IMG/VR virus record: IMGVR_UViG_3300028048_000056
Coordinates: 98,086-162,085 of that record
DNA: 64,000 bases
Reading direction: 5' to 3' (one strand)
Source: a virus
Lineage: Duplodnaviria > Caudoviricetes
The stretch's first letter is position 1, and every line of letters begins with the position of its first letter. A model generated the notes under the pieces. That model did not search any database, was not told where the DNA came from, and was given only the letters and a program-made list of their open reading frames with translations. Below are positions 1-64,000 of the stretch, piece after piece. The position numbers and the translations under genes are program-made.

Positions 1-109
1 GTCCATAAAATTCTTTGCACTCCTTGATGCTCGACGCAACGCATTCCTGCTCCGACCACGTTTCCTCCCTGGTGTAGCGGTCTTTATACTTGAACTTGAT
101 TTTCAGCAT
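1..109 (-). CDS. hypothetical protein, runs off left edge
   Basis: ATG at 109 preceded by GGAGG; frame open to the edge (MLKIKFKYKDRYTREETW...). Confidence 0.5.
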   Translation of the reverse strand, partial: MLKIKFKYKDRYTREETWSEQECVASSIKECKEFYG

Positions 110-111
110 AA

Positions 112-282
112 TTAGCCCTCCTTGTCTGCATTCGGGTCCTGTGCTTCTACAGAAATCTTCAAACCATAGTCAGCAAACCACTCTGCCAGCATACCCTTAA
201 CAACCATTGGTACGTATTCAGCACGAACGTTCTGAGCTACGATAAGACCGTTTGCTTTGATAGTGTAGTAAAGTTCATCCAT
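112..282 (-). CDS. small hypothetical protein (56 aa, below ORF-track cutoff)
   Basis: ATG at 282 with GGAGGTG upstream; TAA at 112-114; packed tightly between neighbours. Confidence 0.55.
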   Translation of the reverse strand: MDELYYTIKANGLIVAQNVRAEYVPMVVKGMLAEWFADYGLKISVEAQDPNADKEG

Positions 283-284
283 AC

Positions 285-752
285 TCATTCACCTCCTAAC
301 AGCTTCAGGGCTTCCGCGGCATAACGCCAATTTCTCAAATCCTCTCTTATGGTACATTCTTTACAACAAGGACACCACTCAATATAAGAACAGATATTGC
401 AACTTTGTCCATTACCATCTAGATTTCTCTTGTCGCGCAGGAGTTCATGTATATCCTCAACCGCCAATTTCAGAAGCCGCTTGTACTCTTCTATCTGTTC
501 CGACTTCTTTAGAAGTTCGCCTTTCTCTTTTATCAGCCGGTCGCACTCCTGTGTCAGCACTTTGTTTTCCTCTCGCAGGTTTTTATAGTCCGATAGCCAT
601 TCTGCAAGCTGCCTGCACTCTTTTGCGCGTTGACGGCGTACTTCTGGCGGTGTAGCTTCACTGTAATAATCCATTCGTATATAATTATCAGCACATCTAT
701 CTTGTTGCTCTGCTTCGTTAAGTAGTTTCTTAATCGCTTCATCTATCATCAT
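285..752 (-). CDS. hypothetical phage protein, coiled-coil with Cys-rich C-terminus
   Basis: 155 aa ORF, GGAGGG SD, downstream of a promoter motif. Confidence 0.65.
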   Translation of the reverse strand: MMIDEAIKKLLNEAEQQDRCADNYIRMDYYSEATPPEVRRQRAKECRQLAEWLSDYKNLREENKVLTQECDRLIKEKGELLKKSEQIEEYKRLLKLAVEDIHELLRDKRNLDGNGQSCNICSYIEWCPCCKECTIREDLRNWRYAAEALKLLGGE

Positions 753-783
753 TTGCCTTAACCCTCCGATTTATTATATACAC

Positions 784-816
784 ATTATAACACATTTCGT
801 TCACGCACACGAAGTT
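784..816 (-). promoter_or_regulatory. phage promoter AACTTCG-N20-TATAAT
   Basis: one of 15 fixed-spacing copies, oriented toward the downstream gene. Confidence 0.8.
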
Positions 817-895
817 ATAAACCACGTAGCACGCTAACGCATATCACGTGGTTGTGTTTCTTGTATAACTTGTAACCACTGTAAGCAGCCTAAAG

Positions 896-930
896 AAAAA
901 CCGTAGCATACACATGGTACGCTACGGTTT
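896..930 (-). terminator. probable intrinsic terminator after the DUF932 gene
   Basis: AAACCGTAGC/GCTACGGTTT stem followed by a T-run on the minus strand. Confidence 0.55.
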
Positions 931-950
931 CTTGTACATTTATGAGTTAG

Positions 951-1871
951 TTATGCGTTTACAGTGCTTCTGATGATGTTGAGCAGTCGTGACATTGCAC
1001 CGGCGTCGAATGTAACCTGCGAGAATGTAGTCTCAGCTGAACGTTCGGTCTGCTTACGCTCTCTGTGAGTCTCGTAGTCAGTGAATGCGTTGACGAGTCC
1101 CCACGCAGTACCTGTAAAGTTAGCGTTATCAGCATCCTTGTAGCACAGATTGAGTCTGGTCTTCTTCTCGTCAAGAGCTTCCTTCTGGCGGTCTGTGATA
1201 GCCTTAGTGCTCTCAAAGAAAGCGTCGATAATCTTATTGCGGTCTGTGTCTGTAATGTGCAGCAGCGCCAGCTCTTCTGCTGTGTTCGTGAATCCCTGCA
1301 TATAGATTGCGGTGTCCTTAAGAAGCTGCTGAGCTTCTGCGATACAGGAATCGATACGAGCAGAGTGGCGAATTGAAATGGTATTGTCCATATTCTTGAA
1401 CGACATCGCGAACTGATTCTGGCATACGATTCTGAGCGGGCATATTGTTGCTCTGAGGGAGAACCATCCGTTGTGGCTTGTCTGAAAGATGACATAAGGT
1501 GTGAATGTGTCGTTGAGTATAGTGAGGCTTGGGAGCTTACCTATGATGTAGACCATACCATTGTAGGTTTCTCCTGCACGAACGAATTCGATATCAGGAA
1601 TCTCCTCCAGGAACTTGAACGCATCAGCATTCTGATAAATTTCGTAACGCTCAGATACGAGACCGATTGGTTCGCGAAGTGCAGGGCGTCCGTCAGCTGC
1701 GTCACGAGTTTTGATTGTTGCGATACGGCTGGGTACGAGAATTCCGTCGTGGAGATACACAGGCTCCTTGATGACTGTATAATCCAGATTTGCCTGCCTG
1801 AGAATTTCGTCGACGGTAGTCTGCTGAGAAACGTCTGTACCTACCTTTGTCCATGTAGCTTCTCTTGTCAT
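951..1871 (-). CDS. DUF932 / phage-plasmid-like protein
   Basis: motifs LDYTV, GLVSERYEIYQNADAF, SHNG, PLRIVCQN, IRHS, GTAWGLVNAFTDYETH. Confidence 0.85.
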   Translation of the reverse strand: MTREATWTKVGTDVSQQTTVDEILRQANLDYTVIKEPVYLHDGILVPSRIATIKTRDAADGRPALREPIGLVSERYEIYQNADAFKFLEEIPDIEFVRAGETYNGMVYIIGKLPSLTILNDTFTPYVIFQTSHNGWFSLRATICPLRIVCQNQFAMSFKNMDNTISIRHSARIDSCIAEAQQLLKDTAIYMQGFTNTAEELALLHITDTDRNKIIDAFFESTKAITDRQKEALDEKKTRLNLCYKDADNANFTGTAWGLVNAFTDYETHRERKQTERSAETTFSQVTFDAGAMSRLLNIIRSTVNA

Positions 1872-1932
1872 ATAAATACCTCCTGTTAAGTTATGGGCTC
1901 TTGTGACCCGTTGTTGTGTTTACTGTACCTAT

Positions 1933-1965
1933 ATTATAACATAACAACGGTACGAAAACGAAGTT
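1933..1965 (-). promoter_or_regulatory. phage promoter AACTTCG-N20-TATAAT
   Basis: conserved motif copy. Confidence 0.8.
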
Positions 1966-1977
1966 AATTGTAGGTAC

Positions 1978-2805
1978 TTATAGACGAATAGAATCTTGTA
2001 ATGAGCGCGCACGTGCTTCATAATTTCTCTGAAGTAATCTTCCATCATGGTAGGAGTTAGGAGACTCGCACACGATGACTGGATTAAAATCAGGGCGCTC
2101 AGGTAGGGACCTAAGGAATTGTGCAGGCTTAGGTCCCGCATCTCGAATCGAGAATGGCACGTGCTTCTTCTCACCCTTGTCAGTATACTCTAGCTTAGAA
2201 AAATGAATGTGCATACAGTTCACTTTCCATGCTGGTAATAACGCATAAAGCTGATTAAATACAGTCTCAAACTCTTCCTTGGTATTAAGGAACTTACCGA
2301 GTGTCCTGGCGTGCAGGTGTCCGAAATCGATACAAGGTATGAAATTATCAGTCAGATTGCACATACGACAGATATCCTCGATAGTACCTACCTGACTTAG
2401 CTTACCCAGATTTTCTATACAAATGAGAGAACTATCAAGAAGACCTGCATCTCTCATCTTAAACCAGAGTGACCACAGTGTCTTCCTCTGCACTTCCCAG
2501 ACTTCTTCAGGTGTACGTTCAGAATAATTCGCAGCGTGTACCACGATACGATTGGTAACGCCAGGCTGAATTTGTCGCATAATAGTTAGGTGTTTTATAA
2601 TTGTCTCGGTACTCATAAATCGAACACCAGGTTTCTTGCTTCCTATCGCAACCAGCATCGGTGAATGCATCGAAAGATAAATCCCGGTGTTTTCTTTAAG
2701 TTCACGGATTTTGGGAAGAACTGGTTCATCTAGGATTACTTCAGCTCCTTGTAATTTCCAACCTACAGTAGCATCTGTTGGATACCAATCAGCACTAAAT
2801 AGCAT
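1978..2805 (-). CDS. endonuclease IV-like (AP endonuclease family 2) TIM-barrel nuclease
   Basis: metal motifs SMHSP, IVVH, IENLGK, CIDFGHLHAR, HIHFS, GEKKH, IVCESP; start moved to ATG 2805 with GAGGG SD. Confidence 0.8.
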   Translation of the reverse strand: MLFSADWYPTDATVGWKLQGAEVILDEPVLPKIRELKENTGIYLSMHSPMLVAIGSKKPGVRFMSTETIIKHLTIMRQIQPGVTNRIVVHAANYSERTPEEVWEVQRKTLWSLWFKMRDAGLLDSSLICIENLGKLSQVGTIEDICRMCNLTDNFIPCIDFGHLHARTLGKFLNTKEEFETVFNQLYALLPAWKVNCMHIHFSKLEYTDKGEKKHVPFSIRDAGPKPAQFLRSLPERPDFNPVIVCESPNSYHDGRLLQRNYEARARSLQDSIRL

Positions 2806-2816
2806 GACTATAACCC

Positions 2817-3740
2817 TCAAGGTTCCGACTTAGCAACACCTCTAGGGAGGTCATGCTGTTCAAGGACATAGTGGCAGGTACGCGGTATTGTCAGACGAAC
2901 CTCAGGATTGTGCTGAGCGAGAAAACCTCGTCTTGTCCAGCATCTGGGACTCTTGGGGTAGAGCTTTTTCAGGTAACTGTCGAACCAAGCAGCATGACCC
3001 TCTTCAATCTTTCTACGCTCTTCAAGGTTATCGTAGATAAGACTTTTCTCACCCGCAGACTGACCGACTTCCTTACCGATGAGGAATCTATTGCGAATGC
3101 AGTGAAAACCTGCTTTAATCCAATCCAGTTGGAACATAGTATCCTCCGGCGGTTCATTCAGCTGAGCAGCAGTGTCTTTGTCGAAATATATTTCCTTACC
3201 TTGATATTTCTTGATGTTAGGTATGAACACCGCTTGTAGACTTCCATGGATTGGGTCTTTACCCATGAACCAGTGCGTCTCTCGCATAGGCCATTCATAA
3301 TTGGTTTTCTTGAACGGTTCATACATAGGTAGTATGCAGGAAATCATATAACCCTGCTTGCAGAGCTCAAGAACAGCCGGTGTGTTGAGGTCGTCGAACC
3401 AATCCTGATAACGATAATGGTCATAGAACACACGGTCATCATCAAGTAGGAAAAGCCAGTCATAATCTGAGTTGTAGAACTTCTCTAATAAGAAGTTTCG
3501 ATTTACCGCACAGGTGTGCTTATCAACCTCGATTGACTTCAGGTCAAGCGTAGTTCCGAGCTCAGCTTTTGCAGTTGGGCCCCAAGCACTCTCGACACGA
3601 TAGACCTCGAATGAGTCACGCACCTGCGTAGCGAGTCCTTCAAGCCAGCGTAACTGTTCTTGGTGAATGGGTATACGAAGTTTGCCACGGTCTGTTTCAG
3701 GCATATAGGAAATTATTCCTACCATGTAGTTTGCACTCAT
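2817..3740 (-). CDS. GT-A fold glycosyltransferase resembling DNA-base (TET/JBP-associated, GREB1-like) glycosyltransferases, paralog 1
   Basis: NRNFLL...DWLFLLDDDR and PPEDTMFQLDWIKAG; AGGAGG SD before ATG 3740. Confidence 0.65.
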   Translation of the reverse strand: MSANYMVGIISYMPETDRGKLRIPIHQEQLRWLEGLATQVRDSFEVYRVESAWGPTAKAELGTTLDLKSIEVDKHTCAVNRNFLLEKFYNSDYDWLFLLDDDRVFYDHYRYQDWFDDLNTPAVLELCKQGYMISCILPMYEPFKKTNYEWPMRETHWFMGKDPIHGSLQAVFIPNIKKYQGKEIYFDKDTAAQLNEPPEDTMFQLDWIKAGFHCIRNRFLIGKEVGQSAGEKSLIYDNLEERRKIEEGHAAWFDSYLKKLYPKSPRCWTRRGFLAQHNPEVRLTIPRTCHYVLEQHDLPRGVAKSEP

Positions 3741-3768
3741 GATATTACCTCCTTTATGGTTATATCCA

Positions 3769-3802
3769 ATTATAACATGAATGTGCGGTTGCATTCGAAG
3801 TT
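3769..3802 (-). promoter_or_regulatory. phage promoter AACTTCG-N21-TATAAT
   Basis: conserved motif copy directly upstream of glycosyltransferase 1. Confidence 0.8.
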
Positions 3803-3809
3803 CAGTCAC

Positions 3810-6266
3810 TCAGATGTTTGGATTTAGAACACCACTGGCAGCTGAAGTTCTATCAGAATAATAGGTCATGCGTCCTGTGCCAGAAGGTATCCAAGATGAC
3901 GGTGAATCGTAAATCCAACGAGCGTCAACTATACCAGCTGCATAATAGTTTTCATAGAACTGTCCGTCTTGAGGGCAACCCGTTTCACTATTATTACCGG
4001 TGGGTCCTCCACCAGCTATAATTCTCATCTTGTCGAAGTCGTCCATATCGGAAGTATATCCAGTCATCACTCCACCATACTTCAGCATATAATAGAAATT
4101 TTCTAATCCTTCTTGAGTGCCCTGGGTACGAACTGTATCTAATAAATCATGTTCATTATAGAATGTTCCGAACGACCAGGCACCGGTTTGCGGATTAAGC
4201 AACGCACGACCTTCTTCTGTCAGGTCATGAGAAAATCTGATGTAATAGCCAAGCATTAGATAGGTACGGAACATCCTAGCATACAACCAACTAACCGGAT
4301 TGTTACCATACTCTCGTATGCTTATTCCATACATAATACCTAAACCAACATTCTGACTTATATCAGCTAAGGCTGGTAATGTGCCCATGTAAAAATCTGA
4401 TAAATCTTTAGTAATATACTCAGGAAATGGTGTGTATCGATTATCTACCTGAACTCCTTCTGTATTAGTAATCTGGTCACATACCCACGCATAGATAGCC
4501 CTAGAAGCGTCAGGAAGATAATGCAAGTTATCACTGGTTAGCCAAGCAGCTCCCTTATCAAGTTCTAATTGCTTTATGTAAGCAGCTACGTCTAAGACAT
4601 GGATATTAGCTACACCAGACAATGCAGACTTTAGGTCTTCGTTGAACTGCTCAATTTCTTGGTTAAACGGACCTAAATCTTGACCAGAACCACCGTCGCA
4701 CTTACCACTACCGCTACCGTCAGGACAATGACCAACAGTACCTACAAACACCATTGCGTTATTGCCGACATTATTGGCAATCGACTTGTACACATTTGCA
4801 TAATTGCTAGCACCGGATTGTAATCCATTCACGCCCCACCAGAGGATTATGTTATGCTGAGTGCCTTCTGATTCTATTTCAGACTGCACTTCTATCAGTT
4901 TAGCTAACGCCTGACCTCCATAACCTCTACCGTCAGTGCCAGTAGCTGAAATCAGTTGAACTGTTCTAGAATCACCTGACCAGTACCAATCGGTAAATGG
5001 TGAATATATCTTACCGCTTGGAGTAGGAACAGGAGTAGGTCCTGAACCTGAATGCTTGAGATATATGCTAACCTCAGCTTGTGATATTGGAAGAGGGTCA
5101 TCAACCTGACCACGCTGAAATGATATAGGTTTCTGAGCAAAGAATATTTCGTCCAGATAGGGCTTACCATCAGGAGGATTACTGGCATAGAACAAACCTT
5201 GCATAGCAGTAGACTTTAGCTCTTCTATGTCACATAAGCTGTTAGGAGAGTCGTAGATAAACGACGAACCGACCTCGATGAATCCGATTGTATGAACGTT
5301 ACCTTGCATTAGGACTAAGGTGCTCATACGATAACACCAGATTGTCCTAATCTCGACAACCTGATTAACGGTTACATATGAATTTCTCAACTCTAACCTT
5401 AATATCTTACCAGATAAACCAGCTCGAGTAGTATCCTGTCTAAAGATTACTGCGGGACAATTCTCAATAATAATCCTGTCCGCTGTAATCTGATTTAGGT
5501 ACACAATCGAGGTGATGTCCCGCAACACCAGTATCTTAAATGTACCTGATAGACGAAGAATACCGCCGTAAAATCCTTGATACACCTTAGATTCACGTAG
5601 CATATCATTGATAGTTAGTGTACCTGTATGTGACTTTAACAGACTAGATATCAAAGATTGTGGCGGGTTTACCAATGTTTGCTCGCTTGTCGAACCAGAA
5701 AGTACATAATGAGAATCGTCATAGATAAGTCCTTCCTCATCTTTACCGATACTGACTAGATTAGGAATTACGCCGTTCAGGTTTAGAACATAATCAGAGC
5801 TCACTGAAATCCTATTGATAGCTTCTGTGTCTAGTTTTACTCGTTTTTTCAAGTCATCTAGCATATTCTCAATCTTCCCTTGCAATTCCTTGATGTATGC
5901 TAAAGACGGTACCCAGTATACAGCTACCGATGTTTTCTCGGTTAGTTCATCCGTATAACCACGCAGTATCATTTCATCAGCCTTTATTTCAACCTCTATC
6001 AAATCCTCTATATGCTTTAATTCAGATTCATCTTCCGAAAGAAATTCCAGATAGGGTATACGATTAGCCACCTCAGCAATCTGTAGATGATACTCATACC
6101 AGGTAGTATCTTCTAGAACTACTTCCTGAGCTTTATCTAGCATAAATACATCGGGATTATCATATCGATAAATTTCACCTAGATTTGTACCAGAATGTCG
6201 CAATATCCTATAGAAGTAAAGCACCTGCGTGTCTCGGTTAGACACTTGACCTAACTGATAAATCAT
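3810..6266 (-). CDS. putative virion protein (paralog family member 3) with appended SGNH/GDSL hydrolase and an unknown C-terminal domain
   Basis: N-terminus shared with the two upstream genes; PTPVPTP linker; SGNH blocks GDSRT, WGVNG, DNLHY. Confidence 0.65.
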   Translation of the reverse strand: MIYQLGQVSNRDTQVLYFYRILRHSGTNLGEIYRYDNPDVFMLDKAQEVVLEDTTWYEYHLQIAEVANRIPYLEFLSEDESELKHIEDLIEVEIKADEMILRGYTDELTEKTSVAVYWVPSLAYIKELQGKIENMLDDLKKRVKLDTEAINRISVSSDYVLNLNGVIPNLVSIGKDEEGLIYDDSHYVLSGSTSEQTLVNPPQSLISSLLKSHTGTLTINDMLRESKVYQGFYGGILRLSGTFKILVLRDITSIVYLNQITADRIIIENCPAVIFRQDTTRAGLSGKILRLELRNSYVTVNQVVEIRTIWCYRMSTLVLMQGNVHTIGFIEVGSSFIYDSPNSLCDIEELKSTAMQGLFYASNPPDGKPYLDEIFFAQKPISFQRGQVDDPLPISQAEVSIYLKHSGSGPTPVPTPSGKIYSPFTDWYWSGDSRTVQLISATGTDGRGYGGQALAKLIEVQSEIESEGTQHNIILWWGVNGLQSGASNYANVYKSIANNVGNNAMVFVGTVGHCPDGSGSGKCDGGSGQDLGPFNQEIEQFNEDLKSALSGVANIHVLDVAAYIKQLELDKGAAWLTSDNLHYLPDASRAIYAWVCDQITNTEGVQVDNRYTPFPEYITKDLSDFYMGTLPALADISQNVGLGIMYGISIREYGNNPVSWLYARMFRTYLMLGYYIRFSHDLTEEGRALLNPQTGAWSFGTFYNEHDLLDTVRTQGTQEGLENFYYMLKYGGVMTGYTSDMDDFDKMRIIAGGGPTGNNSETGCPQDGQFYENYYAAGIVDARWIYDSPSSWIPSGTGRMTYYSDRTSAASGVLNPNI

Positions 6267-7525
6267 CTGTTATCACCTCCTGATGTGATGTAGTTAGCAA
6301 CCCATTTAGAAACGTACATACCCGGCTGAGGTTCTGCATCACAATTACCTAATCTCGGTGTTAGATTTTTCTGACCTACAATCATTATATTATCAAAATC
6401 AGAAACGAAAGCACCTATGATATTATGCACATTGAAGTCAAAGACTGTATTAGAATTATCCTGATACTCGCTAAGTTGTACTCTACCAGGTACAGCTACC
6501 TGAGCACAACACCAATAGGTACACCCCGGTCCTACATAAGCTAAATCCTGAACATTCGATCTCCAGTGTCTGCACAGACTGTTCGCTTCCATTACTAATT
6601 CTTTGATAACATGAACATGGTTTTCAAGATAAACCGTACTGCCCTTGCTAATCTGCAACTTGCTAAGTCTGCAAATGTAGATTGGGTCTGTAGCAGTTAG
6701 ATGCACTTCCGGACAATCGATTACGGTAATAGTACCTATCCAATTCGTTACCAAGACCTGCCCTCTCAGATTTTTGAGTACCAAATCACCGCTACCCGAA
6801 ATAAGAATAACCGGTGCTAGGAATCCATCTAGGATATAATGGTCTTGATTGATAAAACGGAACTCTACTGACTGATTAAATATTCTTTCCATATGATTTA
6901 GATTGTCCTGCGATAGGTTAACGAACAGTCTATCACTGTCAGCGGTCATTACTCGGTATAGCGAGTCTACCAAGTCAGAGCCGGAATTATCATTCTGGAT
7001 TTTAATCAGATTTGGAATTAAACCGACAGGTCGTCTTAGGTATTTACCGGTATCTTTGAAATTCCTAATCTCATCTTCTAGCTTATCAAAATCTTTAGCT
7101 ATCTTACTCAAATCAGACAGTATATCTGTCAGCAAAGAATCGATATGTCTAAGTGAATAACACCAATATACCTGAATAGGCAACGTTTCTAGATAATTAG
7201 TAGCACTATATAGAATTATGGAAGAGTTGTCAACTTCAACATCTATAAAATCAGCAATCCACTTCCAATCTGTGCCAGCCTCCGGATGGAATTCTAGGAA
7301 AGGTACACCACCATCCTCAGGAGTTATACCGTCCAGGCGAGCTGCGTAGACTGTATCGTATCCCTCGATTTCGCGAGTGCTCAACTCCCAAGATAAGGTA
7401 GTTGCTTCTTGCTTATCACCGCCTCGGCATATTGCACTTAGATTATCAGAAGGTTCTCTAAGAATGCGGTATTCGTAGAGTAGCTGTATATTTCTATTGG
7501 TTACTGAACCAATGTCATAGAACAT
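6263..7525 (-). CDS. putative virion protein (paralog family member 2)
   Basis: NRxxxLLYxYRILR N-terminus; beta-strand-rich C-terminal half. Confidence 0.6.
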   Translation of the reverse strand: MFYDIGSVTNRNIQLLYEYRILREPSDNLSAICRGGDKQEATTLSWELSTREIEGYDTVYAARLDGITPEDGGVPFLEFHPEAGTDWKWIADFIDVEVDNSSIILYSATNYLETLPIQVYWCYSLRHIDSLLTDILSDLSKIAKDFDKLEDEIRNFKDTGKYLRRPVGLIPNLIKIQNDNSGSDLVDSLYRVMTADSDRLFVNLSQDNLNHMERIFNQSVEFRFINQDHYILDGFLAPVILISGSGDLVLKNLRGQVLVTNWIGTITVIDCPEVHLTATDPIYICRLSKLQISKGSTVYLENHVHVIKELVMEANSLCRHWRSNVQDLAYVGPGCTYWCCAQVAVPGRVQLSEYQDNSNTVFDFNVHNIIGAFVSDFDNIMIVGQKNLTPRLGNCDAEPQPGMYVSKWVANYITSGGDNR

Positions 7526-8755
7526 TTAATCACCACCTTGACGTATGTGTATATTATCAACATCAAATTCTAACAGACGTGACGGCATCAACTCAGCATC
7601 ATGTTCTCCGCTAACCTCGTCGATACGTCTACCAGCTACATATAAAGCAGTACTCTCACCTACAAGACTACACCACCAAGCTGTGCCAAGTATATGCGCA
7701 GGATTTATCGGAATAGGTTTATCCCAGCTGTAGAAGTAGCAACCGTGACCTATCAGCGTGACGTGCTTGATATTCAAACCGGTATATGTTAAGCTAGCCA
7801 CAGTCGGTACCACGATTAGTGTAGTACCACCTACGATACAGACATCGTCTACCGAACATTGATTGAGTACGACCAATGACCTGTGTGCGTGTAGATAATC
7901 ACATTGATATCCAGAACGAATAGAAACGGAATTGTCGACAGTCGTACGAAAATGCACCAGCCGACAATTCCAAAGATAAACCTTACCCGTACCGGTAACA
8001 AAGTTAATACCACTGTCTACGTCACGGATTACCCAGTTACCATTACCTTTGATATTGATAGAGAATCCTGAGAACGATTCTAGGTAGCGAGTACCGCCGT
8101 CAGTAATCGATATATTTATGCTATGCTTTAACTTTCTAGGCAATGACATTAGCAGCTCCTGACTTGGGTCTACCAGAAGTTGTGCGTCTAAAGCTGATGT
8201 TATCATATAGTCAGAATCTTGCATAGTCACTCCAGAAGTACTGTCAGCAAATTGAATTATGTTCTGGTCTCTACCAGAAATGGCAGCAATACCTTTCGGC
8301 TGATTCTTTCGGTCGTTAAACGCTTTTCGCAGTTTTTCTACGTCGAGTTCGTCTAGGGCTTCTAGATAAGCATCGATTGCCTTTCGGATGCTGTCTAAAG
8401 AACTAACCCAGTATACCCTAACTTGAACTGGTTCTGTAAATGTAGCTGACTTACCATAGATTGTAGCATCATTCAGATACAACAATGTTTCTAGGTGTTT
8501 TCTATCAGCTTCATTCTTGGTATCAAATTCTAGATATGGTATGTATCCGTCACGTATTTCTACGTCTAAGTTAAATGCGTATACCGGGTAGCCATCGTCA
8601 GTTTCCAGCTCTGTAGTCACGCCCTCGAATATTTCGGTGACTTCGGGCTCACCTGCATCGTAGATAGCTGACAAGAAGTCCGATGGCTGTCGCAATATTC
8701 TGTAATAATGCAGTAAGGACAGGTCTCGATTACTAATCTCATTCATCTGATACAT
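7526..8755 (-). CDS. putative virion protein (paralog family member 1)
   Basis: start moved to MYQMNEISNRDLSLLHYYRILR by alignment with its paralogs. Confidence 0.6.
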   Translation of the reverse strand: MYQMNEISNRDLSLLHYYRILRQPSDFLSAIYDAGEPEVTEIFEGVTTELETDDGYPVYAFNLDVEIRDGYIPYLEFDTKNEADRKHLETLLYLNDATIYGKSATFTEPVQVRVYWVSSLDSIRKAIDAYLEALDELDVEKLRKAFNDRKNQPKGIAAISGRDQNIIQFADSTSGVTMQDSDYMITSALDAQLLVDPSQELLMSLPRKLKHSINISITDGGTRYLESFSGFSINIKGNGNWVIRDVDSGINFVTGTGKVYLWNCRLVHFRTTVDNSVSIRSGYQCDYLHAHRSLVVLNQCSVDDVCIVGGTTLIVVPTVASLTYTGLNIKHVTLIGHGCYFYSWDKPIPINPAHILGTAWWCSLVGESTALYVAGRRIDEVSGEHDAELMPSRLLEFDVDNIHIRQGGD

Positions 8756-10703
8756 TCTCATTGTCCTCCGGATTCTCATCCTCGATAGGTTCATCTTCAC
8801 CGTCATATTCAGGCTGCGGTCCCTGTTCTGTTGAACTTGCAGCGTCTGACGCGTCTTCCTCGATTACCTGAGTATCATGTCTATATACTTCTGCATACAG
8901 GATTTCTTCATCTGTCTGCTCTGCATGTAGTCTTAAGAATGCTTGTCTGTTCTCTTCAAAGAATGACACATCTCCGTCTGAAGTCGCATAAGACTTTTGT
9001 TCGTCTTCCCAGGCCTGAGCTAGATTATGATACTGGAATAGGAAAGTGCCTGAACCCTTAGCAAGTGGCTCATCAAATGGGACACCTATACTGGTACCTG
9101 CTGGTACCGCGATTACGCGAATGTGTGTATCTTTATTTATTGTTATACTATTGCTGTACCGCAATGCGTTAGCTGCTAACGCATACACCACGGTATCGTT
9201 GTTGTTTGTATATTGATACGGTGATGAACCATCAACGGTATAATATAGGTCTGCGTTGTCTGCGTCGGTGGTAATCGTGATAATCTGTTCACGTTCACTC
9301 AACAATTCATTACCTGTTGGTATTACACCAGGTACCGGTGAAAAATAGATACGTTTCGGTGGTATTACATCAACTGTAACCTTGATTACTTCGGTGTACT
9401 CGCCACCGCCACCACCTCCTCCGCCACCGGAAGTAGGCATGGGCATAAGAACTTTGTCGCAGTCTAGGTCACCATTATAACCAGAAACTCGACCTACCCA
9501 GCTATGCTGAAATATATAAACCTTAGTGTAGGTAGATTCTGGCAGATAACTTTCTAAGGTAGCACGAGTAGCACTTTCAAACGGAAAATCGACATAAGCA
9601 GCCCAGATTGGTTTGTCACCAATAGATGATGCGGGATATATCGTGAAGGTTCCTGCAGAACTGTAGACACCTGCAAGAGGATAATCTGCGTTATCGAACA
9701 CATTCATGAAACGCTCGACAAACGCATAATTGATATTAGTATCAGCAGATGGTGTGGGGTCTCGACTGCCACCCTGTTCGGTGTCAATCCACACTCCCAT
9801 ATTAACCTTATCTTTTGTAGCACCAATTGTCTGAAGATAAGCTAAAGCGTCCTCGAAAGCTGAGGTCATATCGTTCTCATAATTCGCATAGTTATAGAAA
9901 TAGATACCCAGACCCAATCCTGCATCGAGTACCCGCTGTACTGCTTCCGCTGGATTAAAACTCGACGCAGCCTCAAAACCAGAATTTCGGATAGCACCAA
10001 CCTGGATAATCACACCACCACTACCACTGTTAGCAATAGCATCGATACAGGTATTCAGGCTACCATTAACCACCTGTGCCCATGATATATCATAACACTC
10101 AGTCTGTGGGAAAAACGGCTCACTCGGAGTATCACCACCCGGTGGTCCATAATCAGTAGCAGTTTTATCCAGCGGTATATAATCCCAATTATTACCGTTG
10201 TCAACGGCATCTGGAAAATTCCAACCTGTAGGTAGCGTTGCAGAGTCAAAAGCTAAAATCGGGTCACCTATACGACTACCGCCCTGCCGAACATCATAAT
10301 GCAGATGAGCACCTTGTGAATCACCGGTATTGCCGATGAGTCCCACCGTATCTCCTTGCTTAACTTCATCACCTACCGATACGGGAAGTGAGTTCTCGAC
10401 CAGGTGCATAAAGTAATGAGTTCGTCCATTTCCCTCATCGATAGCTACCGAAGTACCCATACCGTCGTTCCAGCCTGTCTGGTTAGCAACGATTACTGTA
10501 CCGAACACTGGCGTTCTGGCAGGTACCGTTAATGCAGTGCCAGTACCCATATCCCAGGCATCTAGATGATGATGGCTGGTAGGTCTTGCATAATGACCAT
10601 CACTGTCTACCAATGCTAATTGGAAAAATCTAGGAAGACTCATCTGATTACCTGAAGTGTCTCTTAATACTACTTGACCTGAAGTATTGTATTCATTTCC
10701 CAT
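8739..10703 (-). CDS. multidomain peptidoglycan hydrolase: M23 peptidase + GH25 muramidase-like + Fn3/CHB_HEX_C-like domain
   Basis: HLDAWD and GNTGDSQGAHLHY (M23); YDISWAQ, WIDTEQ, IWAAY, FQHSW, DLDCD (GH25); LYYTVDGSSP. Confidence 0.8.
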   Translation of the reverse strand: MGNEYNTSGQVVLRDTSGNQMSLPRFFQLALVDSDGHYARPTSHHHLDAWDMGTGTALTVPARTPVFGTVIVANQTGWNDGMGTSVAIDEGNGRTHYFMHLVENSLPVSVGDEVKQGDTVGLIGNTGDSQGAHLHYDVRQGGSRIGDPILAFDSATLPTGWNFPDAVDNGNNWDYIPLDKTATDYGPPGGDTPSEPFFPQTECYDISWAQVVNGSLNTCIDAIANSGSGGVIIQVGAIRNSGFEAASSFNPAEAVQRVLDAGLGLGIYFYNYANYENDMTSAFEDALAYLQTIGATKDKVNMGVWIDTEQGGSRDPTPSADTNINYAFVERFMNVFDNADYPLAGVYSSAGTFTIYPASSIGDKPIWAAYVDFPFESATRATLESYLPESTYTKVYIFQHSWVGRVSGYNGDLDCDKVLMPMPTSGGGGGGGGGEYTEVIKVTVDVIPPKRIYFSPVPGVIPTGNELLSEREQIITITTDADNADLYYTVDGSSPYQYTNNNDTVVYALAANALRYSNSITINKDTHIRVIAVPAGTSIGVPFDEPLAKGSGTFLFQYHNLAQAWEDEQKSYATSDGDVSFFEENRQAFLRLHAEQTDEEILYAEVYRHDTQVIEEDASDAASSTEQGPQPEYDGEDEPIEDENPEDNENVSDE

Positions 10704-10706
10704 CAA

Positions 10707-11990
10707 TCACTCCTCCATTCCTTGTATCCAGTTTGAGTAATCACTCTTGTCATAGGTTGTGTCCTCATCATGTAAGAACAGAAATCCTCGAGCATCTTCT
10801 GCTTCTGGAATATTACCGGACGCGTCTCGCATGAAGGTAGCGTGCCTTGCTGCTAGAAGTAGCATTGTAGCTTTCGCATCGCTACCGTCATTAGCAGAAT
10901 TGGTAAAGTAAGCAGATGACCTACCCCAATCTTGACTATGAGTAGCAACATCTGTTATCACGCATCGGAAATGCACAGGAAACTGCGTCCTGATAGTCGG
11001 TACATAGTCTTTAGAGCGTTCATAGTCATTAGTACCATCAGCATTTAGGAACAGAGTTCGGCCATGAAGTAACGGGTCAGAATTATTTAAGGTGAACATC
11101 ATTACGATACCCTCTTTAATTGCCTGCTGCCACTCTGCATCAGTTTCACTATTGGTGTATCTATATGTGTAGAATGGTATGAACTCTAACCAGGAATCTG
11201 AAAATCGGTCAGTCGCCACTCTACCTGATTCATCTACTACCAATTCAGCAGTACGGAAATAACCGGGAATCACACTATTAAACTCACCATTCTGCTTCCT
11301 AATCTGATACTGGAACTCTAACTTCTGAACAAATTTGAGTTCTATATCAAGAGACTCCAATGATTGAGACTTATTCTCAGTTGCTTCCGATGCTGTGATA
11401 GAGTCACCATTACCCTTGACATATCGCAAAACCTTAGCTGCCTCAGTATCTTGAATTGTCCATGTAGCCGCTAAATCAGCCGGGTCGCTGTCTTGCAAGT
11501 ATTTCGTACCAGCTGCACATGATTTGGGAATCGCTTGACCACCAGTATTAGGACCACTCCCAGCATTTAACCCATACGCATTACCGTTCAGATAATCTAC
11601 AAAAATATCGCAATGGCTATGAGAACCAGAAGCTCTTATGTCACCGGGGTGAACATCTGAAGCATCGAATGGTAGAACTGCCCAGTCTGGTGATATATTA
11701 CCATTCGCGTCTTTTACGAAATTACTGGTAGCATCTGTCAGATACCAACCGTCACCTGTATGACCGGCTACCGACGACACACCCCAATTCGGGTCATAAC
11801 CCATCACACGAATAATGCACTGAATTACTCCAGTACAGTCACAACGGCATTGATACGAAGAACCGTCTATATCCAGAGTAACTGATATTTCGGAACCATA
11901 GCTACCTGATGGGTGAGCCACACCTAGAGCTGCGTATACCTTAGCAGCTGCGGTTAAGAAAGTTGACTCAGCCGCATCCCAAGCTTCCAT
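10707..11990 (-). CDS. virion protein with N-terminal NlpC/P60-CHAP-like Cys-His amidase/peptidase domain
   Basis: CDCTGVI...PGDI...HCDIFV. Confidence 0.6.
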   Translation of the reverse strand: MEAWDAAESTFLTAAAKVYAALGVAHPSGSYGSEISVTLDIDGSSYQCRCDCTGVIQCIIRVMGYDPNWGVSSVAGHTGDGWYLTDATSNFVKDANGNISPDWAVLPFDASDVHPGDIRASGSHSHCDIFVDYLNGNAYGLNAGSGPNTGGQAIPKSCAAGTKYLQDSDPADLAATWTIQDTEAAKVLRYVKGNGDSITASEATENKSQSLESLDIELKFVQKLEFQYQIRKQNGEFNSVIPGYFRTAELVVDESGRVATDRFSDSWLEFIPFYTYRYTNSETDAEWQQAIKEGIVMMFTLNNSDPLLHGRTLFLNADGTNDYERSKDYVPTIRTQFPVHFRCVITDVATHSQDWGRSSAYFTNSANDGSDAKATMLLLAARHATFMRDASGNIPEAEDARGFLFLHDEDTTYDKSDYSNWIQGMEE

Positions 11991-12645
11991 TGTACCACCC
12001 CTTATCTACCGTATAATAACCGGCAACACCACTCATAATCATCTCCTCACGATGTCGGTCGAAAATTTCCTCTACCCGCATTATGCTACGAGTTTTATTC
12101 TCGACATCATCTCGGAGTAAGAACAGCTGCATTCGGTTAAGATTTCCTTTCCAATTACGTTTGCGAACATTTTTATCAGTGGTCTTAGTCAATATCGCTC
12201 GCTCGACGTTTGCACCAGATACCTCGATGAAATAGATACCCCAGTCTCCGTCTTGATTGTGGTAATACAATCTAAGACCGCTGAACACTCTCTCACGGAT
12301 AATCTGCTTGTAAAGTTCCTCTCGCTCTATTGTAAGGAGCCTTAAGGATTCGATGCAATGCTCGGTATTTTCCAGTAGATACAATGACTCTATAACCTTG
12401 ATATAACGATTAAGGATACGAGTACCTCTATCCCAGTCTTTCACGTCATCAGGAAGAAAGAGACGGTTCACTTCAAGTTGTGTGCCAGATTCATCATCAC
12501 GTAGAATGAACCCGTCATAGAACTTGCAGCCCATCTCTTTCAACTCTCTATATTCAGGAATTCGATTTCCTATCTCGAACAGCCTGTTACGTCTTTCGAT
12601 AATATCTTGCATATAAAAGAAGCTTGGTATTTCCATCACAATCAC
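11968..12645 (-). CDS. hypothetical protein
   Basis: 225 aa ORF overlapping both neighbours. Confidence 0.6.
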   Translation of the reverse strand: MIVMEIPSFFYMQDIIERRNRLFEIGNRIPEYRELKEMGCKFYDGFILRDDESGTQLEVNRLFLPDDVKDWDRGTRILNRYIKVIESLYLLENTEHCIESLRLLTIEREELYKQIIRERVFSGLRLYYHNQDGDWGIYFIEVSGANVERAILTKTTDKNVRKRNWKGNLNRMQLFLLRDDVENKTRSIMRVEEIFDRHREEMIMSGVAGYYTVDKGWYNGSLGCG

Positions 12646-13082
12646 GCTCCAATTCGTCTAGGCATCCTTCCGCTTTCAACGATACAAAGCATCCTGAGAA
12701 ATCGTATTAGATACCAGAACGTGTGGAGATAACTGCGAGCATCAGTTTCAGGATGTGTTCTGGTTGCTGTGATGTCTCTCCGAATTATATCATGCAGCTT
12801 CTTCTTTAACTCTGGGTCCTGACTTTCGTCTGCTGTAACCAGCTCGTTAATCCAGGATTTTGGAAGATTATCAAGAATGAAGAACGCATCAGAACAATAG
12901 GTCGAAATTGTTCTTCTCTTTACACCTGGCTTAATCTGCTCCATAAACGAAAAGAATGCTGTGCGTATACATTCAACCTGATACAGGTCATTTTTTATCA
13001 ACAATACTGTCCCATTCATCCTGCCAAGGCACCTCCCTGCGAAGAAAAAGTCTAGTAGGGTCGAATGTGTTTCTGCGAGCAT
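12642..13082 (-). CDS. hypothetical protein (true start possibly ATG 13019)
   Basis: ORF fills the gap in the operon. Confidence 0.55.
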   Translation of the reverse strand: MLAETHSTLLDFFFAGRCLGRMNGTVLLIKNDLYQVECIRTAFFSFMEQIKPGVKRRTISTYCSDAFFILDNLPKSWINELVTADESQDPELKKKLHDIIRRDITATRTHPETDARSYLHTFWYLIRFLRMLCIVESGRMPRRIGA

Positions 13083-13896
13083 TAAGCTCTTTCTTTGTCC
13101 AGAGTGCTTTGTTTCGAGGGTTCTTACTCTTGAGATATTCTGTTATCCAGCCTTTGTGGTATTCCTCAGCCTCTCTGCGGTGAGCTTTACTTTCATAGAT
13201 TGAGCTCTGATTATCACCGCCGAATTCTTTCATAACCAGATTCTTGTTCATAGCGAGTCCGTGCTTAGCAAGAACCCAATCCAGCTCGAACTGCACATCT
13301 TCAGGAGGAGAACCAGGTAAACAGCTTGTTTCACCATTCATATAAACTGGCTCATAGCCGTACTTGACTAGATTAGGAATACACGCAATCTGAAGAAATC
13401 CTGAAGGAGTGCTCTTTGACAAGAACCACGCTTCATGCCGTTTCGGAAACTCTACACACTGTTTCTTAAAAGGTTCCGTCATAGGAGTCAGAGCTTTAAT
13501 AATCGTACCGGCAGCTGCCAGTCTATCTCCATCAGGTCCTTTGAGTTCTTTCGTGAAAAATTCCTCGCCGTTGAAATATGGGTACAGCGCCCGGTCATCG
13601 TCCATAATGACTAACCAGTCATAATCTGACTCATACAGCTCCTTTAATAGATAATTTCGATTTGCACCAGGATATGCTGCCGGTACTGGCATACTGGTTA
13701 TCTCGAAAGGTACATCGTAAAGACAGTCATAGTCAGAATCATCTCCCCACGCACTCTCGACACGGTAATATAAATCATCTGGCGTTAGGAAGGTAGACAA
13801 CCAATCCAGCTGCTTTCTGTGATTTATAATTCGCTGAGCCTTTCGCTTACCGTCAGGCGGAATAAAACTTATCGTACCATACATTACCTTACCCAT
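12988..13896 (-). CDS. GT-A fold glycosyltransferase, paralog 2
   Basis: YRVESAWG, ANRNYLL...DWLVIMDDDR, PPEDVQFELDW; clear paralog of 2817..3740; AGGAGG SD before ATG 13896. Confidence 0.65.
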   Translation of the reverse strand: MGKVMYGTISFIPPDGKRKAQRIINHRKQLDWLSTFLTPDDLYYRVESAWGDDSDYDCLYDVPFEITSMPVPAAYPGANRNYLLKELYESDYDWLVIMDDDRALYPYFNGEEFFTKELKGPDGDRLAAAGTIIKALTPMTEPFKKQCVEFPKRHEAWFLSKSTPSGFLQIACIPNLVKYGYEPVYMNGETSCLPGSPPEDVQFELDWVLAKHGLAMNKNLVMKEFGGDNQSSIYESKAHRREAEEYHKGWITEYLKSKNPRNKALWTKKELNARRNTFDPTRLFLRREVPWQDEWDSIVDKK

Positions 13897-13932
13897 AATT
13901 AACCTCCTTAGTGTCGGTATTTTCGTAATATT

Positions 13933-13966
13933 ATTATATAACACCACACGAGTCAGAAACGAACTT
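13933..13966 (-). promoter_or_regulatory. phage promoter AAGTTCG-N21-TATAAT
   Basis: variant copy upstream of glycosyltransferase 2. Confidence 0.7.
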
Positions 13967-14486
13967 ATGTGGTGTTATCCAAGATATTCTTAATTTCGTC
14001 ATATCTATCATACGACGTGAGTGGCTCATAATCTAAATCCCACAACCCTTTCGTCTTTTCCAAGAACCGTGGGTCATTAAAGTCTGTGACATATTCGCGA
14101 GTTTTCTGGTCAACCCACATTACGCTACCGAACAGATGAAGCCGATACTCACGTAGAAACCCTCCCAGCCACTCTACGGGAAGATTGGCTCTCAGGTAGA
14201 GTTGAAATTTTATTCTTACCTGAGGTGGTATCGGTCGTGCGTATGCTAAATCTTTCTTACGAATTACATTGCAGCAGGCTTCATAAGCCGGCATGGTATC
14301 TGCAGTTATTCTGTAGAATGACTCGTTGATTAGGAGTATTCCTTGCACATACATACCTACATAGGTCATCAGGCTTGCATACTCCGCTTGCTGATTTCTT
14401 GGCAGCTCGAGTGCGTCTTGATAATCATGTGGTTTAGCCTTAATAACACCTAATACTTTGGCAGCTTGATACTCGATAGGCGACAT
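13965..14486 (-). CDS. hypothetical protein
   Basis: 173 aa ORF with GAGGTG SD. Confidence 0.65.
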   Translation of the reverse strand: MSPIEYQAAKVLGVIKAKPHDYQDALELPRNQQAEYASLMTYVGMYVQGILLINESFYRITADTMPAYEACCNVIRKKDLAYARPIPPQVRIKFQLYLRANLPVEWLGGFLREYRLHLFGSVMWVDQKTREYVTDFNDPRFLEKTKGLWDLDYEPLTSYDRYDEIKNILDNTT

Positions 14487-14501
14487 GACACATCACCTCT
14501 C

Positions 14502-15380
14502 TTATCTTGGCTTACGACGCTGTAGATAAACTCCAAGTAGGTTGGTTAGCTCCTGGGAATCTGTTCTTGCTGCGAACTTATCGATAAACCTGTCAATGAC
14601 CTCGTCTGTAATGACTGTGGTGGGTTCTTCCCAGTGGTCGACGCTGGTATTCAAGGAAACCAACTTCTTGTTACGCATAACAGCGTCCTGATGCTCGATT
14701 AGCTTAGACTGAATCTTACGCTTATTGGTAACCTTGACAATGTTAGCGTAGATATCATCTACACTGTCGAACTCACGCAGCAATTCGATACCAGTTGTCT
14801 CGCCGATTCCAGGTACACCGGGAATGTTATCAGAGCCATCGCCTATGAGTGCTTTCAAAGACACAAGCTGCTTAGGTGCAATCTTCTTCTCAGCGAAGAA
14901 TAATGCATCGTCCCAAAGGACGTGTCTGCCATTCGTTTTCAGCTGAATTACCTTAACATTCTTCTGCAAAAGCTGAAGCCAGTCAGCGTCGACAGTCAGT
15001 AGCGTTATCTCATCTGTAGCTGCGTAGCGTTCAACGAACGCACCTGCGAGGTCATCTGCTTCTCTACCAGGTTGCTTATAAACAGTACCTATCATAGCGC
15101 CCAGTTCAAGAATGAAGTCTACCTGGTCATAGAATGACGGTTCAGCGGCAGTTCGGTTAGCTTTGTAATCAGGGAACAGCTGCTTGCGTTCATCAGCCGA
15201 GCCTGGCATGTCGGTTACAAAGATTGGGTAATAATCTTCCACTGAATGCACTCGGCTTAAAAACTGTTTGAAGAAACCGATAATAACAGAAGTAGGTTCA
15301 CCTTTATCATTGGTCAAATCAGGGTAACCGTATAGAGCTCTGAAGCTCAAGGCGTATGTGTCTATCACAAGATACTTCAT
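14502..15380 (-). CDS. 5'-3' exonuclease / flap endonuclease (PolI N-terminal-like)
   Basis: LVID, RALYG, YKANR, EADD, DADWLQL, LIGDGSDNIPGVPGIGETT. Confidence 0.93.
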   Translation of the reverse strand: MKYLVIDTYALSFRALYGYPDLTNDKGEPTSVIIGFFKQFLSRVHSVEDYYPIFVTDMPGSADERKQLFPDYKANRTAAEPSFYDQVDFILELGAMIGTVYKQPGREADDLAGAFVERYAATDEITLLTVDADWLQLLQKNVKVIQLKTNGRHVLWDDALFFAEKKIAPKQLVSLKALIGDGSDNIPGVPGIGETTGIELLREFDSVDDIYANIVKVTNKRKIQSKLIEHQDAVMRNKKLVSLNTSVDHWEEPTTVITDEVIDRFIDKFAARTDSQELTNLLGVYLQRRKPR

Positions 15381-15434
15381 TAGACTCCTCCTTAGAAATC
15401 ATCTTATAAAAGCCTTACACTTTATATTATCTCA

Positions 15435-15467
15435 ATTATAACATTTTTTGGGTGTTATTTCGAAGTT
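15435..15467 (-). promoter_or_regulatory. phage promoter AACTTCG-N20-TATAAT
   Basis: conserved motif copy. Confidence 0.8.
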
Positions 15468-15469
15468 CC

Positions 15470-15838
15470 TTAACCAGCAAGGCAATCCACCAGCTGGTCT
15501 GGCAGCACAGCAGGCACGCAAGGGAATTCATCTACGGTACACAGCGCGTCACGCATATCAAATTCAAATTCAAGATTATACTGCTTATGCACTTCAGAAT
15601 CCTTGATTACACGAAATTCGTGCTCCGTACATAGTCGGGTAAAGTCCTCGACATCACGGATGCCACTCTCAACCTCAATGCGAGTTGTCTGATAGGTGGT
15701 AGAGGTGACAGCTGCCGCAATCAGGTTAGCACCACGCTTCATGATATACAAGTCGATAGGCTCGTTCTTAGGTACACCTTCAATCTTTACTCTACAGGTT
15801 TGCTTATACATTGAATTCATCCTTTCCAAAATAGACAT
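15470..15838 (-). CDS. hypothetical protein
   Basis: 122 aa ORF on the coding strand. Confidence 0.55.
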   Translation of the reverse strand: MSILERMNSMYKQTCRVKIEGVPKNEPIDLYIMKRGANLIAAAVTSTTYQTTRIEVESGIRDVEDFTRLCTEHEFRVIKDSEVHKQYNLEFEFDMRDALCTVDEFPCVPAVLPDQLVDCLAG

Positions 15839-15842
15839 AAGA

Positions 15843-15909
15843 ACTGCTTAGATGCTACGGTGTCGGTACACTATATGTACACAACAAGACCGTGCATTTA
15901 AGCAGTACC
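15843..15909. repeat. intergenic palindromic element, copy A
   Basis: ACTGCTTA...TAAGCAGT arms shared with 24092 and 50831. Confidence 0.7.
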
Positions 15910-15916
15910 GCGTTTC

Positions 15917-16402
15917 TTATACCAGACTGTCGTCTGTTTCGTCTCCTTCTTCGTCTACCTGACAGCAGTTCTCGCAGCAGTTCCCACCACTGCCGCTGCC
16001 TTTCTTAGATGAACCGAGTAGGTATGGAGCATCTGCATCACCATTGATTGTTTTGAGATATAGATACGCATACCAATCTGGGTTCTGCCGAAACGTATCG
16101 AAACTGAACATGATACGCAGACGAACCGTTCCTTCAAGACCAAGCGAGTCTAGCCATGTGCTAGGTACTACAATCTCAGGACGTTCACCAACTTGCTGGA
16201 ATAGTTTCCAGCTGTCGTCGCTCGAGTCAATAATATGCTTATCATTATCCTCGACGTTCCAAGTCACCTTGGTTAACCGACCACGGAAGTTCTTCGGCAT
16301 TAGGAATCTCAGGTCAATATCATGACCCCATTCCTTGATTTTCATGAATCCACAGGTAGTGAATTCAGCGGGATTCGTTAAGATATCAATCTGATTTCTC
16401 AT
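15917..16402 (-). CDS. hypothetical protein
   Basis: ORF; likely ATG 16402 with AAGGAG SD. Confidence 0.6.
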   Translation of the reverse strand: MRNQIDILTNPAEFTTCGFMKIKEWGHDIDLRFLMPKNFRGRLTKVTWNVEDNDKHIIDSSDDSWKLFQQVGERPEIVVPSTWLDSLGLEGTVRLRIMFSFDTFRQNPDWYAYLYLKTINGDADAPYLLGSSKKGSGSGGNCCENCCQVDEEGDETDDSLV

Positions 16403-16456
16403 GAACCTCTTCTCCTTTTCATTAGATTTATGCAACACAGCAAAGCTGTGGTAACA

Positions 16457-18085
16457 TCAAACCATGTTCAAAACTCTATTGACAATGGCTTGCTGAACTT
16501 TCTTGCTAGACTCAGTAATGGTCTCAGACAACTCATACTTACCGTCGACGATTTCTTCATTGACTACGTCATAGGTACCTCTGGTGACGAGTCTGATGAC
16601 ATTCACCGGGTTAAACTGACCGATACGATGACATCTATCCTGTGCCTGTTCTTCATCAGCTGCTGTCCAAGGAAGCTCATACTCTACAATGGTTGAGCTA
16701 GCAGTTAGGTTGATACCGGTACCCATTGTCTGATAGTTACCCAGAATAATGTTACATTCTGGTATGGTCTGAAATGCGTTTTCGTTAGCGTCTCTGATTT
16801 CATTAGATATTGCGCCGTAGATTAAAGCCGGATTGTACCCGTGCTTACGCAGTGCCCAGTTTAGATATTCAATCGTGAATACATGATAACAGAATATTAC
16901 AATCTTCTGACCTGAGGCGATTACTTCCTCGACAATATCGAGCAGAGATTCTAGTTTAGCACAAGCCTCCGGCGGGAAGGATTCCATAACTCTAGGCGGG
17001 CAACCGGTAGCCTTCTTCAAGCCTACAAGCTGACCCATAGGACTTGCTGCTGCCATAATCTCAGCAGAGCGTTCTCTCAAGTCTTTCTGGATTTCTTTAT
17101 ACAACTTTTTCTGCTCAGGCAGGAGGTCTACATAGTAGGTCTGAATAGTCTTCTCCGGAAGGTCCAGACATTCTTTCTTGGTGCGTCTGAGTGTCCAGCA
17201 ATGGAAGTCGAATGCCAGGTCATCCAGATTTTTGTAGCCCATTACTTCTCGGCCCTCAAATCCACCTTTGATGCAATACTTCGCTTCAAAATAGGTCTTA
17301 GGTGGTACCGTACGATTCAACCACTTCATCATGGCGTACAGGTCAAGCGGTGAGTTGACAATGGGTGTACCTGTCAAACCGAGTTTGTAGTGTGTGTCAA
17401 GCTCCAAGAGTCCTTCTGTCTGCTTTGCTTTGGGATTCTTGCATTTGTGTACCTCGTCGACTACTACCATTCCGATTATGCCGTCCTGAACTTGCTGCTT
17501 GAGAGCTTCTACGATAGCAGCATTTCTTAGCGACTCGATATTGGTAATGATGACCTGAGCTGCCATCTTCTTAAGACGATTCACGTCGTCGACTTTATCC
17601 TTGCCAGAACCAATCTTAGTCTGCAGTCCGGACTTACCTACTGGTCTTGTTCCTAGAATATAACCAACCAAGTCAGTATGCTTCTTGACCTCATTCTGCC
17701 AGTTATACTGAAGACCTGATACACCTACTATTATAAGAGCCTTACGAATTTGACCTGCGAGAATTCTATTCGCAATTAAGTCAAGAGACTGCTTGGTCTT
17801 ACCGAGTCCAGGCTGGTCAAGCAGCAACATCTGAGCATGACTCTCAGAGAACTTGAGAAACGCTTTCTGGTGCTCATAAGGCTCCGTCTTCCAGGTTGTA
17901 AAGTTCACCTTATCGGCATCAGGTTCAATCACTTCCTCGGGAATAGGCGTAAGTGTTACCTCCGATTGATTTTCGTAACGTGGGACCCACGCATGCTTCG
18001 GTCTTCCTTTGTATCGGTATAATTCATACTCCCTGGTGGTTTTGTCGATTACTTCTACTGGCTCACCTTTATAATCAAAGAACAT
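16457..18085 (-). CDS. SNF2-family (SF2) helicase
   Basis: DQPGLGKT, VVDEVH, LTGTP, LRRTK...DLP, GINLT, QAQDRCHRIGQ. Confidence 0.93.
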   Translation of the reverse strand: MFFDYKGEPVEVIDKTTREYELYRYKGRPKHAWVPRYENQSEVTLTPIPEEVIEPDADKVNFTTWKTEPYEHQKAFLKFSESHAQMLLLDQPGLGKTKQSLDLIANRILAGQIRKALIIVGVSGLQYNWQNEVKKHTDLVGYILGTRPVGKSGLQTKIGSGKDKVDDVNRLKKMAAQVIITNIESLRNAAIVEALKQQVQDGIIGMVVVDEVHKCKNPKAKQTEGLLELDTHYKLGLTGTPIVNSPLDLYAMMKWLNRTVPPKTYFEAKYCIKGGFEGREVMGYKNLDDLAFDFHCWTLRRTKKECLDLPEKTIQTYYVDLLPEQKKLYKEIQKDLRERSAEIMAAASPMGQLVGLKKATGCPPRVMESFPPEACAKLESLLDIVEEVIASGQKIVIFCYHVFTIEYLNWALRKHGYNPALIYGAISNEIRDANENAFQTIPECNIILGNYQTMGTGINLTASSTIVEYELPWTAADEEQAQDRCHRIGQFNPVNVIRLVTRGTYDVVNEEIVDGKYELSETITESSKKVQQAIVNRVLNMV

Positions 18086-18132
18086 CGAAATCCTCCTTAA
18101 CAATGGTTGTGATATTATTTTATTGTAATCAT

Positions 18133-18165
18133 ATTATAACATATATATTGCGTGAATTCGAATTA
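18133..18165 (-). promoter_or_regulatory. phage promoter variant TAATTCG-N20-TATAAT
   Basis: variant copy driving the leftward arm. Confidence 0.65.
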
Positions 18166-18632
18166 ACGTAACTTCGTATACTTTGTTGATTTTATTCAGT
18201 ATTTCTATAATGCTTTTTGTATATAATTTTTAATTCTATGGATTTTACATACCTCACAATATATTATATGTTCGTCTACCACTCCCTATAATATATCGCG
18301 CCGACAAGTCGGACGTACACCGCTTTCGCTTGTTATCACAAGCTCCGCTACAAAGGTCTTTCGCTTTTAGCAAAAAACCTTGACAGCGGCAAAACCGCAG
18401 CCAAACCAAGAACAAACCAAAAATAAACAAAAACAAAAGAAAATCAGAAAACATAAATCTCAAGCAAACAAAGTTCCAAATTAGAATGTTTCAAAAGTGG
18501 GCGCGTCAGCGCCCGAAGCTTATTAAAGCACGCCCGCCTTTAGTCTGCTAAAGCAACATATAAGAAACACCGCAGATAAGGTTGTTGTTATTATAAATAG
18601 TATATACACCGCAGGTATGGTTTCTTTTATGT

Positions 18633-18666
18633 AAATTCGACGTTATAAGTTTCTTTGTATTATAAT
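18633..18666 (+). promoter_or_regulatory. phage promoter variant AAATTCG-N21-TATAAT
   Basis: variant copy driving the rightward arm. Confidence 0.65.
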
Positions 18667-18709
18667 TATGATACTACAAAATGCGTGTAGCATCGGTATA
18701 TGACGTCAC

Positions 18710-18743
18710 AAGTTCGATGTTGTGTCGGTCCTTATGTTATACT
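18710..18743 (+). promoter_or_regulatory. phage promoter variant AAGTTCG-N21-TATACT
   Basis: variant copy; argues that the downstream gene starts at 18843. Confidence 0.65.
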
Positions 18744-18842
18744 TGTGATACTGTAGAAAGTATGTCACATGATTTCCCGTGTTATACTTTATATGTGAGT
18801 TTAACGTGTTCGTCACACGTCGTCAGAAAGAGGGTCTACATT

Positions 18843-20426
18843 ATGTGTCAGAGGGTTTTACCTAGAACTTCTTTCGAAGAGCGTCTTCCAGAGGGTTGGT
18901 TTTTGTCACGTCTCTATAAAGGAAACCGCATATTATATTATAATGATGTGAGGGTAGCAAGTCTCGCTGACAGTTTTGATATTGAAGCTGAAGTGACTGA
19001 GATAATCAACAATCCACCAGAAGTCGTTCAAGCTGTATTATACCAAGATGGTAAAGTATCAGCAACCGAGTTAAGTTCTAATGTTCAAAAGAAGTTAGTT
19101 AAGAAGGGTCTTATCCCTTACGAATTTGCTCTCAACTGCCTCCACAGCATAGAGAGCTGGTTATATAAGATAGTTCCTGCTAGGGCAGAGTATAACGGTA
19201 AATTCTATGTTAATAGACGTAATCGTTGGTATGATGAAGCAGGCAATTGTATCAACACGACATTCCTGTTCTTGTCTACATGGGATGCCAGAGTGCGATA
19301 TGCACAAGGAAAATGCACATTGGCTGATGTAGCCAGATACAGCTGGTCAGCTGTTCTAGAGTGTCTAGGTGATGACCACCAAAGGTTTATAAATCAGGTA
19401 CTTAAACCTAAGATGGAATTAAACCGTAAGGGCTGGGTCCTCGACGCGAAAGCAACTAAAGCTAAGAAGCTGAAGCAAAATGAGCCATGGGAGCATACTG
19501 AATTTGATTGTGCAGAGGAAATTGAAGAAGAGTACAGAGAAGATGTGAATTCTTGTTTATATCGGTATTTCTTTAGCTCGCAGAGCAATCATGTTCAGAT
19601 GTTTACCGAGGAGTGTAACCTACCAGCGTTCAAGGACATAAAAGCTCAGACAGAGGCTTATGAGAAGGATGTTCTTGCACAACTCAAGAGCATCGAGCCT
19701 CAGCTCTGTAGGTTTAAGTGGAATGCTCTATTAAAATCGCATGAACCGGTATTTGCACCTCAGATGATGTCTGCTGAAAAATGGGACGATTTCTGTGATT
19801 TGGTTCACCAGGTAGTTATCGGACAGATGAGCGGACATGAAGCTGCGTTGCACCTTGTTCACGGTGATTGGTCAAAAATCAAACGAGAAAGCAATCGGTA
19901 CGAAAAGCACATGACACAGCACGTACCGTTTTATAGTGAACGCTGGCAGAAATTGGATGCTACAAAAACCTCATTTATAGAAGCAGTTGACTACGTTCAG
20001 TCGAATATTCGTGACCTTATTACTATGGGTTACAGAGATGTCAGTAAGATAATCGTGTCATTTACATATGATGATTGCCGCTTCGCATTAAATGTAGTGA
20101 CGGGTGAGGTTAGGTACATCGGCTACTCTAATGGAAAGTTCATGTCAGATACGTGGCTTAAACTTAAACCAGAGGAGAGAAGAAAATTACTCCATGATGA
20201 TGCAGAATGGGAATATCAAGAGAAAGCGATTAAGAAGTATCGACGACTATTCTCATATCTGTATAATGTAGTCCACAAGCATTGGGACAGGGCGTGCTAC
20301 TTTGTACAGGACAGGTTGCTCGCTAAACGCAAGTATCTACGTCCTTCTTCTGGATTCCTTGATAGGATGAAAGAGAAGGCAGATAAATATATCAAATCTT
20401 TAGAAAGAAGGGTTGCAATTTGCTGA
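18843..20426 (+). CDS. large hypothetical protein, translationally coupled to dpdA
   Basis: long ORF; GAAAGAGG SD before ATG 18843; no recognisable motif. Confidence 0.7.
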   Translation: MCQRVLPRTSFEERLPEGWFLSRLYKGNRILYYNDVRVASLADSFDIEAEVTEIINNPPEVVQAVLYQDGKVSATELSSNVQKKLVKKGLIPYEFALNCLHSIESWLYKIVPARAEYNGKFYVNRRNRWYDEAGNCINTTFLFLSTWDARVRYAQGKCTLADVARYSWSAVLECLGDDHQRFINQVLKPKMELNRKGWVLDAKATKAKKLKQNEPWEHTEFDCAEEIEEEYREDVNSCLYRYFFSSQSNHVQMFTEECNLPAFKDIKAQTEAYEKDVLAQLKSIEPQLCRFKWNALLKSHEPVFAPQMMSAEKWDDFCDLVHQVVIGQMSGHEAALHLVHGDWSKIKRESNRYEKHMTQHVPFYSERWQKLDATKTSFIEAVDYVQSNIRDLITMGYRDVSKIIVSFTYDDCRFALNVVTGEVRYIGYSNGKFMSDTWLKLKPEERRKLLHDDAEWEYQEKAIKKYRRLFSYLYNVVHKHWDRACYFVQDRLLAKRKYLRPSSGFLDRMKEKADKYIKSLERRVAIC

Positions 20427-21421
20427 ATACACAGCTTTACTTTGCTGGTAGTGCACCGCAGGAAGTCGACGAGTTTCTCGTCAAGAAGGGTTACAACCGA
20501 CTCTTCTCGCAGCTGAATGACCGTTCACGTATTAAGCGTTGGATGGGTTACAAAGATGAACACCCTGACATGAAGCTGTTCGTTGACTCTGGTGCGTTCT
20601 CAGCATACACCAAGGGAAAAGAAATCGACCTCGATGACTATATCGCTTACCTGAATGCGAACGGTAGCTACTTCAATGTCATGGTTCAGGTAGACTACAT
20701 TCCTGGTAAGTCAAATGTCGTTCAAGACAGGCAGGTTTATCTCGATGCGCCTAGAATATCTTGGGAGAACTTCCTTCATATGAGAGAGCGCCTGGATAAA
20801 AGTCTGTGGGATAGATTTATTCCGGTTTTCCATGAAGGTGAGGATTTCAAGTGGCTTGAGAATATGCTGAACTATCGAGATGCTGATGGTAATCCGCTTG
20901 CCTATATTGGTATTTCACCTCATACAGAAACAACTACAGACAGACGTCTTGTATTCTGTAAGGAAGTGTTCCGTCGTATCAAGCGACTCAATCCACAGGT
21001 TAAGACGCACGGATTCGGTATGACTGCACTGAACATTCTGCAGTATATCGATTTTACATCGGTTGACTCTACGACATGGCTGAAAGGTGCAATCTATGGC
21101 ACAATTCTCGTTCACCGACACAACAAACTTGCCGCCATGAACGTAGGTGAAAGAACTACAGGTGCTTCCGACCACTTCTGCTGGCTGGGTGCTGATGCCA
21201 AGGATGAGGTTTGCCGACTAATCGAGGACGCAGGATTCTCTACTGAGAAACTCCGAAAGATTGACCCGACTCGAGAGAATGACATTCCTGACGATGGCGA
21301 ACCAGATATCACCAACAGCATTGCTATGCGTCAGATGTTCAATGCTGCCAGCATGATTCGTTATCTCGAGACTACAGATTTCCTGGGCTTACCTAAGTCG
21401 GCTCGTCGAATTGGTCTCTGA
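20420..21421 (+). CDS. dpdA: TGT-fold 7-deazaguanine transglycosylase, DpdA-like (DNA-directed by inference)
   Basis: LFVDSGAFS, QVDYIPG, IPVFH, YIGI, KTHGFG, SVDSTTW; lacks the CxCxxC Zn site of bacterial tRNA TGT; adjacent to the replisome. Confidence 0.8.
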   Translation: MLNTQLYFAGSAPQEVDEFLVKKGYNRLFSQLNDRSRIKRWMGYKDEHPDMKLFVDSGAFSAYTKGKEIDLDDYIAYLNANGSYFNVMVQVDYIPGKSNVVQDRQVYLDAPRISWENFLHMRERLDKSLWDRFIPVFHEGEDFKWLENMLNYRDADGNPLAYIGISPHTETTTDRRLVFCKEVFRRIKRLNPQVKTHGFGMTALNILQYIDFTSVDSTTWLKGAIYGTILVHRHNKLAAMNVGERTTGASDHFCWLGADAKDEVCRLIEDAGFSTEKLRKIDPTRENDIPDDGEPDITNSIAMRQMFNAASMIRYLETTDFLGLPKSARRIGL

Positions 21422-21435
21422 TGCGTCTATAGCAC

Positions 21436-21469
21436 AACTTCGTTTTTCACGAAGTTGTTGTGTTATAAT
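21436..21469 (+). promoter_or_regulatory. phage promoter AACTTCG-N21-TATAAT
   Basis: conserved copy; the box is part of a palindrome ACAACTTCG...CGAAGTTGT. Confidence 0.8.
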
Positions 21470-21562
21470 AGAGATACAATGTTAGTCACGCACGTTACCG
21501 CGGACCGTGTAGTGGAGTACATTGGGTCTTGCTTACCATTGTAAATCAAAGACAAAAGTAAG

Positions 21563-21606
21563 AAAACCAAAAACCAAAAACCGAGTGTAAAAACCAAGAA
21601 ACCAAA
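21563..21606 (+). repeat. AAACC(AA) x5 unstructured repeats in the ssb leader
   Basis: read directly from the sequence, just upstream of SD GAAAGGA. Confidence 0.7.
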
Positions 21607-21634
21607 GATTTTGAAATCAGAAAGGAAGATTTTT

Positions 21635-22510
21635 ATGGCACGCTATACAGCGGAAGAGTCCAAGTCCATGGAGTACCAGGGCGCCGAGACTTTCAGAATT
21701 GAAAAGGATGGCGGCAAAGCTCAGGTCGTATTCCTCTACACAGATGAAAAGAGCGTTGACGGCTGGTCTTGTCACAGACTGCCTGGTGCGAACTATTACA
21801 CCTACACTGTTGACTGTCCGAGAGGCCCGAAGGACGAGGTTGATATATGTCCAGCATGCAAGGCTGGTGAGCCTCTGTCTACTCGTGTGTTCGTCCTCAT
21901 GCTTGATGTCACATCAGGTAAGGTTATGATTTGGGATAAACCTGCATCATATCGAAAGGAAATCACAAGCCTTATGAGCTACTACAAACCTCTCTATAAG
22001 CAGAAGTTTGAAATTACTCGTGAGGGTACGGGTCTCAATACCAAGTATCGCACAATGCCTATCGGTGATAGCGGTCTTACAGAAGAGCAGTACAAGGAGT
22101 TCCTTGATAAGGCGAACGAGGTATGCAACGACTATGTTCGTCCTATCGATAAGTACGATGAAATCAAGGCACGCTCACTGGCAGCTCAAGCAGAGCAGGT
22201 TCAGGTTGACGCTCAGCAGGGACAGCAGCCTCCTCAGCAGAATGCTTGGGGTCAGAATACGCCTCCTCAGGGTCAGGCTGGTTGGGGTGCTCCAGCTCCT
22301 CAGCAGCAGTGGGGTGCTCAGAATCAGGCTCCTCAGCAGTGGAATCAGCCTCCTCAGGGTATGCCACAGAATCAGCCTCCTCAGGGTATGCCGCAGCAGG
22401 CAGCTCCTCAGAATCAGCCAGGTGGCTGGGCTCCTCAGGGTCAGGCTCCCCAGCAGAATGGCTGGAGTTCAACTCCGAACGGTGCTTGGCAGAATAACCC
22501 GCAGAACTAA
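21635..22510 (+). CDS. single-stranded DNA-binding protein (gp32-like, putative Zn site) with Q/P/G/W low-complexity tail
   Basis: H...C...CPAC, GKVMIWD, ITREGTGLNTKY; first gene of the replication operon. Confidence 0.75.
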   Translation: MARYTAEESKSMEYQGAETFRIEKDGGKAQVVFLYTDEKSVDGWSCHRLPGANYYTYTVDCPRGPKDEVDICPACKAGEPLSTRVFVLMLDVTSGKVMIWDKPASYRKEITSLMSYYKPLYKQKFEITREGTGLNTKYRTMPIGDSGLTEEQYKEFLDKANEVCNDYVRPIDKYDEIKARSLAAQAEQVQVDAQQGQQPPQQNAWGQNTPPQGQAGWGAPAPQQQWGAQNQAPQQWNQPPQGMPQNQPPQGMPQQAAPQNQPGGWAPQGQAPQQNGWSSTPNGAWQNNPQN

Positions 22511-22530
22511 TCAATAAAGGAGTAAGATAG

Positions 22531-23580
22531 ATGATTTGTAAGAAGACTAACCTGGATACAGCTCTCGCAGCTGTATCCGAAGGTTTAACACCTAACTCAT
22601 ACGTTATCCTCGCACAGACTGTTACCTTGCACGTTGCAGACGGTAACCTGTATCTTATCACTGAACCTGATGACGGTGAGGTTTGGTACAGTGCGAAGGT
22701 GGGTGCAACTACTGAAGCGTTTCCAACAGTTTCTGTCGACGGTGCAAAGTTCAGCAAGGCAATCTCCTACTGCGGAGAGTCTGTCGAGCTCACCGCTACT
22801 GAAGACACACTTATTATCAAGAACGAAAAGGGTACTCTGAAGCTCCCAATCCTCGTCGATGATGCAGGTCAGCCGGCAGTTCATGAGTTCTTCACTCACA
22901 CCGGCAATCAGCTTAAGGTTGACCACCTCAACCAGATTAAGATGCTCACTGGTACACTTTCTAAGACAATGGACAGCATCGCAGAGCGTTGTATCTATAC
23001 CGATGCAGACTGTTCATTTGCTACAGATGATATCAACATCAGCAAGGGTGACTCACTTATCAACGAGCCGATTCTTCTGTCAGCTCGTATGATTAGCTAC
23101 TGCACAAAGCACTCTGATGTTCAGATTTATGATGCTGGTGCAGAGTTCTTCTGGTTCATATCTGAGGAGTCTGGCTCATCTGCAAGATTCTCAAAGGTAT
23201 TCCAGGATTTCATTCCTCAGTTCCCTCTTGAGAACCTTAAGCAGGAGTTTGCCAATGAGGTAAAGAATTCAGTAACTGTCGATATGGCATCTTTCCTCAA
23301 CTCTATGCAGTTCCTTGCTATCGTGGCGGACTCAGCTAACGATTATAGCGTTACGGTTTGTCAGGAGACTCCTGACGAGCTCATTCTCAAGTGTGCAGAC
23401 AGCATACAGAAGGTTCCTTGCAAGTCCATCAAGGGTGAAGGACCTTGGTCTATCGAGGTTGACTGTCTGAGTGCTAATGCACGTTTTGCACCTTATGACG
23501 GCATGGTTCAGCTCGATGTGTATGAGAGTCAGCTTGCCTGTGTAGGACCTGTGACTACTTCTATCGGTCTTATCTCCTAA
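22531..23580 (+). CDS. dnaN: DNA polymerase III beta-clamp-like sliding clamp
   Basis: 349 aa acidic protein with clamp-like three-domain pattern (FATD, FPLENL); upstream of clamp-loader genes. Confidence 0.6.
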   Translation: MICKKTNLDTALAAVSEGLTPNSYVILAQTVTLHVADGNLYLITEPDDGEVWYSAKVGATTEAFPTVSVDGAKFSKAISYCGESVELTATEDTLIIKNEKGTLKLPILVDDAGQPAVHEFFTHTGNQLKVDHLNQIKMLTGTLSKTMDSIAERCIYTDADCSFATDDINISKGDSLINEPILLSARMISYCTKHSDVQIYDAGAEFFWFISEESGSSARFSKVFQDFIPQFPLENLKQEFANEVKNSVTVDMASFLNSMQFLAIVADSANDYSVTVCQETPDELILKCADSIQKVPCKSIKGEGPWSIEVDCLSANARFAPYDGMVQLDVYESQLACVGPVTTSIGLIS

Positions 23581-24056
23581 TGGCAGATAATCTCGGTAAG
23601 GTCTGGGAAGACATCGTCGAGGAGTGGTTGCTTCAGAACAAAATCTGCTACGACCGCATCCCCGACCAGATGTCGGGTAGAAAAGGTTCTAAGAATGTGT
23701 GCGATTATGACGCATACATATACCCGCACATTTATTACATAGAATGTAAAGAGTGTGCTTCCCCTAGATTCAATATGCTCCAGAACATTGATGAATATCA
23801 ATGGATACACATGCTGGAGAAGGACTTGATTCCGGGAGTAAGGGCTGGGTATGTAATCTGGATGTCAGGAGAGCAGAGAGCTTTCTGGGTATCACCACTC
23901 ACATTGGACTTGTATTACTCCGCGGGTAAGAAGTCAATCACGGTGGATGATCTGGAAGTAAGCGGTGTGGAACTAAAACTCTACATGAAGCGAACTTGCT
24001 GGCATTTAGAAACGTGCTTAGATGTAGTTGAAGAATATTTGGCACAGGTGAACTGA
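23580..24056 (+). CDS. recU: RecU-like Holliday junction resolvase
   Basis: GKVWE, RIPD, CDYD, YIECKE, I.EYQ. Confidence 0.75.
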   Translation: MADNLGKVWEDIVEEWLLQNKICYDRIPDQMSGRKGSKNVCDYDAYIYPHIYYIECKECASPRFNMLQNIDEYQWIHMLEKDLIPGVRAGYVIWMSGEQRAFWVSPLTLDLYYSAGKKSITVDDLEVSGVELKLYMKRTCWHLETCLDVVEEYLAQVN

Positions 24057-24084
24057 ACACATCGGTTCACCTGTGTTTTATTTT
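24043..24084 (+). terminator. intrinsic terminator after recU
   Basis: CACAGGTGAAC/GTTCACCTGTG stem followed by TTTTATTTT. Confidence 0.75.
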
Positions 24085-24091
24085 CGCCCGC

Positions 24092-24153
24092 ACTGCTTAA
24101 TTGCTACAATCATAATACATACAATGGTTATGCGTAATCACTGCATTTAAGCA
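24092..24153. repeat. intergenic palindromic element, copy B
   Basis: ACTGCTTAATTGC...GCATTTAAGCA. Confidence 0.65.
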
Positions 24154-24161
24154 AATCACGT

Positions 24162-24195
24162 TACTTCGGTTACAAAGTTCAAAATCGTGTATAAT
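24162..24195 (+). promoter_or_regulatory. phage promoter TACTTCG-N21-TATAAT
   Basis: conserved copy upstream of dnaX. Confidence 0.75.
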
Positions 24196-24228
24196 ATGTA
24201 TATATAATAAACACCAAGGAGGTAAGAT

Positions 24229-25230
24229 ATGCGAAATCTTGCTGCAATATATCGACCTACTCGACTAGATGATGTAGTCGGTCAGGATTCTGTGAAGAAG
24301 GTACTGCGTGCTCAGCTCGACAATAAACCCAAAGCTGCTCAGCTTTTCGTAGGCAGTGCAGGAACTGGTAAGACGACTTGTGCTCGTATATTTGCTCATG
24401 AGTTAAATGGTCAATCTAACATCTACGAAATCAATGCAGCTGATAATACAGGTGTTGAAGGTGTGCGTAAGATTATTTCTGACGCTCGTCACAAACCTAT
24501 CGGCACAAAGTATAAGATATTCATTCTTGACGAGTGTCACATGCTGACAGTTCAGGCGTGGAACGCTCTGTTGAAACTGGTTGAGGAACCACCGGATTCT
24601 GTTGTTCTGTTGTTCTGTACCACCGACCCTAGAAAAATCCCGAACACGATAACATCACGAACACTCCGGCTTGATTTTTCTCGTATCGACATAGATGCGG
24701 TCACTGACCGACTTCTCTGGATTCTAGAGCAGGAGCATATAACCGGTGTTCAGCGTGAACCCTTGAGGTATATCGCGCAGCTCGCAAATGGTGGTATGCG
24801 TGATGCCATCACCATGATGGATAAGGTTCTGGGTTATGGTGTAGATATCAATTTCGACGTTATCAACACCGCTCTGGGACTTGTAGGCTTCGATGTGCCT
24901 ATGAACATTCTTAAGGCACTCTATGACCATGACTTCAAAGGACTGGTAGATGTCCTCGATGATATCAACAGAAGAGGTGTCGATTTCAAAGCGTGGGTAC
25001 AGGACTTCCGTCGTTTCGTTCTTCAGGCAGTTGAGCTTCAGCTTGGTGTGAAACCTGAGGATGTAGCTTTGCCTAAAGACATCAGCAGTAACCTGGCTAC
25101 ACTTCCTCAGGATGGACGTCTGTTCCAGACTCTGTGCTCCTTAGACGATTTGGTTCAGCTTATCATTATGGAGCCTGACCCCTACACGCTGGTTAAGGTA
25201 CATTTCCTCCGAATTGCAGGTGATTTCTAA
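24229..25230 (+). CDS. dnaX: DNA polymerase III gamma/tau-like clamp-loader ATPase
   Basis: YRP..LDDVVGQ, GSAGTGKTT, EINAA, ILDECHML, NALLKLVEEPP, GGMRDA. Confidence 0.93.
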   Translation: MRNLAAIYRPTRLDDVVGQDSVKKVLRAQLDNKPKAAQLFVGSAGTGKTTCARIFAHELNGQSNIYEINAADNTGVEGVRKIISDARHKPIGTKYKIFILDECHMLTVQAWNALLKLVEEPPDSVVLLFCTTDPRKIPNTITSRTLRLDFSRIDIDAVTDRLLWILEQEHITGVQREPLRYIAQLANGGMRDAITMMDKVLGYGVDINFDVINTALGLVGFDVPMNILKALYDHDFKGLVDVLDDINRRGVDFKAWVQDFRRFVLQAVELQLGVKPEDVALPKDISSNLATLPQDGRLFQTLCSLDDLVQLIIMEPDPYTLVKVHFLRIAGDF

Positions 25231-26000
25231 TGGATTATATCGGACAGGAAAAGTTGATTGAAAGTTTATCTTCTACGAATGCTCGTGCAATGCTTATCCA
25301 AGGTCCTGCTCATTCTGGTAAGAAAACTCTTATCAGAAAGTTATATAAGGACCTTGGGTTGTATGTCTATGAGGTTTCAGGTACAGTATCAGATTTTCGA
25401 GAGACCTTAGAGTTTATTAAAACTCAGACAAAACCGATTATGTATCTCATTCCTGATGTAGACAAACTACACTCAGGTATACAAAATCTTCTTTTGAAGA
25501 TACTTGAAGAGCCACCAATGCGTGCTAGATTCTGTCTAACCGCAAGTAATTCAATTTTACCTACGATTAAATCTAGATGCGTGTGCTATATCATGGAGCC
25601 GTACACACCTGAGCAGATACAAGCCCTTCTTTGTGACTCAGAGAGGTTTGTGGTTCAGAAATATATAGGTGTAATTAGTCACGCGGTGACCACCCCAGGT
25701 CAACTCTATCTTCTGGTAGGCTGGGGAAATTACGACATTCTGTCAGGTATGATTGACCAGATGTTGGATATTCAGTCGTCTATAACTCAACCACTGGCTG
25801 TGGTTTTGAATAAGGCGAACATACTCAGCAAGTTTATGAAAGAAAATAATGTCGACTTCTACGTGTTCTATCTGTTGGCGAGAGGTATGCACTCAGATAC
25901 AGTTAGCTATACTATACTGACACAGAACTTGCATGAACTTGACCGATATATCATGTGCTATTTCTATGCAGAATTGTGGAAGGAGGTTGCGTGTAAATGA
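25230..26000 (+). CDS. clamp-loader delta'-like subunit
   Basis: IGQE, GPAHSGKKT, QNLLLKILEEPP, ILPTIKSRC (SRC motif). Confidence 0.8.
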   Translation: MDYIGQEKLIESLSSTNARAMLIQGPAHSGKKTLIRKLYKDLGLYVYEVSGTVSDFRETLEFIKTQTKPIMYLIPDVDKLHSGIQNLLLKILEEPPMRARFCLTASNSILPTIKSRCVCYIMEPYTPEQIQALLCDSERFVVQKYIGVISHAVTTPGQLYLLVGWGNYDILSGMIDQMLDIQSSITQPLAVVLNKANILSKFMKENNVDFYVFYLLARGMHSDTVSYTILTQNLHELDRYIMCYFYAELWKEVACK

Positions 26001-26941
26001 CCATAACTGAATTTAGGGAGCGGATGAAGACGCCTCCTGATTATTTTATTATCATGGCAAATGACCATGATTTGAGAACCTTATATCTGAAACAGTTCTG
26101 TAAGGCGCATAACTGCGAACCTAAGTTCGTAGATACAATCGATTGGAAATCCAAAGGACGTATGATTACCACAAATCAGGTGCTGGTGCTCACAGACGAC
26201 CTGGATGTTATCAGTGCACCTAAGCCTGAGTATAAGCAGTCCGGACGAAAGATTGTGTTTCTGTACACATCAATCAAGAAGATTTCGGAGTCCACTCTTG
26301 AGTTCTTTGGAGGCAATGCACTCACTATCGAGGACTTAACCTGGGCACAGGCTTCGAACATTCTGACAAAGAAAAAGCTGAGTCCGTCAATAATCGAGCA
26401 CATGAAGAATAATGTCGACACACCTGGTAATATGCGTCTGTTCGGCTTACAGATTCTTGACCTCGCAGCTTCACTGGGCATGTCAGATACTGATGTATTC
26501 AAGATATACTTCAAACCATGGATGCAGTCTGAAATTAGTGAAGAACCTGGTCCTTTCTGTGACGCCCTTCTAGACGGTGATTTTACATTTATCTTTACCT
26601 ATCTAGAAGCTCAGCGTGGTAATGAATTTTTCGTATATGCTTCTATCTTTAGATGGTTGGAGCAGATAATGCGTTTCGTATCCTGCGGTAATGACTATTG
26701 GAATAAAGGTGGTTTGGTTAAAGCTGTATACACCAATTTTCAAGGTCGAGGTCTGCAGAATGTTCCCTGGGTTGAGTGGATTTACCTATATAAGGTAGGG
26801 TTGAAATTCAGAAAACAGATTAAGGTGAGTGAACGTGATGCACTGACCGGACTGGAGGTGTATGTATGTATCATTTTACGAACCCTTCTGGACAACCGAA
26901 TAATAATACCGGATACTGCAAATACTGCGGGCGCCCACTGA
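25997..26941 (+). CDS. putative clamp-loader delta-like subunit
   Basis: size and position after dnaX and delta'; only weak sequence resemblance. Confidence 0.45.
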   Translation: MTITEFRERMKTPPDYFIIMANDHDLRTLYLKQFCKAHNCEPKFVDTIDWKSKGRMITTNQVLVLTDDLDVISAPKPEYKQSGRKIVFLYTSIKKISESTLEFFGGNALTIEDLTWAQASNILTKKKLSPSIIEHMKNNVDTPGNMRLFGLQILDLAASLGMSDTDVFKIYFKPWMQSEISEEPGPFCDALLDGDFTFIFTYLEAQRGNEFFVYASIFRWLEQIMRFVSCGNDYWNKGGLVKAVYTNFQGRGLQNVPWVEWIYLYKVGLKFRKQIKVSERDALTGLEVYVCIILRTLLDNRIIIPDTANTAGAH

Positions 26942-27081
26942 AGAATCACGGTTCTATTAATCAAGATGCCGGTGATGTGTGCTTGGCAAAGCATCGTCGT
27001 ACTCGTGTGCGGAGAATAGGAGAAAAGGTAGGTGTGCAGAATGGACCTGACAAACCAGAGTCAGATACAAATTCAGAATAA
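26866..27081 (+). CDS. small Zn-finger protein (DUF6011-like)
   Basis: CKYCGRPL....S....GDVC; GGAGGTG SD. Confidence 0.6.
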   Translation: MYHFTNPSGQPNNNTGYCKYCGRPLKNHGSINQDAGDVCLAKHRRTRVRRIGEKVGVQNGPDKPESDTNSE

Positions 27082-28015
27082 GATATTTACATTAGGTAGT
27101 CCGGTAACACACGCTGACACGTTAGACCAGCTTTTGTATGCGTTTCAGCAAATGGGTGTTACTGAAAGACCGATTGTTATCATAAATCCGGTGGGTGACG
27201 CTATTCCTGACCTCGCTAATCTTCTCGAGAATTACATCGAGAATGCTATGCAGGGTTCATACTCAGCTCCTCGTACCACCTATCTGTTTCAGGATTATAC
27301 CGATGAGCAGATTACCGAGTGGGCAAATTCTCAGTATAAGGCAGGCGGAGCATCGTTAGATTACTGGATTGAAACCGGTAAAGCTATCAGGGAGCAGAGT
27401 CATCTTAAGACTGAGCTGGATAGGGTAAATGCTCGTCGAGAAGAACTCTGGAAGCAGCATTGTCTTCGTCCAGAATCTAATGAAGGCTCAGACGAGTATG
27501 CAAATCTCACCTACAATGTGGTGCCTCAGATTGAGGCAGCTATCAAGAATGTGACTGATGCAATGGGTAAGATTCCGAAGGACTTGAATAATGGGTCTGA
27601 ACCAACTCAATCAGTACCCGTTGAAAATCCTGTTGAGAGTGTTGAAAACCGTGTGGAATCACCTTCGGTAAGTGTTGAAAACCATGTTGAGAATGTTGAT
27701 ACTACATTAGAGATGTCTGGTACAGGAAAGCCTGACATCATGCTATGCAGCACTTCTCGTCTTATAATGCCGTTATCCATTGCAAAGCAGATTTCAGATA
27801 GTCCGGATAATCAGCTGTATAAGAAACAACAGCAGCAGGAGGTACCGGGATATGTCACCGTACCGATTGAATATCTAATTGCTCTAGGTATAAAGCTGTA
27901 TCCCGACGGTGTACCGGTTGTATTTACTAAATCTGGTAAGTTCCGTCGTGTAGGGGTGTCACAGGTTAGTCCAATTGTGTCTTCGTATTGGTATCCTACA
28001 CCTCGATACAAGTAA
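27041..28015 (+). CDS. hypothetical protein with internal VEN repeats
   Basis: long ORF; likely ATG 27041. Confidence 0.65.
   Translation: MDLTNQSQIQIQNKIFTLGSPVTHADTLDQLLYAFQQMGVTERPIVIINPVGDAIPDLANLLENYIENAMQGSYSAPRTTYLFQDYTDEQITEWANSQYKAGGASLDYWIETGKAIREQSHLKTELDRVNARREELWKQHCLRPESNEGSDEYANLTYNVVPQIEAAIKNVTDAMGKIPKDLNNGSEPTQSVPVENPVESVENRVESPSVSVENHVENVDTTLEMSGTGKPDIMLCSTSRLIMPLSIAKQISDSPDNQLYKKQQQQEVPGYVTVPIEYLIALGIKLYPDGVPVVFTKSGKFRRVGVSQVSPIVSSYWYPTPRYK
27619..27702 (+). repeat. seven TGTTGA(A/G)A-like 9-mers resembling DnaA boxes or iterons
   Basis: copies at 27619, 27631, 27640, 27652, 27673, 27685, 27694. Confidence 0.6.
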
Positions 28016-28047
28016 CTTCGTAAACTATTATACCACTATTGTATAAT
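28014..28047 (+). promoter_or_regulatory. phage promoter AACTTCG-N21-TATAAT
   Basis: conserved copy. Confidence 0.8.
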
Positions 28048-28191
28048 TTTAATGTCACTTATAGTGACACAACGTGTGCGAGGTTTTGCTACGTGGTTGT
28101 GTTTTTAATAACTGTATATGTTATAATGTGGAACCTGTAGCAGAACCTTAGCAAAACACACGCAAAATTGAGAGTAACAAGGGGTGCGTGT

Positions 28192-28614
28192 ATGAGAAAT
28201 AATTTACCTCAACCGTACTGGTCACACGTTCTAAATAGATTTCCTAAAGAAAGCAATCTGCTAGCAGCGGCAGCTGGGTATCTTGAAATGAGAATTAAGA
28301 AGAATAAAGAGCTCAGTATCAATGAATGGGATGCTTGCCTAGACGAGGTTCTTAAGACATATGACATAGCTGACCCGACTAAACCAGCGTCTCGAGTTCG
28401 AAAGTTGTCTGTGAAGAACACTATCACTATTCCAGAAATAACTTACCTGTTTCTAACTGCAACTGCTAGGAAATGGAATCATATTGTGTTCACGTCTGAA
28501 CAAGATAAGATGTACGCGAACATATCGTACTACCAGGACCCGTACTGGAATGAAATCAAAAATAATCCCAAGACATTAGCAATACTTAGAGAGGAGCTAG
28601 GTAATGATGAATAA
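28192..28614 (+). CDS. hypothetical protein, possibly initiator-related
   Basis: precedes the DnaC-like gene; likely ATG 28192. Confidence 0.55.
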   Translation: MRNNLPQPYWSHVLNRFPKESNLLAAAAGYLEMRIKKNKELSINEWDACLDEVLKTYDIADPTKPASRVRKLSVKNTITIPEITYLFLTATARKWNHIVFTSEQDKMYANISYYQDPYWNEIKNNPKTLAILREELGNDE

Positions 28615-29149
28615 TCAGATAGATATTCTTCCGACACTTATTCGCAAGGCAGGGCTTCCTGAGAAGCTGACTGAATATCCGAATGAGGATTACATCAGAC
28701 CAGCTATTAAGCAGGTGTGTCAGAACATTGCAACCTTTGACGGTGTGATTTTACTGAACGGCTTGAAGCGAGGGAAGACAACGAATGCCGCTATGATACT
28801 TATGTCGTATCTTAATTCTCGTAGATATATCATGGATACCCAGAATGTAGGTCTGTATATATCAGTAAATCAGCTCTGTTATCAGAACCGAACTCAGGAT
28901 AGATTTAATCGTGACAATGAGGTTCAGGCTATGGTGCGTCGAGCGGCGGCAGCAAGATGTCTGGTGCTCGATGGTTTGTTTTCTTACCTAACTCAGATAG
29001 ATGACCTCATGCTTCAGTCTATCTATGATGCTAGACAGAATAAGTCCTGCATTACGGTAGTGACTACACCAATGACTGACCCTTTGAATTGTGCAGGTAG
29101 CATTATGTATAGAATAGCAAGAGATGCAAAGATAAAGGAGGAATTCTGA
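28604..29149 (+). CDS. DnaC/IstB-like AAA+ helicase loader (divergent)
   Basis: ILLNGLKRGKTT, LVLDGL, IYDAR....TVVTT. Confidence 0.6.
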   Translation: MMNNQIDILPTLIRKAGLPEKLTEYPNEDYIRPAIKQVCQNIATFDGVILLNGLKRGKTTNAAMILMSYLNSRRYIMDTQNVGLYISVNQLCYQNRTQDRFNRDNEVQAMVRRAAAARCLVLDGLFSYLTQIDDLMLQSIYDARQNKSCITVVTTPMTDPLNCAGSIMYRIARDAKIKEEF

Positions 29150-30318
29150 TGGCATTAACTCTTAGCCAGGAAGTTGCTTTTAAGCGCATTATGTCCTGGT
29201 ACAACAATCGTGAAAGTGAGGTATTTAAGCTCGGTGGTCCGGCTGGTAGTGGTAAGAGTTATCTTATCGCATTGGTTGCTGAGCAAATTGGCGTAGAAAA
29301 TTGCCTGCTTATCACACCTACCGGCAAGGCAGCGAACAACCTGATTAAGGCATCACTGCCTGCTCGTACCATTCACTCGCAGATTTATCACGTTCAATCA
29401 GAGAGTTCTGAAGATGGTGCGATTGATTTCGAAACGATGGGTGACAACGAGTTTAAGAATCTGGAGCTGATGCTTCAGCAGAGTCACGACCGTGGGTATG
29501 ACTTTAGCGGTGAAGAGACTCGTTTCTGTCTTAAGGAAGAGCTGGATGCTAATGTGAAATGTATCATCATAGACGAAGGAAGTATGGTTGGCGGTAAACT
29601 CTTGAATGATGTGCTGTCATTCGGTATTCCGACTCTTCTGGTTGGCGACCCTAATCAGTTACCTCCTGTCAATGACACGACTGTATTCACCAAGTGCGAT
29701 TATTATCTGACAGAAATTGTCAGACAGGCTCAGGGTAGTCCGGTCATCTGGTTATCTCAGGAAGTTCTTCAGGGAAGGCTCAAGACAGGCGTATTCGGCT
29801 CATGTATGGTTCGAAAAGGACCTGTGTCTGACAGTGAGCTTTGCTATGCTGACATTATTCTGACAGATACAAACGTATCCAGAGGTAATCTGAATGACCG
29901 ATTAAGGGCACTTGCCTTGGATTTCAGGTCACGCTCTAAGCCACTCAATGTCGGTGATAAGATTATCTGTCGTACCAACACCTCAATCTCCTCGTCGGAA
30001 GGTTATACTCTGACTAATGGAGCTCAGGGTGTTATCACGAAGGTAAAGCATGCCAATAACTCGTATTCTTTGGTTGACCTGGTTATGGAGACACCTGATA
30101 TTGGTACATTCAGCTTCATCGGTACGACACGACCTGAGCTCTTTCCTGCACACGTCAGACCTCCTAAAATTGAGTACGGTTATGCCTTGACAGTTCACCT
30201 TAGTCAAGGTTCTGAATGGCAGAACGTCATTTATCAGCAGTCCTCCATGATGAAGAAGTCTGCGATGTATACGGCTATCACCCGAGCCAAGGAGTCGGTA
30301 CTTATTGCATTAGACTAA
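29149..30318 (+). CDS. RecD/Dda-like SF1B helicase
   Basis: GPAGSGKS, TPTGKAA, IIDEGSM, GDPNQLPPV, YALTVHLSQGSEW, YTAITRA. Confidence 0.93.
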   Translation: MALTLSQEVAFKRIMSWYNNRESEVFKLGGPAGSGKSYLIALVAEQIGVENCLLITPTGKAANNLIKASLPARTIHSQIYHVQSESSEDGAIDFETMGDNEFKNLELMLQQSHDRGYDFSGEETRFCLKEELDANVKCIIIDEGSMVGGKLLNDVLSFGIPTLLVGDPNQLPPVNDTTVFTKCDYYLTEIVRQAQGSPVIWLSQEVLQGRLKTGVFGSCMVRKGPVSDSELCYADIILTDTNVSRGNLNDRLRALALDFRSRSKPLNVGDKIICRTNTSISSSEGYTLTNGAQGVITKVKHANNSYSLVDLVMETPDIGTFSFIGTTRPELFPAHVRPPKIEYGYALTVHLSQGSEWQNVIYQQSSMMKKSAMYTAITRAKESVLIALD

Positions 30319-30333
30319 TTAGGAGGTGTTTAG

Positions 30334-31596
30334 ATGACCGTACCACAGCAGATTATCATCAATATGGTCATGAACAATGAATGTATTAACTACTTCATGG
30401 CTCAGAATGTATGTACTTATAAGTTCTTCGGACTTGATTATAGATATCTCGAATTCGTAAAAACCCGTTACGCCCAGTTTGGCTCTGTCGTTCTGGGTGA
30501 GCTCTTGTCTCAGTTTCCTGACTTTCCTTGCTCTAATCTGGAAGAAGTTTCTAAGGATTGTGAATATCTCCTCTATAAGATTAAGGAGATGTACATCTAT
30601 AATGAATTAGACCGAGCAATTCAAGAAGGACAGCAGCAGTTTCCTGAAGATGGAATTCAGCTTTTAGGTTATCTAGAGGCTAAATTAGCTGACTTGAGAA
30701 ATATCACACCTCAGCTCGCAGACTATGATGTTATCAAGAATGTAGCAGCACGACAGGAAAAATACATAATGACTTCGAACGACCCTCGTGCTTTTATCCC
30801 GACTGGTTTTGCTGAGATTGACCAGCTAATCGGTGGTTGGTCTAAGGGTGGTGAACTGTTCGAGATACTCGCTCGTATGGGTATGGGTAAGACCTGGATT
30901 CTGATGTATATCGCAGTAGCCGCTTGGAAAGCAGGCTTTAAGGTAGGAATTGTATCTATCGAGATGGGTAAGGACGAGCTGGGATTCAGAATTGACACGC
31001 TTTTATCAGGATTGTCGAACTCTGCACTACGACGTGGTAATGCTGTAGACATGGGTGCCTACAATGCGTATGTTCAATCCATGCAGGGCAGAGAAGGTAT
31101 CCTCGTCCGTTCTAAAAAGGATTTTCAAGGTCATATCACGCCTACGAAGTTAAGGTCTTGGATTGAAACAGCCGGTCTCGATTTACTTCTTCTGGACGGT
31201 ATTAGCTATATCGAGAATGAAAGAATCAATTCTGCATACAAGAGCGATGCGAGTTCAGAAACTGATGTAGCAGAGGACTTAATGTCCGTTAGCACTGATA
31301 CACACTGTCCTATTGGTGTTACTCACCAGGCGAATAGAAGCGGTTCTGATTTGTCACAGAATCCTGAGCTTGAATCCGCTAGAGGTGGTGATGGTGTGAA
31401 TATCAACGCATCATTTGTAATGTCACTGGCGTACCCAGAAGATTCACATCAGGTTATTTCTTTAGCCGTAAAGAAATCTCGTTTCGGTACATTTGGACAG
31501 CAGTTTACCTATACATGGGACCCTGACCATGGATATATTCAATCACGTGGTGATGTAAATCAGGGAGGTGCTTTCTTTGGCAGCGCAGCAGGTTGA
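30334..31596 (+). CDS. dnaB: DnaB-like replicative helicase
   Basis: IPTGF..ID..IGG, ARMGMGKT, SIEM, LLDG, HQANR, KSRFG. Confidence 0.9.
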   Translation: MTVPQQIIINMVMNNECINYFMAQNVCTYKFFGLDYRYLEFVKTRYAQFGSVVLGELLSQFPDFPCSNLEEVSKDCEYLLYKIKEMYIYNELDRAIQEGQQQFPEDGIQLLGYLEAKLADLRNITPQLADYDVIKNVAARQEKYIMTSNDPRAFIPTGFAEIDQLIGGWSKGGELFEILARMGMGKTWILMYIAVAAWKAGFKVGIVSIEMGKDELGFRIDTLLSGLSNSALRRGNAVDMGAYNAYVQSMQGREGILVRSKKDFQGHITPTKLRSWIETAGLDLLLLDGISYIENERINSAYKSDASSETDVAEDLMSVSTDTHCPIGVTHQANRSGSDLSQNPELESARGGDGVNINASFVMSLAYPEDSHQVISLAVKKSRFGTFGQQFTYTWDPDHGYIQSRGDVNQGGAFFGSAAG

Positions 31597-32530
31597 TTTA
31601 CGTTCTATTGATGTCGATGCGGTGTTCGAGGCTTTGCGAGCATCGACGTCATTCTTCCGTATCGTAACCCAATCTGAAAATGATATAACCACACAATGTC
31701 CATTCCATAGTTTCGGCAATGAGCAGCATCCATCATTCGGTATCTGTAATAATCGTTCACATCCGCATTATGGTAAGTATCACTGTTTTGCGTGTGGTGC
31801 GAAAGGTTCTATTATATCATTGGTCAATTATCTATCAAATCGTGAAGCATACGATAATTATGCCATTCAGTTCATTCAGTCTGTTTCGGATATCGGGTTC
31901 TTTGATAGAAATGGTATAACAACGCTTGCTAAGCGAGAGCCTATTAAACTACCTGAAGTAACCGAGGTAGAATTGATGTCGTATAGATATGAGAAAGTAG
32001 ATTACTTATCTAAGAAACGACATATAACAGAGCTTGTGCAGAAAGCATTTGATACCGGATATGACCCGGTTACGAATTCTGTTACATTTCCGGTAAAGCG
32101 ACCAGATGGTTCGAATGCTTTTGTAATAAGGCGTTCAATCGACAAGAAGTGGTATAACTATCCGGCAGGTGTAGACAAGCCGGTGTATGGTGTGTTCGAA
32201 TCCTATAAGATAATTCCACCAACGAGTCCCTTTGCCAAGAAGAGAATCTTGGTAGAGTCTGCTATAAACGCATTGACTTTGTGGGGTTATGGATTACCTG
32301 CATGGGCATTGCTTGGAACTGGTTCTGATAGACAGATTGAGTTCTTGAATAGTACAGATATCCGCGAATTTCCCATATGCCTAGACGGTGACAGTGCTGG
32401 TATGAAAGGCGCAGCTAAGTTGCAGAAAGCACTTAAAGCACGAACACCAATTATACCTATGCTACCCGGTAAAGATGTAAATGATTTACCAGAATATGTG
32501 ATGCGAATTCTGTACACATTAAGACGGTAG
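31568..32530 (+). CDS. DnaG-like primase (CHC2 Zn finger + TOPRIM)
   Basis: CPFH...HPS...HCFACGAKG, LVES, LDGDSAG, KDVND. Confidence 0.9.
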   Translation: MLSLAAQQVDLRSIDVDAVFEALRASTSFFRIVTQSENDITTQCPFHSFGNEQHPSFGICNNRSHPHYGKYHCFACGAKGSIISLVNYLSNREAYDNYAIQFIQSVSDIGFFDRNGITTLAKREPIKLPEVTEVELMSYRYEKVDYLSKKRHITELVQKAFDTGYDPVTNSVTFPVKRPDGSNAFVIRRSIDKKWYNYPAGVDKPVYGVFESYKIIPPTSPFAKKRILVESAINALTLWGYGLPAWALLGTGSDRQIEFLNSTDIREFPICLDGDSAGMKGAAKLQKALKARTPIIPMLPGKDVNDLPEYVMRILYTLRR

Positions 32531-32539
32531 TCGTTGATT

Positions 32540-32572
32540 TCACCTCCTATATTAGAATAAAATAGGAGGTGA
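32540..32572 (+). promoter_or_regulatory. RBS-sequestering hairpin
   Basis: perfect 11-bp inverted repeat TCACCTCCTAT/ATAGGAGGTGA containing the SD of the 32577 gene. Confidence 0.7.
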
Positions 32573-32576
32573 CAAA

Positions 32577-33140
32577 ATGAAATACTTTCTATCAACAGCA
32601 GGCAAGAAATGCTGCAAAGGCTGTACCTGGTTATTGTCATTGGCAAGGAACGAAGAAGGATACGACCTTATACAGCTGAAACGCGGCTTTTCTAAAAATC
32701 GGGATTTGATGAAACTCTATCCCGGTGAGCCTGCTATTATTCTTGATACAGGCGAGTTCTACATCGGTGATGCTACGGGAAGACCTATACACATCAACCC
32801 GAACGGTGCAGCAATGCCAGACACAGGTGATATTCTATGTATCAGGAATGACACGCAATGGAAGCACGGAGATGTGGTATCGGTTACCTATGCTGATATG
32901 ATTACATCTGATGGTACTGAACCCATTGCAGACAACGAAGGTAAGTATAGTTGTGCTGTGCTTCTGAATGCGAACAACGTGCCAGTAGGCATCGGTTTCA
33001 TCACCCAATGGCGTGCTCCCGAATTATCCGCAAGAATCTTACTCGGCTACTTTAATCAGGTAGATTTAGTAGAATTCACCGAGGAAGACATTGATGCTAT
33101 TATAGCACACGCGGAAGCTCGCATAAACCCAGATTCCTGA
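32577..33140 (+). CDS. virion/tail-fibre-associated protein with Mtd-N/hyaluronidase-N-like domain
   Basis: IQLKRG...LYPGEP...DTGEFYIGD. Confidence 0.6.
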   Translation: MKYFLSTAGKKCCKGCTWLLSLARNEEGYDLIQLKRGFSKNRDLMKLYPGEPAIILDTGEFYIGDATGRPIHINPNGAAMPDTGDILCIRNDTQWKHGDVVSVTYADMITSDGTEPIADNEGKYSCAVLLNANNVPVGIGFITQWRAPELSARILLGYFNQVDLVEFTEEDIDAIIAHAEARINPDS

Positions 33141-33221
33141 TGCGGTATTGCTTATATGCACGATGTGCGCAGTATGTAGTATGTGTAACCGTTGTAGCAG
33201 TTGTATGCTGCGGTGTAGTTT

Positions 33222-33255
33222 AACTTCGAAATCTATCGGTATTTCTGTGTATAAT
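33222..33255 (+). promoter_or_regulatory. phage promoter AACTTCG-N21-TATAAT
   Basis: conserved copy. Confidence 0.8.
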
Positions 33256-33289
33256 TTACACATAACAGAAATACTTAGGAGGCGATTGT

Positions 33290-34168
33290 ATGTATCCATT
33301 CGTGAAACCTGCGTACCTTGAGTTAAGCATAGACCAGCGTAAGGAATTATGTTCTCATTCGTATCGAATCTGCACAGCTATAGAACCCTGGACAGCAGCA
33401 ACAAAGCAGAAGATTGTGGAGCTCATGGACAAGGTGATGACCCTATGTCCGTTTGTCCGCAGGGATATGTCCTTACCTTATAAAGAAGTTGAAGAGTGCA
33501 ATCCGCTGGTGACTGTACCATCCAGCACCTTGCACTGTATTCGTTCCTATTTCGAACAGTTCTACATTGTTAAGGAGAAGAAGTTGTGCTTACCTGCAGT
33601 TAGCACAGTCAAGGTACCGAAGGTCGAGAAACCTCAGGTTCAGATGCAGACTCAGCAGCACACGCAGGCTGCTACCATATCGACTACTCGTTCTAAGCTA
33701 AGAGCTATTAAGGACGAGACCTGGTGGGTAGTTCGTGTGAAGAACGAGTATCGGATGTGCAGACTCACGTTCGATAGAGGTGAGTATTGGGAGATGGTAG
33801 AGTATCAGGACGGAAGAGTTCTGAATTCACAGTATCGATTCCCGAAATACGATAACCGCGTTATCTACGAATTTAAGGAGCACATTACACCAGAGCAGTT
33901 CGAAGAGAAGATAAAGGAAGCAGTTCAGATAAGGATGTCTGCTCTGCTCCGACAGGCTCAGGATATGTTGCTCAGATTTGATACGGTGATTATAGCTCGG
34001 CATCTTACAGGCGGTACGCTTGTAGGTGGTGTCGAGGACGAAGACGATACCAACTGGTATCTGGATACCTATAACGAACACGGTGAACACATCTTCTACG
34101 ATGATAATCGCTGGGAGCTCGCTAAGAAAAGCAGATGCACCGTTGTTCAAATTCTCAGAAGGAAGTGA
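33290..34168 (+). CDS. hypothetical protein
   Basis: 292 aa ORF with AGGAGG SD. Confidence 0.7.
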   Translation: MYPFVKPAYLELSIDQRKELCSHSYRICTAIEPWTAATKQKIVELMDKVMTLCPFVRRDMSLPYKEVEECNPLVTVPSSTLHCIRSYFEQFYIVKEKKLCLPAVSTVKVPKVEKPQVQMQTQQHTQAATISTTRSKLRAIKDETWWVVRVKNEYRMCRLTFDRGEYWEMVEYQDGRVLNSQYRFPKYDNRVIYEFKEHITPEQFEEKIKEAVQIRMSALLRQAQDMLLRFDTVIIARHLTGGTLVGGVEDEDDTNWYLDTYNEHGEHIFYDDNRWELAKKSRCTVVQILRRK

Positions 34169-34173
34169 TTTAG

Positions 34174-36951
34174 ATGGCAGAGAAAACCTATAACACCGGC
34201 CGAGTTGTAGGTTGGTCCGCTTACGAAGAGTTTCTTAAAGAAACTGGTGCAGACCCTAATACCATTACGAACTATGTGTACCAGACGTTGGTTACCTATG
34301 GTGTAACTCGAGTTGTCGAGTTAATACCAGGAAATTGGGTTGCATCGCACGGAGGTCAGTTCTATACGCAGACTATCCGTGTGCCAGGTGCATCATGGGG
34401 TGCAGTTCCGATTGTAGGCGTTGATTATGAGAGTTATGTCGATATGTTCGCCAATCCTACTTCGTCTACAGAAGAATCTGAACAGAAAGACACAATCGAA
34501 AAAGAAGACCTCGAGGACGCTGTTGGAAACATTTTTGGGGTCTACGTATCAGACTCTATGGGAAACAAGGCACAGTCTTCTGTCTCCGAACATGGTTATC
34601 TGACTTTTGTAGCTTTTCCTGATATACTGGCTTTCGATAAGAAAATCGCAGGTATTGAAGGTGCAACAATGAAGTTGATTGTTCGCGGATTGTCTATGGA
34701 AGATTTAGATGTAGACAGCCTTTACTTTGGTCCTCAGGGTTTTGTCTTCGCAGGTAATGGACTTATCGAAGACTGTACACACCAGACTCGTGATGTCAAC
34801 AATCTGTCACTTAATTCAGCGGGTTACCTGTGGTTAAGTATGGGTGGCAACTCTACACCAGCTGATTATCGAGGAGTCGTAGACCACCCGACTGGTGAAA
34901 TACTGGTGTCTACATTCGGCTACATGGATTTGGATTTTATCGATGGTACCGGTAGATTCTCAAATCTGAGTCGATATGGATTTACCTATGCAGAGTATCA
35001 AGACGCCTTTCAAGGTTTGAACGTACTTGATACTCAGGTAATTGCAATACCTCAAGCTGAACGCGACGATTATTACTATCTTATTTCTGGTATTCCATCA
35101 TACACCAGTTATCCGCCTGCAGCTTATCCTGTCTATGTAATTCCAGTCCGCAAAGATACAGGTCGTATCAATGTAGGTAGTTATGATTCCTTCAGTAAGC
35201 CGAAGACTAAGAAATATATCGATTTTACTCGACTGTATACAGCCAACGGTGAAGACTCAACGGTCATGTATCTCTACGACAAGAAGTTGCCTGATTATCT
35301 CGGTAACTGGTGGGGTACCGGCACCGTACCCTTCTCTGCAGGTTTGGTGTATACCGGTAATAACTCAATGAATCGTTGGTTATCTGCTGATGATGTAGGT
35401 GAGGGTGCTACATTCCATGAATCAGGAAGACACGCTACCTGGAAGATATATAATACGAATACCCCGTTCTATAAAGGTTCGATATATCTTTTCCATGACC
35501 AATCTGACGGGAAATCTAATGGTGTATACCTGTGTACCAAAGATAAAAATCATAGTGAGCAGGATTATTGGCAGCTCAATCGTTTCGGTTCTTATATCCC
35601 TTGGTCAATACCACAATGGTACAAGGACAAACCAGGAGGTTTCTTTGCTGAAATCGACTTGACAGGTTTCTCGGCGACTATCCAATCAGATGTGTTGTAT
35701 GTTGATGGTACACCAGTATTTCCTGGTGAGCCTTTGGTCATCGGTACGCAGACTGACTGGCGTCTTGTGTATGTCTGGAACACAATCGCATCAAATCAGC
35801 CGAAACTGATTGTTCATACCAACAATATTGCGAACTTAGATTTTGATGCAACAGCGAGTGCTAATTTCGCAAATCACGCGGATTTACATTCTAATCGTAT
35901 CAGAATTCCTAGAGCTATCTGGGATGCTGCTTTTACGGGCAAGTCTATCGAGGTGTGGACGGGCACATCATCAAGCTATAATTTTACCACCACAATCGAC
36001 GGTACCGTTACACTTGGAACTTTCGTGGAAGTCAGACATCAGAAAGAAGGCGTCTGGGGTTATGACCGTGATTTCCGATATGTAGTTCTAAGCTGTAAGA
36101 GTGATTATGTTCACCTAGCTTCTACGATGGTTTGGGTAGACAATCCAAACCTGACTTCGACCGTTGGCTATCCTGGTACCTACAACGCAGTTGTTCCTAG
36201 ATATAATCAGCAGTTACCTGATGCTTCTGGTAATTATTACTATAACATGAAATCAGTGCTTTCACGCACGCCAGCGAGTCGTCTGTTTTCTGATTTCGGT
36301 TGGGATATAGCTGATTACGTCGATGAAGATTTCCAGAATTTAAGTCTGGGTGAGTTCTTGCAAGAATGTGTAATCCGCAATGATTTGACCGTTCCAAAAT
36401 CACCGGATACGCTTCGCTCTTTCGGATTAGAGTCAATTTTCAGACTATACTCTATAGATGATTTAAGATATACCTCTGGAGTAATACCAGAGCCTACCGA
36501 AGCTAATCCTATTACCAGCTCTGTCTACCTGACAGCCAGGACTACTCCGACATCATTCTTTGATACGGCTTGGTATACCGCACAGCTTACCGATGGTACT
36601 CCGCTTGAAGTTAATAATCTGGATTATCCTATCTGGACGACTATAGCTAAGTCTAGACATGGAAACCAGACGATGAGCGTGTCAACGATTGACGACCACG
36701 GAGTTCAGCTTGATTTTTCAGGAAATGAGGGTGAAATTCCTGTAGACAAGATTACCTGGCTTGACCTGCTAATAGGATTAGGTACGGGTAAATCGATTGA
36801 CCTGCTTCACGGAATGAGAATCCGTAAGACGGCGTCTGATTGCAATTACCTGATTACAGCTGACGGAACTCGCTTCTATATTTCAACTACCGAGCCTACA
36901 CCAGGTCCTGGTGAAGAGATACCTGATGGTTCTATCGGAATAGGTTGGTGA
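34174..36951 (+). CDS. large putative tail/fibre structural protein
   Basis: 925 aa; GRVVGWSAYE N-terminus and ISTTEP...GSIGIGW C-terminus typical of fibre proteins. Confidence 0.6.
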   Translation: MAEKTYNTGRVVGWSAYEEFLKETGADPNTITNYVYQTLVTYGVTRVVELIPGNWVASHGGQFYTQTIRVPGASWGAVPIVGVDYESYVDMFANPTSSTEESEQKDTIEKEDLEDAVGNIFGVYVSDSMGNKAQSSVSEHGYLTFVAFPDILAFDKKIAGIEGATMKLIVRGLSMEDLDVDSLYFGPQGFVFAGNGLIEDCTHQTRDVNNLSLNSAGYLWLSMGGNSTPADYRGVVDHPTGEILVSTFGYMDLDFIDGTGRFSNLSRYGFTYAEYQDAFQGLNVLDTQVIAIPQAERDDYYYLISGIPSYTSYPPAAYPVYVIPVRKDTGRINVGSYDSFSKPKTKKYIDFTRLYTANGEDSTVMYLYDKKLPDYLGNWWGTGTVPFSAGLVYTGNNSMNRWLSADDVGEGATFHESGRHATWKIYNTNTPFYKGSIYLFHDQSDGKSNGVYLCTKDKNHSEQDYWQLNRFGSYIPWSIPQWYKDKPGGFFAEIDLTGFSATIQSDVLYVDGTPVFPGEPLVIGTQTDWRLVYVWNTIASNQPKLIVHTNNIANLDFDATASANFANHADLHSNRIRIPRAIWDAAFTGKSIEVWTGTSSSYNFTTTIDGTVTLGTFVEVRHQKEGVWGYDRDFRYVVLSCKSDYVHLASTMVWVDNPNLTSTVGYPGTYNAVVPRYNQQLPDASGNYYYNMKSVLSRTPASRLFSDFGWDIADYVDEDFQNLSLGEFLQECVIRNDLTVPKSPDTLRSFGLESIFRLYSIDDLRYTSGVIPEPTEANPITSSVYLTARTTPTSFFDTAWYTAQLTDGTPLEVNNLDYPIWTTIAKSRHGNQTMSVSTIDDHGVQLDFSGNEGEIPVDKITWLDLLIGLGTGKSIDLLHGMRIRKTASDCNYLITADGTRFYISTTEPTPGPGEEIPDGSIGIGW

Positions 36952-36955
36952 TACT

Positions 36956-38068
36956 ATGTCGATAAAAGAAGTAACCGGTCCGTTGCCTCTGACTGTATCA
37001 CCTTCTGACGGTACACCGCTTTTGGACTGGCGCATAAAAGGTGCAGTAGGAGGCGTAGGCAGAGTCGGCACGAACAAGCTGAACTACAAGCCCATAGCTC
37101 GGGGCTCGGGACCCGGCGGCACATACACTGACAGCGGCACCATTGCAGGTGTTGCAATGAACGCTGTCAGTATCCCCGACGGAGCACCTGCCGACGCCGA
37201 CCATCAGCGCTGGTATATGCTCTGTGCAAATATCAACGAGGGCGGCAACTGGGTAGACGATTACAGAAGTCCCACCTATGCCAACTGCAACTGGTATGCC
37301 AAGCTTACGGCAGGCACATACAAGCTTGTGGCAGAGTGTGCAAATCCCTATGGCATAACAGTCCGCGTGCCCAATCTGGACAGCATATACCGCAACGACA
37401 GCGCATTGCCGGGGAACCATATCCCCAGATACGACCTTGTGGACAGCAGCGGAAATATACTCATAGAAGTAACTTGGGAGAACTTCTTCGGAAGTGAAAA
37501 TCAGCGGAGATGGACCCGAAAGGAGTCCGTATTCACAGTGACCGAGGATACCGACGTAGGCGTGTTCTCGAAGATGTTCCAGTACGACAGCTCTTACGCT
37601 GTTGATGATATCACGCCCTATCTTGTATTCCGCTACATGATAGTGCTTGCGGACACACCGACATCGCAGTTCAGCGTTACTCTGCCAATATCGGGCAGCC
37701 CCACTATCTCGGGCGAGAGCTGCTGGGAGCCCTATAAGGTAACTCTGCCGCTGACTATAACTCACGGAGAGCAGTCCACGGCAATATCGATAGACTTAGG
37801 CACTGAGTTTCTAGGTGAAAATGATATTGTAGATTTCACCACAACGCATATCACTATCCCTACCTACAGCGGTGCTAATACCATCACCGCCGACACCGAT
37901 ATACAGCCTTCTGAGATGTATGCAAAGTTCTCAACTTCAGGTACGGTCTATATACGTCGAAATGGTGTGTGGGAACAGGAATTGACTCCGCATCGCTATG
38001 AGAACCAGGTATGGTCGGATATATCCGAGAAAGAGCGTGAGAATGGTGAGTGGGTTGATAAATCATGA
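36956..38068 (+). CDS. putative receptor-binding/tail-fibre accessory protein with a compositionally foreign central domain
   Basis: 370 aa; visible GC and codon shift at about 37060-37790. Confidence 0.55.
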   Translation: MSIKEVTGPLPLTVSPSDGTPLLDWRIKGAVGGVGRVGTNKLNYKPIARGSGPGGTYTDSGTIAGVAMNAVSIPDGAPADADHQRWYMLCANINEGGNWVDDYRSPTYANCNWYAKLTAGTYKLVAECANPYGITVRVPNLDSIYRNDSALPGNHIPRYDLVDSSGNILIEVTWENFFGSENQRRWTRKESVFTVTEDTDVGVFSKMFQYDSSYAVDDITPYLVFRYMIVLADTPTSQFSVTLPISGSPTISGESCWEPYKVTLPLTITHGEQSTAISIDLGTEFLGENDIVDFTTTHITIPTYSGANTITADTDIQPSEMYAKFSTSGTVYIRRNGVWEQELTPHRYENQVWSDISEKERENGEWVDKS

Positions 38069-38109
38069 TGTAAACCAATATTATAATATTGAAGGACAGT
38101 GAGGGTTAT

Positions 38110-38724
38110 ATGAGCAAAGGACAGAAAAATCAAGAACTGCTGAAAGAGTATGCAAGAACGAGAGATCCAGAAATAAGAAATCAGCTGGTGTTGAATAATA
38201 TGGGTCTCGTGCATAGGTGTTATCAGATGTACTTTGCTAGTCGATATCCAAGTGAACGTGACTGTGAAGACCTGGTATCTGCTGGGGTTATGGGACTTCT
38301 GATAGCAATAGAACGTTTCGACGCAGATACATACGCAGTGCTCAGCACGTATGCTTTTCCTTATATCCGCAATCAAATGAACAAGCTGGTTCATCCTGAA
38401 ATGACATTCTCAGAATACGAATGTGAGGATGCTGACATTTCGATGGAAGAGCAGATTGAGGATACATATACCTTCGACCAGCACCAGATGGACATTTCGA
38501 AGGTCATGGAAAAGTTACTTACTCCTGATGAAATCAGTGTTCTTCATGTTATAAACAGAACTTCTGACGAGCCGCCATGGAGCGTGAATGAAATCGCAAA
38601 AGAGCTCAAGATGCAGCCGAAGGAGGTTACTGATTTATATAAATCTGGGTTAACCAAACTATCGGTACCGTCGGTACAATGGTACCTAAGAAAATGTAAA
38701 GGAGTGCTTAATAACGATGATTAG
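38110..38724 (+). CDS. sigma-70 family RNA polymerase sigma factor
   Basis: RNQLVLNNMGLV, DLVSAGVMGLLIAIERFD, STYAFPYIR; region-4 HTH SVNEIAKEL. Confidence 0.85.
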   Translation: MSKGQKNQELLKEYARTRDPEIRNQLVLNNMGLVHRCYQMYFASRYPSERDCEDLVSAGVMGLLIAIERFDADTYAVLSTYAFPYIRNQMNKLVHPEMTFSEYECEDADISMEEQIEDTYTFDQHQMDISKVMEKLLTPDEISVLHVINRTSDEPPWSVNEIAKELKMQPKEVTDLYKSGLTKLSVPSVQWYLRKCKGVLNNDD

Positions 38725-39775
38725 ATTGCAACTTAATCTTCCGGAAGGAACTGTAAGCTACAATGAGACAGGTGCTATGCTCGGCGTTCCCGTTGAACAT
38801 ACTCCTATTCAGATTAAGAACTTTGGTATGCCTTTCGAAATCACCGGCTATATTACCAAGAATGACTTCCTGGCATACTCCCTGTACTCATCTGCTCGGA
38901 AGTTTACAGTAGCAGAACAGATTTCTATGCTTACTGTTCTCGGCTTCAAGACAGTTCCGTATTTTGAGAACGAGAATGGACAGGGCAATCAGCTCATTAC
39001 GCTGAAAAATCAGTATTCTATGTACGATGCGAAGTGGATTAGTCTGCCATCTGGCAAGGAGTTCAAGATTCCGGAACTGGCTCATATCAACTCCGTTGAG
39101 TATGTGATGGGTGCAGACAGAGCTCTTACGCTTAGAGCTACCACAGATAAGGGTGTGTTCGATATAATCGATATGAAACTCGTCGCTTATTTCCAGCCCG
39201 GCTGCACAGCTAAGGTTTGGAACGGTGAGCTTCAGCCGATGAATACCGCACCGGTTACCTGCCCCGCACCAACATTCTGCCCTAAGTGCAACAATCCGCT
39301 TAAGCGTGTGCAGATTTATCCCGACCTACCTATGTTCTACAAGTGCACCAGTTCTATATGCGATATGCTGGTACTTGATGAGCCGGCAGAGGGAACTCAG
39401 GGCTCTGTAGAAGAGGGGGTAAAACCTGCAGAAGTGCAGGAGGACTTTCCTGGACAGGAGTCTGACGAGGCTAAGGGAGAGTCGGTTTCTGAAGATACTG
39501 TTTCAATCGAAACTGTAACCGAGGAAGCTGATGTGGCAGACGAAGACACTACCGATACTGCAGAAGCGGTGGTTAAGAAATGCTTCGTAGATTCTGCTAA
39601 GGTAGATGAGGACGCTGTTGACGCTCTCGTCAAGGACGGCAAGATTGAGGTTGTTGAGCAGATTGAAGACGCAGATTGCATCTTGGTAAAGACAAAGTTT
39701 GCTGTGTCCAAGAACGCTCGTAACCTTAGCAAGGAATTCGAGAAGGAGCTCGTTCCTATTACTGAATTTGAGTGA
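38717..39775 (+). CDS. degenerate NAD-dependent DNA ligase-like protein (OB fold, Zn finger, BRCT-like) without KxDG
   Basis: L..LGFKT, INSVEY.MG...LT, PTFCPKC..PL...CTS..C, acidic linker, BRCT-like C-terminus. Confidence 0.45.
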   Translation: MIRLQLNLPEGTVSYNETGAMLGVPVEHTPIQIKNFGMPFEITGYITKNDFLAYSLYSSARKFTVAEQISMLTVLGFKTVPYFENENGQGNQLITLKNQYSMYDAKWISLPSGKEFKIPELAHINSVEYVMGADRALTLRATTDKGVFDIIDMKLVAYFQPGCTAKVWNGELQPMNTAPVTCPAPTFCPKCNNPLKRVQIYPDLPMFYKCTSSICDMLVLDEPAEGTQGSVEEGVKPAEVQEDFPGQESDEAKGESVSEDTVSIETVTEEADVADEDTTDTAEAVVKKCFVDSAKVDEDAVDALVKDGKIEVVEQIEDADCILVKTKFAVSKNARNLSKEFEKELVPITEFE

Positions 39776-39786
39776 GGTGATTTATC

Positions 39787-40212
39787 ATGGGAATCATGAC
39801 AGAAAACCATATGACTGCTACTGAATATGCAAATCAGCGTGCTGCTTATTACACTCCCAATCAGCCCTTCATAAAGGCTACAGAAGTGCTTGAGGAGACA
39901 GAAAAACGCTGTGGTGCTGGTCAGCAATATACTACCTTCTCTGAGCAGATTTCCGACGAAGAGAAGGCAAAGGTTGAGGCAAAGGGCTACACGGTTACTC
40001 GTAACTATGTTCAGTCTAAGAACAGAGATGGTGCTCCTGCATCTGATAATGGTATGTATATCGGCTTTCAGGTTGCTCTGAATTCTATCGCAGCTTCTGG
40101 TCATCGTCCTATGCAGATTTCTGAAGAGGAGACTAACGGAATTAGTGGCGGAGGCGGTGGAGCTCCTGAAGGCACTCAGCTTCTCGCAGTACCTGACGGT
40201 GAGGGAGGTTAA
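39787..40212 (+). CDS. hypothetical protein, probably virion
   Basis: 141 aa ORF with GAGGTG SD. Confidence 0.65.
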   Translation: MGIMTENHMTATEYANQRAAYYTPNQPFIKATEVLEETEKRCGAGQQYTTFSEQISDEEKAKVEAKGYTVTRNYVQSKNRDGAPASDNGMYIGFQVALNSIAASGHRPMQISEEETNGISGGGGGAPEGTQLLAVPDGEGG

Positions 40213-43200
40213 TGTCTATGGCAACTGATGATAGACTTTATGATTTGAGGGAATCTGATTCTCACCGTTTTCTCGTCTATTCATCTAATAACTCCTACAT
40301 CACTCCGTATAGTTCAGATACGCACGGTGGTGAACTAATCACAGAGTTTAACCAGAGAGCAGCGTTGAATACGCTGCTCAAACGTGCAGTCGACATGTCT
40401 GATTATGCTGAGTCTGTGGCAAGTGCTGTAAATGAATTTGTCGGCTTAGATGTGGTGATAGACGACACCACAGGGCAGACAGAGAAGAGTGGTCCTGGAT
40501 TAAATTCTTTTGAGAAAACTTCGCTGCATAACAAGACAGGGTGGAAAATTACTGCCTACGCAACTGGAACCAGAGATGCTGATGATTTTCATCTCGGTAT
40601 GAATTCTGACGGAAGAATCACGGTATCAGCTGGCGTAGCTTTGGTCTACGGCTATTACGTCGAGTCTACCGCCGAAGTGACATTCATGAGAAGCGACGCC
40701 TTTCCTGTAGGTGACATTGCTAATGTAGCTAATAATGAAGGTCAGATTAAATCTAACCCCTGCATGACCAGATTTATCAAACTCGCTGTGCAGTACACCG
40801 CACCTGAGAATTCAAGACATGATGAACGTCTTATTCCGCCGCTTAACGGAGTGTATCAAGGTGCTGCTATTGTTATCAATGAAGAGCTTCCGTTCGGTAA
40901 CGAGTTGCTTCTGGGTACTATCACGATAGATTCAGAAGGTCGCGCAATGTTGACTGAAAATCCTTATAAAACCAGAATGGTTCCACTCGATACAGTCGAA
41001 GGTGCTGAGGACTACTCTAAGCTCTTGACTGCTCCTGAAGACGAGCACACCTACGGCATAAAATACGGTGAAACTGGTGGTTCCAAAGACGGTGAGGTAA
41101 CTAACCTTGTCGACATCGACAAGTGGTTGTGGATTGCTTTCGATTCTAACCTTGGTAAATTGCTAAGGAGTATGTCTACCAATGCCGACACTGCTGGTAA
41201 TTCAGAGGATGAGCCAACTCGGGGTATTATCGTATCTGACCAGACTCCCTATACTGCGGATGACCCTGTGGTGGATGAATTTAACTGCCTTCAGAGAATT
41301 GATGCTAAGTCAGGGTCGCAGTTCGCTCGTATGTCCTGGCATCAAGCACAAACCCCGCCAAAGACAGGTGCAGATTCAATCGACCACAGAGCTCTGTTCT
41401 TCCAATATGCTATGTCGAGAATTACAGGTTCTTCTTTGATTTTTGATAAGAAGGTTCCTACTAAAGACGGTACCGTTATGAAACCGTTCTATGATGTTAG
41501 CATGTACCCTTGCCTGAATGGTTTGAATGGTACTGACGGTATTGTTACCTATCAGCAGCTGGCTATGCTGGAACTCATGTTCGACGATTATATTCATAGA
41601 CAAGCCGATGGTTATGCTAGAGGAAGGCAATACGGTCCGTTCCTTACATTATCAGATGCCAGAGGTTGGTTTGAACGTCATAAGCCAGCAATTCAGCTGG
41701 GTGACTACTTCTGGGTTATCAACGACACCGCTGAGGCTGGTGGAACCGAAGCGAATAGTACGACTTCTGGATATGAGCTGCAGAACATCGTGACGAATTA
41801 TGGTACCGTTTCAGGTACCGTTTCAGGTACAGCTAAGCAGTCCAAGTTAGAAGTACCCGTGTCTGGTTCGTTCACAGGTACTGCTCATCCTAAAGCATCT
41901 CCTGATGATACACTCAACATCGAGGGTGAAATCAACGGTAAGGGTCAAGGTACTATCAACGCTACCGTAACCGGTACAGTGAATGGTACGTTGGATTCGT
42001 TCACTCAGAACGTGTCTAGCAGATACACTTGTCGTTATCACAGAGCTCACTCTCAAGGAGAAACCGGTTCTTGGAGATTTGCTCATGCCGTTATGCTAGA
42101 GGAGAACTCCTATTCAGGAGCATTCACCAGTCTGACTTTACAGCCGAATATTCAGCCTGGTTCGCTTCTTATCACACCGGCTGTTAATCACCCGGTATCT
42201 ACGACAGACGGTACGCAGATAACGCAGGGCATCTATGATAACAAGTACGGTAAGCTCAAGACCATGCAGGCAGCTGGTGGTGGAGAGGTTGAAGTAGAAG
42301 TAGGTACAATCGATTATGCTACTGGAGTGATTACAGGATTACAGACTGAAAGCACAGCATCGATTACTTACTTCCTTCCTACAGACAGAGCCTCTTATGT
42401 CGTACTCGACCCTGAAGGTGAGTCGCAGTCTTTCCAGGATGTAGGTACTACGCCGCAATCCGTTCTATTTACGGTTGAGGCAGTAGAGCGTGGTTTTGCA
42501 GTACCAGCTACCTCGACTACATTCGGTGTGGTCAAGGTAGGACCTGGTTCTAACCTGTATGATGTAATCGTTGACCCAACTACTCAGAGACTGCGTATCA
42601 CCGAACTGCTGTTGAATCTTATCAAAGGCGGCGGGTTCTCTGAGTATGCAGATGAGACAATTGTTATATCGCCCGGTGTTGACTTGACTCAGTATGCTTA
42701 TAGACGTTATCCAGGTAATGTTACCTTCAAGATGGAGGGTAATGCTTCTGAATGGCGTGCTAATCTAGATACTACGGGCACTCTGGCTCATATTCGCGGT
42801 AATATTAATCTGGACTTCTCTGAGGTTGTCGAGGACGGAAATCGCACTGATGGTCTGTTACTTCATCTTTCTGACCTTGACCACATCAAGCTCGTAGGTG
42901 ACAATGTAGCCACAACCGAGCACGTGTCTACAGAAACGCTCTTGTTCGGTGTAGACCATTGTGTGGTTGACAGGTACTTTTTCACTAATATAGGTGAATG
43001 GAAGTATTCACAGTTTATCTCTGGTGGTAATACACTCGAGCTTGATTTGCCTTGGATGGAAGTGACTGATGTATTTACCAGTTCTGGTGTAGACAATAGT
43101 CTGATGTGTAAGTTCTCAAGTGTCACGATGGGTGAGCAGGGCATATGCGCAGCTCAGATGGACCTCTGGGTTAAGCATGCTGGTTGGCGAGACTTCGGTG

Positions 43201-43631
43201 GAAATATTGACCGTATGTGGTCATCTTCTGCTTATCTAAAGTACCCGCCCATGTTCTTCGAACATGATACCAGCGAAGATGGTAGTGAATTGTCAACCAT
43301 CAACAAGCACACCATTCAGTATATTCCAGACAACCTGAACCTAAAGATTTCTGGTACATCTGGCGTACATCAGGCATACGATGAGAATAACTCTGAATAT
43401 GTACCGAGTGGAAATCTGCTCGTTAATCTGAACTGGGAGTACAATGGAAACCCGACAACTGCAGACGAACCGGGTGGTAAAATCTACCTTAACCTGTATA
43501 TGAAGAATGCTTCACCTGACGACAAGAAGCAAAATTTCTCAAATCTAAGATTCCGTGCTGATGTTCAGATTATCAGACTTGATAACAACGGAATGTCAGA
43601 TTCTGTGTCCTACGCAGAACTCTACGGATAA
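40212..43631 (+). CDS. large putative virion structural protein
   Basis: 1139 aa, G/T/S-rich; GTIDYATG and PATSTTFGVVKVG motifs seen in tail proteins. Confidence 0.6.
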   Translation: MSMATDDRLYDLRESDSHRFLVYSSNNSYITPYSSDTHGGELITEFNQRAALNTLLKRAVDMSDYAESVASAVNEFVGLDVVIDDTTGQTEKSGPGLNSFEKTSLHNKTGWKITAYATGTRDADDFHLGMNSDGRITVSAGVALVYGYYVESTAEVTFMRSDAFPVGDIANVANNEGQIKSNPCMTRFIKLAVQYTAPENSRHDERLIPPLNGVYQGAAIVINEELPFGNELLLGTITIDSEGRAMLTENPYKTRMVPLDTVEGAEDYSKLLTAPEDEHTYGIKYGETGGSKDGEVTNLVDIDKWLWIAFDSNLGKLLRSMSTNADTAGNSEDEPTRGIIVSDQTPYTADDPVVDEFNCLQRIDAKSGSQFARMSWHQAQTPPKTGADSIDHRALFFQYAMSRITGSSLIFDKKVPTKDGTVMKPFYDVSMYPCLNGLNGTDGIVTYQQLAMLELMFDDYIHRQADGYARGRQYGPFLTLSDARGWFERHKPAIQLGDYFWVINDTAEAGGTEANSTTSGYELQNIVTNYGTVSGTVSGTAKQSKLEVPVSGSFTGTAHPKASPDDTLNIEGEINGKGQGTINATVTGTVNGTLDSFTQNVSSRYTCRYHRAHSQGETGSWRFAHAVMLEENSYSGAFTSLTLQPNIQPGSLLITPAVNHPVSTTDGTQITQGIYDNKYGKLKTMQAAGGGEVEVEVGTIDYATGVITGLQTESTASITYFLPTDRASYVVLDPEGESQSFQDVGTTPQSVLFTVEAVERGFAVPATSTTFGVVKVGPGSNLYDVIVDPTTQRLRITELLLNLIKGGGFSEYADETIVISPGVDLTQYAYRRYPGNVTFKMEGNASEWRANLDTTGTLAHIRGNINLDFSEVVEDGNRTDGLLLHLSDLDHIKLVGDNVATTEHVSTETLLFGVDHCVVDRYFFTNIGEWKYSQFISGGNTLELDLPWMEVTDVFTSSGVDNSLMCKFSSVTMGEQGICAAQMDLWVKHAGWRDFGGNIDRMWSSSAYLKYPPMFFEHDTSEDGSELSTINKHTIQYIPDNLNLKISGTSGVHQAYDENNSEYVPSGNLLVNLNWEYNGNPTTADEPGGKIYLNLYMKNASPDDKKQNFSNLRFRADVQIIRLDNNGMSDSVSYAELYG

Positions 43632-43664
43632 ACTTCGAAATGCGTGTGCTAAGTGTGTTATACT
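43631..43664 (+). promoter_or_regulatory. phage promoter AACTTCG-N21-TATACT
   Basis: conserved copy, overlapped by a long inverted repeat AAATGCGTGTGC/GCACACGCATTT. Confidence 0.75.
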
Positions 43665-43732
43665 TGTAATATAAACAAGATATATCCTTGGCACACGCAT
43701 TTGCTATCAAACCAAAGAAAGGATTGATTTAA

Positions 43733-44527
43733 TTGCCTCTAATGAACGAAGACCACGAGTTTCTGTATGACTATTCCGATGTCGGGGTTCCTCAGACAGT
43801 AACTGTGAGTGCGTATACAAGCCGCATGGAGAAGTTAAGGCTGTCCTCTGACAACCTTCATCAGGCGATGATTAAGCACATTCTTCCTCAGGTAATCGAA
43901 CCTAAGATTGATGTGCGAAAACTATACGAGCCTGACTACTACTTGCTGCTTCGTCATATCCGCATCCTTACCTGGGGACCTTTCTGGACTGCCCAGAACT
44001 GGGTATGCCAGGATTGTAAGAACGAAGACGGAACTCGCGGAAAATTCTACACAGATGAGCCACATCAGATTGACCTGAGCACTGTCGGTGTTCTCGTACC
44101 TGAAAAAGGCGAGAAGCTCAAAACCTCCTTTGTAATTAAGCCTGACGAATTTATCGTTACCAATGCAGAAGTTAAGATGCACCTGAACCGGTGCCAGGAT
44201 ATGCTGTTCTACTTCGCAAAGGTTGCTAAGGAGGACGAGGATTTCAGACCGCTTGCTGCGTCTATCGCTTCTGTTTCTGATATGGACTTCGTTGATGTAT
44301 CTGAAGCAGCAGAATGGCTCGGTAATCTCCCAGCAGTCGACGAGCAGATTGTCGAGCAGCGTTACAAGGAAGAATTCAACGTGGGACTCCAGAACCGCGT
44401 CGAGTTCAAGTGTCCTCATTGTGGAGGCAGAGCGTGGGCATACGTTCCGATTAATGACTACTACTTTCGACCGACCAAGGAAGACCTCAAGGAATGGAAA
44501 GCTTTACTGGAAAGTTCTAAGAAGTAA
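43733..44527 (+). CDS. T4 gp26-like baseplate hub / tail assembly chaperone
   Basis: L...DYY.LL.HIRILTWG, CQDC, IDLS, CPHCG, terminal YYFRP. Confidence 0.65.
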   Translation: MPLMNEDHEFLYDYSDVGVPQTVTVSAYTSRMEKLRLSSDNLHQAMIKHILPQVIEPKIDVRKLYEPDYYLLLRHIRILTWGPFWTAQNWVCQDCKNEDGTRGKFYTDEPHQIDLSTVGVLVPEKGEKLKTSFVIKPDEFIVTNAEVKMHLNRCQDMLFYFAKVAKEDEDFRPLAASIASVSDMDFVDVSEAAEWLGNLPAVDEQIVEQRYKEEFNVGLQNRVEFKCPHCGGRAWAYVPINDYYFRPTKEDLKEWKALLESSKK

Positions 44528-44696
44528 GTACGACCAGGTGGATGCTGAGATAAGAGCTATCATGGGTAGGTGGCAAGGTTATTCTGCCGATTACATCGAA
44601 GACCAACCTGTGCTATTCCGAACTAAACTTATTCAGCAAATTATCAAGCAAGACCAGGAAGGCAAGGACGGCTCAGGTGCCGCTAAGAGAATGTAG
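44466..44696 (+). CDS. +1-frame extension or small partner of the tail chaperone
   Basis: open +1 frame overlapping the chaperone C-terminus (WQGYSADYIEDQPVLFRTKLI); no convincing SD. Confidence 0.45.
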   Translation, partial: FDRPRKTSRNGKLYWKVLRSKYDQVDAEIRAIMGRWQGYSADYIEDQPVLFRTKLIQQIIKQDQEGKDGSGAAKRM

Positions 44697-44730
44697 AACT
44701 TCGTGTATCACGGTTGTTGTATTGTATAAT
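44697..44730 (+). promoter_or_regulatory. phage promoter AACTTCG-N21-TATAAT for the que operon
   Basis: conserved copy. Confidence 0.8.
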
Positions 44731-44881
44731 GTAACATATAACGAAACACACAGAATGCGTGTGTTATGCTACGGTTCTGCCGTAGGTATCGTGTTTTGTT
44801 GTTATGTTATATACAGTATACAACCACGTGGTATGCGTTAGCGTGCTATGTAAAGGAGTTGGTGTTTATGAATGTATAATA

Positions 44882-44963
44882 ATCGAGTAGAGTTCCCCCT
44901 CGATAAAAACGGGAACAGTGAGTAAGGTATCCCCTTGCTAAAGTTAAAATCGATACGAAAGGA
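44882..44963 (+). ncRNA. candidate preQ1-I-like riboswitch, two tandem H-type pseudoknots
   Basis: ATCGAG/CTCGAT stem with loop GTTCCC pairing to GGGAAC after AAAAAC; second unit AGTAAGG/CCTTGCT with GTATC/GATAC next to the SD; sits upstream of yhhQ and the que genes. Confidence 0.55.
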
Positions 44964-44972
44964 CTAATAGGT

Positions 44973-45875
44973 ATGAAGTCAAAGATTCAGAAAGAAGAGT
45001 CATGGGGCAAAGCTCCTGGGCTGTTCGCTGTGCTAATGGCTATCAACGTCGCAAGCTACGCTCTGTGCGTACCGATGATGGTTAAGATTCTGGAAGCAAA
45101 GGAAACCAGTATCTTTTCTATTCTGGGTATGCTGATTTTCACAGTGTGCGGTATGCTGCTGGCGGGTAAGTTGTCGGCAAAAGTGAACAAGGTGGTTGCT
45201 TATGCGTGCGGTGCTCTTCTAAGTGCAGCGGGAATCGTCTTGTGCGCGCTTGATGCAGTAGATGTTCTGTATATACCGGGACCTACGGTTATGGCAACTG
45301 CAACAGGTGATTCTCTATTTTTTATCGCAACTTACATCGTCTCTGATGTATTCTCAGAAGTGTTCGGTTACAGAGCATCAAGACTGTCTGGCAACACTTC
45401 GGCTATTTTTGCTGTTGTAGCAGCTTTAATCGCGAAAGCGTTTACCGGTATACCCGTGCCTGAGTATGCAGAAGCGAATGAATCCGCATTTGATTTCATC
45501 TACGGTGGTGGTATTTATGTTACCATTGTCGGCATCTTGATTTACGCCGTAGGTGATTTCCTCAATGATAAGCTATTTGCTTATATTAAGAAAAAGAAAC
45601 CCGGTGAAGGTTTTTCAAGCTACTCACTCCGTTCAATCGGTTCGAGTATCTTAGGTAAGACTGCTGATTTGGGTCTATTCACACTCCTGGTAATGATACC
45701 GTTCTCAATCCCGAGCTTCTGCTCAGTTCTAGGAATGGACTGCTGGGGTATGGATGCAAAGAGTATAGCAGGCAACTTCTTGCTTGGTATTGCATTCCAG
45801 ATTACGGTGGAGGCATTGCTGTCACCTGTATCTTATAAAATTGCAACTGGCGTTAAGAAGAGCCTAGAATCATAA
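44973..45875 (+). CDS. yhhQ: queuosine precursor transporter (YhhQ/QPTR family) with extra N-terminal TM helices
   Basis: multi-TM; FFIATYIVSDVFSEVFGYRASR, GDFLND.LF, RSIGSSILG. Confidence 0.75.
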   Translation: MKSKIQKEESWGKAPGLFAVLMAINVASYALCVPMMVKILEAKETSIFSILGMLIFTVCGMLLAGKLSAKVNKVVAYACGALLSAAGIVLCALDAVDVLYIPGPTVMATATGDSLFFIATYIVSDVFSEVFGYRASRLSGNTSAIFAVVAALIAKAFTGIPVPEYAEANESAFDFIYGGGIYVTIVGILIYAVGDFLNDKLFAYIKKKKPGEGFSSYSLRSIGSSILGKTADLGLFTLLVMIPFSIPSFCSVLGMDCWGMDAKSIAGNFLLGIAFQITVEALLSPVSYKIATGVKKSLES

Positions 45876-45896
45876 TACATGAAAGGACGATTTATC

Positions 45897-47138
45897 ATGA
45901 ATAATTCAAAGATGGAAACTGGTGTGCCTGATATTTTCAGCACATCTAAGACTGTAACCGCTAAGGGGCTTGACACAGCTCCTACAGAAGAGCAGTATTC
46001 TTCTGCTCATTATCGCTATGACCTCCCTCAGGAGCTCATCGCACAGGAGCCGCTTCCTGATAGAGCGAGCGCACGTTGTCTTATCGTTGATACGACTGTA
46101 GAAGCGAACCAGGATGGAGTAGCAGTATCACTCGAAGACAAGCACTTCACAGACATCTGTGACTACTTCAACGCAGGTGATGTGCTTGTACTTAATAACA
46201 CGAAGGTTATTCCAGCAAGAGCGTTTGCTTATAAGAAAGGTAAACAGCCATATAGTATCTCTGCCATTGAAGATAATACTGTCGAGATTTTGTTCGTTCA
46301 GTATCAAGGCGGCTCTACCTGGAAGGCAATGATTAGCAAGCCACAGGAAATTGGTACTGTTCTCATTCTTAACGGAGCTGACGACGCAGAAATTACAATC
46401 AAGAGCTGCGACGATGAGGGTGAAGTATTTCTTGACTTCGCTAACTCAACTGGCTGGGATGTTCTCGACAAAATCGGTGAGACTCCGCTTCCTCCTTACA
46501 TTCAGGGAAGAGGTCATTCTGAGTCCTATATTTCTGAAATGTATAACACGGTGTATGCCAAAGAAAGAACTTCCTGCGCTGCCCCTACGGCAGGATTGCA
46601 TTTCACCACTGAACTTCTCCAGGCACTCAAGGACAAAGGAGTTAGAGTCAGAGAGGTTACGCTTGATGTCGGCCTTGGGACTTTCAAGCCAGTTGTTGTC
46701 AAAGACTTAAGAAATCACGCAATGCACACCGAGCACTGTTTCTGCCCTGTCAATGTTATCAACGACATTAAGCAGGCACATGCTGAAGGTCACAACGTGG
46801 TTGCTGTTGGTACAACCTCACTCCGTACACTCGCATCCATTCCTGAGGAAGTATGGGAAAAGCCCGAGGATTTCTCAACAGATACCAGCATCTTCATCTA
46901 CCCTGGTGCAGAAACTGCTAAACGTGTCGATTGCATCGACGGTCTTATCACCAACTTCCATGCACCTGAGACAACTCTTATGATGCTCGTTTCTGTTGTT
47001 GCAGGTTACGATGAAATCATGGCAGCATACAAGCATGCCGTTCAGAAGAGATATCGCTTTATGAGCTTCGGCGATGGTATGCTTATCAAGAGACACTCTT
47101 GGCATGAAGCCGGAGAAGGCGAAGCAGAGGAGGCATAA
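45897..47138 (+). CDS. queA: SAM:preQ1 ribosyltransferase-isomerase QueA (divergent)
   Basis: [69 protein letters not shown]. Confidence 0.95.
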
Positions 47139-47140
47139 TC

Positions 47141-47650
47141 ATGGAAGGCAGAAACAAAGAAGAACTTGCAGGCGTTAGCTTGCTCGGTAACCAGAATACC
47201 AAATATAAGTACGACTACGACCCGTCTGTGCTGGAAACATTCGTGAACAAGCATCCTGAAAACGATTATGTCGTTACCTTTGATGCGTATGAATTCACTT
47301 CGCTCTGCCCTAAGACCGGTCAGCCTGACCTCGCAAAGATTATCATCAGCTATATACCGGCGGAGCAGATGGTGGAGTCCAAGTCACTCAAACTCTACCT
47401 GTTCAGCTTCCGCAATCACGGAGACTTCCATGAGGATTGTGTCAATATCATCATGAAGGACCTGGTTAAGGTGATGCAGCCGAAATACCTTGAGGTACGT
47501 GGTATCTTTGCACCTAGAGGTGGTATTGCAATCTTCCCGTTCTCCACATACGTTAGCCTTGACCACCCTGAGTTCAAAGACCTTGAAACTCAGAGACGTC
47601 TGGCAGTTCTCCAGTCCGCAGCTGAAAGGAAGGTGACATATGATGCCTAA
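47141..47650 (+). CDS. queF: NADPH-dependent preQ0 reductase QueF (type I)
   Basis: [13 protein letters not shown], QueF motif [26 protein letters not shown]. Confidence 0.95.
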
Positions 47651-48338
47651 GGCACTCGTTCTTAGCTCTGGTGGTGTTGATAGCACCACTTGTCTGGGCT
47701 TGGCAGTACACGAACTCGGTGCTGCTAATGTAGTATCCGTATCAATGTTCTACGGTCAGAAACACAAGAAGGAGCTCGAGGCAGCTCAGAAGCTTGCTGA
47801 GTATTACAACATCAAGCACTATGAACTCGACCTCTCCGTCGTTTTTGCACAGAGTAATTGCCCACTTCTCGGTCATTCTACTCAGGAAGTTCCTGAAGGT
47901 GACTACGCTGACCAGATTGGCAGAAGTGAAAATGGTATGGTCGCAACCTACGTTCCATTCCGAAATGGTATGTTCCTCTCAGCAGCGGCATCTCTCGCAT
48001 CCTCGCTGTTCCCGGATGAGGAGGTTACCATCTATATCGGTGCTCACGCAGACGATGCAGCTGGTAATGCTTATGCAGACTGCTCTGAGAACTTCATCGA
48101 CTCAATGAACGACGCAATTTTCATCGGCACTTATGAGAAGGTGTCCATCAAGGCACCGTTCGCAAACTCTAATAAGGCTGAGGTCGTTGCTAAAGGACTC
48201 GAACTCAGAGTTCCATATCAGTACACCTGGAGCTGCTATAAGGGCGGCGACAAGCCCTGCGGTAAGTGCGGCACCTGCATCGACAGGGCAAAAGCATTTT
48301 CGGCTAATAATGCGGTAGACCCCGCACTGGAGGGTTGA
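47640..48338 (+). CDS. queC: 7-cyano-7-deazaguanine synthase QueC
   Basis: SGGVDST, YGQKH..EL, TYVPFRN, TWSCY...PCGKCGTC..R. Confidence 0.96.
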
Positions 48339-48341
48339 ATT

Positions 48342-49535
48342 ATGGACAATGAATTTGCCGTTTCGCCTGAAGAGATTGTTAACCGGAATTTCGTACCGGA
48401 AGCTATACAAGGAACCCCGTTGTTCTGTAAAGCAGGTGAGACTCGTAGGATACTCGAGTCTCACCTAGACGAATTGCAGAAGTTGATAGAGGAAGAACAT
48501 TTCACATACATTGAGGTGGCTAAATACTATTACCTGAAGCTGGGTAAGTTGATGAAAACCTGGGATGTAGGTGACGTAGCACGTTCGCATCGATTTGTCA
48601 ACATCAATGGTTCGCTTAGAAAGAAGGGTGAAAATAATCCAGCTATTCGACCGGAGGTGCGTGAGTCTATCCGGCGTACTGTTCAGCAGCGCTGGGAAGA
48701 AGGTTGTTATGCAGACCGACCTGTAACTTTGCGAAAGGACCTGACCAAGCAATATCAGAAAGACGAGAATTGGTCACCAGCTGAACACTACCGGGAGAAA
48801 TATCTGTTCTACCATCCCGACCTTGTTTGTGAGCATTGTGGAAAATCATTAGTAGATGAGAAATTTAATATCCATCACATCGACGAAGACCACAAGAACT
48901 TTCTTCTCACAAACCTAGAAAAACTCTGTATCCCTTGTCATCAAGCGATGCACATTCGCAGACGTATGCTTCCGTTCGTAACTGTTCAGGTTACACATGA
49001 GATTCAGTATAGCCATCGTCTTCCTGACTATCCAGGAAAGTGCTATTTTCCACACGGACATAGGGGAGTTCTGACGCTACAGGTACGCCGTCGAATTGAC
49101 CCCGTTACCGGCTTCGCTGTAGATTTCAAAGAGCTGAAGCGGGTTGTTCAGGAAGAAGTTGACGCTGTTCTCGACCATGAATACCTGAACAACCATATGG
49201 AGAATCCAACTACTGAATTTACCGTACTTTGGCTGTGGAACAAGATAAGTGACCGAGTTAAGGGACTCGTGGCTTTAAGTTGGGCAGAAGGCTCTGCAAC
49301 CTCTTGTACAATTACAGCTAAAGATGTATTGCAAGCGGCTGATGCAGGGTGGGTAGAGAATGAATGGATACCTCAGGAGTTTCGGTTAAAGCGAGCAGCT
49401 ACTATCTTGCTGGAGTCTGATTATCTGGACGGTTGTGATATAGACACACCAGATGATTATACGATTACTACCAATCTGAGCTCAGATGAAGATTGGCAGT
49501 GGTTCATCGATTTGATAAAAGGAGGTAAACTTTAA
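48342..49535 (+). CDS. queD: HNH endonuclease-QueD fusion
   Basis: CEHCG...IHHIDEDHKN...NLEKLCIPCH (HNH), then SHRLPDYPGKC..PHGH, DF.ELK, LDH.YLN, NPTTE (QueD). Confidence 0.85.
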   Translation: MDNEFAVSPEEIVNRNFVPEAIQGTPLFCKAGETRRILESHLDELQKLIEEEHFTYIEVAKYYYLKLGKLMKTWDVGDVARSHRFVNINGSLRKKGENNPAIRPEVRESIRRTVQQRWEEGCYADRPVTLRKDLTKQYQKDENWSPAEHYREKYLFYHPDLVCEHCGKSLVDEKFNIHHIDEDHKNFLLTNLEKLCIPCHQAMHIRRRMLPFVTVQVTHEIQYSHRLPDYPGKCYFPHGHRGVLTLQVRRRIDPVTGFAVDFKELKRVVQEEVDAVLDHEYLNNHMENPTTEFTVLWLWNKISDRVKGLVALSWAEGSATSCTITAKDVLQAADAGWVENEWIPQEFRLKRAATILLESDYLDGCDIDTPDDYTITTNLSSDEDWQWFIDLIKGGKL

Positions 49536-50242
49536 TGGGACAGAAAACATTACCGGTATCAGAAATATTCTACAGCATTGACGGCGAGGGCGCTCGTACC
49601 GGCGCGCCTGCAATCTTTATTCGTCTGTTCGGCTGTAATCTTAAATGTACCTACTGTGACACGAAATACGCATGCTACAAGCAGGAAGGTGTTATCAGTT
49701 CTAATGACATGACAATCGACCAAATCGTCGAAGCAGTCAAGACATATGAACCTTGCAAGTGTATCACACTTACTGGTGGCGAGCCACTTATCCACCCTGC
49801 AGCATGTGAGCTGGTTACAGCATTGAGAGAAAATGGCTACTGGGTAAATATCGAAACCAATGGTTCAATCGACCTGGAACCGTTCATCGCTGAGCAGGAT
49901 AGATTCGGTCCTAAGAAGAGTTCTATGGACTACTTCTTCACTATGGACTGGAAATCAATCTCATCAGGTGAATCTACCATGATGTGCAAGTCTAACCTAG
50001 ATTTACTTGAAGCAACCGATGTTCTTAAGTTTGTGGTTGGTAGTGATGATGACCTTGACCAGATGAAGAAACTTCTTAAAGATTATCCTGACATCGACGC
50101 TCAGATTTATGTCAGCCCGGTATGGGGTGAAATCGCTCCTGACCACATCGTCGAATTTCTTCTTAAAAATAAGCTGGTGTATGTTAAGATGCAACTTCAG
50201 CTTCATAAATTAATCTGGTCACCGGACAAGAGAGGTGTTTGA
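49535..50242 (+). CDS. queE: 7-carboxy-7-deazaguanine synthase QueE (radical SAM)
   Basis: [43 protein letters not shown]. Confidence 0.95.
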
Positions 50243-50244
50243 TA

Positions 50245-50823
50245 ATGAAACAGATAGATACCGAAGCAATCCAGGAAGCTGTCAAGACAATCCTTGTTGC
50301 ATTAGGTGATGACCCTGACCGTGAAGGACTCAAGGACACCCCTAAGCGTGTGGCTAAGATGTATGCCGAAGTGTTCGAGGGTATGTGCTATACCAACGAC
50401 GAGATAGCTGATATGTTCAATAAGTGCTTCGAGGAAGGTGCTACAGGTGACCTGGTTACTATTGCAGACATCCCGATTTTCAGTTACTGTGAGCACCATC
50501 TTGCCTTGATGTACAATATGAAGGTCCATGTCGGATACCTTCCAAAGGGTAAGGTAATCGGGCTTAGCAAGGTAGCTCGTATTGCAGATATGGTGGGTAA
50601 GCGTCTTCAGCTTCAGGAACGCATTGGCGCAGACATCGCTGAGGTTCTGGAGAAGGTACTGGGTACCGATGACATAATTGTCGTAATTGAGGGCGAGCAC
50701 TCTTGTATGACTGCTCGTGGTATTAAGAAGCCCGGAACCAAAACTCGCACTGCAACCTTGAGAGGTGTGTTCAAGACTGACTCAGACCTCCGCACAGAAT
50801 TCTATAACCTGATTAATCAGTAA
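50245..50823 (+). CDS. folE: GTP cyclohydrolase I
   Basis: REGL.DTPKRVA, SYCEHH, GLSKVAR, RLQLQER, HSCM..RG. Confidence 0.96.
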
Positions 50824-50830
50824 AAACCAC

Positions 50831-50900
50831 GGTACTGCTTAATTGCAGTGATACGTCTTGTGTAAATGTATGCCGCAAGACGTAGCAGTTAAGCAGTACC
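50831..50900. repeat. intergenic palindromic element, copy C
   Basis: GGTACTGCTTAA...TTAAGCAGTACC perfect 12-bp arms. Confidence 0.7.
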
Positions 50901-50911
50901 ATTTCTTATGA

Positions 50912-50945
50912 AACTTCGTTTCTACAGAATATTTTGTGTTATACT
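50912..50945 (+). promoter_or_regulatory. phage promoter AACTTCG-N21-TATACT
   Basis: conserved copy. Confidence 0.8.
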
Positions 50946-50976
50946 TATGATATAATAATAACAGGAGGTACTCTCT

Positions 50977-51960
50977 ATGTACGATTTCCATGTATCCGAT
51001 TTGGGTACGCAGACTATCCCCAATTCTAAATATTATTGGCAGAATGAAAAAGCCAAATGCTGCATTATTGTACCAGACGATGTGAATGACAATCCTGATG
51101 CACCGGCTATTGTCTACTTCGTGCAGGCTGCACCTAACGTCGAGATTCTGTGCACCAATCTGCAGAATCCAGACGCTGCTTGTGTCATTGCAACTCCCGG
51201 TAAGGTAGCTATCACCGCCAAGGCGTTCGAACGTTCAGCCGATGGGTGTGAACGACCGGAAAATTGCCCTGAGATACTTCACCATGTTCTTGCACTAATC
51301 GACTGCTGTTCTTGGTCATTTCCTCGAGCAAAAGCAGACACGGTTTATATTTCAGAAGCTCAGGCTGTGTTGTTAGAGCAGAACTTCAAGCGAATGGTTA
51401 TGGCTCCAGATAATGGTACCAGCATCTTTGCTTCTGTTGCAGTAGCTGGTTCTATGCTAGCAGATAGAATGGGCATTGAGTCAGACGTTGTCTATTCAGT
51501 CAGCCACTACGACATGCCTACAAATACACAGGACGATTCTCTAATTGGGGTCACTCAGGATAGAGATATTGACTTGAACGGTAAACAGGTAATCGTTGTT
51601 GATGACCTCATCTCGAGTGGCAGAACGGCTAATGCAGTAATCAAGCGTATTCTGGATGCTGGTGCAGACCACGTCTATTATTTCGCACTGTACAGAACAA
51701 TCTGTAGCCGTGAGGTAATTCTTATCGATGACCCTAGAGTTACCATCCAGACCTATGTTCCGCTCTCTAATGCGTATTGGACGTATGGTAGAGGCTTTGA
51801 CCTGACAGATAATGCGTCTCGTGACACACCGGGTATTTTTGCTGCTACTAAGCATTGGGATTGGGAGACAGCTGATGATGTGGCTGAATTAATCAAATTC
51901 TTCAATGGTATTGAACCAGAGAAGTATGAGGAAACTTGCTACGCAGAAACGATAGAATAA
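50977..51960 (+). CDS. type I phosphoribosyltransferase, HPRT-like, with N-terminal extension
   Basis: PRPP loop VIVVDDLISSGRT; YWTYGRGFD...R resembles the HPRT motif FVVGYGLD...R. Confidence 0.75.
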   Translation: MYDFHVSDLGTQTIPNSKYYWQNEKAKCCIIVPDDVNDNPDAPAIVYFVQAAPNVEILCTNLQNPDAACVIATPGKVAITAKAFERSADGCERPENCPEILHHVLALIDCCSWSFPRAKADTVYISEAQAVLLEQNFKRMVMAPDNGTSIFASVAVAGSMLADRMGIESDVVYSVSHYDMPTNTQDDSLIGVTQDRDIDLNGKQVIVVDDLISSGRTANAVIKRILDAGADHVYYFALYRTICSREVILIDDPRVTIQTYVPLSNAYWTYGRGFDLTDNASRDTPGIFAATKHWDWETADDVAELIKFFNGIEPEKYEETCYAETIE

Positions 51961-52109
51961 GTATCAGAACTAGACAAGGTGATGTATCAATTTCTACCAT
52001 TATGCTGAAAGATACCAAACAGTACACCAGGTCAAAGAACAATGATACCGCGACATAAAATAGATAAAGGGAGTCCGTGTTCTCCCTTATTCGAAAGGAG
52101 TGAACTACT

Positions 52110-54284
52110 ATGCAGATTATCAAGCGTGACGGAACAGAGGTCGGGTTTGACGGTAGCAAAATATCTATTGCTATATCAAAGGCTAATGCCAAGATGAGTG
52201 AAGAGAATAAGCTAACAGATGCTCAGATAGATGAGATTGCTCAAGCCGTAATCTTCCGTTGCCAACAACAAACCAGCATCGTGTCTGTTGAAGACGTTCA
52301 GGATTTCGTTGAGAATGAGTTAGTCGCTCGAAACCTCTCAAAGCTGGCCAAGGAGTACATCACATACCGGTACAAAAGACAACTCGCGAGGAAGTCTGAC
52401 AGCATGTCTGACAACATTCTTTCACTGCTTCAGAACAAAAATGCTGTGCTTAAGGAGGAGAATTCTAATAAGAATACTCTTATCAACTCTGTGCAGCGTG
52501 ATTACATGGCAGGTGAAGTGTCTAAGACAATCACATTCACGCAGTTGCTTCCTGAGGACATCGATGAAGCCAACAGAATCGGTGACATCCATTTCCACGA
52601 CGCTGATTACTTCGCACAGCCGATGTATAACTGCTGTCTGATTAATCTTCAGGACATGCTTGAGAATGGAACTGTAATCTCAGGTACCGGTATTGACACA
52701 CCTCACACGTTCTCGACAGCCTGCAACATCGCTACTCAGATTATTGCTCAGGTTGCGTCTAACCAGTATGGTGGTCAGACAATCTCAATCGCACACCTTG
52801 CTCCCTTTGTAGAGAGAAGCAGACAGAAAATTCGTGAGCAGATAAGAGAAGAATGCCGTGCCGCAAGTCTCGCTATCAACGAACGTCAAGCTGAAGCTAT
52901 TCTCAAGAGTCGTCTCGCTAAAGAAATTGAGAAAGGCGTGCAAACAATTCAATATCAGGTAATCACTTTGATGACTACCAACGGTCAGGCTCCTTTCTTG
53001 AGCCTTTGTCTTTATCTGAATGAAGCGAGGACACTTCAGGAACAGCATGACTTGGCAATGATTATCGAGGAAATTCTCAAACAGCGTATTCAGGGTGTTA
53101 AGAACGAAAAGGGTGTCTGGGTAACTCCCGCATTCCCGAAGCTCTTGTATATCCTGGATGAGAATAACTGCGACGAGACCAAGCCGTATTGGTACCTAAC
53201 CGAGTTAGCAGCTCAGTGTACTGCTAAGAGAATGGTTCCTGACTATATTTCTGAAAAGAAAATGCTTGAGTACAAGATTGACCAGAACGGAAATCCTCAA
53301 TGCTATCCTTGTATGGGTTGTCGTTCATTCCTTACACCGTATGTCGACGAGAACGGTAATCCGAAATATTATGGCAGATTTAACCAAGGTGTGGTTACCA
53401 TTAACCTACCTGCTGTTGGGTTAACGGCGAGAGGTGACTTTGATAAATTCTGGCAGCTTCTTGACGAGAAACTCGAGCTCTGTCACAGAGCACTTCGTAT
53501 TCGTCATGAGCGCCTGCTCGGAACTACATCTGACGTCGCTCCTATTCTTTGGCAGTACGGTGCAATCGCACGGCTTGAGAAGGGTGAGAAAATCGATAAG
53601 CTGCTCTATGGCGGTTACTCCACAATCTCGCTTGGTTATGCAGGGTTGTACGAGTGCGTCAAGGCGATGACCGGTCATTCTCATACAGACCCAGAAGCTA
53701 AGGATTTCGCCCTTGCAGTTATGCAGCGTCTCAATGATAAGTGTGCTGAGTGGAGAGCAGCTGAGAATATCGCTTATTCTGTATACGGTACTCCGCTTGA
53801 ATCTACCACATACAAATTTGCTAAAGCACTGCAGAAGCGTTTCGGAATTATCGAGGGCATTACCGACAAGAACTACATCACAAACTCTTATCACGTTCAT
53901 GTTACCGAGAAGATTGACGCATTTACCAAACTCAAATTTGAGTCTGAGTTCCAGAGACTTTCACCTGGTGGTGCTATCTCATACATCGAGGTTCCAGATA
54001 TGACTAATAACATTCCAGCTGTCTTGGAGGTTATCAAGTTTATCTATAATAACATCATGTATGCTGAGTTGAATACGAAGAGTGATTACTGCTGTGAGTG
54101 CGGATTTGATGGCGAAATTCAGGTAATCGAGGAAGATGGCAAACTGCTCTGGGAATGCCCGAATTGTGGCAATAGAGACCAGACTAAGATGTCGGTTGCT
54201 CGTCGTACCTGTGGTTACATCGGAACTCAGTTCTGGAACCAAGGACGTACTCAGGAGATAAAGGACAGGGTTGAGCATCTATGA
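52110..54284 (+). CDS. nrdD: anaerobic (class III) ribonucleotide reductase with ATP cone
   Basis: IIKRDG ATP cone, HFHD, NCCL, GRFNQG, TNSYH, CxxC...CPNCG, RRTCGYIG. Confidence 0.96.
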   Translation: MQIIKRDGTEVGFDGSKISIAISKANAKMSEENKLTDAQIDEIAQAVIFRCQQQTSIVSVEDVQDFVENELVARNLSKLAKEYITYRYKRQLARKSDSMSDNILSLLQNKNAVLKEENSNKNTLINSVQRDYMAGEVSKTITFTQLLPEDIDEANRIGDIHFHDADYFAQPMYNCCLINLQDMLENGTVISGTGIDTPHTFSTACNIATQIIAQVASNQYGGQTISIAHLAPFVERSRQKIREQIREECRAASLAINERQAEAILKSRLAKEIEKGVQTIQYQVITLMTTNGQAPFLSLCLYLNEARTLQEQHDLAMIIEEILKQRIQGVKNEKGVWVTPAFPKLLYILDENNCDETKPYWYLTELAAQCTAKRMVPDYISEKKMLEYKIDQNGNPQCYPCMGCRSFLTPYVDENGNPKYYGRFNQGVVTINLPAVGLTARGDFDKFWQLLDEKLELCHRALRIRHERLLGTTSDVAPILWQYGAIARLEKGEKIDKLLYGGYSTISLGYAGLYECVKAMTGHSHTDPEAKDFALAVMQRLNDKCAEWRAAENIAYSVYGTPLESTTYKFAKALQKRFGIIEGITDKNYITNSYHVHVTEKIDAFTKLKFESEFQRLSPGGAISYIEVPDMTNNIPAVLEVIKFIYNNIMYAELNTKSDYCCECGFDGEIQVIEEDGKLLWECPNCGNRDQTKMSVARRTCGYIGTQFWNQGRTQEIKDRVEHL

Positions 54285-54811
54285 ACATCGCACAAATTAA
54301 AAACCTGGACATAGCTAACGGTCCTGGTTGCCGGGTTAGTGTATTCGTATCAGGATGTACTCGTAGATGTGAGGGCTGTTTCAATTCTGTAGCTTGGGAT
54401 TTCGATTATGGTGAACCGTTCGATGACGGTACTATAATTAGGATAATTAACTTAATGTTAAATCCTAGAATTTCAGGACTATCAGTCCTAGGCGGTGAAC
54501 CTTTCGAACCTAGAAATCAGAAAGAAGTACTTCGTCTTATGCGCTCGGTTAAGCAGTCTGTGCCAGACAAAGACATCTGGTGTTTTACCGGGTACACTTT
54601 CGAACAGATATTATGTTCTGGTATTACTACGCCATATGCTGATGAGATGACAAGGTTGATAGATGTTCTGGTTGACGGTCCTTTCATGTTAGAACAGAAA
54701 AATCTTGCATTAAAATTTCGAGGTTCGGCTAATCAGAGGATAATCGATGTTCCGAACAGCCTCCAGCAGGGAAAGGTAGTAATCTGGAAAGATAAATACG
54801 ACAAATCCTAA
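54281..54811 (+). CDS. nrdG: anaerobic RNR activase
   Basis: NGPGCRVSVFVSGCTRRCEGCFN, LGGEP, DVLVDG.F, FRGSANQR. Confidence 0.96.
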   Translation: MNIAQIKNLDIANGPGCRVSVFVSGCTRRCEGCFNSVAWDFDYGEPFDDGTIIRIINLMLNPRISGLSVLGGEPFEPRNQKEVLRLMRSVKQSVPDKDIWCFTGYTFEQILCSGITTPYADEMTRLIDVLVDGPFMLEQKNLALKFRGSANQRIIDVPNSLQQGKVVIWKDKYDKS

Positions 54812-54833
54812 TTTCATTTTTATACTCCTTATG

Positions 54834-54874
54834 ACAAACGCACAACGGTTTTGCTACTGTTGTGCGTTTGTTTT
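54834..54874 (+). terminator. probable terminator after nrdG
   Basis: ACAAACGCACAAC/GTTGTGCGTTTGT stem followed by TTT. Confidence 0.6.
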
Positions 54875-55009
54875 GCGTGTGGTTGTACTGTACGATGTTA
54901 AACTGTATACGGTTCGCACAACCTCACGCAAATCGTAGCAGCATACGTGATTGTAACCAGGTAATCATTGACATATATTCATATAATAATGTGAAAGGAG
55001 GGATTATCT

Positions 55010-58000
55010 ATGCCTACCAACGAAAACAACAACCAGAACGCTATGAGCGAGAACACAGCGAGTAGTCAGGATGCTACAGCTGGTGACATCTTAGAGCAGT
55101 TGAAGTCAGATTCTGTATCTAGCGGAAATCTGTACAAGCTAGGGCTCAAGATGCAAAAGTCGGTTATCAACATGGACAAGAATCTGACTAAGCAGCAGAA
55201 GGTTATCAACCAGGCTAAGAAGAACCTGGATAATGTAACAGCTGCAGTCACGTCCATTAGGAAAGATGTAGCGACAGCTAAGACAACGCTGACATCGGTA
55301 GATACCAGCCTGAAGCAGCTTTTCAATCTACTTGAAAAGGTATATGATACCGGTACTACTCCTGATAAGAGTCTCAGTCCTCTATTGACATCTTTAGATG
55401 ATGGTGTTCGTCAAATCCAAGCGTTGTTGCAAAGTCAGCAGGCTTCTCCTCAGAATTCTAATGGACCCGCACCGTCGAATGATATCGATGCAGACGACCC
55501 TCTGACAAACATCGACGAGAATGTGCTGGATATCCTTGATATACTTTCTAGAATGGAGACTCTCGGTAATCGAGGGACTTCTGGTTCAAGCAGTTCTTCT
55601 AAAGGACCGACTGGGTTCGGTGATAACACTGGCGTCGCGGTACTGAATAGCCACCTAGCGCGTCTAGAACAAGAGTTTAGCTCACTAAGCCAGCAACTGA
55701 GTCGCGGTGAGATAACTCCTGACGAATATATAGCAGAAACTGCTGCCAATGCTCAAGAGCAACGGGCTACTCGTAATCAGATGGAAGCGCTGATGAACGC
55801 TCTAGTCATGTCTGCGGGGCAGTATGATAGATTGGAGAATGCAAACCAGCGCTTTGCAGAGGATGTAGACCGTTTATCAGAGGAGTTTGCAAATAATTCG
55901 CTTACCCTAGATGAGCTGAATGACCAGCTACGCCAAGCCAGAGAACAGTTGCTTAGCCATGAAGAAGCTCTGAAAGATGCTGAAGCTGCTTGGAAGGATG
56001 ATGGTAAGTTCAGCTTCGCTAAACAGGGCGAAGAAATGAAGCGGAAGATAAACGAAGACTTCGACAGTAGAAAGTCAGACTTATTTGACCGCTTTGAGCA
56101 TCAGATACCTGATGAAGAAGGCAACATCATGGATAATGATGCGTTCACTCAGGCTATGAATGACCTGATGGGTGAACGTGCAGAAGCAATGTCCAGCGTA
56201 ACCGGTCTTGGCGGCTTGGTATCTGGTGTTGATAACATATCTAAAATCGGTACGTCACTTGATAAATTCATCGATGAGTTTTCTCATGGACGTACCTATA
56301 ATGCTCAAACCGGTGAGAACAAGACAGCATCTGCTGCTATAGGTGTTGTCGGTGAGATTGGCGGTACGATTGCTGGTGACGAAGTTGGTGCTGCTATCGG
56401 TACTGCTATAGGAGGACCGGTTGGTACTGTCGTAGGCGGTATCTTGGGTGACCTTGTAGGTAGCAAGATTGAGGCATTAACATCAATCATTGGTGATAGA
56501 CTTGACTATCTAGCAAACCACTCTAAGAAAACCCGTGACGAAATCCTGCAAGCTGGTATCGATAAGATTAGAAGCGACGTAAAGGATATGGCAACATACT
56601 CTATCGAGATTTATGAAACCTCGACTAAGAGTATCTACGATGCGTGGGACAAGAATCTTTCGCAGATTACTGCTACTCAAGGCTATACCAAGGAAGCCCT
56701 TAACTCACTCCAGGATGCGGTAGCACAAAGATTGCAGGATGAAGGATACGGTACCACTATTAACGCAGCTGATTATTTGGATTCTCTCGCAAACACTTTG
56801 AACGCCAATCTCGGTGGTACGCTAGCAGAAGCATTTGCAGCACAGAACTTGATACTTCAGAAAGCAGTTCCTGAGGTTGATTTGTCACAGAGTGCTGCAC
56901 AGTTCGCTGCGATTTACGCTAATGCTAACAAGCAAACTGGTCAAGGCGAAGACACAATGATTGCCGCTATGAACGAGATTGCCGGTGCTGCTAAAGCATT
57001 GGAAACCGTTACAGAAGGTAATAACCAATTCCTGAAAGAAACAGGAAATCTATTAACCAAGGCGACAGAGGTCGTTCAGATTGCTGGTGGTAATGCAGAC
57101 CAGATTTCTGGATTGACGACACAGATGATGGCATCAGAAGCTGCCATTACATCGGTCGCTCCTCAGCTTAGCGGATTTACATCAGAGTTAGTCACTCTGC
57201 TGATGAATAACAATGATGCTACCGCGGTATCGTTGAGGGCGATTATGAACGACATGAACTCCAATATTGGAGTGAGTGCAACCAGCTTCATGAAGTCGTT
57301 CATGGATGACACTCAGGGCACCTTGAGTACTGCATTTGCTGCTATCCAGAAGTTCATCGACCAGAATGAGAACGAAGCCTCTAGACAGGAGTTCCTCCAG
57401 GCGCTGGAGTCCGTGTTCGGTGTTCAGGGTTCTAAGCTGGCACAGATTGACTTCGGTGGTGTTTCTGATTTGATTTCTCAAGTCAGCACTTCTGTCAATA
57501 TGGCAGCATTGACCAATGCAGAAAATTTGGTACGTGGCGGAGAGACCACATCTCTAGAAGAACAGCTGGTAGCTAACACAACCAATCAGCTTTTGGCAAC
57601 GAATGCTATCTCGACCACTATCGATAATAAGTTGATGAGAAAGCTAGAGACCAACGAGCTGGCTATGGAGCGTCTGGTATATTCTGCTCAGGCAACACAA
57701 TCGGTAGAGCTGGCAGAAAACACGTTGAGCTTCTTCACCAAGATATCTGACTTGATTATGTCGATTATCGACCCGTTCGGTCTGTTCGATATGTTCACAA
57801 CCTCGATAAACGCAGCTACATCGGCTGCAATCGACGCTGAAAGATATCTGGTAACCTCGACAATGTCCAGCATAGGCTCGACAGTTGCGAATGGGTTTGC
57901 CGGTGCTCAGAATGCGATGGCTAATACCGTAGGAGGTGCTACTGCTGTTATGGCAGCCGCATCGACCAAGAGCACTGATGCGATGGTGTTTGCTGTAGAG

Positions 58001-58537
58001 TCTAACGGAGTAACCGATACCTTCGAGGGAATGTTAAGCAACTATGCCAGGGCATCTCAAGAAGCTCAGGCTGCTATCGCACAGTCGTCTGCAGAGTCTA
58101 ATGCCATCAGTTATGCGTCTATGGAGCAGCAGGCTAAACAATCTTCTGAATACAAACAAAAGCAGACTGAAGCACAGCAGCAGGATGCTAAGTATGAGGA
58201 AGACAAAGCAGCAGCTCGTGAACAGCAGAAGGCACAGCAGCAGGAGGAAGACCTCAGAAACATCGAAAACCACGACAACATCGTAATTATCAAAGATTAC
58301 CTGGATACATTGGACATGAGCGATTATCTACAGCCAATTCTGGAAGAGCATCGGACACATACTGAACAGATTAAAGACCTGCAAGCTACAACGACTGAGG
58401 TTATGAAACTTCTTAGCACGATGGTTGAATATCAGATGGTTGCGAGTCCTGAATTTGCTTCTACCATATCTTACGACGAGCGTTCAAGAATAATGGATAA
58501 CGGCTATGTCACCGCGACTGTGCCTGGATTCTTTTAA
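55010..58537 (+). CDS. tape measure protein
   Basis: 1175 aa, helical and A/Q/T-rich, with a GAAIGTAIGGPVG glycine zipper; upstream of baseplate genes. Confidence 0.75.
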   Translation: MPTNENNNQNAMSENTASSQDATAGDILEQLKSDSVSSGNLYKLGLKMQKSVINMDKNLTKQQKVINQAKKNLDNVTAAVTSIRKDVATAKTTLTSVDTSLKQLFNLLEKVYDTGTTPDKSLSPLLTSLDDGVRQIQALLQSQQASPQNSNGPAPSNDIDADDPLTNIDENVLDILDILSRMETLGNRGTSGSSSSSKGPTGFGDNTGVAVLNSHLARLEQEFSSLSQQLSRGEITPDEYIAETAANAQEQRATRNQMEALMNALVMSAGQYDRLENANQRFAEDVDRLSEEFANNSLTLDELNDQLRQAREQLLSHEEALKDAEAAWKDDGKFSFAKQGEEMKRKINEDFDSRKSDLFDRFEHQIPDEEGNIMDNDAFTQAMNDLMGERAEAMSSVTGLGGLVSGVDNISKIGTSLDKFIDEFSHGRTYNAQTGENKTASAAIGVVGEIGGTIAGDEVGAAIGTAIGGPVGTVVGGILGDLVGSKIEALTSIIGDRLDYLANHSKKTRDEILQAGIDKIRSDVKDMATYSIEIYETSTKSIYDAWDKNLSQITATQGYTKEALNSLQDAVAQRLQDEGYGTTINAADYLDSLANTLNANLGGTLAEAFAAQNLILQKAVPEVDLSQSAAQFAAIYANANKQTGQGEDTMIAAMNEIAGAAKALETVTEGNNQFLKETGNLLTKATEVVQIAGGNADQISGLTTQMMASEAAITSVAPQLSGFTSELVTLLMNNNDATAVSLRAIMNDMNSNIGVSATSFMKSFMDDTQGTLSTAFAAIQKFIDQNENEASRQEFLQALESVFGVQGSKLAQIDFGGVSDLISQVSTSVNMAALTNAENLVRGGETTSLEEQLVANTTNQLLATNAISTTIDNKLMRKLETNELAMERLVYSAQATQSVELAENTLSFFTKISDLIMSIIDPFGLFDMFTTSINAATSAAIDAERYLVTSTMSSIGSTVANGFAGAQNAMANTVGGATAVMAAASTKSTDAMVFAVESNGVTDTFEGMLSNYARASQEAQAAIAQSSAESNAISYASMEQQAKQSSEYKQKQTEAQQQDAKYEEDKAAAREQQKAQQQEEDLRNIENHDNIVIIKDYLDTLDMSDYLQPILEEHRTHTEQIKDLQATTTEVMKLLSTMVEYQMVASPEFASTISYDERSRIMDNGYVTATVPGFF

Positions 58538-58549
58538 GGAGGTGTCTAG

Positions 58550-59074
58550 ATGAGTTGTTTTGATACATATGCTAAAATACCGAAGACACTACCTGAAGAG
58601 CTGATTGAAGCGGCAAGAACTGATACCGGATACGGTTGCTTGGACTTGATACTCAAGGTTCGAGCAGCCAACTTCTGGCATGAAAGTCTTACTACTCTGA
58701 CCGACGCTCAGCTTATCGGGTATGTTCAAACAACTATTGATTATCTGTATCCTAATTTGGAACAGAACAATTATAACCTATATCAGACGTTGACGTTTCG
58801 GAATGAAGATAAGTCGATGGCAGACCTACTGAAAGTCATCTACAATTATCAATGGTGGCTTGGCTTTGTAGTAGGACCGAATGGTTGTACTCGTGATATA
58901 GCGTATGCTAACGAACTGCTGAATTTACCCACGAATGAAGAATGGTCAGAATTACTGGAGCAATCACTGTTGAAATTCCAGTCCCAGAATAAGTATATCG
59001 AAGAGGTTACCGGTTATGTTTGCTGCGAAACCTTCAAGCGTCTTAGATTGCTGGAGAGAGGTGATGTCGTATGA
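58550..59074 (+). CDS. hypothetical protein
   Basis: 174 aa ORF with AGGAGG SD. Confidence 0.65.
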   Translation: MSCFDTYAKIPKTLPEELIEAARTDTGYGCLDLILKVRAANFWHESLTTLTDAQLIGYVQTTIDYLYPNLEQNNYNLYQTLTFRNEDKSMADLLKVIYNYQWWLGFVVGPNGCTRDIAYANELLNLPTNEEWSELLEQSLLKFQSQNKYIEEVTGYVCCETFKRLRLLERGDVV

Positions 59075-60057
59075 AATCGGTAATTATAGTCGACGACTCA
59101 CTTACCATAGCAACGTTTCGACGTCAGACCTCGCACGCTGATGATATACTTCGCGCGAACAATCTGCCAAACCCGACTTGTCCATACCATACGATTGCCA
59201 ATCAGCTATACAATAATGATTTTCAGGCATTGACTAAGCTGGGGTTTGACCCTGACTACACAGAATCGGCTCAAATCAGGGGAGTTCAATCGCAGCTAGG
59301 TGACCGTGATAAAGCTAATGTAGTAGCGGGATTTACTCCAGCAGAGTTTATCCGATATGCTATTTTGGGTAGTGTTCCTGGCTGTCTTACAGTACCAGCT
59401 GAATACGTGGATGAGGTTACTCCTGTGTCAGGTCATACCCAGCAAGCGATACTACGAGACCTCAGCTTAGATGAAGTCAGAGAAGATTTGCGAGCTGATA
59501 CGCCTCAGCTTGAATATCCTAGAATTGATTCTGAATATGGTACGTCAGACGATAACTGGTATTGGAAGCCTCGTGGTGATGTTATGTTCCAGGTTGAAGG
59601 TCAAACTCCTCTGGAAATTCCCTGCTTCCCTGAAAGTGTGAATGACTCTACGTCAGCTACATGGTCACAAGAAATGACAACGTATCAACATTACGAACCA
59701 CAAAATACCTATAATAAATCAGGTCCTAGAGTGGTATCCTGTACGTTCAAAATTCATCGTGCTATGTGGGACGGTAATCAGGATTCTGGTAAGTCAGAAG
59801 AGCTGGTAGCCTATATGCAGTCCGCTTGCTATCCTGATTATGATACTCAGGCAAGTGAGCCTCCTAGAGTTACATTGATGATTGGTAAGTCAATTCGCAT
59901 CACTGGAATACTTACATCGATGGAAACGACGTATAGCGGCCCAATAGGTCCTGACAATAAGTACGACTGCGTCGACATCAATATATCCGTAACCGAAGAG
60001 TCTGACAACGTACTCAGCACAGACGCTGTTAGAAGTGGACTTGCTGGTTGGAGGTGA
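59071..60057 (+). CDS. tail tube initiator-like baseplate protein
   Basis: PESVNDS.SATW, Y..SGPR, PPRVTL.IG, GILTS; typical position after the tape measure gene. Confidence 0.6.
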   Translation: MKSVIIVDDSLTIATFRRQTSHADDILRANNLPNPTCPYHTIANQLYNNDFQALTKLGFDPDYTESAQIRGVQSQLGDRDKANVVAGFTPAEFIRYAILGSVPGCLTVPAEYVDEVTPVSGHTQQAILRDLSLDEVREDLRADTPQLEYPRIDSEYGTSDDNWYWKPRGDVMFQVEGQTPLEIPCFPESVNDSTSATWSQEMTTYQHYEPQNTYNKSGPRVVSCTFKIHRAMWDGNQDSGKSEELVAYMQSACYPDYDTQASEPPRVTLMIGKSIRITGILTSMETTYSGPIGPDNKYDCVDINISVTEESDNVLSTDAVRSGLAGWR

Positions 60058-60061
60058 TTAG

Positions 60062-60430
60062 ATGATAAGATATCTAAACCCATATAATTACACCAAGATA
60101 TCTAGATACGCAAAGCTAAGAACAATCAAGCGAGATGGTGTAGACAAGTCGTACCATGAGGTCGTAAATGCTACACCGCTTGTGGACGTTTCGAGCTGTC
60201 AGTTATTCAAGGTTACTGGTATTTACATTAACCGGTTGGATTTGATAGCTGATAAATTCTACGGTGATGCTGCACTGTGGTGGTATATTGCTAAGCAGAA
60301 TGGCATAACCAACTTTGAGGTAGTACCTGCTGAAACAGTGCTGCAGATACCTCCGTACGATTCGCTGATGACCGACGGACGAGTTCTCGAGCCTCTGTCT
60401 TATGTATATCTTAATCTAGGAGAGGAGTGA
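60062..60430 (+). CDS. LysM-like baseplate wedge / tail X protein
   Basis: RLDLIADKFYGDAALWWYIAKQNGI...LQIP. Confidence 0.8.
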   Translation: MIRYLNPYNYTKISRYAKLRTIKRDGVDKSYHEVVNATPLVDVSSCQLFKVTGIYINRLDLIADKFYGDAALWWYIAKQNGITNFEVVPAETVLQIPPYDSLMTDGRVLEPLSYVYLNLGEE

Positions 60431-61854
60431 CCTATATGCCGCATAAACAGCCTTATATGCAGTTCGTTATTCAGAACATAGCATTGCGTAGTCTCGGCTT
60501 TAAGGTTCCTTCTCCTCTGGTTGGCATAAATCTTACAAATTCTGAGTCCGGTATCCAGACTAATTTTAAGGTGACTGTTCATATTTTAGGTGACCAACGT
60601 AAGCAGGCTCATGTAGGTGCCTTTGAAATGATGCTGTACGAGTTTGCTCAGATGAGAGGTGACTCTACCACACCATGCTACCTAGAAATGGGTTGGGCAG
60701 ACGAAACTGGAATCCTCGAGTCTCTGTCTATTCAGGGCATCTTTATTCAGTTTACCTCGACAGTACATACCGGTTATACAGAGTATATTCTAGAAGGCAT
60801 TGGTAACTTTACCAATACAGCTACAATCAGGGGTATAGCTATTCCAGCTATCAGAGGTAACTATCGACCGTCTGAGGTAGCTGAAGCAGTGCTAGATTAT
60901 GTAAATGCAGGTGATGTCTTTGACTATGACATAGACCATGATGACGAAGTGGTACCGATTTCGAAAGCTTCTTGTGTAACCAGCCTAGGTGAGTACATCA
61001 ACGGTAGCGGAAATGCTCAAGGACTTATTCAGCAGTCTTACTGCGAAGGTTCTAGAAGCAGTGCGTACGGTTTACCTGGAAACCGAGCTACTGGAACGTA
61101 TCTTAAAGCGGGCTATACGAAAGCTGAGATACACAATCTAATGGGTTCTCCTGTAGCACAAACACAGCGTTCAGCGTCGAGTTATACCTTTAGTATAACA
61201 GAGCCGACATTCCATACCCGTGGTGTAATCCGGTATAAAAACAATGTCAACCTCGCTAACTATGTGTCAGACGATGTTCTGATGTGGGGTGGCTTGTATA
61301 CCAATATTCTATCCATTTCAGCTACTTATCAAGGTGTTACTCAGACATTGCTTGGTTCAGGTGCAACCGTACAGACGGGTATGGGTATTACCTTAAAGGG
61401 TGAGTCGTTGATTACACCTGCAAATAGACAGAACTCTTATTGTGCAACGATAGACAGTATGTTTGCTGCTGGTAATGCTCTGAACAACCTAAACGCTATT
61501 TCTACTCAATTCAATACCAATGTGCAGATTACAATCGTCGGTAAACCTAAGGTGTTCCAGGTTGCTGACGCTGTGCGAGTGGTAGTGTATACAGGAGGTA
61601 CATTAAACCCGATTACCGGTGTTTATCGTATAATTAAAGTAGCACATAATATAAACGGTACCTCCTATACGACAACACTAACGGTTCAAAGATTGGATTT
61701 GATTACTGCGAATAATACAGCAACCTCGCTTGCTGGATACACAACGACATCCCGTATCAATAATGTGCAGAGAGCTGCTGTTCAGCAGCAAAAGCTCAAT
61801 CTAGGTCAGCCATTTCAGCACATTATCAACATCTTGAAACGAGGTAAGTTATGA
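60427..61854 (+). CDS. baseplate hub (late control D / gp27-like)
   Basis: LEMGW, ITIVGKP, TGVYRIIKVAHNI...YTTTL. Confidence 0.7.
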   Translation: MTYMPHKQPYMQFVIQNIALRSLGFKVPSPLVGINLTNSESGIQTNFKVTVHILGDQRKQAHVGAFEMMLYEFAQMRGDSTTPCYLEMGWADETGILESLSIQGIFIQFTSTVHTGYTEYILEGIGNFTNTATIRGIAIPAIRGNYRPSEVAEAVLDYVNAGDVFDYDIDHDDEVVPISKASCVTSLGEYINGSGNAQGLIQQSYCEGSRSSAYGLPGNRATGTYLKAGYTKAEIHNLMGSPVAQTQRSASSYTFSITEPTFHTRGVIRYKNNVNLANYVSDDVLMWGGLYTNILSISATYQGVTQTLLGSGATVQTGMGITLKGESLITPANRQNSYCATIDSMFAAGNALNNLNAISTQFNTNVQITIVGKPKVFQVADAVRVVVYTGGTLNPITGVYRIIKVAHNINGTSYTTTLTVQRLDLITANNTATSLAGYTTTSRINNVQRAAVQQQKLNLGQPFQHIINILKRGKL

Positions 61855-62135
61855 TTAGGTATATTGGTTATGTCGAGGAAATCGACTGGAAGGATAACAC
61901 TTGTAAAGTCCGTATACCTAATCTCGACGGATTGGGCGTATCGGCTTACAATCAACCCTTGATGAGTATGCTACTTCCGAACAGACCTTCCACAGAAGCT
62001 CTGGAGAAAGCAGATATACCTTACCATATGCAAGGGCTGCGGGTAAATGATGTAGTATATGTGCTGGATTCAGAAGACCCGAATGATAATCTTGCTATCG
62101 TAGGATTCTACGGTGGTACCTACGAGGAGGGATAA
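61851..62135 (+). CDS. short baseplate spike OB-fold protein
   Basis: GYVEEID...CKVRIPNLDG, L.VNDVVYV, IVG. Confidence 0.6.
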   Translation: MIRYIGYVEEIDWKDNTCKVRIPNLDGLGVSAYNQPLMSMLLPNRPSTEALEKADIPYHMQGLRVNDVVYVLDSEDPNDNLAIVGFYGGTYEEG

Positions 62136-62137
62136 GC

Positions 62138-62536
62138 GTGTTCACGAATTCATTTTCATATCCTAATCTGTTCAATGCAGCTACAGGCAACTGCGATTTG
62201 AAAGAAGACTATGCCAGCATAGTTAATCGAGTAGGCTTGCTGATTAGGTCGTATAAAAAGGAAGAGTTCTTATTCCCCAATTTTGGCTCATATTTTCCTG
62301 ATATTCTTCTCAGCTATAATATCGCATCTGTAATCGAGAAGGCAAAAGAGAATATCAAGAATGCTATAGCAGAGTTCGAACCTTATGTGGACTCGCGTCA
62401 GATTAAAATAAATGACCTGTCTGAAGGTAATACGGTAAAACTTCAGGTAGTTCTTGTCTTAGATAAGAATTACGAGGAAATTGCCGCTACGCTTGAATGG
62501 ACATGGGATGAAAAGCAAGGAGGGACTATCACATGA
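62138..62536 (+). CDS. gp25-like baseplate wedge / sheath initiator
   Basis: SI...V.LL....K.E....PNFGS, I..AI.EFEP. Confidence 0.75.
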   Translation: MFTNSFSYPNLFNAATGNCDLKEDYASIVNRVGLLIRSYKKEEFLFPNFGSYFPDILLSYNIASVIEKAKENIKNAIAEFEPYVDSRQIKINDLSEGNTVKLQVVLVLDKNYEEIAATLEWTWDEKQGGTIT

Positions 62537-64000
62537 AATATACCAGCAGAGATGCTCAATCTAATATTCAGAACCTGGTTGAAGATGTTAAGGCAACCAC
62601 CCACATCTGGAATCCGGGTTCTGAAGCAGACCCTGGTATGATTCTACTCAAAGCATTAGCGAGCAACGTCGACTTGCTCTCATTTAACCTGGATACCCAG
62701 GTAGATGAGATGTATATGCAATCTGCAACACAGATTAAAAGCATACGTCGCTTAGGCGTAGCAAACGGGTATGTACCTGGTTGGTACCGAGCACCAAGGA
62801 CAACTATACTGATTGAGAATACCTCAGAAGAAGCATCGCTTGCTTTGGATTTCACACTACCCAACGCGGTGAACAATGTATGCTATGCAGCAACAAATGC
62901 TCTGGAGGATTTGACATCCATTCCTTATTTCATTATACCAAAGTCAGACCCTGAGTACGGTGATGTTAGCGTTAGTGATGTCGTCTCGCTTCAGCCGAAG
63001 GGTACGGTAAATGGTATCAATCAGCGTAAAGACTTTGTTGCTAGAAAAGCAGCTCAGGGTATTCTAAAGTCAGTCATTGTAAACCCCCGTATGCTGGTTA
63101 CAGACACGAAGGGTGTAAACACCTTAACATACAGACTACCAGCTCAGAATATCGATGGCGAACTAATCTGGGTACAGGAGTTATCATCTACACTCGACCC
63201 AATTAAGTTCACGAACGGTGAAAAGCCTTGGACACGAGACAAGCGAAACGACTTCATCGAATCCGAGCAGAGACGTTACCAGGTAACGGTAGATGATTAC
63301 AATAACCTGGTGCTCGTATTCAATAAATTCATCAATGATGTAATTCAGTACAACCGACTTATTCGTGTGTTCTATCTTGAAACCTACGGAGCAGCTGGTG
63401 AGGTATCTGAGAACGTCATCTCACTGTCCACCGTGGATAGTGCAGTTGCTGCTGTGCTGAATGTGACACATCCGGCTAATACATTGGATATGCCTGATGG
63501 CTCTGCACTTACTGGTAAGACCCCGCTAACTGCCGCTCAGGCTGCTGAGGAAGCAAAGCTCTACGTCAACACCAACGATTCTATAATCACTCTGAAAAAC
63601 TTTATTGCTTGGATTAATCGACAAGCAGGCATCGACTGCGGTACAGCAGTTGATTGCCAGAAGGCTCTGGAGATTAATGGGGCTTATAAGTTCGATGAGG
63701 ATATGGACGAGGAACTCAAGCCTAAGAAATACCTATACCCTGGTCCTAGCATCGAACAGGGATACGACTTCCCCGGCTGGACTGCTGATGATGCGTATGA
63801 CCCGCTTACCGGTACTATGTTTATCGTAGGCGGTAAGGATTATGACTTCCCACATAAGTTCATGACCAGAAAGATCTTGTTCTACTGTGTATTCAATAAC
63901 TTCCTTGAAAAGTGGAGTACCGGTTATAAGAACGAAGCAGGCAAGCAGTGTCTGATGGACGGAGTTACCGAGTGGGAAGGTGACACATCTGAGTGGAGCA
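62533..64000 (+). CDS. T4 gp6 / baseplate J-like wedge protein, runs off right edge (absent from the ORF track)
   Basis: ATG 62533; MKYTSRD...W...SEADPGMILLKALA...DLLSFNLD.QVDE.Y.QSA. Confidence 0.85.
   Translation, partial: MKYTSRDAQSNIQNLVEDVKATTHIWNPGSEADPGMILLKALASNVDLLSFNLDTQVDEMYMQSATQIKSIRRLGVANGYVPGWYRAPRTTILIENTSEEASLALDFTLPNAVNNVCYAATNALEDLTSIPYFIIPKSDPEYGDVSVSDVVSLQPKGTVNGINQRKDFVARKAAQGILKSVIVNPRMLVTDTKGVNTLTYRLPAQNIDGELIWVQELSSTLDPIKFTNGEKPWTRDKRNDFIESEQRRYQVTVDDYNNLVLVFNKFINDVIQYNRLIRVFYLETYGAAGEVSENVISLSTVDSAVAAVLNVTHPANTLDMPDGSALTGKTPLTAAQAAEEAKLYVNTNDSIITLKNFIAWINRQAGIDCGTAVDCQKALEINGAYKFDEDMDEELKPKKYLYPGPSIEQGYDFPGWTADDAYDPLTGTMFIVGGKDYDFPHKFMTRKILFYCVFNNFLEKWSTGYKNEAGKQCLMDGVTEWEGDTSEWS

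Follow-up and report, generated by a model that had tools for sequence, protein, structure and literature searches.

A DpdA-linked family of phage GT-A glycosyltransferases, candidates for glycosylating a 7-deazaguanine DNA base

Phage DNA hypermodification drives an arms race against defences based on restriction, CRISPR and glycosylases, and it has been a source of epigenetic-sequencing tools. To our knowledge, the DNA bases that carry sugars are modified pyrimidines (hmC, 5-hydroxy-C and base J), with 7-deazaguanines not among them, and we know of QueA only as an enzyme of tRNA. The T4 alpha- and beta-glucosyltransferases have a GT-B fold, use hmC as acceptor and are not homologous to GT1 and GT2, the two enzymes described here. 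As a pair of phage enzymes that sugar a modified base after replication in counter-defence, they nevertheless offer a functional analogy (PMC13216743). The TAGT enzymes (PF20691, the T2/T6 enzyme) resemble GT1 and GT2 in being phage-encoded GT-A proteins of ~270-320 aa with RN, DxD and ED motifs. The T6 member acts on DNA after replication and transfers sugar onto an existing sugar, which provides a model for sequential action of two paralogs. The genomic partner of GT1 and GT2, however, is DpdA and not a pyrimidine hydroxylase or hydroxymethylase, and no TET/JBP or hmC pathway was found in the phage.

The described phage DpdA systems (dPreQ0, dPreQ1, dADG, dG+ and the 2023 additions) use the same DpdA subfamily and preQ0/preQ1 genes. 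QueA, QueG and QueH occurred in none of the viruses analysed in Hutinet 2019, and dQ in none of the phages tested there. A term search of Cui 2023 turned up neither QueA nor glycosylation, and a glycosyltransferase partner is described in neither paper; our literature search found no published precedent for DpdA-linked DNA glycosyltransferases. In animal tRNA, both cyclopentene hydroxyls of Q serve as acceptors of a hexose (galQ, manQ; PMC12518689). The likeness is one of chemistry; the substrate is tRNA and not DNA.

GT1 and GT2 are encoded in a 64,000-nucleotide stretch (the window) of a 162-kb IMG/VR phage record from cattle gut that is ~93% complete. The phage is known from metagenomes only. 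The two genes and their neighbours are as follows.

1978..2820, minus strand, AP_endonuc_2/xylose-isomerase-like TIM-barrel protein, its start overlapping the GT1 stop
2817..3740, minus strand, GT1, 307 aa, glycosyltransferase of the GT-A fold, DxD at D100-D102 and putative catalytic ED at E199-D200
12642..13082, minus strand, o146, ~125 aa in relatives, where it is the next gene downstream of the GT gene(s)
12988..13896, minus strand, GT2, 302 aa, paralog of GT1
13965..14486, minus strand, o173, 173 aa, in every relative the next gene upstream of the GT gene(s)

The earlier note on this DNA had described GT1 and GT2 as paralogs, and the reading holds. Both ORFs are found at these minus-strand positions, each with an ATG start and an AAGGAGG-type ribosome-binding site, and both contain YRVESAWG, NRN.LL, DW...DDDR, EPFKK and PPED..F.LDW. 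BLASTP aligns them with 102 of 277 residues identical (37%, E 4e-57), and the family tree places them in one orthogroup. In relatives of 147-151 kb the two genes stand in tandem, and the number of GT paralogs among relatives ranges from one to four. The relative with four encodes a UDP-sugar pyrophosphorylase (PF01704) directly after them. Distant relatives also have o173 (26-39% identity), and the AP_endonuc_2-like gene beside GT1 is an arrangement confined to the window's sub-lineage.

To assign the fold, an AlphaFold (AF2) model was examined. The model (pLDDT 91.4) consists of a single Rossmann-like alpha/beta/alpha nucleotide-sugar-binding domain of the GT-A type and matches many GT-A enzymes (Foldseek E 1.5e-7 and lower; VIA Z ~14, 205-244 residues aligned, rmsd 3.4-4.8 A). 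R81, D100-D101-D102, N175, K178 and E199-D200 are invariant among 23 homologs, and D100 is invariant among 72 family members. In the model, D100-D102 directly follow strand 95-100, and E199-D200, 100 residues past the DDD, open helix 199-209. To judge by spacing alone, E199-D200 may correspond to the xED of inverting GT2-family enzymes, whose acidic catalytic base follows the DxD by ~90-100 residues, and is the putative catalytic base. Taken together, the fold, the Foldseek and VIA matches and the invariant DDD make it nearly certain that GT1 and GT2 are GT-A glycosyltransferases, as had been proposed, and the DxD predicts that they are metal-dependent.

The sequence relationships are more distant. 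GT1 matches phrog_842, the T-even beta-glucosyl-HMC-alpha-glucosyltransferase (E 1e-6), which is itself a TAGT/PF20691 member (PMC13216743). With matches up to E 1 allowed, neither protein is matched by PF20691 or by Glycos_transf_2 (PF00535), whether GT1 or GT2 is searched. Within the family, PF20691 is matched by 4 of 72 members (best 6.9e-6) and PF00535 weakly by 12 of 72 (best E 0.0011). One DpdA-adjacent member has a precomputed PF20691 match, and the BFVD structural neighbours include TAGT-labelled proteins. Of the TAGT-type kinship suggested earlier, a distant relation thus survives: to judge from these profiles, the family appears weakly akin to TAGT at the superfamily level and is not a TAGT member. 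Clustered at 50% identity it comprises 490 representatives, of which every one with a known taxonomy is viral, and it has no model in Pfam or NCBIfam.

The window also encodes a DpdA unit and a set of queuosine-pathway genes.

18681..20426, plus strand, o581, 581 aa, overlapping the dpdA start and upstream of dpdA throughout the lineage
20420..21421, plus strand, DpdA-type DNA guanine transglycosylase (phrog_887 match, 4.9e-46)
44973..45875, plus strand, YhhQ/Vut_1-type queuosine-precursor transporter
45879..47138, plus strand, QueA, 419 aa, above the NCBIfam equivalog cut-offs
47141..50823, plus strand, queF, queC, queD (with a fused HNH-like segment), queE and folE, together leading from GTP to preQ1

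The nearest isolated relative of this DpdA is that of Streptococcus phage Dp-1 (37% identity over 98% of its length), a phage whose DNA carries dPreQ1. The distance of the GT genes is 6.5 kb and 16.7 kb to dpdA, and ~31-42 kb to queA. QueG and QueH are absent from the phage genome, so that a QueA product would keep the epoxy ring (oQ), unlike animal Q, unless a host enzyme reduces it.

A promoter motif shared by the GT genes, the dpdA unit and the que block had been noted earlier. AACTTCG-N19-22-TATAMT occurs in 10 exact copies in the window, compared with 0 expected from shuffles, and the four copies in question are these.

3769..3802, minus strand, exact copy (AACTTCG-N20-TATAAT), upstream of GT1
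~13933..13966, minus strand, one-mismatch copy (AAGTTCG-N21-TATAAT), upstream of GT2
before 18681, one-mismatch copy (AAATTCG-N21-TATAAT), before the o581-dpdA unit
44697-44730, exact copy, before the que block

Because many unrelated genes are also preceded by the motif, it has the look of a promoter in general use by the phage, with no specific tie of the GTs to dpdA or que.

A link to dpdA comes from other phages. In all five IMG/VR genomes outside the window lineage that have both genes, the GT lies within ~2 kb of dpdA, in four gene orders.

~60-kb phages: GT, DpdA, SGNH, YhhQ
50-53 kb phages: PolA, GT, DpdA, YhhQ, NDT-like, GT
175-kb phage: DpdA, GT, QueC-like ... QueE, FolE
164-kb phage: YhhQ, NDT, DpdA, SDR, GT-like

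Twelve further metagenome loci have enough flanking sequence, and in all 12 the GT is directly followed by DpdA. The DpdA-adjacent members spread over at least five subclades of the family tree, and the samples that yielded the GT + DpdA phages are from the gut of animals and humans. This dpdA adjacency outside the window lineage is new here, and with dpdA-adjacent members in several lineages the link of the family to 7-deazaguanines is stronger than the earlier note had it. Phages sharing GT and dpdA also have a related replication module in common, and their lineages are therefore not fully independent. The GT is carried by 5 of 47 other DpdA-bearing phage records (≥30 kb) and is dpdA-adjacent in all five; a sister 60-kb phage has an equivalent dpdA module without it. 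We consider it an evenly balanced proposition that this phage-only family is an optional accessory of the modules in which DpdA modifies DNA with 7-deazaguanines. The clade-B GTs beside dpdA are 25-34% identical to GT1 and GT2 and may use another acceptor.

The association with queA that had been anticipated holds within the window lineage and is not seen in the GT + DpdA phages outside it. All eight genomes of the 147-167 kb lineage (the window phage and seven relatives) have QueA, DpdA, GT1 and GT2, and neither QueA nor QueF was found in the five GT + DpdA phages outside it, so for most of the family homologs occur without queA. These counts leave out the closest clade-A relatives (2-4 GTs), whose contigs end too early. 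The family therefore needs no phage QueA, and a QueA-made diol is not its general acceptor; such an acceptor is possible for the window lineage only. The more specific proposal that two enzymes serve two ring hydroxyls is unsupported as it was put, being one option of several, such as sugar-on-sugar transfer, in a group where relatives have one to four paralogs.

For the window phage, we propose a pathway in which FolE, QueD, QueE, QueC and QueF would, by homology, make preQ1, and DpdA, to judge from its Dp-1 relative, would exchange guanine in phage DNA for it. QueA may then convert the aminomethyl side chain into an epoxy-dihydroxy-cyclopentyl group, an oQ-type base. GT1 and GT2 would glycosylate this side chain after replication with host NDP-sugars as donors, dividing the work either between the two hydroxyls or as sequential addition of sugar on sugar, and the resulting bulky adduct in the major groove would block host nucleases. 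The parts of this reading differ in strength. GT1 and GT2 probably act on phage DNA. That their acceptor is the base inserted by DpdA has about an even chance, and we would say the same of their being DNA glycosyltransferases tied to 7-deazaguanine modification. The QueA-made diol as the specific acceptor is plausible and tentative, and we are similarly hesitant about the full scheme, in which the lineage writes a glycosylated queuosine-type DNA base from DpdA-inserted preQ1, a ring built by QueA on DNA, and one or two sugars from GT1 and GT2.

The absence of QueA and QueF from five GT + DpdA genomes could also mean that the GTs glycosylate the DpdA-inserted base at a site that owes nothing to QueA. 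Candidate acceptors are the nitrogen of the aminomethyl group in dPreQ1, a derivative with an amide or a carboxyl, and a queuine-type base obtained by salvage; on this view QueA would serve another purpose or be one of several routes to the acceptor. The modules of these five phages, in which a YhhQ-type importer is paired either with an SGNH hydrolase or with a nucleoside 2-deoxyribosyltransferase-like protein, suggest salvage of imported precursors, and both the presence or absence of the GT between otherwise equivalent modules and the gut origin of the samples fit such a picture. However, neither preQ0 nor preQ1 offers a hydroxyl, it would be unusual for a GT-A enzyme to N-glycosylate a primary amine, and QueA is kept with both GTs in every genome of the window lineage. 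Salvaged queuine, moreover, presents the same diol, so that this explanation, which we regard as unlikely, there merges with the main reading. Much less probable still is a hydroxymethyl- or hydroxy-pyrimidine acceptor in DNA, as for the T-even and TET-phage TAGT enzymes. The phrog_842 match of GT1, the TAGT matches within the family and the TAGT structural neighbours speak for it, but the absence of a TET or hydroxymethylase gene noted earlier for the window applies to all of the 162-kb record, in which Thymidylat_synt (ThyA-like hydroxymethylase) and, in a search without a positive control, Tet_JBP have no match; 7% of the genome may lie outside this record. The genome encodes a normal, full-length ThyX, and no hydroxymethylase is common to the window and the GT-bearing 60-kb phages. 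Because ThyX is present and both hydroxylating activities went unmatched, hydroxymethylated pyrimidine acceptors are unlikely in this phage.

The GTs might also act on something other than DNA: host envelope polymers (wall teichoic acid, as for prophage TarP), proteins of the virion, or a nucleoside or other small molecule (as for AvpGT), with a role in superinfection exclusion, virion decoration or detoxification. TarS, TarP, RmlT, WrtF, AvpGT and GalNAc-transferases, enzymes of teichoic acid, glycans and proteins, match structurally as well as any. TarS, TarP, RmlT and AvpGT share the GT-A core (VIA Z 13.3-14.2, Foldseek E 1e-7 to 1e-5) but differ in their genomic context, in having only 9-16% sequence identity and in that GT1 and GT2 lack a PF00535 match above threshold. 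Gene clusters for glycan building, for example in phage DSL-LC06, include distant members of the superfamily, and the pI of GT1 (6.1) and GT2 (5.7) is acidic. Within the sub-lineage, GT1 and GT2 flank a block with an M23 peptidase and Fn3_assoc/CHB_HEX_C_1 domains. This flanking is not conserved, however, since relatives have tandem GTs upstream of the block, beside 5'-3' exonuclease and SNF2 helicase genes, and elsewhere the family lies inside replication modules, directly beside dpdA. A pattern scan of 185,579 prokaryote species genomes found no relatives, and no signal peptide or membrane segment is apparent in the AF2 model. On balance, we judge a target outside DNA improbable.

The analysis adds a testable, virus-only enzyme family and a recurrent dpdA-GT pair in phages of the animal and human gut, together with a lineage that encodes QueA, an enzyme reported absent from the viruses analysed in Hutinet 2019. 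If the proposed pathway is correct, its product would be a purine analogue that bears sugar, the first in any genome, and QueA would gain a DNA substrate, its first role outside tRNA. The presence in some DpdA phages of importers and nucleoside-processing genes in place of biosynthetic genes would then be explained. A family of DpdA-associated glycosyltransferases would add a new tier to the 7-deazaguanine hypermodification of gut phages at large and would extend natural DNA chemistry.

GT1 and GT2, the two paralogous predicted glycosyltransferases, are encoded on a 162,085-bp IMG/VR phage record (completeness 93%), the final 64 kb of which constitute the window. The full DNA was found in one bovine-gut metagenome run, with partial matches in manure, faeces, and pig-gut runs, and no RNA run is listed among the sequencing runs that carry the phage DNA. 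The genes relevant here are as follows (window coordinates unless stated).

1978-2820, minus strand: EndoIV-like TIM-barrel protein (AP_endonuc_2-type), the gene after GT1
2817-3740, minus strand: GT1, 307 aa, strong ribosome-binding site ahead
12988-13896, minus strand: GT2, 302 aa, strong ribosome-binding site ahead
20420-21421: DpdA, the DNA guanine transglycosylase (phrog_887, 4.9e-46)
44973-50823: YhhQ-type precursor transporter, QueA, QueF, QueC, QueD, QueE, and FolE
G000 (whole record) 24720-25340, outside the window: ThyX, full-length
G000:C1 13354-23201, outside the window: six tRNA genes (Leu x3, Pro, Gln, Ile)

The paralogy proposed in the earlier note is borne out, as all of the motifs it quoted are found in both proteins, which are 37% identical across 277 residues (E 4e-57). 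The note had also pointed to a promoter motif shared by the GT genes, the dpdA unit, and the que operon. A promoter-like motif, AACTTCG-N19-22-TATAMT, is present in 10 exact copies versus 0 expected; the copies at GT1 and the que block are exact, and those at GT2 and at the unit formed by dpdA and the 581-aa ORF upstream of it (o581) have one mismatch. The sharing therefore stands but its specificity does not, because many unrelated genes are preceded by the same motif, which marks a phage promoter class and not a modification regulon.

QueA, DpdA, GT1, and GT2 are all present in 7/7 IMG/VR relatives of the window phage (111-167 kb). In the 147-151 kb relatives the paralogs are in tandem, within the gene order o173, GT2, GT1, o146, o225 (the o numbers denoting neighboring ORFs; a protein-atlas look-up of o173 gave no usable match), and in the window sub-lineage GT1 lies 9 kb off, ahead of the AP_endonuc_2-type gene. 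Based on the tandem arrangement, the placement of the GTs on either side of an M23-peptidase block is a recent rearrangement, and we dropped the bracketing of a tail/wall-hydrolase cluster as a sign of function. The M23 peptidase gene adjoins a tandem paralog array (3810-8806, minus strand), in which an 818-aa protein is ∼26-30% identical to the products of the two ORFs directly upstream (420 and 426 aa). The protein encoded at 1978-2820 (minus strand) matches CbiR, a cobamide-remodelling phosphodiesterase, better than nfo (8.4e-8 and 4.4e-4, respectively), both matches being far under the cut-offs.

Neither GT1 nor GT2 has a match in Pfam or NCBIfam. Against PHROGs, GT1 matches phrog_842, annotated as 'beta-glucosyl-HMC-alpha-glucosyltransferase' (1e-6), and both proteins weakly match phrog_2456 ('glycosyltransferase'). 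The T2/T6 beta-glucosyl-HMC-alpha-glucosyltransferase is a member of the TAGT family (PF20691) and adds a second glucose onto glucosyl-hmC in DNA (two 2026 papers, one PMC13216743). An AlphaFold model built from 23 homologs (pLDDT 91.4) retrieved the GT-A enzymes AvpGT, K4CP, PcManGT, RmlT, TarP, TarS, and WrtF with Foldseek (E as low as 1.5e-7). VIA-align returned many GT2 and GalNAc-T enzymes at Z ∼14 across 205-244 residues with no single best, and a viral structure library returned several neighbors labelled TAGT and, as another neighbor, the T-even enzyme itself. In the ESM Atlas, the nearest three clusters (TM 0.64-0.78) are 100% viral and without a Pfam family, followed by GT2-type clusters at TM ∼0.6. 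The family sequence profile retrieved nothing from PDB chains at E up to 10. Conservation across the family is complete or almost complete at R81, N82, D100-D102, N175, K178, and E199-D200. In the model, the DDD directly follows strand 95-100, a predicted DxD placement that is typical of GT-A enzymes, and the ED is at the start of helix 199-209. The spacing from the DDD to E199-D200, 100 residues, is similar to that in inverting GT2 enzymes, and on this basis the pair may correspond to the acidic residues found there.

With an exhaustive profile search at E ≤ 1e-3 we recovered 490 representatives of 50%-identity clusters, 71 of them at E ≤ 1e-30, and repeating the homolog search with a broad family alignment gave no families beyond those already found. 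Among 72 diverse members, 12 have weak PF00535 matches and four have PF20691 matches, from which we conclude that the GT family belongs to the GT-A superfamily as a branch that is confined to viruses, uncurated, and closest to TAGT. The DNA-base-type assignment of the earlier note is supported as to the GT-A fold and a distant kinship to TAGT. No relatives turned up when 185,579 prokaryote genomes were scanned with a sequence pattern. Among INPHARED phages, window positions 1-20000 have no nucleotide match and GT1 has no tblastn match; for P0165, a member of the larger clade of the family tree (clade B), the matches are limited to two genes annotated 'glycosyltransferase', both distant (23-25% identity) and with unrelated neighborhoods. 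No close relatives of P0165 or of another protein, P0153, were found in IMG/VR.

The family is recurrently found beside dpdA in other phages. Phages of ∼60 kb, represented by four complete IMG/VR genomes and by contigs from ENA and from human and animal guts, have a family member flanked by the PolA gene and dpdA, and after dpdA come genes for an SGNH hydrolase and YhhQ. DpdA directly follows the GT in 12/12 further metagenome loci with enough flank. We also sampled from the DpdA side, taking the best 80 DpdA loci in IMG/VR and searching all records that measure ≥30 kb and do not belong to the window lineage, 47 in number. The GT family is present in five of these, each time within ∼2 kb of dpdA, in four different gene orders.

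Gene order around dpdA in the five IMG/VR records with a GT family member
G001: PolA, GT, DpdA, SGNH, YhhQ
G056 (also ENA contig L044): PolA, GT, DpdA, YhhQ, nucleoside-2-deoxyribosyltransferase-like, GT
G036: DpdA, GT, QueC-like ... QueE, FolE
G041: YhhQ, NDT-like, DpdA, SDR, GT-like, CofD-like
G014: GT at contig end, DpdA at contig start

Another record, G055, has the G001 arrangement minus the GT, which indicates that the GT behaves as an optional extra on top of a functional DpdA module. In the family tree, the DpdA-adjacent members are spread over at least five subclades of clade B, and GT1 and GT2 fall together in one of the four orthogroups of the other branch, clade A. Phages with GT and dpdA also have a related replication module in common (30-40% identity), so these lineages are not fully independent. 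The differing gene orders, together with the pair that differs in GT presence, argue for selection on the GT-dpdA linkage.

These modules hold other genes of interest. A PF05014 nucleoside 2-deoxyribosyltransferase-like gene adjoins the YhhQ-type gene in DpdA modules (L134 11732-12211, L109 9355-9843, and L044 9505-9999) and, among the best 80 DpdA loci in IMG/VR, is restricted to those that also have a GT; the two genes suggest that a nucleoside or nucleotide is imported and salvaged. An SDR gene lies ∼0.9-1.8 kb downstream of dpdA in L074-L078, L084, L089, L128, and L136. It is 37-44% identical to the G041 SDR, is found in many GT-less DpdA phages, and may mark another, undescribed deazaguanine elaboration. 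In G041, a 164-kb DpdA phage, a 567-aa CofD-like gene (2-phospho-L-lactate transferase family; L109 12513-14216) directly follows the GT-like gene, and the DpdA-GT-que cluster of G036 includes a small PRTase-like ORF (L103 13010-13420).

Clade-A relatives of GT1 and GT2 have two to four GT paralogs per phage. The T4-like Logan contigs L042/L146 and L147 (34 and 45 kb) have four, one per clade-A orthogroup, and in L042 a UDP-sugar pyrophosphorylase gene (UDPGP, PF01704) comes immediately after the GTs, which supports NDP-sugar chemistry and multi-step glycosylation. When extended, the four-GT contigs L146, L149, and L174 revealed replication and structural genes and neither dpdA nor que genes over the stretch covered, which ends just at the position that dpdA has in the window.

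The nearest isolated relative of the window DpdA, which has no PF01702 match, is that of Streptococcus phage Dp-1 (37% identity, 98% of length), the DNA of which contains dPreQ1 (Hutinet 2019). o581 (18681-20426, plus strand) matches no known family. Its overlap with the start of dpdA and its conserved place upstream of dpdA across the lineage make it a candidate partner of DpdA. QueA scores 364.9 bits versus an equivalog cut-off of 324. The QueD gene (48342-49535, plus strand) encodes 397 aa, of which only residues 215-308 form the PTPS/QueD domain; residues 136-208 have weak matches to the HNH nucleases YajD and IscB and may be a fused or inserted HNH homing-endonuclease-like segment. The PRTase gene after folE (50977-51960, plus strand) has an N-terminal extension of ∼130 residues. 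A role of the que genes in serving the phage tRNAs was ruled out because 0/6 have a GUN anticodon, and a PF01702-type TGT is absent.

The data above show the paralogy, the GT-A fold with its motifs, the restriction of the family to viruses, and its repeated physical linkage to dpdA. We infer that the GTs act on DNA, transferring sugar to the base that DpdA inserts. Fold alone would allow targets other than DNA, but the gene neighborhoods speak against them and we disfavor this reading. The absence of TET and hydroxymethylase genes, noted previously for the window, extends to the whole record, where no ThyA-type enzyme was found, ThyX is present, and Tet_JBP gave no match in a search run without a positive control. 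Whole-genome searches also gave no match to QueG, to QueH, or, again without a positive control, to UDPGP.

The more specific proposal, that the sugars are placed on the diol made by QueA, fits the window lineage, given that QueA is always there, that no other hydroxylated-base pathway was detected, and that animal tRNA provides a precedent, both Q hydroxyls bearing sugars (PMC12518689). Phylogenetic profiling with queA and dpdA is consistent with it in this lineage. In the rest of the family, homologs do not co-occur with queA, the outcome that the earlier note named as refuting its proposal. QueA is present in only 1/47 DpdA records, one that is 51% complete and distantly related to the window lineage, QueA and QueF are absent from 5/5 GT-DpdA genomes outside the window lineage, and BLASTP detected no que genes common to the 60-kb phages and the window. 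The acceptor in clade B may be a different one, speculatively a salvaged queuine-type base, with which the importer and nucleoside-processing genes of its modules are compatible. Alternatively, the acceptor may be QueA-independent throughout the family.

Hutinet 2019 found QueA, QueG, and QueH in no virus analysed and did not find dQ; a term search of Cui 2023 showed mention of neither QueA nor glycosylation. Our full-text literature searches returned no publication that describes DNA with a glycosylated 7-deazaguanine or a glycosyltransferase linked to DpdA. We propose that the system is of a known kind, the addition of sugars, after replication, to a hypermodified base in phage DNA, and that what is new is the partner pathway and the uncurated enzyme family.

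Follow-up and report, generated by a model that had tools for sequence, protein, structure and literature searches.

A Phage-Specific QueA Homologue Encoded with DpdA and a preQ1 Synthesis Operon: A Candidate Pathway to a Queuosine-Type Base in Phage DNA

Introduction

Does a phage that encodes both a DNA transglycosylase and QueA, an enzyme of tRNA queuosine synthesis, use the latter to build a queuosine-type base in its own DNA? To our knowledge, QueA activity has been described on tRNA (RNA) only, and the eight 7-deazaguanine derivatives that we know of in phage DNA all have small C7 groups. A queuosine-type base, which may be present here, would be new to DNA, where it has never been reported, and no published description of QueA together with DpdA was found. 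In a 2019 survey, no analyzed virus encoded QueA, QueG or QueH, and dQ was not detected (PMC6884629). The genome under study is that of an uncultured phage of about 160 kb (162 kb in the record) with an anaerobic host. An earlier note had proposed the pathway from a 64,000-nucleotide stretch of this genome, hereafter the window, and had named its genes, each of which was found where it had been placed.

Gene content and layout of the locus

The locus comprises a replication-associated dpdA and a separate que operon, with the following features:
18681..20426, +, conserved gene (581 aa), directly 5' of dpdA with a 7-bp overlap
20420..21421, +, DpdA-type 7-deazaguanine DNA transglycosylase (Dp-1 DpdA homology, phrog_887, TGT fold)
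21611..32530, +, replisome block adjoining dpdA (Pfam and PHROG matches)
44697..44730, +, phage promoter module (AACTTCG, ~20 nt, TGnTATAAT) preceding the que operon
44973..45875, +, YhhQ/Vut_1 queuosine-precursor importer family (PF02592 1.9e-18, above cut-off)
45879..47138, +, QueA of the phage clade, SAM ribosyltransferase-isomerase (PF02547 3e-104, 349 bits)
47141..47650, +, QueF, unimodular, NADPH-dependent, preQ0 to preQ1 (TIGR03139, 160 bits versus a cut-off of 87)
47640..48338, +, QueC (PF06508 1.8e-54; TIGR00364 passed)
48342..48965, +, HNH endonuclease domain (PF01844, several HNH PHROGs)
48966..49535, +, QueD, CPH4 synthase (PF01242 2.2e-22; CxxxHGH motif)
49535..50242, +, QueE, clostridial type (TIGR03963 2.9e-71; Radical_SAM domain)
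50239..50823, +, FolE, GTP cyclohydrolase I (PF01227 8e-67; TIGR00063 passed)
50977..51960, +, type-I phosphoribosyltransferase (PRTase), candidate purine-base-salvage accessory (PF00156 1.3e-9)

DpdA is followed by an SSB-like protein, sliding clamp, RecU, clamp loader subunits, SF1 and DnaB helicases, and primase. The que genes lie 24 kb from dpdA in a tight single operon (44973-50823) ordered YhhQ-QueA-QueF-QueC-(HNH)QueD-QueE-FolE. The promoter module ahead of this operon occurs in 8 copies in the window versus 0.01 expected; another copy, at 3769-3802 (minus strand), lies ahead of the first of two glycosyltransferase paralogs described below. Neither the 240-nt leader of the operon nor the rest of the window matched a preQ1 riboswitch or any other Rfam family. 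The 581-aa gene upstream of dpdA had no match in Pfam, PHROG or the protein Atlas; a homologue (31% identity) is present upstream of DpdA in the related contig L094, with one ~200-aa gene between them, and similar-size genes occupy the same place in L105 and L106.

As the earlier note had claimed, the window contains no tRNA genes. The 162-kb record contains six (Leu x3, Pro, Gln, and Ile), none of which has a GUN anticodon, so the check for a canonical tgt with GUN tRNAs elsewhere in the genome came out in favor of the proposal. The reported lack of queG and queH in the window also held and extends further, as PF01702 TGT, QueG, and QueH were not found in the whole genome or in five complete relatives. 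MetK was searched for and not found.

DpdA and preQ1 synthesis

The product of 20420-21421 grouped with phage DpdA and not with the tRNA TGTs, in agreement with its original assignment. It was 37% identical to DpdA of Streptococcus phage Dp-1 across 98% of its length (E 3e-56) and matched phrog_887 (E 5e-46), with no PF01702 TGT match at E<=0.01, no NCBIfam match, and no PDB sequence match. Its AF2 model (pLDDT 89) has the TGT-superfamily TIM-barrel fold, and Foldseek retrieved TGTs, ArcTGT, and the bacterial DpdA 7ui4 (E about 1e-6, probability 1.00), the TGT structures being 10-16% identical to it. D56 (DSGAF; D56-S-G-A) and D216 (VDSTTW; D216-S-T) were invariant across 24 homologues; we take these motifs to resemble the DSGGF and nucleophile-Asp motifs of TGT, a likeness of motif rather than of residue-level superposition. 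The bacterial loci taken for TGT comparison contained no tgt genes. By homology to the Dp-1 enzyme, this DpdA would exchange guanine for preQ1 in phage DNA, and dPreQ1 is very likely present there. The dPreQ1 of Dp-1 DNA amounts to about 1.7% of G (PMC6884629), suggesting that modification here may likewise be sparse.

The description of queF as a true NADPH-type gene was borne out by the TIGR03139 match, by the catalytic Cys56 (SLC56PKTGQPD), which is accompanied by a 13-letter motif (not shown), and by the ESKSLKLY motif (E79-SKSLKLY); the published NADPH motif of QueF is E(S/L)K(S/A)hK(L/Y)(Y/F/W) (PMC10516641). YhhQ matched TIGR00697 below its cut-off (5e-9). The HNH domain and QueD form one frame with no stop codon between them (48342-49535), and the HNH domain is missing from all eight close relatives. 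QueD was merely 29-31% identical to QueD of seven of these relatives and had no match in the eighth (L006); judged by its sequence, it is a replaced allele. As to QueC in the L094-type phage, the best 120 matches of a homologue search were all at least 65% identical, and one contig known to carry QueC was not among them. The PRTase, which had weak HGPRT and APRT matches, follows FolE in seven of the eight close relatives.

Divergence and conservation of phage QueA

QueA, the true start of which is probably 45897, scored above the NCBIfam equivalog cut-offs (NF001140, 364.9 versus 324; TIGR00113, 337.7 versus 267) and matched 1yy3 (E 8.6e-72). Its core motifs (43 residues, not shown) were invariant across phage and bacterial sequences. 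With these cut-offs passed and the standard catalytic motifs present, an unchanged tRNA substrate is possible. In a tree of 23 phage and 81 bacterial QueAs, all phage sequences formed one clade (SH-aLRT 100) on a stem of 0.85 changes per column, and the nearest bacterial QueA was just ~45% identical. Phage QueAs have in common an N-terminal extension with an invariant D18-I-F-S21 (DIFS). The replacements G231T, H263D, L362A, E149K, and Q223N affect sites with 96-100% fixation in bacteria, and for the first three of them fixation is complete (100%) in the 81 bacterial QueAs; D218I, M202T, and A373V were also changed, and the replacements are fixed across the phage clade. The clade's long stem, its common N-terminal extension, and its departures from bacterial-invariant residues point to changed constraints on the enzyme.

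Two deep phage QueA subclades, about 50% apart, retain intact catalytic motifs throughout. The dN/dS of QueA was about 0.04 (0.035-0.05), and its dN was the lowest among the pathway genes in nearly all comparisons. By these comparisons, the QueAs of these phages form a divergent clade of their own, specific to phages, on which purifying selection is strong. QueAs of the phage group fall into about 100 clusters at 90% identity on metagenomic contigs of 150-166 kb. Isolate phage records yielded only ~40%-identity matches, mostly in unannotated fragments or bacterial-looking large records, and the IMG/VR QueAs outside the eight relatives were located at contig ends and grouped with bacterial QueAs.

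Linkage of QueA and DpdA in related phages

The eight close relatives are referred to as clade A and the second phage QueA subclade as clade B. A survey of dpdA/queA co-occurrence, which the earlier note had named as a check, found both genes wherever the contig of a related phage was of sufficient length for an assessment; in one lineage they are neighbors. QueA and DpdA were on the same contig in all eight clade-A genomes, across which the que operon order was kept, and in the three clade-B contigs checked (one plus L094 and L095). One clade-A genome, L002, retains QueA though it has no YhhQ match. In most clade-B contigs QueA is far from DpdA. The genes of L094 and L095 are arranged DpdA-QueA-YhhQ, and over ~10 kb on the upstream side and 30 kb on the downstream side no queF, queC, queD, queE, or folE was found. 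This layout, with no synthesis genes in view, suggests that QueA is tied to DpdA and not to preQ1 overproduction.

Candidate glycosyltransferases

Two further genes in the window may act on the modified base:
2817..3740, -, GT-A glycosyltransferase paralog 1, candidate DNA-base glycosyltransferase (phrog_842 1.2e-6)
12988..13947, -, GT-A glycosyltransferase paralog 2 (35% identity to paralog 1)

The AF2 model of paralog 1 (pLDDT 94) has a GT-A fold, and its DDD motif (D100-D101-D102) was invariant or nearly so. Paralog 1 had no direct Pfam match; 5 of 45 family members matched the TET-associated DNA glycosyltransferases (TAGT, PF20691), and GT2 was also matched. TarP-like wall-teichoic-acid enzymes matched the model structurally just as well. 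Both paralogs are conserved in L094 (~40% identity), and here and in related phages they sit among early/replication genes; paralog 1 had no tblastn match in isolate phages. A ThyA-family enzyme and a C5-methyltransferase, sources of hydroxymethyl pyrimidine, were searched for and not found. In the Tet_JBP search the control was silent, so the lack of a match is not evidence of absence. The paralogs, which the earlier note did not include, may be related to TAGT and may extend the pathway.

Proposed pathway and alternative explanations

Based on family membership, FolE, QueD, QueE, and QueC would convert GTP into preQ0, QueF would reduce preQ0 to preQ1, and YhhQ would import precursor. DpdA, encoded beside the replisome genes, would then swap guanine in phage DNA for preQ1. 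At the central step, QueA would act on preQ1 within the DNA, transferring the ribosyl moiety of SAM to its aminomethyl nitrogen with isomerization and yielding a 2'-deoxy-epoxyqueuosine-type base. As the phage encodes neither QueG nor QueH, synthesis would halt at the epoxide, barring reduction by a host enzyme. The presence of a full gene set for placing preQ1 in DNA, together with a conserved and distinctive QueA of the phage's own, suggests that a queuosine-type base may be in the DNA; that QueA converts DNA preQ1 in this way, as part of a DpdA hypermodification system that recruited it, stands in our estimate at about even probability. The likely benefit would be shielding of phage DNA from host nucleases, a protection that other 7-deazaguanines are known to confer. 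More speculatively, one or both GT-A paralogs could glycosylate the hydroxyls of the epoxy-dihydroxycyclopentyl ring that QueA would build on DpdA-inserted preQ1. Such a sugar-decorated base in virion DNA, which we regard as doubtful, would be the counterpart of mannosyl- and galactosyl-queuosine, modifications of eukaryotic tRNA.

The main alternative is that the DNA pathway ends at preQ1 and that the phage carries queA as an auxiliary metabolic gene serving host tRNA. The host probably has a TGT, which by loading phage-made preQ1 onto host GUN tRNAs would supply the classical QueA substrate; phage QueA would then form oQ, and host QueG/QueH would complete Q, tuning NAU/NAC decoding during infection. 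Consistent with this, tRNA is the sole known substrate of QueA, the phage enzyme passes the tRNA-QueA equivalog cut-offs with all core motifs kept, and it does not adjoin DpdA in most clade-B contigs. Among the phage codons for Asn, Asp, His, and Tyr, 48-57% are NAU; NAU and NAC are thus both used heavily, and their usage does not separate the hypotheses. However, the phage has neither a TGT nor a GUN tRNA of its own, and a host that can place preQ1 in tRNA usually has a queA already. A phage QueA would thus be superfluous, yet in nearly all comparisons no other pathway gene has a lower dN. The changed constraints on phage QueA and the L094-type layout also argue against this explanation, which we consider possible but somewhat unlikely.

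It is also conceivable, though quite improbable, that QueA acts before insertion, on a free preQ1 base or nucleotide (perhaps made by the PRTase) or another small substrate, with the bulkier base then inserted by DpdA or incorporated via the nucleotide pool. The conserved type-I PRTase after the operon fits such a route, as do the replacements at otherwise invariant QueA sites, which suggest an altered substrate, and the eukaryotic TGT, which inserts the full queuine base. In contrast, we know of no QueA that uses a free base or nucleotide, and the PRTase, while also found in clade B, is not consistently close to the que genes there. Moreover, characterized DpdAs insert preQ0 or preQ1 (PMC10516641). 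Bacterial queA is found at many prophage borders in IMG/VR, so capture from a host queA-tgt region would be easy; nevertheless, that QueA is a functionless passenger is scarcely credible and is effectively refuted by the conservation data, namely the low dN/dS, the catalytic motifs intact over two deep subclades, and the distance from the nearest bacterial homologue.

If QueA works on DNA, its product would be the largest 7-deazaguanine adduct yet among natural DNA bases, and QueA would be the second tRNA-modification enzyme, after TGT, to cross to DNA. It would also offer a SAM-dependent tool for placing a reactive epoxide/diol handle on DNA. Phages of this group are abundant in metagenomes, so the modified base, whatever its nature, has a bearing on conflict between phage and host in anaerobic communities and on how well such DNA is sequenced and cut.

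Comparison with known systems

The GT paralogs resemble TAGT (PF20691) and the T-even beta-glucosyl-HMC-alpha-glucosyltransferase (phrog_842) in their GT-A fold and DxD-type motif and are weakly linked to both families by profile. Unlike in those systems, no ThyA-family or C5-methyltransferase partner was found for them, and their acceptor could be non-DNA. The bacterial tRNA queuosine pathway (TGT, QueA, QueG/QueH) employs the same QueA family and likewise links QueA to a base-exchange enzyme of the TGT superfamily, whereas the exchange enzyme here is a DNA-type DpdA, no reductase is encoded, and QueA stands in a clade of its own, extended at the N-terminus and altered at bacterial-invariant residues.

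[quoted passage not shown] Dp-1 and this phage agree in their preQ1-synthesis set, in which QueF is of the bacterial type, and both have a Firmicute-phage background, but Dp-1 is without the QueA that the present que operon contains; protein searches of the phage collection with QueA and GT paralog 1 of the window did not find Dp-1. Closest in logic to the present proposal are DpdA2 with DpdM, which yield mdPreQ1 in Cellulophaga phiSM and Vibrio VH7D, and DpdA3 with DpdN, which yield fdPreQ1 in Flavobacterium phage immuto 2-6A, DpdM and DpdN decorating the aminomethyl nitrogen of dPreQ1 in DNA (PMC10516641). There, as proposed here, preQ1 placed by DpdA is then modified at its exocyclic aminomethyl nitrogen by a dedicated enzyme; while DpdM and DpdN add a methyl or formyl group, the QueA homologue of this phage is predicted to add a SAM-derived C5 epoxy-diol carbocycle.

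DpdA and the organization of the que operon

Profile and homology matches located dpdA and every gene of the que operon at the positions proposed in the earlier note. These genes and the further features considered here are as follows.

Features of the window
20420-21421 (+): dpdA
44697-44730: repeated phage promoter module, found 8 times in the window where 0.01 occurrences were expected
44973-50823 (+): que operon of seven genes, YhhQ/Vut_1, QueA, QueF, QueC, HNH-QueD, QueE, and FolE, neighbors being separated or overlapping by a few bases
50977-51960 (+): type-I phosphoribosyltransferase (PRTase), 327 aa, with weak matches to HGPRT, APRT, and PRPP synthetase
2817-3740 (-) and 12988-13947 (-): two glycosyltransferase (GT) paralogs with a GT-A fold

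The product of 20420-21421, earlier described as DpdA-like, aligned along its full length with DpdA of Streptococcus phage Dp-1 at 37% identity and had no sequence match to TGT in Pfam, NCBIfam, or PDB. A TGT fold was predicted for it with confidence by AF2 (pLDDT 89), and the top structural matches include bacterial, archaeal, and human TGTs together with the bacterial DNA preQ0 insertase DpdA, at 10-16% identity. The gene shares its orientation with the SSB-like, clamp, RecU, clamp-loader, helicase, and primase genes. In one related contig (L106, 3592-3966) of clade B, the second subclade of phage QueA, a gene between DpdA and QueF encodes a protein of 124 aa whose hairpin domain is of the Acb2/Tad1 type; this fold occurs in anti-defence nucleotide sponges.

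Within the operon, QueA scored above the NCBIfam equivalog cut-offs and matched B. subtilis QueA (1yy3) at 8.6e-72, and QueF is of the unimodular NADPH type, in which both the catalytic Cys and ESKSLKLY are present (motif definition as in PMC10516641). A leader of approximately 240 nt with hairpins (44731-44972) separates the promoter from yhhQ, and an Rfam scan of this leader matched neither a preQ1 riboswitch nor any other family. The PRTase gene follows FolE in the window phage and seven of its eight close IMG/VR relatives, and is also present in clade B.

An HNH endonuclease domain (residues 1-208) is in frame with QueD without an intervening stop (ORF 48342-49535), QueD beginning at M209 (48966). 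This domain is absent from all eight relatives, and the QueD of seven of them is 29-31% identical to that of the window (no match was found in L006) versus 80-99% identity for the flanking genes, which points to replacement of queD through a homing-endonuclease-linked event. In a clade-B relative (contig of P0161, gene 6024-7295, 423 aa) it is FolE that carries the fused HNH domain, so homing endonucleases have entered different que-operon genes in different lineages. Two relatives show other local changes: an insert of approximately 1.2 kb separates QueA from QueF in L003 (11188-12397), where QueF is alignable over only 114 of 169 residues, and approximately 450 bp lie between the baseplate gene and QueA in L002 (9550-10004), with QueA retained and no YhhQ match.

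Genome setting and host

The window represents bases 98086-162085 of an IMG/VR record of 162,085 bp (estimated completeness 93%). An anaerobic Firmicute host is inferred from the anaerobic ribonucleotide reductase and activase (NrdD/NrdG) encoded in the window, the clostridial-type QueE (NCBIfam), and the closest isolate-phage homologues of the window proteins, which belong to phages of Clostridium, Streptococcus, and Bacillus. The 64-kb window contains no tRNA genes, as had been noted, and none of the six tRNAs of the whole phage genome carries a GUN anticodon. One of the six, a tRNA-Ile outside the window (C1:23124-23201; ARAGORN), has the unusual anticodon AAT. The lack of a canonical TGT, QueG, and QueH reported for the window was confirmed and extended to the whole genome and to five complete relatives.

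Linkage of QueA and DpdA in related phages

The co-occurrence of dpdA and queA that the earlier note proposed to survey was found in all eight IMG/VR relatives, with a conserved que-operon order, and in clade B, both on one 41-kb contig and in the lineage of contigs L094 and L095. The usual clade-B layout is DpdA-QueF-QueC-QueD-QueE-FolE-YhhQ-SSB-clamp, with QueA elsewhere, after SbcCD. In L094 and L095 the gene order is DpdA-QueA-YhhQ, and the approximately 10 kb before and 30 kb after this cluster contained no preQ1-synthesis genes. From these partial contig views, the lineage is likely a salvage version retaining a core of importer, DNA transglycosylase, and QueA. Downstream of clade-B QueA comes an HD-domain phosphohydrolase, with a Sequestin-domain protein in between on one contig, and a NADAR-domain gene precedes SbcD in the L094-type contig (loci L011 11173-11628, L009 11182-11817, and L096 15838-16293).

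Lineage and constraint of phage QueA

Approximately 100 QueA clusters of 80-94% identity, on contigs of 150-166 kb, form clade A, which includes the window phage, and contigs from related phages carry the second set (clade B, ~50% identity). Bacterial QueAs reach approximately 45% identity at best and lack the first ~40 residues. In a maximum-likelihood tree (short search; 23 phage and 81 bacterial-type sequences), the phage QueAs formed one clade (SH-aLRT 100, stem of 0.85 changes per column) separate from the bacterial-type sequences, including those from prophage borders in IMG/VR. All core QueA motifs are retained in the phage clade, which shares an N-terminal extension with an invariant D-I-F-S, small insertions, and replacements at sites with 96-100% conservation among the bacterial sequences (G231T, H263D, L362A, E149K, and Q223N, among others). 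Compared with relatives, QueA dN/dS was 0.035-0.05, with dS near saturation, and almost all comparisons gave it the lowest dN of any pathway gene; in the clade-A genome that diverges most, QueA was 84% identical versus approximately 60% for DpdA, QueC, and QueE. Phage QueA is not a recent acquisition. The separate clade, extension, replaced sites, and low dN/dS indicate that it is functional, important to the phage, and constrained differently from bacterial QueA. These conservation data rule out a decaying passenger gene.

GT-A glycosyltransferase paralogs

The GT paralog family comprises approximately 130 representatives, whose members match GT2 and the TET-associated glycosyltransferase family; the window protein also matched phrog_842 weakly. 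The modeled structure (pLDDT 94) adopts a GT-A fold, in which the DDD motif is invariant; among viral structures, TET-associated GTs rank with its closest neighbors. The L094 lineage has conserved the two paralogs, and further related phages encode relatives at approximately 30% identity amid their replication genes. Neither a ThyA-family hydroxymethylase nor a C5-methyltransferase was found in the genome (in a Tet_JBP search the control was silent), so the QueA product would be the only hydroxyl-bearing base predicted from gene content. This link is suggestive only, since TarP-like teichoic-acid GTs match the model equally well. An AP_endonuc_2/xylose-isomerase-like TIM-barrel protein (1978-2820, -) overlaps the end of paralog 1 by 4 bp and is unusually conserved (60-66% identity in clade B versus 30-50% for most proteins); it could be an Endo IV-like abasic-site repair enzyme or a sugar-modifying enzyme.

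Predicted pathway and alternatives

FolE, QueD, QueE, and QueC would make preQ0 from GTP, which QueF would then turn into preQ1, with YhhQ import adding to the precursor supply. DpdA would then exchange G in phage DNA for preQ1, as suggested by its family membership and by the precedent of Dp-1, whose DNA carries 3389 dPreQ1 per 10^6 nt (PMC6884629). A dPreQ1-type modification of the phage DNA is highly probable. QueA would alkylate the aminomethyl nitrogen of the DNA-borne preQ1 with the ribosyl group of SAM, presumably yielding a deoxy-epoxyqueuosine-type base; tailoring at this nitrogen in DNA has precedent in DpdM (methyl) and DpdN (formyl) (PMC10516641). Because the phage encodes neither QueG nor QueH, the epoxide would persist unless reduced by a host enzyme. 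The [M+H]+ values calculated for the nucleosides are about 296 for dPreQ1, 394 for dQ, and 410 for the epoxide form (d-oQ), a hexose adding 162. More speculatively, the GT-A paralogs may glycosylate this product, and the PRTase could recycle the guanine that DpdA liberates or the adenine that QueA liberates.

We give the action of QueA on DNA an even chance. In the one serious alternative, preQ1 made by the phage is loaded onto host tRNA, and QueA acts to mature that tRNA. This reading fits the standard QueA scores but accounts poorly for a phage copy that duplicates a host queA, for the strength and altered nature of the constraint on the phage enzyme, and for the DpdA-QueA-YhhQ layout. Action on the free base or nucleotide is possible, though without precedent. 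The DpdA and QueA hypermodification proposed earlier is partly supported, having withstood every refutation test that could be run in silico, the chemistry of QueA on DNA being the part that we infer.

Hutinet et al. (2019) reported that no analyzed virus encoded QueA, QueG, or QueH and that dQ was undetected (PMC6884629), a 2023 paper on four further derivatives makes no mention of QueA (PMC10516641), and our literature search turned up neither an account of QueA together with DpdA nor one of dQ or deoxy-epoxyqueuosine (d-oQ) in DNA. The predicted system would represent a new variation on the known DpdA systems.
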